DNA from: Jimgerdemannia flammicorona
Taxonomy: Eukaryota
Assembly (NCBI GenBank): GCA_003990765.1
Contig: RBNJ01000267.1
Location: 1 to 34,825 of the forward strand
Direction: 5' to 3'
DNA length: 34,825 nucleotides
The notes under the pieces were generated by a model. It saw only the letters and a list, made by a program, of their open reading frames with translations, searched no databases and had not been told where the DNA came from. The stretch's first letter is position 1; every line of letters starts with the position of its first letter. A program made the translations under genes and the position numbers. This document shows, piece after piece, positions 1 to 34,825 of the stretch.

Positions 1-1344
1 TGGAGTGGGAAAAGACAATCGGGTCACTTAGCGAAAAGAAGTTTACTATGCATCGGTCTCTTTTTATGCCTGATTAGCTCTAATACGTCCATTCACGTCT
101 CCAATCTTTACGCGCCATAAACTAGCTCGAAAACAAAGGTAGATTCCAGCGCATTATTAAGGGAAACCGTCGAGAGTTCGTTCTGGCGCATCAGCAGCTC
201 ATGGGAAGCCTCCAAGTTGCATTACGGCGTACCATCAATTCATTGAGGGTTATCGAGGTTCGTACCAGCGCCGCGTATCAAGGAGTTGCCGAGGTCATTA
301 TAGCACGATAACAACTAGCCATCAAGAAAGGCCCCTGGACACATATCTGCTTATCATGGCGCATCGACACATTAAGCACCCTTTCCATCTTGGCGCACCA
401 TCGTATCAAGCATTCCGGCACACTAGAAAGAGAAAGTGGGAGTTGTGGCGTGCAGCCCATAGTCGGCCCGTCTTAGTCGGCCGATACTCTATAGTAATCA
501 GCGATAAACTCTTTCACTTGTGATCCTTCATTTCGTTTGTAATATAAAATATATCTTACCCTCCTCTACCGATGAAATATTGATATCGAAGTCACGTAGT
601 TATCAGTTCATGGTCATGAACCTAAAGTGTGAAATAAAATAGTCTTTCACACTCCAACAAACTATTGAAGAAATATTTTTGGCAGAGCATTCAATGTTTG
701 CAAACAGCATTTGTAATGCCTCGAACCATTCGGAACCTCCGTGATAATAATACTAATTACACTTGATGGCTTTTTCATGTGTAATAGGCTTCCACATACG
801 ACGGTACAAATATTCATTTTATATTTTATTAAATGATCTGTCAGCCGGTGCGTTGACGAAAATTAAGTAGTGATAGCGATACCATAATTCATCAACGCTG
901 GCAGTTAACCATATAGACAATATCGATTACAAAAATACACCTGCTCGCCTAAAATTCTCCATTGGATCAACAGACGTCCGCATTGTCTAAACGTTCCTTG
1001 ATAGAAGGCGCGTACGGCGAAAAAAGAACCGGCGTGTGTTGCTGTCAGGCAGAAATGGGATTTACGTTTGTCAAGTGAACGGTTGCGCGATATATGATAG
1101 AAGAACGTTTGTAGCTCTATAGTTTCACCTCTTATTGAACCAGTTAGATGATGAACCTTGTTGTTGGTATACATTGTTTGTGCGCATACACCTTGGTGGG
1201 ATTTTTTGGTGCAGATTCCGATTCGCCATCTTCAAGGTCATTGTTAGTACTGCTTTTTTTCTCGAGATGCATATTGCAAGCTTTTTGGTTGGAGAAAAGA
1301 GAAGCGGATTGTGGTAAAGTCGTGTGAGCTAGAGGAAAGGGAAT

Positions 1345-1475
1345 TTATGACGTCACACAGGAGACTTTGCCGTCACGACGGTAAGAAGATTATGGTGGCG
1401 TCACAGGCTCTGTCACGACGCCATCTGAATGTGACGTCACAGGCTCTGTTGTTCACGACGGTGACGTCACAGTCT
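1345..1475. promoter_or_regulatory. Cluster of CRE/ATF-like TGACGTCA palindromes within a short degenerate repeat
   Basis: TGACGTCA at 1348-1355, GTGACGTCAC at 1431-1440 and 1461-1470, variants TGCCGTCA (~1368) and TGGCGTCA (~1396), interleaved with repeated TCACGACG and CACAGGCTCTGT. Function is inferred only. Confidence 0.35.
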
Positions 1476-1772
1476 TCAGTCTTGATGGTGGCGTGTACTG
1501 TTGTATGTCACTACTGGGCGTTTATTTTATGGCCTTACTAACTCTCAATATCGATAATACCTATCACTGTACTTATTTTATATCAAACTACTCATTTGAT
1601 CGATGATGCTTCCATAGGAGCTGTTGCCATTGTCAGATGTCATATGTAATACTTTTTGAGACAGTGTGCCGTTGATATCTGTTTGTGGGGCGCGGAGTGT
1701 TTAATTTCAACAGTAGACGGCACTTCCAAATATGGAATTCACGTCATGTGAAGACCATTGGGATATAAGGAC

Positions 1773-2261
1773 ATGGGACATCATTTTATCATTTTATCCA
1801 CTATGGACAACAACACTACTCGATGCGATGTTTGGTACGAAGTACTTCACTTCGTTTTTAAAGAAACGTACGAGCCGACCGCTGACAATAACTTCGTCTC
1901 GTTCTCACCAGACTGCTGGGTCTGCAAAGGCGAGCCTGCTATGGAGTTGAATGTTATATCTACACTACCGTGCATGCACACATTTCACTTCGGATGCATT
2001 CAGCCCTGTCTTCGTTGCGAAAGCGTCGGCGCACATTGCCAACCACAGGCTTCAAAGTCGCCCGCTGTTACAACACAATTCCCGCTGCTTGTGTACAATG
2101 CAAATCGCTTGAGCATGTCGAACTACCCGGTGACTAGCATTTTTTTCGTATTTGTATGTCTCGAATGGGTATCATATATTTTGACACGCATTATGAGCTG
2201 TTATCACTTGGATAGTGACTTTGTGCCAATCAATAAAGCTCATTGGGTTTTCTCTGGGTAA
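1773..2261 (+). pseudogene. Degenerate RING-H2 zinc-finger ORF (E3 ligase-like)
   Basis: CWVC...LPCMHTFHFGCIQPCL...GAHC (1914-2039) fits C-x2-C..C-x-H-x2-H-x2-C..C-x2-C, except that ligand 7 is Gly (GGC vs TGC) and the conserved Trp is Cys (TGT vs TGG). Confidence 0.55.
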
Positions 2262-2328
2262 TTTGTGGCTTCGCATCGTCGTTGAAAACGCGCTCTTTCC
2301 ATGTAACGCACTTCTTGCACCCTGCTAA

Positions 2329-4088
2329 ATGGACCTTCGCCGAAGTGCTCGCACCACCCGTTCCCTATCCACCATGACCTCCAAATACTTCTCCGCCGCG
2401 CCGACCGTCGATGGTGCTTTGGCAAAACGAGAGCCCGTAGAATCTAGCACGGGCCTCGCCGACCGCGTGAAGCTCCGCTTGCGTACGCCGTCCGCCGTCG
2501 TCAAACCCGAGCAAACCACCACAGCCATTGACTCTGACTCGTCGGTCCTGACCCCACCGCAAACACCATCCTCGCGCGCGCGCAAACACGTTGAAATCGC
2601 CGTTGAGAAGTCGGAGGCACCGTCGTTACCTTCTCCACGCAAAAAGGCCCGCACCAGGACAACCTCCACCGGTTCCAGCGTCGCAGCGCCGGCTACAGCA
2701 CCCGTGGGCTGGGAGACCACGTATGATTTGATTAAACGGTATCGAGCAACGACTATCGCGCCTGTGGATACGATGGGATGCGAGAGGCTGGCGGAGGTGG
2801 GGGAGAATGTGGATCCCAAGGTCGGTAGGGCAATTAGTTTGGGCCGTTTATCGTATCCATATATGCTATAGGCACATGAGGCGAAACCCTCACATCCATT
2901 TATCACGCCACCCAGACGACTCGCTTCCAAACGCTGGTCTCCCTGATGCTCTCTTCGCAGACCAAGGACCAAGTAACTGCTGCCGCCATCGCGAATCTCC
3001 GGGCCCGGCTTCCCGGCGGGCTGACGCTGAAGAGCGTGCTCGAGTGCGACGCCAATTTATTACAAAGCTGCATATGCAAGGTCGGATTTCACTCAAGGAA
3101 GACAGAGTAGGTTTGCTTGATAGGTGCCGGAGCGATATGAATATGGGATGGTTAGAGGAATATTGTTGTGAGCATTGGCGAATCTACGAATCATATATTG
3201 TGTCTCATACGAATACCTCATCCCATACCATATCAGCTACATTAAGCAAGCCGCACGCATCTGCCAGGAGCAGCACGGCGGCGACATACCCGACACGATC
3301 GAGGGGCTGATGGGTCTACCTGGCGTTGGGCCGAAGATGGTGAGTTGGCTAGAGATAGAGATAGTAGCAGAGCTAACGGTCGTTAGGATAGAATGAGTAT
3401 GTGGGCCATTACCGGTTCTAGTCTCATGTGAGCTGCCAATCGCGTTTATTCCTTCGTACCCAGGGGTACTTGGCTCTCCAGTGCGCGTGGAACAAGTAAG
3501 CCTTACCATCTTTGCTAATCTGGGAAGCGGCAAATCCCGGAGCGAGATTTTATACCCTTATTCCATTCATATCATCTTCCAGAAACGCCGGCATTGGAGT
3601 AGACGTCCACGTGCACCGGATTACCAACCGGCTTGGATGGTGTGATACCGAGAAGGGTGGGCCAGAGGCGACTCGCAAGGTTCGTTGTTTTCTTTAACAT
3701 TTGATTGGGTTGTTTCACGTGATCTGACGAGTGAATATCGTGCCTACCAACCTTCTTACCCATTCAATCCTCTACTTCTCAGGCCCTTGAATCTTGGCTT
3801 CTCCCCACGCACTGGCAAGCCATCAACCCGTTACTCGTTGGCTTCGGGCAAACGACGTGTCTCCCTCGGGGCCCGCGGTGTGAGGAGTGTCCCGTGCGTC
3901 AGAGGTGCCCATCGGCGAGGAAGTACATAAAGTTGAAAAGGGTAAAGAGGGAGATAAAGGTTGAGGAGGGGATTGTGAAAGTAGAGGTAAAGGAGGAGGC
4001 CATGGTGAAGCGAGAGGTCGAAGAGGAGAAGGAAGAGGCGGCGGAGGCGGAGGCGGAGGCGATAGTTAAGGAGGAGATAGAGTGGTAG
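2329..4088 (+). CDS. NTH1: Endonuclease III homolog (NTH1/NTHL1-type bifunctional DNA glycosylase/AP lyase), 6 exons, ~406 aa
   Basis: Exons 2329-2820, 2916-3106, 3237-3339, 3464-3495, 3583-3679, 3783-4088 with GT..AG introns splice in frame. Motifs: APVDTMGCE, RFQTLVSLMLSSQTKDQVT, HhH LPGVGPKM (catalytic K), GIGVDVHVHRI (catalytic D), and the [4Fe-4S] motif CLPRGPRCEECPVRQRC. Confidence 0.96.
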
Positions 4089-6448
4089 TGGAAATGGGTG
4101 GTGATATGTTTCACAGCGGTTACTAATGACTCATTACGGGCGAATGGTGTTGTTGAATCCAATGTGGTCGCAGCATACGGCGTGGCCGGATTGGATGGGC
4201 GTGGACTCCATAATGTATTTTTTTTTTCGCATCGACGTGTCCATAGTGATTAGCAGTGCCAATATTGTCTATCCAATTTGGAAACCAGCTCAAGTATAAA
4301 TTCGGCAGGCCGCGAAACAAAATTCCCAAACGACGTTAAGAACGGTTTTCCATGCACTGCTTGTAATGAAAGCGTCTTGCGTTGACATTATAGTTTTTTC
4401 AAATTTAAACCGCTATCCTGCGTTGAGGGTACAAATTGGATGATAAATTAGAGACGCCTATCCAGCCAACTGCTCAACCCACACCACAATATATTTACAT
4501 GACCACAGATGATCTTTGTCAGCATTGTATACGTGGCCCCCCAGTTTGTCTCGATTGAGACGCGGAAGGAGTCACAAAGCGTCGAGTGTCGAACGGGGTG
4601 GGATGTGTGACAAAAAGCAAGAAAATAGGAGAAGGGTGACATGTACGAGAATACCGTAGATGATAGAGAGGATGCTTAGTTGAGGATGATGCTACCAATA
4701 CTGTAATTGGGGCACCTGCAACACATCATTTATTATTCACGATCTCGTCGGTCTTTCTTACGTATCCGATCCCTATCCGGCCTCTTTAACGCTGCGGCGG
4801 AGTAGGTCTTTCGGTATGGAGATAAGAGAATAGTCAATGCTATCTGTGAAGACAGAGAAAAAAAAAAAAAGAGATGTTAAAGTTGTGTCCAATCTGATTC
4901 AGATCACATACGCAAACCGCCAAAGGTGTTAGTTGTTTCGCCTTAGCGCTCTTCCACGAAGCCGACGAACGGGCACGTAGAGTAAAAACCGCGGATAAAT
5001 TTAGGAACGTCTGGGTGGAGTTTAGCGGAGGGACCGAGTTGGCGATTTCCATCACGAAATGCTTTTGGGTATTTGTATCTAGCAATTCAAAAAAAAAAAC
5101 TTCTCTTATGCTTTGTATCTATATTGAATTTATATCTCCTCATGCTGCCGAGGCTAAGACAAACACCATGCAAAGAAAGCTTGCGGAATAATTGGAAGGA
5201 AAATAGTGGCTCCGCGGTCAATTCCTTCCAGTAGACAAGTGCTCCGAACGGGACGGGACATTGTCGTTCTACGTGCCAATCCGAGATTATCCACATGCGA
5301 CAGAAAAATGGAGGACGAAGCTTCTTCTAATGCATTAGAGTAGCCCTATTGACTAATCCAAACAACTTGGGCGCCAGTAAAGAGTTTGTGGGATGCTGAA
5401 ACCACGCTATTGTTAACCATGTCACTTGAGCCAATGGAAACGGGGCGCACAACGATCAACTGCTTGTCACTCTGAAACATCAAAGGTATTCTCGAGTCGC
5501 TCATGCTCGACCTTGCCTTTGTCTTCAAGAAATAAATGGAGCCAAAGTCGTTGTCATAAACCTGCTTGCCCGCGCGACAACACTTCCCAAACCACAATTT
5601 TGTCTTGATCGCGGCAGGTGTTGGGTATAGGCCATCGGAACACTCATATCGCAAGCCATTCCCCCTCAATGAATTTTGCGCATCAATACCGCCCTCTCCC
5701 ATCTCTTCGAAGCTTGCGGTTGATAAGATTCGTTTGAAACCTCTGCTAACGTTTTGGTTACAACGTTTTCAAGTAATATTTTTGCTGACACGACGCGAAT
5801 ATGGGTTCGACAAGCCATTTAAACCACCACAATTCACGGATCCGATCCTGAAACGCGGCTTCAATCGACTAAAACACGGAATGTCCGTCCCTTGCGCACG
5901 TTATCCATGCAGGTGTGTATGACAAAGTCGCAGTAACAAACATCGGTAGAACACTTCTATAGAAACTCTTTCTTTTTGGCTCTCTTTTTGCGACGTTGTG
6001 CCGCGTGGGGTGTACCCAAGGTACGGAGGCTGTTGACTGTCGTGTTTGAATTTTCGTCTCTCTTTCGAAGACCTTCTTTTATTTCGCAATGGGGTAGTAA
6101 GTTGTGGCAACAAACAATATAAAAAAATAAGTAAAGGAACCCCTTGCCAACCAAAGGTCGATCAGTCGGTTCAATTTGCTTTAGACTGGCCTACAATTCA
6201 CCACACATATGGGGGAATCATGTGTTGTAAATAACGTACGCACTTGCAAGGAATTTTCTTCAGTTATTGTGTCAAGATGTAATTTCGAAATGTGTCCAGG
6301 CCAGATTTTAATAACAACATATATTTACAATCATCAAGCCGGAAAGATAAAATAGCGGATCGATGTCCGAGTACCGGAAAACTGACAAAAATACAAATAT
6401 ATAACAAAGCAAGGGAACGTTCGCCTTACTGAACGAAGCAATTTTTTG

Positions 6449-7303
6449 TTAAATCATCTGGTCATCCTCAGGATCCCTCAGGAACTCCACCAGTCTCGCG
6501 ATCCTCACGTTCACGTCCTCGTCCGCCTTCAGCACAATCGCCCGACACTCGCGGCGATCGAAATCTTCGGCTGGGCCCTTTGGCCACAACTCCAACCCCG
6601 TTAATGCCGGAGTAACCGAAAGCAGTGCGCGACCGGGACACCGGTTCCGGATTCGGTGAGAGCCGCGCGCGCTCTGGACAGCAAGACGCCGGAGACGGGG
6701 TAGGACAACGTCCTCGGCTTCGTAGGACACAAAAGAGCGAATGCTGAACCGTCCGCATCTGTCGAGGATGGTCAGGCTTGTCAGCGTCTTGAAGGAGGTG
6801 AGAGTTGCCATCACGCGGGGTACTACAGTGACGATCTTGCAATCGAAGATCGCCTCGTGCACATTTTTTAGCTGCTTCGTCATAGCCGCGAGCCGGAAAC
6901 TGCATGTAGCATGGCGGATGATTATTTTTGGCGTGTTTGGAAGTGACGTAAGGACAAAGTCGATGAGCTCGCCAATGGGGTTGTCGAAGAACTTGATCTC
7001 TTGTATGGTGCCGTCGAGCGTCGGAAGCTGGGCCTTGATCTCCTGGCAGATGGATATGCGGGCTCGGTTAGTGCCGTTAGATACGACAGGAAACAAGTTC
7101 GCATCCACGACCAGCTGGCGGACGGAGGGGTAGAGCGTCGGCGGGAATGGGCAGTTGCGCAAGACCAGGCTGCCGAAGTGCTTGGACCTTGACGCGAAGT
7201 GTAGGTGGCGGCTCGCCATGTTGAAATTCTTGAGGTCGACGCCGTGGAGGTACGAGACTATGGACTCGAGCACCGGATAGACATTGGCGATGTGGGTGGG
7301 CAT
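6449..7303 (-). CDS. F-box-like protein with degenerate LRR-like C-terminal region, single exon, 284 aa
   Basis: Open 284-aa ORF with GC-rich codons. The N-terminus VYPVLESIVSYLHGVDLKNFNMASRHLH resembles the F-box consensus; downstream LxxLxL-type segments (LTSFKTLTSLTI, LPRLRRLAV, ALTGLEL). Confidence 0.7.
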   Translation of the reverse strand: MPTHIANVYPVLESIVSYLHGVDLKNFNMASRHLHFASRSKHFGSLVLRNCPFPPTLYPSVRQLVVDANLFPVVSNGTNRARISICQEIKAQLPTLDGTIQEIKFFDNPIGELIDFVLTSLPNTPKIIIRHATCSFRLAAMTKQLKNVHEAIFDCKIVTVVPRVMATLTSFKTLTSLTILDRCGRFSIRSFVSYEAEDVVLPRLRRLAVQSARGSHRIRNRCPGRALLSVTPALTGLELWPKGPAEDFDRRECRAIVLKADEDVNVRIARLVEFLRDPEDDQMI

Positions 7304-8021
7304 AGTTTGCGGAGATATATTGTATGTATTGACAAAAGTTTAGTATATATACATCCTTTCTATGGCGCAGCGTGTTCGCCGTCGTCAAGTAAGCTCGTGA
7401 CCCCCATCATAAACCTACGTCACATAATTAATTACTTGGTGAACGCATGTATATATATACTTAAATGTAATTATAGCGCAGGTATTCAATGGTACTCAAT
7501 GTACCATACCAAAGTTTGTGATGCTGGATCAGGGCACCTACACGACTTTGCGGGAGTGTTGGTTTACCGCGAAATTGAACGGACGTCGCGAGAAACGCAG
7601 GAATGGCGATGATTGGCTCGTAATGAATGCAACGAGGCAAACCTAGACATAGGGAACTACAACTCTCGAAAAGAAAACTTTAATGAGAATTGGCGGCATT
7701 GTAAGAACTCCGCCTAAGGGCTCGCTTTTGCAAAGGCGAAACCGGTTTTGACTTGAACATTTTTTTTTTTTTGTAAATTATATAGAATCGCCAAAATAAA
7801 ATATATGTAGGAAAATCCGAAGCGCACTCAAACTCGTACCGACACACACACATACCCGCACACACAATCGCTCATTCGCACAATATATCTACCTCCCGAA
7901 ATAACAAGAGACGTAAACCAGATGAAGACCTCAACCTCTCCAACCCACCCAATCGGCACCAAGTCCCATTGACACCGATGAAAATCAGCGAAAGCATTTA
8001 TAGACTTAGTACATATTATCG

Positions 8022-8403
8022 ATGGATTTCATAGCAAACCGGGCCGCCGTCATTTTGTGTCGAAGCTTCGTAATGAGTTCCCTAATGACACTCTTAACGA
8101 TTATTTGGCTCAGTAAGATTTACGATGGACCCTGCGCCACCCCTTCCCAATATGTGGACTTTTGAAATTTAGAACGTATGTGGAATACAAAACCCCCCCA
8201 GAAATGGACGTTTAGCCTTTGTAATAATGTATTGGTTGTTTGTGACTTAGACATGGGCTTCCGAAATTGGATCGCTGTTGCCAGTTCATTTCTACAAGTA
8301 ATCCATTGGTCTGCCGATTCTACGGTTTTGTCATCCTTTTTCAGAAATCTGGTAACACTCGATATTATATTAATAAGGCGAGCTTGGAGTCCACCAATCA
8401 AGC

Positions 8404-8455
<52 letters not shown>

Positions 8456-9330
8456 AAAAAACAGGTGGACCATCGTCCATTATTAATTGGATTTCCATAC
8501 AGCGGATTACTGGCTTAGATCTCTGTCATTATAGGCTTGTCGCCACCTATTCCTCCTGACATCAAAGTTACGCTTCCTAAACACAGTGTCGGGTTTATCT
8601 TGGACGGAGCCGTCATGGCCTTAGCTCTTCAGGCGCTTTGGGATGTCGTCTTGTCTTGGAGCCGTATCCCGCACAAGAAGGTCGTCATATTTACGACCAC
8701 ACTTGCCGATGTTTTGTGCTCGGTATGATGGATATCGCATTCTTCCACATCAGCATGACCGTCGCAGACTGGATCCTGCCATCGCGAGCGACCGCAGTGT
8801 TGATATTTAAACCTAAATTTGCGATGGTTATGGAGTGTAGGTTTGTGGCGATTAGATTTGGTGCCGGTGTAGCAGACACTATACTGACATATGCCAGAGA
8901 TGGCCCTCCGGGCGTCCAATGCATTCACAAACAGGATCTCGGCTTTGGACTAGCCTGGGTTTCCATCGAACCTACTGTTGACATTTATGTAACCGCCGCA
9001 ATTATTTTCTACCTCAAAGTCCACAGCACTAAGCTTGAATGGAAGCTAAGCGACCTGTTCTCCGCCTTCGTTTCTTCCAACCTACTCCGTACCGCTGTTC
9101 TCTTGGTCGTCAACAGTGCTACGGTTCTCATGCTCTTCGACCCTTCCGTCAGGCCATGGATGTATACCATCTTTCGTTCTGCAAACATTGCGTACATTCT
9201 GACCGTCGCCTACGATTCGGATATTTTTGAGATGGTGGTAAAGATGCAGGGTAAGATTTCTCAGCCAAGACAGTTTCCGAGCCTCCGGCGGAGTCTGATG
9301 TTGACCATGGACGCCAGGCCTATGTTCTAA
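8022..9330 (+). pseudogene. Disrupted multi-pass (7TM/GPCR-like) membrane protein gene
   Basis: Hydrophobic reading frame from ATG 8022 with an in-frame TGA near 8163, continuing to ~8400. Further hydrophobic segments at 8537-8725 and 8725-9330 are joined by a 1-nt frameshift near 8723. The last part has IEPTVDIYVTAAIIFYL and NLLRTAVLLVVNSATVL helices. Confidence 0.5.
8404..8453. repeat. Adjacent poly(T)16-poly(A)34 homopolymer
   Basis: Direct reading of the sequence. Confidence 0.9.
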
Positions 9331-10422
9331 TCGATATCTGATGCAATGGGAGAATGAAGGGCCAAATTGCTCTCTACTCTCATATATCACGGAGCATTCA
9401 GCGTGCAATGTCCTTTAATTCTTTCAGATTAGTAGTCTAGTGTTTAATAATGCGGACTCGCCCAATTTCCCCAAGACTAAAATTAGGTTTCTTTTGCCTA
9501 GTCGTCGGTTCTGTTTCTTTCTATTTTCTTTTCTTTTATTTTCTTTTCTTTTATCACTTTTTCGCTTTTCGTATTTTCTCTGATCATTTATGCAAGTCGA
9601 TGGCTCTTGTATGAGTGTACGCGATTGTGTACGCTTTGCAACAAAAGCTTTGCCGGAGTCCGATTTATTAGATAAGAGGCGGTTCAATATGTCTGCCATG
9701 ATAATTAATGAAACGTGTAATCCTTCACGACCCAGTTTCTCATTGAATTAGGAATCATCGTAACTTCGTCAAGGAAGGCACGCGTTCTTACATAGTATTA
9801 GTTAGCATAGGAGTATAGGAATCTATAAATATGAGGGCTTCCAATCTCTATTATCATCAAAAACGACAGGTTCATTTCCAAGCTTGACTGGTCGCCCTGT
9901 GATATTTAATTACCACAAAGATTTACAGACGAAACCATCTCCAAAGGCTCCCACAAATCTTTGCAGGATACAGGACATGGTTATGTTTTGTTGAAGTGTG
10001 TGTTTGCAGCGATAAGATTCCCTGCCCTCATTCTTTTCACCGTCTCGCATAAACCGCCGCAGGATTTTTCTCGAATTCACATGTGTTTGTTCGAAACCGA
10101 CATGTATCAGAGAGAGGGGGACACATGTGTTATATACAAATTGATTCATGACTCCTTATTTGTTACCGTTCCAATTCCGAGAGACATTGATATCGTCCTT
10201 GCCTGCTGTGTAGTCCTTAGTAGTATACTGCGAACATTTCCAGTCTTTCGAATATATTATTAACGTAGCAAGCACAGACAACGGCAGGACTTGGCGGCGT
10301 GATTTGCGACAGTGTTCACTCTAAAGAATCTCTCTGGCTGCCGATTTTGTATCCCGATCCTCACACACTGCGAGGCCCGGTTTGTTATTAAGTCCACCAA
10401 CAATATCATGATGAAAAAATTT

Positions 10423-10596
10423 GGACATCTGGGGGCACCCCAGATACAATGCAATCTTAGATGTGTAGATGTCTTAGATGCCAGGTGTCACCTAGAATAT
10501 GCTCGATATCTCAAATGCAGATGTCCGCGATACGATGTGATGTAGATGTCCGCGATGCAGATGTCCACGATGCAGATGTCAGGGTTCCCTGATGTC
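10423..10596. repeat. GATGTC-rich degenerate tandem repeat (TGCAGATGTCCGCGA units); possible DNA-transposon end
   Basis: Repeated AGATGTC and tgcagatgtccRcga, ending in the near-palindrome CAGGGTTCCCTG; lies at the gene/TE border. Confidence 0.5.
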
Positions 10597-10965
10597 TTAT
10601 GTATCTTTATATGTTATGCATACCTACTGTACACTAACTAGATTTATTAATTTATAGATAATATATATCAGAAAGAGTGATATTGTATATTTAGTATAAC
10701 TAAAATAGAATGAGATATATACTGAATATAAAACATATTTGTTATTATTAAAGAGAATCTTATTGAGCAAATATTTTATATTATTAGAGAATTTACTAAT
10801 ATGTTCAGAGTTATAAATATCAATTATATATTGTAAGAATTGTTAAAAAGATAAGACCAGTTGATTTTGTCAGAATGATTAGCTTTTTATATTTATTAAT
10901 CTATTCATACTCTGTAAAATTACTATAATCTTTTTGTAATAAAACTATATACTGATAGAATTAAT

Positions 10966-11414
10966 ATGTTATAGATAATCAAGATTGACTATTGGCCCTA
11001 AGTTCAGAGTTCTTGTAAGGAAGTGCTATGTTCCAATTGTCTATTATAGCAGTAAAGTCTACATATCACTTTTGGATTCTTATATTGGTGGTGGAGGTAC
11101 TGTACTTATATCTCAAGTTGATCAGACTCAGAATTGTTAATAAGTTGAATCTGAGAGTTTTTTTTGATAAGAATACTGCTTTATTCTTATAGTTAGAGAA
11201 AGTAAAGCTGAGGTTATAATATACTCAGTATAGAGGATATCTATATAAATTCAAAGCTATGACTAAATATAGTATACTGGGTATATATATAATTATGCTA
11301 TATTTAGTATCTATAACTACTAATTGAAAATTCTATAGAAATTTCTATAAGAATTTCTGTTAAAATTTCTATTGGAATTTCTGATGACTTTTAGGTATAT
11401 AATGATTTATTACA
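10966..11414 (-). mobile_element. Probable 3' LTR of the chromodomain Ty3/Gypsy element (left boundary uncertain)
   Basis: On the minus strand a purine tract (AAAGAAAGAAAGGA, 11415-11428) directly precedes TGTAATAAATC, i.e. PPT plus TG LTR start. Internal GGAATTTC-type repeats. Confidence 0.35.
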
Positions 11415-11817
11415 TCCTTTCTTTCTTTGTCTGAACCTACTTATTAGATTTAGTACTAAACTTTAGATATTTATCAAACTGAAGAGCAGTATACTGAACT
11501 ATTTGAAAGATGATATTACTCTATTATTCATTTAATATTCTCAGAGAATACTCTATAGAGATAGTCAAGAACTTGGAGTTGAGTACAGAAAAGGACATAA
11601 AGTCTTTTAGTAATAATATAAATACAGTTGTTAATGAAAAAGTAGGCTCATATCTTAGTATTAATAAGAGTAGCTTATTGATAGATAAGGCATCTGATCT
11701 CATAGTACTTCTTTAATTTTTATTAATAGTAAAAGATCTGAAAATATTGAATTCTTCTAAGATATTGTTGGACTTCATTTGGGTCTGGATCTTTAGAGAT
11801 TTATATATTGATAAAGA

Positions 11818-12205
11818 TAGTACTCCTAATGAATCGAATTGAATCGAATTTGGCCCAAACTCGATTTGATTCCATCAAATCAAGGGTCCAATTCGATTTG
11901 ATTTGATTTGAATCAAATCAAAGGTCTAATTCGATTCAAAGTTTGATTCAAACCTTAATTTTCAAAATGTAATAACTCGACGAAAACTCATCCAAATTTA
12001 ACATATTTTAGCTTGTTAGATTCACCGTATTAATGTGATTCTAACAAGCTAAAGTACGTTAGATTTGGATGGGTTTACGCTGAGTTATTGCATTTTGAAA
12101 TTTAGGGTTTAAATCAGACCCTCAATTCGATTTGACTTTTGATTCAACTCATTTAACCCTCAATTTGATTCAATTCGAATTGATTTGACTCATTTGGGAG
12201 CACTA
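11818..12205. mobile_element. hAT-type MITE, 388 bp, largely palindromic
   Basis: TIRs TAGTACTCCTAATGA / TCATTTGGGAGCACTA; 8-bp TSD GATAAAGA (11810-11817) vs GATAGAGG (12206-12213), differing only by G/A; subterminal (GAATC/GATTC)n; long internal inverted repeat centred near 12030. Confidence 0.85.
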
Positions 12206-12429
12206 GATAGAGGATAGTTTAGTAGAATTCTATTGATATTCAATAGCTATAAGGATAGTAGTAATAATCTTATTCTTAATTTATTTTAGTGTCTTTGCTG
12301 AGTACTTATATTATATATATAGATTATCTATATAGGATTATTTGGATTATTTATACTTCTCTTCATCTGATGTATTCAGAAGTATGACTGTCTTTTAGAA
12401 ATTCCATCAGAATTTTCATTATACTAAAT

Positions 12430-14820
12430 ATTTATATTGAGTTACTACTTCTTCTATATTTAGCAAAAGGTTATCTTCTTTTTCTCAAATAGTATCATAC
12501 TTAGGATATCCTTTCTATTTTATGAGATAGTATTAGATGAGCTTGGTAGCTCATCTAAATTGGTAGTCATTGTGATCTAAAATATAATTGACTTTATATT
12601 CTAGTTCTTGATTAATAATAATTAGATCTGAGAATAGTATTGTTCTTTCTTCAAAAGTATTCTTAGTATATAGCTAGAGTTAGAATATATGAAACACTAA
12701 GTAGATCTTTTTTAGAGTTGCTAAAAGATCTAACTTATATATAATAGAACTATATTTTTTCAAGATCTTAAATGATCTAATATAGTAGAGTCTAAGTTTT
12801 TTCTTTAGTTCTATATTTTCTAGAGTCAAGTACTGTGTGTTGAGTAATATCTGTTTATCTTTTTTATACATGACTTCTCTTTTATTTTTATTAGTATATA
12901 CTACTTGTGTTCTTTGTACTTTTATAAGAGCATCATATATTTACTAGATAGTATCTTATATAGTATTAGTAACTTTCTATACTACTAATATTATTGCTCA
13001 TATGACAGGTATAGGGGTTCAGGAATATTATCTATAGTTCAGATAGAATAGAGTCATTTTTATACTTATACTTATACTATTATTATATGTAAATTTGACT
13101 AGAATTAATTTTTTATCCCAATTATTCTACTTATAACTATAGTAGATACTAAATATCTGCTTTAGAGTTTGATAGATTTGTTTTGTTTAACTATCTATCT
13201 ATAGATAATAGATAGTAAATATCTTGAGTTTTACTCTTAGTTCTTTAAAAAGTATGTTACTTATAAATTTTGCATCTCTATTAGAGATATGTAATTACTA
13301 ATAGTAATCTATAGAGATAAAATATATTATCAATAAACAATTATACTATTTCTGATATTATTATAGTAGTGGTTATTGTAATGAAGTAAGTCTGCTTGCT
13401 GAGATGATTAATAAAGACAATGATCACATCTCTTCTCTTCTTTGTTTTTAGCAGTTAGATAATAAAGTCTATTCTGATATAGTTTTAATTTTGGATAATA
13501 ATTGATAGTAGCTATAGTATTTCTGCTAAGGCTTGATTACTAGACTTATATCTCTGATAAATATTGTAAGATACGATGTAGTTTTTGATATTAGCTATTA
13601 TCTTGAACTAATAGAAATCTCAGACAATATATTAATATATCTTGTCAAATTCTATATAACTAACTATAGATATATTATATAATTCTTATAAGATTTGCAG
13701 ATAGATAGAAGTGTGGGAAACTCAAATCCTTATATTGTAAAAGTACATATATTTGTTTTGAATAGAAATATTCTTATATATCTTTATAATATTGCTTCCT
13801 TCTTTAAGGATTTGTATGATAATTTTTTATATATTGATATCCTTGATATACTCTTTCTTAACTTCTTCAAATAGGTTAGTAGTGATGTTATTAATTACTA
13901 TAAGGTTATTCTTCTGAGTACTTTAGGAAAGTATATCAGCTACTTTATTCTTAGTACTAGTAATGTATTTGATTTCAACATCAAAGAGTATAAGAATCTG
14001 TATCTATCATACTTGTCTTTCTCTAAGGATCAGTTATATATGAATATATTATAGAGTTTGATGGTCTATTCATAAGGTAAATTTCTTACTAAGAAGAAAA
14101 TATTTCTATAATTATAGAGATTAGATAATAGTAAGAAGTTCATTATCTTATATTGTATAGTTCTTTTTATACTTATTTAGCTTCTGAGATAGATATGTGA
14201 CTGGGTGTTAATGCTGGATCAATATAGCTTCAATAGTAATATTTGAGATATCTGTAGTAATAGTAAAGAGTTCTGTAGAGTCTGGGCTGATTAGGATTGA
14301 TATATTAGTCAGTATTCTCTTAAGGATATTTATTACTATAGTGTATTATTTTATTTATTCTTTTTCCCTTTTGCAAAGACTTGTGAGTGAGGAGGTAATT
14401 GCTGAGAATTCTTGAATAAATCTTTAGTAGTATTCAGCTAATCTATAAAATTTTTATAAAAACTTGAGGGTCTTTAGAATAGACTAGTTGTAGATTACTT
14501 CAGTTATTTTGAGATTAATAGTAATACTATTAGCTGAAATAATATATCTTAGATATTTTATTTCCTTTTTGAAGAAGTAGTATATTCTTCTCAAAGTATG
14601 TTAAAAACCATCTGTAGATATTAACAGTAAGTAGTACTACTTATACTATATATTAGAATATTATTTAAGTATACTAGAATGAATACTTTAAGGTATTTTT
14701 AAAATATATTATTCATTAGTATCTAGAATATTGCTGGTGCATTAGCTAAAAGGCATTATATAGAATTTATAATATTCAAATCTTATTCAAAATACTGTCT
14801 TTGAGATGTCTTCTTCCTTC
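12430..14820 (-). mobile_element. Degenerate chromovirus (Ty3/Gypsy) pol: RT C-half, RNase H, integrase, chromodomain
   Basis: Minus-strand remnants EEDISKTVF, MPF..NAPA.F, VYLNNILIYS (YLDD), TITTDISN, NKVADILS, integrase IDFI..L, and chromodomain YLIK*KGYPKYDTI*EKEDNL at ~12470-12530; many transition-derived stops. Confidence 0.85.
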
Positions 14821-14824
14821 TCCA

Positions 14825-17214
14825 TTGTGGGTGGCTCAGTAGTACACCATTGTCTTTCTATATTTCATTATATAGTACTAGTGATCTTGAGAGCTGTGAC
14901 TATGCTTCATTGACTAGTCATGATACTTCTTGAGTTGGTTTTGGTAAATAGTAGTAGGGATGATTGTGTCTGAGAGTTTTCATAGCCAAAAGGTGGTCTC
15001 TTTTATATCTTACACAAGATAAGATCCTTCCCACTTAGGCTCCAGTTTTCATAATCATGAAGCTTCTACTATATTCAATATACCAGGACCTTGTCTCTTA
15101 TCTTGATAATCTTCAGAAGCTTGTGAACCTTTTCTGCATTATTCCACTATAGTGCCTGTACCTTGGTTATATAATCCTTAGCCTTCTTTCTGATTTGATA
15201 TAGTCTCTGTATTTCTCTATTCATATATTTCCATATAGCATTCTCATTGGATGATAGGGTTTCTTGAGAACTTTCTTCTCTGAACAGTATTTCCCAAGGA
15301 GTGAAATGGGTGCTTTGTGATCAAATATCCCAAAGAGCAGATACATAATACTATTGGTAGATAGTGATCCCAGTTTTTGTAGTTATTACAGATCTTGATG
15401 ATATTATTCTTGAGAGTCTTGTTGGTTCTTTCTGTCTGTCCATTTTCTTAAGAATGGTATGCTGTAGTCTAAATATACTAGATCTTATATCTCTTATAGA
15501 GAACCTCAAAGAACTAGTTCACAAATTCTGTTCCTCTATCTGTGGTTACTTATATTGGGGTCTTGAATTAGCAGATAATTTCTTTGTGAAAGAAATCAGC
15601 AATTGACTGTATATTGGCTTCCTTGAGGGATCCTGCCTCTATCCATTTTATGAAAAGGTCTATAATGACAATGATGTATCAGTTGCTAGTCAAAGTCAAG
15701 GGTAGAGGGCTAATTACATCTATTGTAATGTGAACAAATGATACCAGTTCTATGTGTACTAATCCTGGGACTTGATTTCATTGATCTTGTTTCTGTTTCT
15801 GGTATTTGTCACAGGTCTTGACAAATTATCTGATATCTTCCTCCATTCCTAGCCACCATATTATTCTTCTTGCTTTATTATATATATTCATTCCTCCTAG
15901 ATGGCCAAGTTTATATACTGATTTCATTACTTGCTTCTTCTTGTGTTCTGGTATAACTAGTAGCTTTCCTTTCTTCAATGTTTCTTCATCAGTTTCAAAT
16001 TTTTTCCATTTTCTGTTGATAATCATTTGTATCTATTCTTCCAGATATTGGGACATCTTTCACTGTTCTAGATAGATGATAATTCCATAGTAGAGCTCCT
16101 TATTCATGATTGATTTGCTGGTTAGGGGTCCTTCAATTCTGACTTCAGTGACTCTCCCTATTGTATAGTCTTGTGAGTATCTGGCTATCTAGTATTACTG
16201 AGCATAGATGATCTTCTGTATCAGGTCCAGGACTATTGATGATGAGTAGATGGTCAGGGCTATTTCTGGGTAGATTCTTTTATAAAAGTTACTTCAGCTA
16301 CTTGATCTCTAATAGTGGTAGTATAATCTGCAAGGATTATCTGATATCAGATTCTGGTATAGAATATGTTTGGATCCTTACTAATTTCTTAGCATGTTAT
16401 ATTGAGCTGATTCTTCAGTATCTGCTTGATCTCATCTATGTAGTATGTGGCTCAGAGCCAGGTCTTCTGTGCTGCTAGTATAGCATCATCATCATTTCTC
16501 ACATAGATTATAGCTATAAATACTGCTCTTGCTAATCCTCAGAGACTGAAGGATATGAGAGTTACTTGCCACCTTGCTGTCAGGCCTCTTATAGTGGCAT
16601 ATTGCTTGAAATCATCAATGAAGGTGATGATTGACTCATCTGAAGTATAACTGTAGAATACTGGTAGTCTTATATCTATCTTGTCCAGATATCTTGGTTT
16701 GATTTATATAGTTGTTCAGATGGTAGCAGTTGTTTGTTGTTCAGCTTGAAAGTGAGGAATTCATCTTGAATCACCAGTCAATAGGTACTAAGTTGTAATG
16801 TAGCAGATGCTTAATCTTGGAAGTATATCAGATTTCTGTTTCTTGAAAACTCAATCTTCTTTGACTCTACAGAGTTCTCAAGATATAGAGGTGGGTGAGT
16901 TTAAAGTATATCTACCCACAGGCTTATTAGTTCCTTTACTTTCTCTTTGCTTTGAACTATTTTGATCTGAGGATTATTCACTCTAGATACTGGAGATATT
17001 TATATAAGTTTGCTAGCTATAAGGTAGCTAAGTTATAACTATGTTTCTTGTAAGTCATTTTCTACAAGTATAGATCCTCTATATCTGTAAAATCTCTATA
17101 ATCATGAAGATTCTATATCTGTAGAATTTCTATATTTGTAAAGTTTCTACATTTGTAAAAACATAACTACTATTTATAAGGCTATACTATATCAGGAATT
17201 GGGTTCAGATACCA
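14825..17214 (-). mobile_element. Non-autonomous Ty3/Gypsy-like element encoding Gag capsid fused to integrase, without PR/RT/RH
   Basis: Gag (RLPVFYSYTSDESIITFIDDF...FYTRI...YPEIAL, ~16690-16200) runs into the integrase zinc domain (GHLGG...WWLGMEEDIR*FVKTCDKYQK), the core (IDVISPLP, TDRGTEFVN, NGQTERTNKTL) and GPY/F (KLEPKWEGSY). PBS-like TGGTATCTGAACCC at 17214-17201. Confidence 0.75.
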
Positions 17215-17269
17215 TGATCAAATGTCTAATTCTCCTGATTAATGTTACTAATTCAGATCAGCTTTCATA

Positions 17270-18400
17270 CTAGATATAATAGTTAATTTGTATATTGATT
17301 TTCTTATTAAGATAGTTCTCTGGGTATAGTGACAATTTCATATAATGGTCTTGTATAGCACAATAATCTCTATATAGTATGGCAATCTTCTTATATACAT
17401 ATAATAGTCTAGCAATTTAGTAGTTTTCTTCTTGAGTGATAGGTAATTTTGGTATAGTATAATGATCTTCAAAAGTATGCAATTTCTGACATAATGATCT
17501 TAGTAGACTTCTTTATATGGACTTCTTGATTTGATACAGATTCTCCTGAATCAGTGGCTTATTGAGAATAGAGAATGGTACAGATTCTTCTAAATTGAGC
17601 TCACTGGGAATAGATGAATAACTCAGATAGTACAGATAACTTGAATAACTCAGACAATGTAGATTATTCCTAAATTGACAGACTTCTGAGAATAGCAGAT
17701 AACTTGATAACTTAGATAATGAATTCTTAACAAGTTATATCAAGACTGACTTCATTTGTATAGAGTTACATCATAGACTGGCTTCACTATAAAGTTGCAT
17801 TAAATAGACTAGCTTTATTTATATAGAGTTATGTCAATAGACTAGCTCTACTGCAAAGTTGTATCAATAGACTGGCTTTGGTGATAAGATGGTAGACTTC
17901 TTAAAAAAGAGTGACTTATTCCTTAAGTAGCAGATTACTCAAATGGTGGCTCTTCCTTGAGTAGTAGATTTACTCAAATTCTTCAGGCTTATCTAGTAAG
18001 TAAACTAAGATTTTATATCAGAAAGAGGACTGGAGTAGAAAGGAAATGCTGTTACTTTAGATTCAAATTTAGACTGAGGTTTATTTACTCTTATCTCTGG
18101 AGTATTTTATATATTATGGTTGCTATCTGGTTGCTATCTGAATAATTATAGATTTACTATCTCTGATAATATTTAGATATATCCAAGGACATAAGTGTAT
18201 CCACAGGACATGAGTGTGTCTGTAGGATATAAGTGTGTCTAAAGGATATGAGTGTATTCACAGAACATAAGTGTATCTACAGGACACAGATAAACAATCT
18301 CAATTTGGTATCCTGGCTAATTATAAGTATGGCAGACATGAGTAACTATACTATACTGAGAGTTTATATCATCTGGCTATATTATACTATTTGCTTGTCA
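17270..18400 (-). repeat. 3' LTR of the dUTPase Gypsy element
   Basis: Homologous to 26083-27505. Starts TGACA at 18400 on the minus strand, preceded by a PPT-like AGTAGGGG and a 14-bp hairpin. Left boundary approximate. Confidence 0.8.
18175..18290. repeat. 19-bp tandem array (~6 units, GAGTGTRTCYRCAGGACAT) in LTR U3; also present at 27279-27394
   Basis: Direct reading in both LTR copies. Confidence 0.85.
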
Positions 18401-21400
18401 TATTAGCCCCTACTGAAGAATAGTCGGCCTCAGACTATTCTTCAGTCATTATCCTAATAAGCATAAGCAGCTTCTGCATCTATACCTGTTCCATCATCAT
18501 CACTATCTATACTACAGTCACTCTATTCTAAGGACTTCTCTTCTTTCTTGGGGAATAGGGTCTCAACTTAGTGGATGATACTAAGATAGGTAGATATGGT
18601 TATCTTTTGGAGATCATTCAGGAAGAACTGGGTCTGAATTGAGGCTGAAGGATTCTATTTATAGATTGTATATAGTCTTTCTACAGCAGTAGTATTCCTT
18701 TTGTTTAGGCCAGTGGTGTTGCAGACATAGGTCAGGTCTGGGAGGGGAAAATTCTATAACTATTCTCCAATTATATAGTAGACCTATAGCTGGCAGACCT
18801 GGAGTAATCTCTTGGCCAGGGTGAGGTTTTCTTGATGAATCCAGATTCTTTGAAGATATGTTCCATTGGGTTCTTGAAACTGTGGCAGAGGAACTGGTAG
18901 AGCTTGGAAGAAACTGAGGATAAGAGTCTGGTGGCAATTGTCAATTCACTGATTCATAGTATGGGAAAGGTATATTTTGAGGCAATTGATATATACTGAT
19001 ATCCTCAGAGTTTATCTATTTATACTTCTTAAATAGATACTAGTTCCTCTGGTATTATATATAAGATAGAGTTCTTCTCATTTGAGCTCCAGTTTGACAG
19101 CAAAGTTGTTTTGATTATGCTTCTCCAAACTAGTACTTGATCTCCAATTTTGATCTTCTGATCTTTTGCTTCTGATCATAGTACTTCTTTTGTCTTTCTT
19201 GGACTTTAATAATCTGAACTTAGGCTTGATTATATAACTATTCTGTCTTCTTAAAGAGGTCTCTGAGGTTATCATAGTCAGTAGTTTTGATTTCTTGGTA
19301 AATATTATTTCAAAGAGCTTTTGTTTAGTGAAGGCAGTAGAGATGTTCCAAATTTCCCATAGAATCTCAGATAAGCAGAGGTCCCAGTTGGTAGAATTGA
19401 CTTGGACAAGTTCTTTCTTGATGGTCTGGTTCATTCTTTCTATTATACCATTGATCTGAGAGTGATATAATGTGGTCTATTTGAGGTAGATCTTGTGGAT
19501 TCAGATATAACTTATTATTATGTTGTTAATGAATTCTGTACCTCAGTTAGAGATAAGTTCTTTTAGGAGTCTATATCTGAGTGTAAGTCTATGGAGAAGG
19601 CCTACAATAATCAAGACATCTGTGATTTCTATTAGGAAAGTCTCAGGCCACTTAGTCAGATATTCTACAAATATAAAAATATACTTATTTCTTCTTGGTA
19701 TAACTGGTAGGAGTCCAATTACATCTACTCACTATCTCTAAAAGATATTGTCTGATGATATGATTGATTATAGTGGTACTTGGTAGTTCTTTCTTTCTTA
19801 GTACTTCTGACAGATATCATATTTCTAAAGTATATTCTAGACTTATATTCTGAGATTGGGCCAATATTAGTAAGTTGTTTGCAGCTTTTCTTTTATATTT
19901 ATCTGCCCTTAGTGGACTTTCTGATGTTCTTTTCAGATGAGATCTTCTTGTGCCTTGATAGTTAGAGAAGCTTTATTTAGGATATAGTTCCTCAATATAC
20001 CTCTCTTCTGATTCATTGAGGTTGGTGAAAAAGTACATCAACATTGTTGTAAGCTTTTTCTGCTTTATAGATGATAGTAACTTAGTAATCCTGAAGGATA
20101 AGAATCCAGTAGGCTAGGATTCCAGTGGATTTCTTATAGTTAAATATCTATTTGAGGGCTGTATGATAAGTTATCAAGATGAATCTTTTTCCAATAAGGT
20201 AATGCTTGAACAGAGTGACCACCCATATGACTGTAAGGCATTCCAGTTTGGTGCTACTATAGTTGATTTGCTGCTGATTGGTTGCCTAGCTTATATAAGC
20301 TATAATATAGTACTATTGATCACATCCTTCTTAGACTAAAACTGCTCTAAGACCATCTTTGGAGACATCTGTGTACAAGATGAATGGTTTCTGTAGATTG
20401 AGATATATAAGGATTGGGGCTGTAGTTATGTAATGCTTGAGTTTCTTGAAGGCTTTCTCTTGTAATTCTGTCTATTTGTAAGGTACTTCTTTCTTGAGAA
20501 GGATTCAGATTAGGGCAGCAATTTGGGCAAAGTTCTTGATAAACCTTCTATAGTAGGATACTAGTATCAGGAATGATAATATTTCCTTTGAGGTCTTGGA
20601 TACTGGCCAATTGTTGATCTTCTTAGTTTTCTTTAGATCTGTATAAGTTTCTTCTTTTGAAATTATTAATCCAAGGAATTCAAGTTTCTGTTTCCCAAAG
20701 TAGCATTTTTTGGCATTAAGTCTCAGGTGGTTCTTATGGGTGAGCTTGAAAAATTCTTTTAGATAGTGCAGGTATTCCTTAAAATTTGCTAAATAGATAT
20801 TGGAATTGTTCATATATACAATTAGACAGTAGTGGATCAGGGAGATATAGACCAAATTCATCATTCTCTGAAAGGTAGGGGGTATATTGCAAAGTCCAAA
20901 GAGTATTCAGAGATATTCAAACAGTTTTCCTAGAGCAAGAAGACTGTTTTCTAAATGTCTTTGGGATCCATAGAGATCTTATAGAATTCTGTGAAAAGGT
21001 CCATACTGCTAAAGTATCTGGTATCTTATAACTGGTCCAAAAGATCATCAATTCTAGACAAAGGATAGACATTCTTTTCAGTTACTGAATTGAGTTTTCT
21101 ATAGTCTATATAGAGTCTCCATCTATCTTTTTTTGATATGTACAATAAGTATAGAGCTGGCCCAAGGGCTTATAGAGGGTCAGATGACTCTATTGTCTAA
21201 GAGTTCTTAAATGTACTTCTTTTCAAATATCTTTAGGTGATGGAGTATTCTATAGGATTTCTGCCAAATAGATGTTGCCTTTCCTGTATTGATACTGTAG
21301 TAATATGATGAGTTATATGGCAGATTGCCATAGTCTGTGGTAAAGATATCTTGATATTTATTGAGGAGTCCAACTAATTGTTATTATTGCTGGGGTGTTA

Positions 21401-21782
21401 ATTCTTCTCCAATGTTAGTGGAAGGCTTTACTATCTCTTGGGTTACAGAGGGGCCTTTTATTTCTTCTGAGACCTTTTGCTGTTTCCTGATAAGTTTAGT
21501 TCATAAACTTCTCTATGAGTTTGGTTGAGAAAAGGCACCAGATATCCTATGATGGTTCCTTTTAACAAGATGATGATTTCCCAACTCTGGTTGATTGCTT
21601 GGGAGTATACTGGATTCATCTTATCAGAGCTTCTATGTTCAGATTTTGGATATCTTTATTGGGTTCAAAGAAGAGATTTCTGGGATTGGGTGGTACAAAG
21701 ATTTCAAAGGTGGTTCACTCTCTAGACTCCAGAATGAGATTTCTGTACAGTTTGAATAGTTGGTTAGAAGACATTTTTTCTT

Positions 21783-22190
21783 ATCTGAGCTTTCAAATTC
21801 TTTGGCTTGCCTTATTCCTTCAGTTAGTTTGGAGACTTCTTATAATTGTAGGGTCTTGACTTTCATGAAGACTGCTTGAGCAATCTTGCTCTCTAATAAT
21901 TTGGTGTCATTTTGTACTACTGTTATGCAGAATAATCTTGATTTTGTTTATATATTCAGGGTCTATAGTTTTTCTTTCTATGGTTATTTCTTGTCTGCTA
22001 AGCCCAGATCTTGAGGTTAGCTGGATATAAGTTCTTTGGGATGGCTGTATAGCTAGTCTGGTTCTGAACATCAGTATTCTTCCAGACATAATGGATTTAT
22101 CCTTCAGACTATAGAGGTCATACCCTATATCTTCTTGGTGAGCTTTGGTCAGGGGTTTGGCCTTGGGATATAGCAGAGTATACTGAGAAA
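21783..22190 (-). pseudogene. dUTPase domain within the Gypsy pol
   Basis: Motif I DIGYDL, II SRSGL, III TIDPEYINKIKIILHN, IV SKIAQ, V RQAKEFESSD (RxxxGFGSS with G>A changes); one frameshift and stops. Confidence 0.88.
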
Positions 22191-25100
22191 CATCTTTGCT
22201 AAGTTCAGGCTATCCTTAGACTGAAGCTCTACTGGCAGGAAGTCTCCAAGCTCTGAGGTTGAGGTGTGGCCATCTGGCTTCAGTAGAGAGATCTTAGAGA
22301 TAATTGATTTCTCTTTTTCCTATAGGGTCTAGGGCTTCTATGAAGTTGGTGGCATCCTCTATCCATTCTTGGCAGGTTGTATATCTGATAAGAGCTAGGA
22401 TGTCTTTTTTCAAATTATAGATCTTAAGAGTTCTTCTTCCTGATTTCTTGATTTGGCTTTTTCAGATTTGATCTCTATTATCTCCTCTCTTTAAGGTGTG
22501 AATTGCAACATCCTGGCTGAGGTAAATCTTCTAATATCTGCAGTCTTAGTAGTCTGAGTATCTTCCATAGTTTCAATATCCCATTACTCAAAAATGCTAT
22601 TCCTGGTTATTGATTTCTTATTACTTTGGAAATCAGTATCTATCTTAATCATAGGTTGGGGAAAGGGTGGCCAAGAGATATACTTCTGTTTGGGTAAAGA
22701 GACCTTATCCTCTAAATTGGCTTTGCAACTTAGTGGTGACTTCTTAGAAGGTGGTTAACTATGTAACTATAGTTGGGAGTTCAAATCTTCAGAGTCTCTG
22801 TCTTTCTTATTGATCCAGTAGATAGTACTGATAGTAGTAGTCTTGGAGAGAGTAGAAGACCATTTGATATAGATATTTTCTTAGCCTGAAGGCTCTTTCT
22901 TGGTGAGTTTCTTACTTGGAAATAATGGGGATTATGCTGGGTCCTTCCTCAACATTCCAAGGGTCATTGTCTTCAGGTGGTATCCAGTGAGAGTTATCCC
23001 AGGGAATGAGTTCAGGAACTTCTTCCTCTTTGGGTATTTCTTGTTTAGGAATCTCCTGTTCAGGGGTTTCTTCTTCCTCAGATGATTCTTGACCCCAAAT
23101 TGCTTATACTTCTGCAGCTTTAGCTGCAGGTATCTTTGGAACAAATCTGTATTTCTTCTTCTTTCTTCTGCACTCAGGGTAGGCTACACCAGGCGAATTC
23201 CTTGTCTCAATGATCTTGAATGAGTGCTCAGAGCACTTGTGTCTCTTGAGGCAGGTGGGGCATTCTTTGATTTCTCCTGCAATGGCTCCAATTGTGATAG
23301 AGATAGTATTTCTGGTTCATATATTATCTTCTAGTCTATTATTCACTAGATTGATTTGGAATTGAGTCTGAGATCATTTCTATCTTCAGATTCTTCTTTC
23401 TCTTCTGTGGTAGATTCTTTACTACTAACATATTCTTTCTGAATAGTAACCTTTTTCTTCTTCAATTGCTTATAGCTGGTTATCTTAACTCTGTACTTCT
23501 TATCTCAGTAGTCAAACTTGAGCACTTGTTGACTAATATCAATAACTGCATTCATTTCCTTCATCCAGTTGGTGCCAAGGATTATGTCATAGGTGACAGC
23601 TTCAGTGACAACAGCTTTTGGGATAGAGAACTAAATATATTCAAGAGAAATAGTAATATTTCATACTTCTTCAAGAGATTGAGTTTAGGCTTCATCTGCT
23701 ACTATGATGCTGAAGTTAGATGGTCCATCAATGGGCCATTGGAGGGTGTTCAGAAATTATTTGGCAATAACACAGATAGCTACTCCTATGTTTATGAGGA
23801 TTTTCACCTTTTGTCCTCTAATATCTCTATATAGATAGGTACTGACATATCTTTCTGCAGTCTGGATAGGGGTGAGAACTGGTTCCTACTATGGGATTGA
23901 GACTTGGCCAGTGCTAGACCTGATAGTTCTCAGCAGTTTGTTTTAGACTCTAGCTGGTGTTAGTTGTAGGAACTACAGGAGAGAGCCTTCTATATTAAAT
24001 TCTTAAATCTTCTACTAGGCTTCATTGTAGATGTCTCTGGATATAGTCTTCAGGGTGTACTTCTTTTTGGGCTTTAGGGCAGTAGGTTCCTGTTCTTCTT
24101 GCTCTATTTCTTCATCCTCTAGGGGTAGCTTATTTGTTTTAGAGACAAAAGATAAGAGAGACCAGAGAGGTGTTTCTACTTGCTCCTCTTCATATTCTTC
24201 ATCTTCTTCTTAAATTCTTTTACTAGTATTCCTAGATGGTCTTTCTATAGGTCTTTTCATTTTCTCTACTGGGTAAACTGTCTTTCAGGTAATGACTTTG
24301 GCTAGGTACAAGTCCAGATCACTGTAGTCTTTACTATTGCTTTCTCTTTCAAAATCTTTAACAGAGTGAGCCTCAGTCTTCTTGTACTGAGTATCATTCC
24401 TTCAGTTTAGTAGTTCTGAGTCTTTTTGGTCATTTCTTTTATTATTACATTCAGTGATATAGTGTCTGAATTGTCCACAGTGAAAGCATTGGACTTAGGC
24501 TCTATTCTAGACAGAGTATCTTCTTTCTTCTTATTAGTAGCTTCTGTTATCTCTAGGTAGGTAACCTTGATTCCTCTGTAGTAGATATTCTCTGTTATCT
24601 TATTGATAACTCCAATTTTTATATATGGTGAGTCTTTTAATCTATCCAACCAATTTGTCTAACTTGGAACTAAGGTCTTAAATTTTGCTCCTTCTTTCCT
24701 TCTTTGGCTGACTTTCTTTCTTCAGATCTTTCCTATTCTTGAAGAAGTCCTTATAGAGCTTTGACCAGGGTGTCTTCTTTCTTATTCTTCTTATTATAGT
24801 CACTCCAGATTCCTTGTCTGATATCAAAAAATCCTTGGGCTATATCTACTTGTTTCTCAGACCTTCTGATGTCTAAGATGCTAGAATTCCATTCATGAAG
24901 GTTATTGGACCTATGATGTCTTAGTTGGTAGTATTGAATCTGACTATATGTATTCTCTTCTGGATTCTTATAAAGAAGGCTCTGGGCAATTCTCCAAAAT
25001 TCATCTTCATTCTTATGATGGATTCTTGAGCCTTATGGCAGATCTCATTTTCTGTATACTTCTTGATAAGCCAGTGGGTTATGGCTTAATAATCTGCTAG

Positions 25101-26082
25101 TCAAGTTGTTGCTACAATGATGGCTACTCTAAGGTCTGAGTTTGGATCATTACTTGCTTAGGTAAAGATTTCTTTGACTAGTTCTCTGAGTTAGGCCTTG
25201 TAGATAGTAATTTTTCTTTCAGAGATAAGGTTTTTCAGAGCTGCAATTCCTTCTATTCCATCAAGAAATTCTCTTGGATCTTCTTTAGAATATTCTGCAA
25301 AGGTTGGCAATGAGATGGCCATTTCATCATCAGTATCTTCTGGTTCTGGTTCTGGTTCTGATCCTAGTGCTGAATCTGATTCTGATTCTGATTCTAATTC
25401 TAGTACTGATTCTAATTCACTTTCTGAGTTATTGCTAGAGTTCAGAATACTTGGATATCTTAAGAATAGTATTGGAGATCTTGGGCAAGATGGAATAGGT
25501 CTGGATATTCTTAATGAAGCTATTATTTGATCTTCCTGTTCTATAGTAGCTAGTGGTAGAGAGTCAATGAGTGAAATTGGTGGGTCTCTTGTGGGAAATC
25601 AGGCTCATTCAATGAGGTCTTGAAGTTGTTATGCTAACTCATCAAAACTCTAGCAGGGCTGTCTATATGATCTTGTTGATGTTAATCCTGTAATAAGTCT
25701 GTTGGTGCTGGCTAGGGATTCTATACTGTACTGACTTCTGGTTGGGATCCTTCTGAAGCTGAGTAATTGGCAAGTCTGGAGGTAATTACTTCTCTTTCTA
25801 TCTAAATGCTGGTGATGACTGGTTCTCCTATAGTAGTAGAGATTGGTGTTTTATCAAATATATCCAGTTTGACTATGAGTTCTTGTGAGCTGAAAAGTCA
25901 TGTCAATTTTGAAATCTTTCCAGTTGAGCCCCTAAATATAATATGTCTGGCTCAATGGAGGTAAATTACAAGGTTGAGGGTTGATGTAGTTTGGTTTGAG
26001 CCCCCAGTTACTTTGTTAAAAGCAACAAAATATTCTAAGATTCCTGGTATTCTTATTGGTATTTAGTGGTATAATAGTCAAT

Positions 26083-27505
26083 CTAGATACAATGGTCAAT
26101 TTTTATATCAATTTTCTTATTGAGATAGTTCTCTGGGTATAGTAGTGATTTTATATCTCTTTGACTATAGATAAGATCATCTTTTAAAATCATTTAGCAG
26201 ACAAATTAAAGTTTGAAAAAAATGATTTTTTGAAACATTTTTTTTCTGTTAAAAATATATCTCAATTTGTTTAAAAACAATTTTTTTTTTTTTGTAAAAT
26301 TTTTACCAAAGGTAGAATTATTATATAAAAAATTATTGGTAAATTTTTTTTTAAAAACTATTATGATTTTAAAAGTTATAAACTTTTAAAATCTTACCTC
26401 TAAATATAGGTGCAAAATAGTCAAAGGGATAACAGTCTTATATAGCATGATGATCTCTATATAGTATGGTAATATTTTTATGCATAATGGTCTAGCAATT
26501 TAGCAGTTTTCTTCTTAAGTGACAGATAATTTCAGTATAGTATAACAATCTCCAAAAGTATGCAATTTCTGATGTGATGATCTTAGCAGACTTCTTTATA
26601 TGGACTTCTTGATTTGGCATAGATTTCCTGAATCAGTAGCTTACTAGAAATAAAGGATAGTGCAGATTCTTCTGAATCAGGCTCACTGGGAACAGATGAA
26701 TAATTTAGATAGTATGAATAACTTGGATAACTCAGATGATGTAGATTCTTTGACTTCTGAGAATAACAGATAACTTGATAACTTAGGTGATGAATTCTTG
26801 GCAAGTTATATCAAGACTAGCTTTATTTGCATAGAGTTATATTATAGACTAACTTTATTGTAAAGTTGCATCAGATAGACTTTTTGAGCAAGATTGTATC
26901 AAGACTGGCTTTGTTTACATAGAGTTATCTCAATAGACTGGCTCTACTGTGAAGTTGCATCAATAGACCAATATACTGGCTTTGATGATAAGATGGTAGA
27001 CTTCTTGAAAAAGAGCAGCTTATTTCTTAAGCAGTAGATTACTCAAATGGTAGCTCTTTCTTGAGCAGTAGATTCACTCAAATTCTTCAGACTTATCCAG
27101 CAAGTGAACCAAGGCTTTGTATTGGAAAGGAGACTAGAGTGGAAAGGGAATGCTATTGCTTTAGATTCAATTTTGAACTGAGATTTATTTACTCTTATCT
27201 CTGAGGTATTTTATACATTGTGGTTGCTATCTAGTTTCTATCTGGATAATTATAGATTTATCATCTCTGGTAATGTTTGAGTGTGTCTACAGGATATGAG
27301 TGTGTCTATAGGACATGAGTATATCTGCAGAACATGAGTGTATCTACAGGACATAAGTGTGTCTGCAGGATATCAATGTATCTACAGGACACAGATAAAT
27401 AATCTCAATTTGGTATTCTGGCTAATTATAAGTATGGCAGACATGAGTAACTATACTATACTGGGAGTTTATATTATATGACTATATTATATATACTATT
27501 TGCTT
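26083..27505 (-). repeat. 5' LTR of the dUTPase Gypsy element, interrupted by a MITE and clipped by a LINE tail
   Basis: Colinear with 17270-18396; homology ends at ATACTATTTGCTT, where a poly(T) begins. Confidence 0.8.
26157..26428. mobile_element. 272-bp AT-rich MITE with 12-bp TIRs
   Basis: CTCTTTGACTAT ... ATAGTCAAAGGG (1 mismatch). Absent from the other LTR copy, whose empty site implies an AT dinucleotide duplication. Confidence 0.8.
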
Positions 27506-29270
27506 TTTTTTTTTTTATAATCACTCAGACTTCACCATTTATTACTAGTCTATTGATATAGTTACAGTATCTCCTCTCACTACCCAATTCCCATAGGGGA
27601 GTCTCCCCCCACACCTTCATGTTTGAAGACCACTTTACTACCTACTACCTCAACTCTTCTCTCACTCTGCACACAGATTTTCTCTACCAAACAATACCTT
27701 TGACCACCCTGTAGGCCCCAACTAAGCCACCAGCCCATAATAATGTTCTCCATCAGTTCTTGCTATCTCAACAGTCACACTCTCAAACCCAGGCTTCTCT
27801 CTTCCTCAAAAACAAACAATCAGTAACCTGCTAGCCCCACCTAAACTACTAATATCCAACCTAAAGTAAGTCACTCCTTACTCACCCCTCTCACCAATCT
27901 ATCTCTCAAATCCTCCCACTGACCCCACTCACCATCCCCCCTATACACAATACTCAATCAGTCTCCAACTACTAGCCAAAAGTCACTAAGTATCTCACAC
28001 TCTCCTAGTCAATATTCTGGTATCTGTACAAAACCCCCTTCTTGTTCTACATTGTGGTACTCCTCACAGTCAAAGCTTCCCCCCTTAATAAGGTGTCCTA
28101 AGTGAAAGTTAAGCATAATATTCCTCTACACCAGATCACTCAGTACTTTAATGGCAGCCACTGCCTTACCTCAGCACTCTAGGCCCAAATTCCATTCCAG
28201 TCTCACTCCTCTCTGATGTCTGCCAACTGCTAACCACTGGGCCATAGATTCTGTCCTGGCCCCCTCTGGTACTCAAGTCTATTGCTAATATCAAAATCAA
28301 CTAGAGAGATATCTCCTAATAACACTTGGTCTCATCTCCATATCACTGGGTCCCAAGGTACCTCTTCTTCATTTCCCTGCCAGTAAATTTCAATATAGTG
28401 TACCCCATCCACTATCCCCCACCAGAAGCCTTTATACTACATGTACTCATTGTTCTGAAGTCCAACTAAGGACAGTAGATCTTCTGTAGAGCCTCTTAGC
28501 AAGGACCTCATCTCTCAGACCTTCTGCATCAGAAGAACCCAGCTACCTCCTTATAACTCCACCACTCTCTTCAGCCACTATGCTCTCAGACAGTACAGTC
28601 TCTTTGGAAAATCAACCAGCCCAAGGCCCCCTCTAGCTATCAGTAAAGACAAGACCTCCCAGCTGATCTGACTCCTTCTCTCAGCCCAGATCTACCCCTT
28701 GGCTAGTTTCATCAGTCTCTTCACCACCCAGGCCAGGAAGTCCAGGTGATAAGTCAAATACTATAACTTCAGCAGCCAGTAGATGTTCAAAATCGAAACA
28801 TGCCCCACCAGAGACAAGTGGTATCCTCCCCAACTCTACAGAGCCTCCCCCCAGATTACAACCCTCTACTTCCACCAAGGTCTCAATAGGACTGACCCAT
28901 ATACTGGCAGACAGATACTCAAGTACTGCACTGTCTCTCCAGCAGGGACAATTATTCCAATGATATCTCCTCCCATCAGACCATTGCCTAATACCATCAT
29001 TTCACACTTATACTAATTGAGTTTAGCCCCAAAGTGCACCTCATACTACTCCACTGTCTCCTTGAGCTCCTTGACATCAGTGATTGATCTCAGGCCAACT
29101 ACCATGTCATCTATAAAGGCTCCAACTTTCCACCCAATTCCAAAAACTGAGAGCCCAACTATCTTCTGCCAAATCCTGTCCATCAAAGGCTCTAAAGAAA
29201 GAGCATATAGAATAGAGGACAGTGGGCCCCCCTGGAGCACACTCCTATCCATATTATACTATTTGCTCAG
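27504..29270 (-). mobile_element. 5'-truncated L1-clade non-LTR retrotransposon (RT C-terminal part to poly(A) tail)
   Basis: VLQGGPLSSILYALSLEPL, AFIDDMVVGL and ISWEVLSLLIARGGLGLVDF on the minus strand; poly(A) tail at 27504-27516. Confidence 0.85.
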
Positions 29271-29274
29271 TATA

Positions 29275-30205
29275 ATATATATAGAGAGCTACTATTCTTA
29301 TTATAGATAAAGAGAATTGGTACACAATATGATAATTTTGATAGATATATGGGATCTTTATTTGATAGGTTTGCTAACTATTTCTTGAGAGTCTCTAGCT
29401 TAGACTGAGCTAGTTAGTAAATTCTATAGTAGAGAGAATCTGCTCTTAGAGTGATATTAATATTATATTTTACTACTCAGATAGATAGTAGTTCTTGGAG
29501 TTCTTAAAAGACATCTTTGTAGTCTTTGAAGACTTTCTTCTTTATTGTCCTCATTCTTTAATAGTTTAAGATGATTGTCATTATCATTATCTTCTGCTAG
29601 TAGCTTCTTAATAGTATATATAGATATGCTGCTCTAGTTTCCAGATTAGCTTTTTTATTTGAATAACAGAGAAGATGTTATACTTAGGTTTCATTTTCTT
29701 CTTAATCTGTTCTAGCTATAGCTTGATGTATTCTAGAGAGATTATATTGATTCATCAGTCAATATATATATTTTCTTAAGTAAGCCAGAATTTTCCATAA
29801 ATGAGATTATATTTAAAAAGATGCACAATGTAAAAGATCTGCTTTATAGTATGTTTCCTAGTTGTAGGAGTGTGTTCTTATGATTTTAAAGAGTTTCTAA
29901 GTTGTTTTGTTTTCAAATATAGCAATATTTCTTTCTGGATTTTTTTGTATCTTGAGTCTGAACTTGTCAGTAGTCTTTTTGTTAAGATATCACTTGCTTG
30001 CTCTACTGTTGATAAGGACTTCAACAGGGTTTTTTTCAATTTTCTCTTGTAGGTAGATGTATTCAAAGTTGCCTTCTTATTAGATGACAATTGTTTCTAG
30101 CAAGACTTCTTCTTTCCAATCTTATATATCTCTATCTTTATTATTGATATTTTTGATTTCTTCATTTTATCATTCTGGAATGATTGGCTTGAACTTTCCA
30201 GATTT
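29275..30205 (-). mobile_element. Highly degenerate Ty3/Gypsy protease and RT N-terminal fragment
   Basis: VEVLINSRAS (=LIDSGAS), YNLIYGKFWL (=YDLILGxxWL), and PILFIYNKNSS (=PxLFVxKKDG) near 29300. Confidence 0.7.
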
Positions 30206-30207
30206 AA

Positions 30208-30209
30208 GA

Positions 30210-30240
<31 letters not shown>

Positions 30241-30245
30241 TATAG
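30208..30245. repeat. (TA)n microsatellite at the LINE 3' end
   Basis: Direct reading. Confidence 0.85.
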
Positions 30246-33200
30246 TCACTTAGATATTATCTAAATTTATCTAAATATATTATGAATACTACACACCATC
30301 ATAACCACTAAGAATGCTAGGAAGAGGCTAACTGATCACCCTGAGAGCCAATTAACTAACACCTTCCTTTTATCAGACCTCTCTATCATCCAACACTAGG
30401 TATCCTTGACTCCATTACATAATATCCTGTACCTTCTGCAAGGTCCCCAGCTGATACCACTTCCTCTGATACCACTACCCTTGTACTACCTCCCAGAGGA
30501 GCCACCTTCATTGCCCTACCAATTTGCCAATTCTCATCTATAGATCCTGCTCAAACACCTATCACCAATATATAGCTATTAGGATCCAGACCCCTAAAAT
30601 CTAACCCAGATCATCCCAAATATCACTAATCTTCTCCACTAGTCACTATTTAACCACAAGACCAGTGGGATCCTCTGGCCTCCTACTCTCAGAGCTCCAA
30701 TAACCTTCCAGAGTCTGCTAATATCCTTCAACACTAGGACAAGCTACCAGGATATACTCTAGTATCTGAACCACCTCCCTATCAATCTTACTATATCCCT
30801 CATAATCCCAATAGCCATCCATCTTCATTCATCTCATCCAGTAGCTAAGCATCACATTTCTCCTCAAGAAACACCACTATACTACCCAGTACTTAGGGGG
30901 CACAATCTTAAGTAAAGAGGCCCTCCAACTCTAGACACATCCCCACTCCTAGCCTTCACTAAGGCCAGCCTTCTACCAACTAACAGACCAACTCTCAAGA
31001 GGGCCAGACCTGATTCATTCCATCACCTCACCTAGCAAGTACTCCTTCAAACTATGGCCACCAATGTAGAGGTTCTTTAGTTACTACTATTTCTACTCAG
31101 AATTCTCACCCTCACTCATCTCTAGTCCCACCAACCCTATGGCCAGCCAAGCCTCTATAATGCTCTCTTATACTGCAATTTACTAATACTCTCCACCTGA
31201 AGCAAACTCTGTATATTCTTCCAAACCTCACTACAGAGACAGAACCTGACTTCCCAATTGTCTATAGCCAGTCTGCCCCAACTATCCTCCCTCAGCTCTA
31301 CCAATCACTGCCCTTACCAATCCCTGAGCACCTTCAACCACTACTGGAAGTTCACCAAATCCAGACTGCTATCTACTGTTTACATCACTAAGGTCTTCCA
31401 ATAAATCTGTGGCCACCTCTCTTACCAAATCCAGACTGCTATCTACTGTTTACATCACTAAGGTCTTCCAATCAATCTGTGGCCACCTCTCTCACCAAAT
31501 CCATCCTTCTACTATCTTCTTTAGCTACTATACCACTCACCTGAGAAAGTCAAGGTAGTACTCCAGATACTATAACTTGAGCAGCCAATAAACATTCAAG
31601 ACTACTATCCTACTTACCAAAGAGAAGCTTCTTTCTGACCACCCCATCAAAGCTCCTTCCTACTTCTATATCATACTATTCCACCACTCCTTCAGCAGTA
31701 ATATTCCATATATAGAGAACTAAATATCCAGATATTGAACTGCTTTCTCTATAACCACAGTCTGTCCAAATTGTCCATCCCCTCTCAGCCTAGTACTAAG
31801 TTCCATTATCTCATACTGTCCTAATTTAACTTCACTTCTGCCAGTATTTTATACTATCCAACTCCATTCTGCAAAATGTCCACATCTGTCATATAACCTA
31901 ATTCCACCACTATGTCATCAGCAAAAGCCCCCAACTTCCAGGCTATATCTTCCATCAGCAGTATATCAGTAAAGGCTCCAAAGAGAGTATATAGAGGAGA
32001 GGGAAAAGAGGATCACTCTGCAGCACACCTCTCTCCAATACAACTCAGGACCACTCTACCCATTCATCAGTATAGCTACCTAGCAGTCTTGTACTAGACC
32101 CATTAGTCTCCCAGCCTCTACTATACTGAACCCCACCTTCCACAGTACAACTTCCAAATAGTTCCACCACACCCTATCATAGGCCTTCTCTTAATCCAAG
32201 AAGACCATTTACCCATCCACCTGTTGGCTTCTGCAGCTTTCTAGGATATTCTGTACCCAAGCAGTACTGTCTCTAATCTGCCTCCCTTTGATAAAACTAT
32301 ACTGCTTCTCACCAACTAGCCTGCTAATCCACTGCTGCATCCTCTCAGCCAGAATCTTAGAGACCAACTTCCTATCCACATTTAGCAGTATGATGAGTTG
32401 TCAATTCTGCCACACTCACTGATCACTTTTTTTCTTATACAGTAGAGAAACCAATCCTAAGGAGCCATTACCAATCCAGCTGCTCTCTTTCAAAACATAG
32501 TTTGCCATCTCTACTAATTAGCTACCAAACTCAATCTGGAATTCCTTCCAGAATTTCCAGGGCAACCCATCCTCTCCAGGTGATAAACCCATCTACACTT
32601 CTTGCAACACCTCTAGCACCTCTGCCAAAGATAATACTCTTATTACTGCATTACCCATCTCAGGCAATACTGCTACTGGCCAATAGTGCACTATATTGTC
32701 ATTGTCCTCCTGAAGTGCCCCACCCTCTACAGGCCCCCCTTCATCTTGCCAGAGAGCCTGCCACTGCTCTGAGATCTCTTTCAATATTTTAGCAATCCCT
32801 GAGACCTCAATACCATTCTCTTGCAAGACAGAGGCCCAGCTGTGCCACACTCTCCTAGTCTTCAAGACACCAGATAGATATTTAGTCAGCCACTCTCCTT
32901 TCTCCAGCCTCCTAGCCCATAGCCTAGCCAGTAGGCCATCCATTACCCTGTTCTCTGCTGCCCTTAAGTCTGACTATAGCTCCACCACCTCAGCAGCTAG
33001 CCAGCAGTATGTCTCCTCAGACAGATTCTCCCCTTCCATCTACTTCAGTTGCCATTATAGCCCATACTTGACCCTCCTCTCCTTATCCTTCTGCTTCTTT
33101 CCTGTCATCTCTCCAATATCTCACCAGTAAGTATCTGCCAAGTACTTGAATTTGTCTCACCATTCTGCTATCAACTATCTGTCATTCTGTCATCACCTCA

Positions 33201-34825
33201 ACTCCTGCTTAGTAATGACTACAAACTGTTCCCTTTCTACCTTTCTTCTGAGTAAAGCTATATTGAGATACTAATGCCCTCCACCACCACTAGCTGCTCG
33301 AAATCTACCACACACCTCTACCCCTCAATGAGCTAACCAAGGACACCACTATATCTCTATAATATTCAGAACATTGCTCCAACTCTCAGCTACTAGTATC
33401 CCCACTAATCCATTACCAACCAGATGCCATCTAGTGAAGGGCCCTGGTCTCTCCCTCTGATACTGTTGAACACCATCAACCAATCCTATATTCTGCTCCA
33501 CCTGAAGCTATTGAGATATTTCAGCAGAGACTACTGCTCCTGCTCTACCATCAGACCTATCCAGAGCTCTATTCTGTACTATATTGAAGTTCCCCCCAAG
33601 AATGTCTATTCCAACTGCCTCTTATCTCTCCCAAGCCAGCCAGTCCTCCACTCATTGCTTTCACTCTCTACCAACTACTGGGAGATAAACTGAGTCTACT
33701 ATCAATTCATTACTAGCCCTCTCTCACAATCTGCCCCACACCAACCTACCACTATAAATTTCGACCTCTACTAGCTCACCTCTGCCCACTCCAACCAATA
33801 TGCCCATCTGCTCATTCCAACCAGTTTCACTATACCATTCTTTGCTTCATTCTTCATAGTCCTGCTCACTATAGGTCTGAATATTCTAAAGAAATACAAT
33901 ATCATACCTCCTGACTTTAAGCTATTGAAACAGTTACTGCCACTTGACTCCTTCATACAGATCATTGATATTGAATAATAAAATATGTAAACTGTTCATC
34001 ATTATCATAAAAATTATTTAAAGCTCTACTGAGTCTATCACCATCTTCTCATCTCTGCCCTGATGATTTTTTTCTAATCCTCACAGATAACTCTTCAGAT
34101 ATAATTGCCATTAGTACTGCTACAGAAAAAGTCCACCTGCTCAGATGCTACCTTCCTGATAGCTGTCATTCTCTTCTCATTAACATCATACCCCTCATTC
34201 TCCAAAAACACTGCCACTATTGCTGTTACTAACTTCAGCTCCTGTATTACAACATTAAGGAAACCCTTCCACACCTCCTGAGAACTATGAAATACATCCA
34301 CTTCCTTGATGTCCTCTTCCACAAGTTCCTCAAGTATAGCCTGATACCAATCATCTGCTGTAGCCACTAAGGGCCCTGGAGTAGTAGGCCTGAAGACCCT
34401 ATTCAGCTCCTGCAGTAACTCTCTATTAGCTAAGACATCCAAGACATCCAAGGCCACCTTCACTAAGTCATTCTCCTCAGTAGTCTTCTCCAGCCATACC
34501 TTACCTACTTCAGGGCACCCCTAATATACATTAGCAGTCTCAGCTATGTGGGTGTCCTCTGTCTGAGTCTCTCAACAATACATGTATCCTCAAAACCCCC
34601 TACCCCCACCTCCTTCTTATTAGCCCACTTTCCCTTCACCAGTATATGAACTGAGCTCTCCACCCCACTCAGTTGTAAAAAGGACATCTTGGCTGCTTTC
34701 ATCTCTTCTATCTGATCCTTGGCAGCCTCAGCTCTCACTACTGCCTTCTTAGCTGACTCCTGGAGGACTGTCTGAGGTACTCTCAGTTTGCCTTCCTCTA
34801 TCTTCTCCTCTTTTCATCCATTTTT
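30243..34825 (-). mobile_element. L1-clade LINE (ORF1 C-terminal part, APE endonuclease, RT, zf-RVT), degenerate, extends beyond the window
   Basis: RT motifs *QLIILLNVDRKLVSKILAERM, LD*EKAYDRV, GVLQSDPLFPLLY, AFADDIVV; zf-RVT-like LEYILVACP near 30745; ORF1-like 34095-34463 upstream; endonuclease-like region ~33300-33950. Confidence 0.85.
31354..31503. repeat. 70-bp tandem duplication inside the LINE
   Basis: Units start at 31354 and 31424 and differ at 2 positions; bounded by ACCAAATCCA, which recurs at 31494. Confidence 0.9.

Follow-up and report, generated by a model that had tools for sequence, protein, structure and literature searches.

In the 34,825-nucleotide stretch of Jimgerdemannia flammicorona DNA analysed here (the window), CpG dinucleotides are common up to about position 10,600 and nearly absent beyond it. 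What process emptied one side of CpG, and why does its effect stop so sharply? J. flammicorona is a mycorrhizal fungus (Endogonales, Mucoromycotina) whose genome is reported at 240 Mb with more than 77% repeats (PMC10386755). A first-pass annotation of the window, made from the letters alone, had suspected an early-diverging fungal host, and the identity of the species bears this out and refutes a host in the Pezizomycotina.

A transposon block emptied of CpG

The gene side of the window (1-10600) holds 632 CpG at an observed/expected ratio (o/e) of 1.11 and 46% GC, whereas the transposable element (TE) block that fills the rest holds 18, at an o/e of 0.024 and 35% GC, which confirms the step the annotation had described. 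The rightmost CpG of the gene side is at 10568, and GC content falls from 45% at 10401-10600 to 19% at 10601-10800; the boundary is therefore abrupt. Immediately to its left, at about 10515-10585, a short motif (GATGTCCGCGATGCA-like) is repeated in tandem. An assembly chimera joined at 10.6 kb is unlikely, because the relatives of the gypsy elements are from Mucoromycota and the gene side and the TE families both occur in the same sequencing runs. Among the sequencing-run contigs, none was at least 99% alike and none spanned the 10.6-kb boundary; the fractions of sampled words of the window present in two small contig sets were 0.30 and 0.18.

Twelve of the 18 block CpGs fall inside 11835-12176, in a miniature element (MITE). 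The remaining six lie at 13574, 18425, 23194, 28794, 33299 and 33762; the annotation had listed five of these correctly and overlooked 23194. Judged from base composition, about 683 CpG would be expected in 12181-34825, where there are 6, and 88 + 162 in the C-rich LINE parts, where there are 3.

The block contains three Ty3/gypsy relics, two LINEs and the one unmutated MITE (Table 1). In its 346 bp the MITE carries 12 CpG where 8.5 are expected (o/e 1.4), with a CT+AG o/e of 0.64 and a TpA o/e of 0.47. Beside the gypsy A 5' LTR, positions 26083-26156 (74 bases) also match 17270-17343, and about 272 extra bases occupy 26157-26428. For the LINEs, a word index gave 3 matches and a profile-free search gave 150.

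Table 1. Features of the window (positions count from its first letter)
Feature	Position	Strand	Remarks
Boundary between CpG-normal unique DNA and CpG-free TE block	10569-10600	.	Placed from CpG positions and GC step
TE block	10601-34825	.	CpG-free, CpT-enriched; reaches window end
Palindromic MITE, escaped mutation	11835-12180	.	Arms 11916-12030 and 12031-12144, 79.5% identical
Gypsy C relic (RT, RNase H, integrase, SH3)	12668-14819	-	Most eroded element, GC 24-25%
Gypsy B integrase relic	15346-16005	-	Integrase_H2C2 and rve matches
Gypsy A 3' LTR	17342-18396	-	Direct repeat of 26429-27505
Gypsy A internal region	18397-26428	-	Protease, dUTPase, RT/RNase H, integrase
Gypsy A integrase	19141-19914	-	
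Gypsy A RT/RNase H	20031-21416	-	
Gypsy A dUTPase	21907-22155	-	
Gypsy A protease	23514-23816	-	
Gypsy A 5' LTR	26429-27505	-	Direct repeat of 17342-18396
LINE1 reverse-transcriptase relic	28539-29270	-	
LINE2, RT	31105-33159	-	CpG-free, GC 43-44%, few non-CpG C>T changes

The coding remains of these elements carry the damage that the annotation had read from catalytic motifs and stop codons. On the minus strand, YLDD has become YLNN in gypsy C (14660-14671), YMDD has become YMNN in the gypsy A reverse transcriptase (20805-20816) and DTGA has become NIGV in the gypsy A protease (23781-23792), and stops stand in place of well-conserved W, Q and R codons: TAG for W at 20474, TAA for Q at 20333 and 15450, and for R both TAA at 14426 and TGA at 14009. 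FADD is still intact in LINE2, at 31914-31925 on the minus strand.

Direction, sequence context and timing of the damage

Across the three gypsies, conserved pol residues show 95 changes of C>T type, 2 in the reverse direction and 44 others; homologous proteins treated in the same way gave 335, 220 and 1457. Gypsy C has 39.5 one-step C>T-type changes and no reverse change at 135 conserved sites, and gypsy B has 10 against 1 at 48. Where the context could be determined, the conserved-site rates were 12/21 for CpA, 4/15 for TpG, 8/30 for CpC and 6/36 for GpG, against 2/102 for reverse changes. On the sense strand, C>T and G>A occur in nearly equal numbers (19.3 vs 22 for gypsy A, 17.5 vs 22 for gypsy C).

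Gypsy A carries two LTRs, found by blastn and by blastn on purine/pyrimidine-coded sequence, that serve as an internal clock, since LTRs are identical at insertion and their differences must therefore have arisen afterwards. Over 1039 columns they are 84.9% identical and differ by 149 transitions and 8 transversions, that is, by a Ts/Tv of 18.6 at a transversion divergence of 0.8%. A longer alignment (1116 columns, 27 transversions) overran the repeat supported by blastn by 77 columns; we used the restricted one because those columns carried 19 of the 27 transversions. The annotation had held that a transition load scaling with transversions and age, as in passive 5mC decay, would count against an active process; in the LTR pair this load is decoupled from transversions. 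A scaling of the ratio of C>T changes to transversions with age (about 2.6-3.3 at conserved residues, in all three gypsies) was dropped, because transversions counted relative to the consensus of remote homologs mostly reflect family-level differences, and because 18.6 is the value in the LTR pair.

The LTR columns also reveal which cytosines were lost. Cytosines kept in both copies and mutated in one number 0 and 24 for CpG, 72 and 77 for CpA, 37 and 37 for CpC, and 145 and 9 for CpT, which corresponds to a loss per copy of 1.0, 0.35, 0.33 and 0.03, with equal values on both strands (CpA vs CpT, p = 3e-20; CpC vs CpT, p = 5e-14). Twelve sites read TG in one copy and CA in the other; they were therefore CpGs at insertion and were lost later. 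By 5' base the lost CpGs divide into 7 ACG, 7 CCG, 3 GCG and 7 TCG, and as all four NCG contexts were lost completely, no 5' preference is visible. The directional C>T/G>A damage is restricted to the TE block and reaches beyond CpG, as the annotation had claimed. Of its proposal that CpG was saturated first and CpA/TpG eroded next, the CpG and CpA parts hold, but a second tier of CpA/TpG only does not, CpC/GpG being lost as readily (0.33 vs 0.35) and CpT/ApG hardly at all (0.03).

The same signature extends over the block. From 12181 on, each 1-kb bin has a CT+AG o/e of 1.30-1.64, compared with 0.77-1.02 for bins on the gene side, and a 3' T follows 42-60% of the cytosines that survive in TE bins and 23% of those in genes. 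An intact gypsy relative of the same clade (L001) has a CpG o/e of 0.75 and a CT+AG o/e of 1.04. Conserved arginine codons that still encode arginine are all AGR (11/11 in the gypsies, 6/6 in the LINEs). In the LINEs CpG is gone and non-CpG damage is slight, 2 of 49 determined non-CpG sites, few as they are, being mutated; compared with close relatives the LINEs show R>Q, R>stop and R>W changes, and the gypsy copies likewise. Among the 40 differences listed out of 365 from other copies, 26 are readable transitions, of which 10 are of CpT type and none restores a CpG in the other copy; CpT sparing is therefore weaker in this small, non-random sample from 11.4-11.7 kb.

Candidate causes of the hypermutation

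The reading we prefer, and consider probable, is that the block is TE heterochromatin mutated by methylation-linked deamination through enzymes of the DNMT1 superfamily; 5mC as the intermediate, and the identity of the enzyme that deposits it, are what we infer. Cytosines in the block would be methylated by a DIM-2-like enzyme, possibly together with a CG maintenance enzyme, and the methylated cytosines would deaminate to thymine. The probability of methylation would be set by the 3' neighbour, with CG at the top, CA and CC next and CT almost nil; such a bias would erase CpG, remove about a third of CpA and CpC per copy, and leave CpT to survive and dominate. Methylation would also be restricted to transposons and be stronger on LTR elements than on LINEs, which would leave the adjacent genes intact and the LINEs with mainly CpG loss. 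Indeed, the mutational values from the LTR pair follow the DIM-2-type order CG > CA > CC >> CT. Because this is the methylation preference published for DIM-2, as given in the available text of PMC8016269, methylation-linked deamination accounts for the observations no less well than repeat-induced mutation does. DIM-2-like homologs are reported from Endogonales in the accessible part of PMC9963178. One review (PMC13297926), however, gives the DIM-2 preference as CpT, the opposite of the pattern in the block. The MITE inside the block, moreover, retains a CpG o/e of 1.4; if methylation spreads over a whole domain, this element would have to be a very recent insertion.

A second candidate is true repeat-induced point mutation (RIP); the MITE, untouched within the block, is at 346 bp short enough to lie below a length threshold of the RIP type. 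Under this reading mutation would be triggered by homology, probably in premeiotic bursts on duplications above that threshold, with the preference CpG > CpA ≈ CpC >> CpT and possibly a DIM-2-like enzyme. We regard this as possible yet doubtful. A Ts/Tv of 18.6 at so low a transversion divergence bespeaks a very intense C>T process, the damage is limited to repeats with a sharp edge, and C>T/G>A changes dominate repeat divergence as in classical RIP (149 vs 8 in the LTRs, 95 vs 2 at conserved residues). Neurospora moreover has a RID-independent pathway that depends on Dim2/Dim5, according to the available portion of PMC12543289. With local base composition uncontrolled, one LTR has too few strand runs (28 vs 37.7 expected, P = 0.014), but clustering is absent from the other (44 vs 41.7). 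Classical RIP leaves a high TpA/ApT and a (CpA+TpG)/(ApC+GpT) below about 1.03; the block has 1.02 and 1.25, so the latter index is not RIP-like, and CpA is lost about as readily as CpC (0.35 vs 0.33) and less readily than CpG (1.0). The LINEs of the same block, although repeats too, show slight non-CpG damage. In the available sections of the sources, RID is reported in Pezizomycotina only (PMC9963178) and RIP signatures are described as undetected in Mucoromycotina (PMC8647823, citing Venice 2020).

Could maintenance methylation of CG alone, of DNMT1 or DNMT5 type, have erased CpG, the remainder being AT-biased neutral pseudogene decay? CpG loss is indeed confined to the TE compartment (0.024 vs 1.11 in genes) and affects every element type except the MITE, the arginine changes and the 2/49 count make LINE loss almost wholly of CpG type, and methylation of TEs at CG is known from Rhizophagus and Phycomyces (accessible text of PMC8647823 and PMC11258239, respectively). 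However, the LTR Ts/Tv is beyond ordinary decay, the 10-fold gap between CpA or CpC and CpT departs from a uniform background rate outside CpG, and forward transitions outnumber reverse ones by 95 to 2. For the gypsies the LTR pair thus contradicts CG-only loss, which could fit the LINEs alone, and for the block we find it unlikely.

It is very unlikely that the TE families were CpG-poor already when active, after a long stay in a CG-methylating genome, so that the void was partly inherited: the exclusive use of AGR codons and the want of restored CpG among the 26 readable transitions (from the 40 of 365 differences listed) fit such a history, but the 12 TG/CA sites were CpGs at insertion, the gypsy and LINE copies show R>stop, R>Q and R>W against their relatives, and L001 is intact at a CpG o/e of 0.75. 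APOBEC-like editing of retroelement cDNA during reverse transcription is scarcely credible, for although many catalytic-motif changes are sense-strand G>A, C>T is about as frequent on that strand and both kinds occur in each LTR, the 3' rather than the 5' neighbour decides on both strands alike, and the LTR differences post-date integration.

Novelty and relation to other fungal systems

Mutational genome defence in fungi is regarded as a trait of the Dikarya; in early-diverging fungi 5mC is, per reviews, largely replaced by 6mA (PMC13297926). The window instead presents Mucoromycotina TEs with a C>T footprint that is intense, specific to sequence context and overlooked by standard RIP indices; this pattern points to a genome defence beyond the higher fungi that is linked to methylation and resembles RIP. 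Our literature search, which left aside the Endogonaceae genome paper (doi 10.1111/nph.15613), found no earlier report of such a footprint in Endogonales, and neither Jimgerdemannia nor Endogone appears in the supplements of PMC10538959. We tentatively propose that Endogonales possess an active repeat-directed C>T mutator working through a DIM-2-like enzyme with the preference CpG > CpA ≈ CpC >> CpT. If so, RIP-type defence would predate the Dikarya, and the RID-dependent form would have arisen later, by specialisation, from an ancestral DIM-2 pathway. A CT+AG o/e of at least 1.3 combined with CpG near 0, the mark of CpT sparing, offers a simple index that can be scanned in Endogonales, Glomeromycotina and other DIM-2-bearing lineages, and LTR pairs supply a built-in clock for estimates of mutation rate; together they open the origin of DIM-2-linked repeat mutagenesis to direct testing.

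The canonical preference of RIP in Neurospora crassa is CpA. With that system (RID and DIM-2/DIM-5 pathways) the block shares repeats hypermutated by C>T/G>A, an abrupt border with unique DNA, catalytic motifs destroyed and stop codons created, and an apparent escape of short repeats; it differs in its context order and in its RIP index. Amselem 2015 is said to describe CpG-biased hypermutation of basidiomycete TEs, for example with a TpCpG bias in Microbotryum and rusts. The block resembles this in that its CpG>TpG loss is confined to TEs and occurs in a fungus presumably lacking RID, but here CpA and CpC are heavily mutated too.

In Zymoseptoria tritici, according to the available text of PMC8016269, Dim2-dependent 5mC in TEs favours CG over CA and CA over CC and is nearly lacking at CT, and Dim2 promotes C>T in repeats; the Dim2-linked mutations fall at CA, and CG, though most methylated, lacks a high mutation rate. 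Damage in the block is likewise TE-confined and dominated by C>T, and its mutational order equals that methylation preference as reported there. Since CG is saturated and CC equals CA in the block, however, the match is to the methylation preference of Z. tritici, an ascomycete with RIP, and not to its mutation spectrum.

Nearer to the host, the accessible sections of PMC11258239 report DIM2 and DNMT1 in Phycomyces (Mucoromycotina), with CG and CHH methylation of TEs, LTR elements being more heavily methylated than non-LTR ones, and those of PMC8647823 report mCG on TEs in Rhizophagus irregularis. These accounts, as available, describe methylation, whereas the block displays a mutational footprint. 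Both concern the same phylum and are TE-targeted with genes spared, and the stronger methylation of LTR elements in Phycomyces, as reported there, matches the heavier damage to the gypsies than to the LINEs of the block.

CpG loss and the elements of the block

The first-pass annotation had described a CpG void with an abrupt edge, and sliding-window counts bore this out: positions 1-10600 hold 632 CpG (observed/expected, o/e, 1.11; GC 46%), whereas 10601-34825, the transposon stretch called the block here, holds 18 (o/e 0.024; GC 35%). The final gene-side CpG lies at position 10568, and GC is 45% in the 200-base bin just before 10600 but 19% in the one just after it. The palindromic MITE contains 12 of the 18 CpGs of the block (8.5 expected), the remaining six being at 13574, 18425, 23194, 28794, 33299 and 33762. 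Across 12181-34825, 6 CpG were observed compared to ~683 expected from base composition, and two C-rich LINE segments held 1 and 2 compared to 88 and 162 expected. A short, CpG-rich tandem motif (GATGTCCGCGATGCA-like) directly abuts the TE boundary. Contigs of sequencing run X1 are heaped over 11002-12335, where the summed word depth is 941 for 11002-11668 and 42 for the bin that holds the MITE. The MITE is adjoined by a short repeat family that is abundant or expressed.

Elements were located by Pfam scans of six-frame translations, with stops read as X, and by tblastn with homologs. The altered motifs YLNN, YMNN and NIGV, called in the first-pass annotation, were all found, and FADD is retained in LINE2.

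Features of the contig, with positions and strand
Feature	Position	Strand	Basis
Endonuclease III gene, first exon	2329-2871		
A/T homopolymer palindrome	8404-8437		
CpG-rich tandem motif	10515-10585		
MITE (palindromic)	11835-12176		
Gypsy C	12668-14819	-	Pfam + tblastn
Gypsy B integrase	15346-16005	-	Pfam + tblastn
Gypsy A: protease, dUTPase, RT/RNase H, integrase	17342-27505	-	Pfam + tblastn
Gypsy A LTRs	17342-18396; 26429-27505		blastn + purine/pyrimidine-coded blastn
Gypsy A dUTPase domain	21907-22155	-	Pfam
Gypsy A extra LTR-region bases	26157-26428		
LINE1	28539-29270	-	Pfam + tblastn
LINE2	31105-33159	-	Pfam + tblastn
LINE2 tandem duplication	31354-31511		

The dUTPase domain of gypsy A sits between protease and RT (E = 1e-8), and PF00692 is also listed for P0037, one database relative. 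Relative to the 3' LTR, the 5' LTR region of gypsy A carries ~272 extra bases, which are an insertion or internal duplication; upstream of the main LTR repeat, 17270-17343 matches 26083-26156. The tandem duplication in LINE2 has a 70-base offset (94% identity over 88 bases). Over 27901-34825 the sense strand of both LINEs is strongly skewed: the LINE2 plus strand is 32% C and 12% G, leaving the sense strand rich in G and poor in C, and unchanged four-fold codons have a final G in 26 cases and a final C in 9. This skew may be native to the family.

Direction and context of the mutations

We scored codons at which at least 8 homologs aligned and at least 60% agreed on the residue, leaving out all others. 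The three gypsies carried 95 amino-acid changes of the C>T/G>A kind, 2 reverse and 44 other; homologs scored likewise gave 335, 220 and 1457. Sense-strand C>T and G>A were nearly even (gypsy A, 19.3 vs 22; gypsy C, 17.5 vs 22; gypsy B, 6 vs 4). At gypsy sites where the residue dictates the context, the share mutated was 12/21 for CpA, 4/15 for TpG, 8/30 for CpC and 6/36 for GpG, with reverse transitions at 2/102. In the LINEs, which offer few sites, changes numbered 13 forward, 8 reverse and 23 of other kinds, and mutation had reached 2 of 49 determined non-CpG sites; compared to their nearest relatives these elements carry the CpG-type changes R>Q, R>* and R>W.

A 1.05-kb direct repeat flanks the gypsy A genes and its two copies are therefore the LTRs of this element, which were identical at the time of insertion. 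Over 1039 blastn-supported columns, leaving out 77 poorly aligned columns carrying 19 spurious transversions, the pair shows 84.9% identity; transitions number 149 and transversions 8 (Ts/Tv 18.6). Transitions are therefore much too numerous for so few transversions, and the refuting condition set in the first-pass annotation, transitions scaling with transversions and age as in passive 5mC decay, did not hold. Because the direction of change was 95:2, C/G was taken as the original state at transition columns, and per-copy mutation probabilities were calculated from columns intact in both LTRs vs mutated in one. These were 1.0 for CpG (0/24, derived from 12 sites at which one LTR reads TG and the other CA), 0.35 for CpA (72/77), 0.33 for CpC (37/37) and 0.03 for CpT (145/9), with p = 3e-20 for CpA vs CpT and p = 5e-14 for CpC vs CpT. 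Context figures were equal on both strands, and the +2 base had little effect (CTN 0.02-0.06 throughout). A T on the 3' side protects the cytosine.

From 12181 to the window end, CT+AG o/e was 1.30-1.64 in all 1-kb bins; gene bins have 0.77-1.02 and the MITE has 0.64. In the TE block 42-60% of surviving cytosines have a 3' T, vs 23% in genes. In L001, an intact gypsy-clade relative that matches P0001 at 100%, CpG o/e is 0.75 and CT+AG is 1.04; the values of the TE block are therefore derived, not native. Contigs from two runs of a related organism (X1 and X2) match the TE families at 80-95% likeness. Window A/T was paired with G/C in the other copy 79 times in X1 (opposite 40, transversions 17) and 116 times in X2 (opposite 100, transversions 58). 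Every copy therefore bears its own transitions. Among 40 of 365 differences listed, 26 readable transition differences comprised 14 CpA, 10 CpT and 2 CpC, and none restored a CpG in the other copy; in this small sample the sparing of CpT is weaker.

Probable methylation-linked deamination and competing readings

The block had been likened to RIP, but its classical index, (CpA+TpG)/(ApC+GpT), was 1.25, which is not RIP-like. Canonical Neurospora RIP prefers CpA, and its context order is unlike the CG > CA ≈ CC >> CT of the block. We favour, as a reasonably probable reading, a methylation-linked deamination in which DNMT1-superfamily enzymes would methylate the cytosines of TE heterochromatin and the 5mC would then be deaminated, either spontaneously or with the help of an enzyme. 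It is favoured because of a 5mC match in Zymoseptoria tritici, DIM-2-like homologs in Endogonales and an LTR/non-LTR parallel in Phycomyces. In Z. tritici TEs with Dim2, PMC8016269 gives 5mC at ~43-61% for CG, 10-22% for CA, 3-8% for CC and <0.01% for CT, a site preference that matches the mutational order of the block, and has Dim2 making C>T changes of repeats more frequent in mitosis; however, those mutations fall at CA, not CG, whereas CpG is saturated in the block. A review credits DIM-2 with a CpT preference (PMC13297926), which counts against a DIM-2 reading. According to a Mucoromycota survey, Endogonales and Glomeromycota possess DIM-2-like homologs, and RID is confined to Pezizomycotina (PMC9963178). 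In Phycomyces, which shares the subphylum of the host, both DIM2 and DNMT1 are present, and the TEs are methylated at CG and CHH, LTR elements more strongly than non-LTR ones (PMC11258239), paralleling the heavier mutation of gypsies than LINEs in the block. For the MITE to have kept its CpGs, it must either have inserted very recently or fall below a threshold of length.

A homology-triggered, RIP-like process is possible but rather doubtful: it fits the high intensity, the sparing of the short MITE and the strand clustering in one LTR (28 runs vs 37.7 expected, P = 0.014); no such clustering is seen in the second LTR (44 vs 41.7). The contrast of CpA and CpC with CpT contradicts CG-only methylation with ordinary decay, the 12 TG/CA sites contradict CpG poverty inherited by the TE families, and strand symmetry contradicts cDNA editing, all three being unlikely.

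Our literature searches turned up no account of hypermutation, RIP-like or at CpG, in Endogonales, a remark in the Endogonaceae genome paper being possible, and RIP signatures in Mucoromycotina are stated as undetected in PMC8647823. The process types, 5mC-driven decay and Dim2-linked mutation, are already known; what is new is the lineage, plus the combined spectrum of CpG saturated, CpA equal to CpC, and CpT spared.

Host and gene side

An early-diverging fungal host had been suspected correctly: it belongs to Endogonales (Mucoromycotina), as shown by endonuclease III exon 1, which has 97% identity with J. flammicorona NTG1 and whose nearest kin outside J. flammicorona are Mortierellomycotina (38-62% identity). 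The J. flammicorona genome is given as 240 Mb with >77% repeats in a review (PMC10386755). A second J. flammicorona NTG1 protein (database sequence P0050, 422 aa), on a separate 12160-base contig, is 95% identical over exon 1 and may represent a second strain, haplotype or paralog. Upstream of a membrane-protein ORF, a T run and then an A run form a perfect palindrome of A/T homopolymers, 32-34 bases long.
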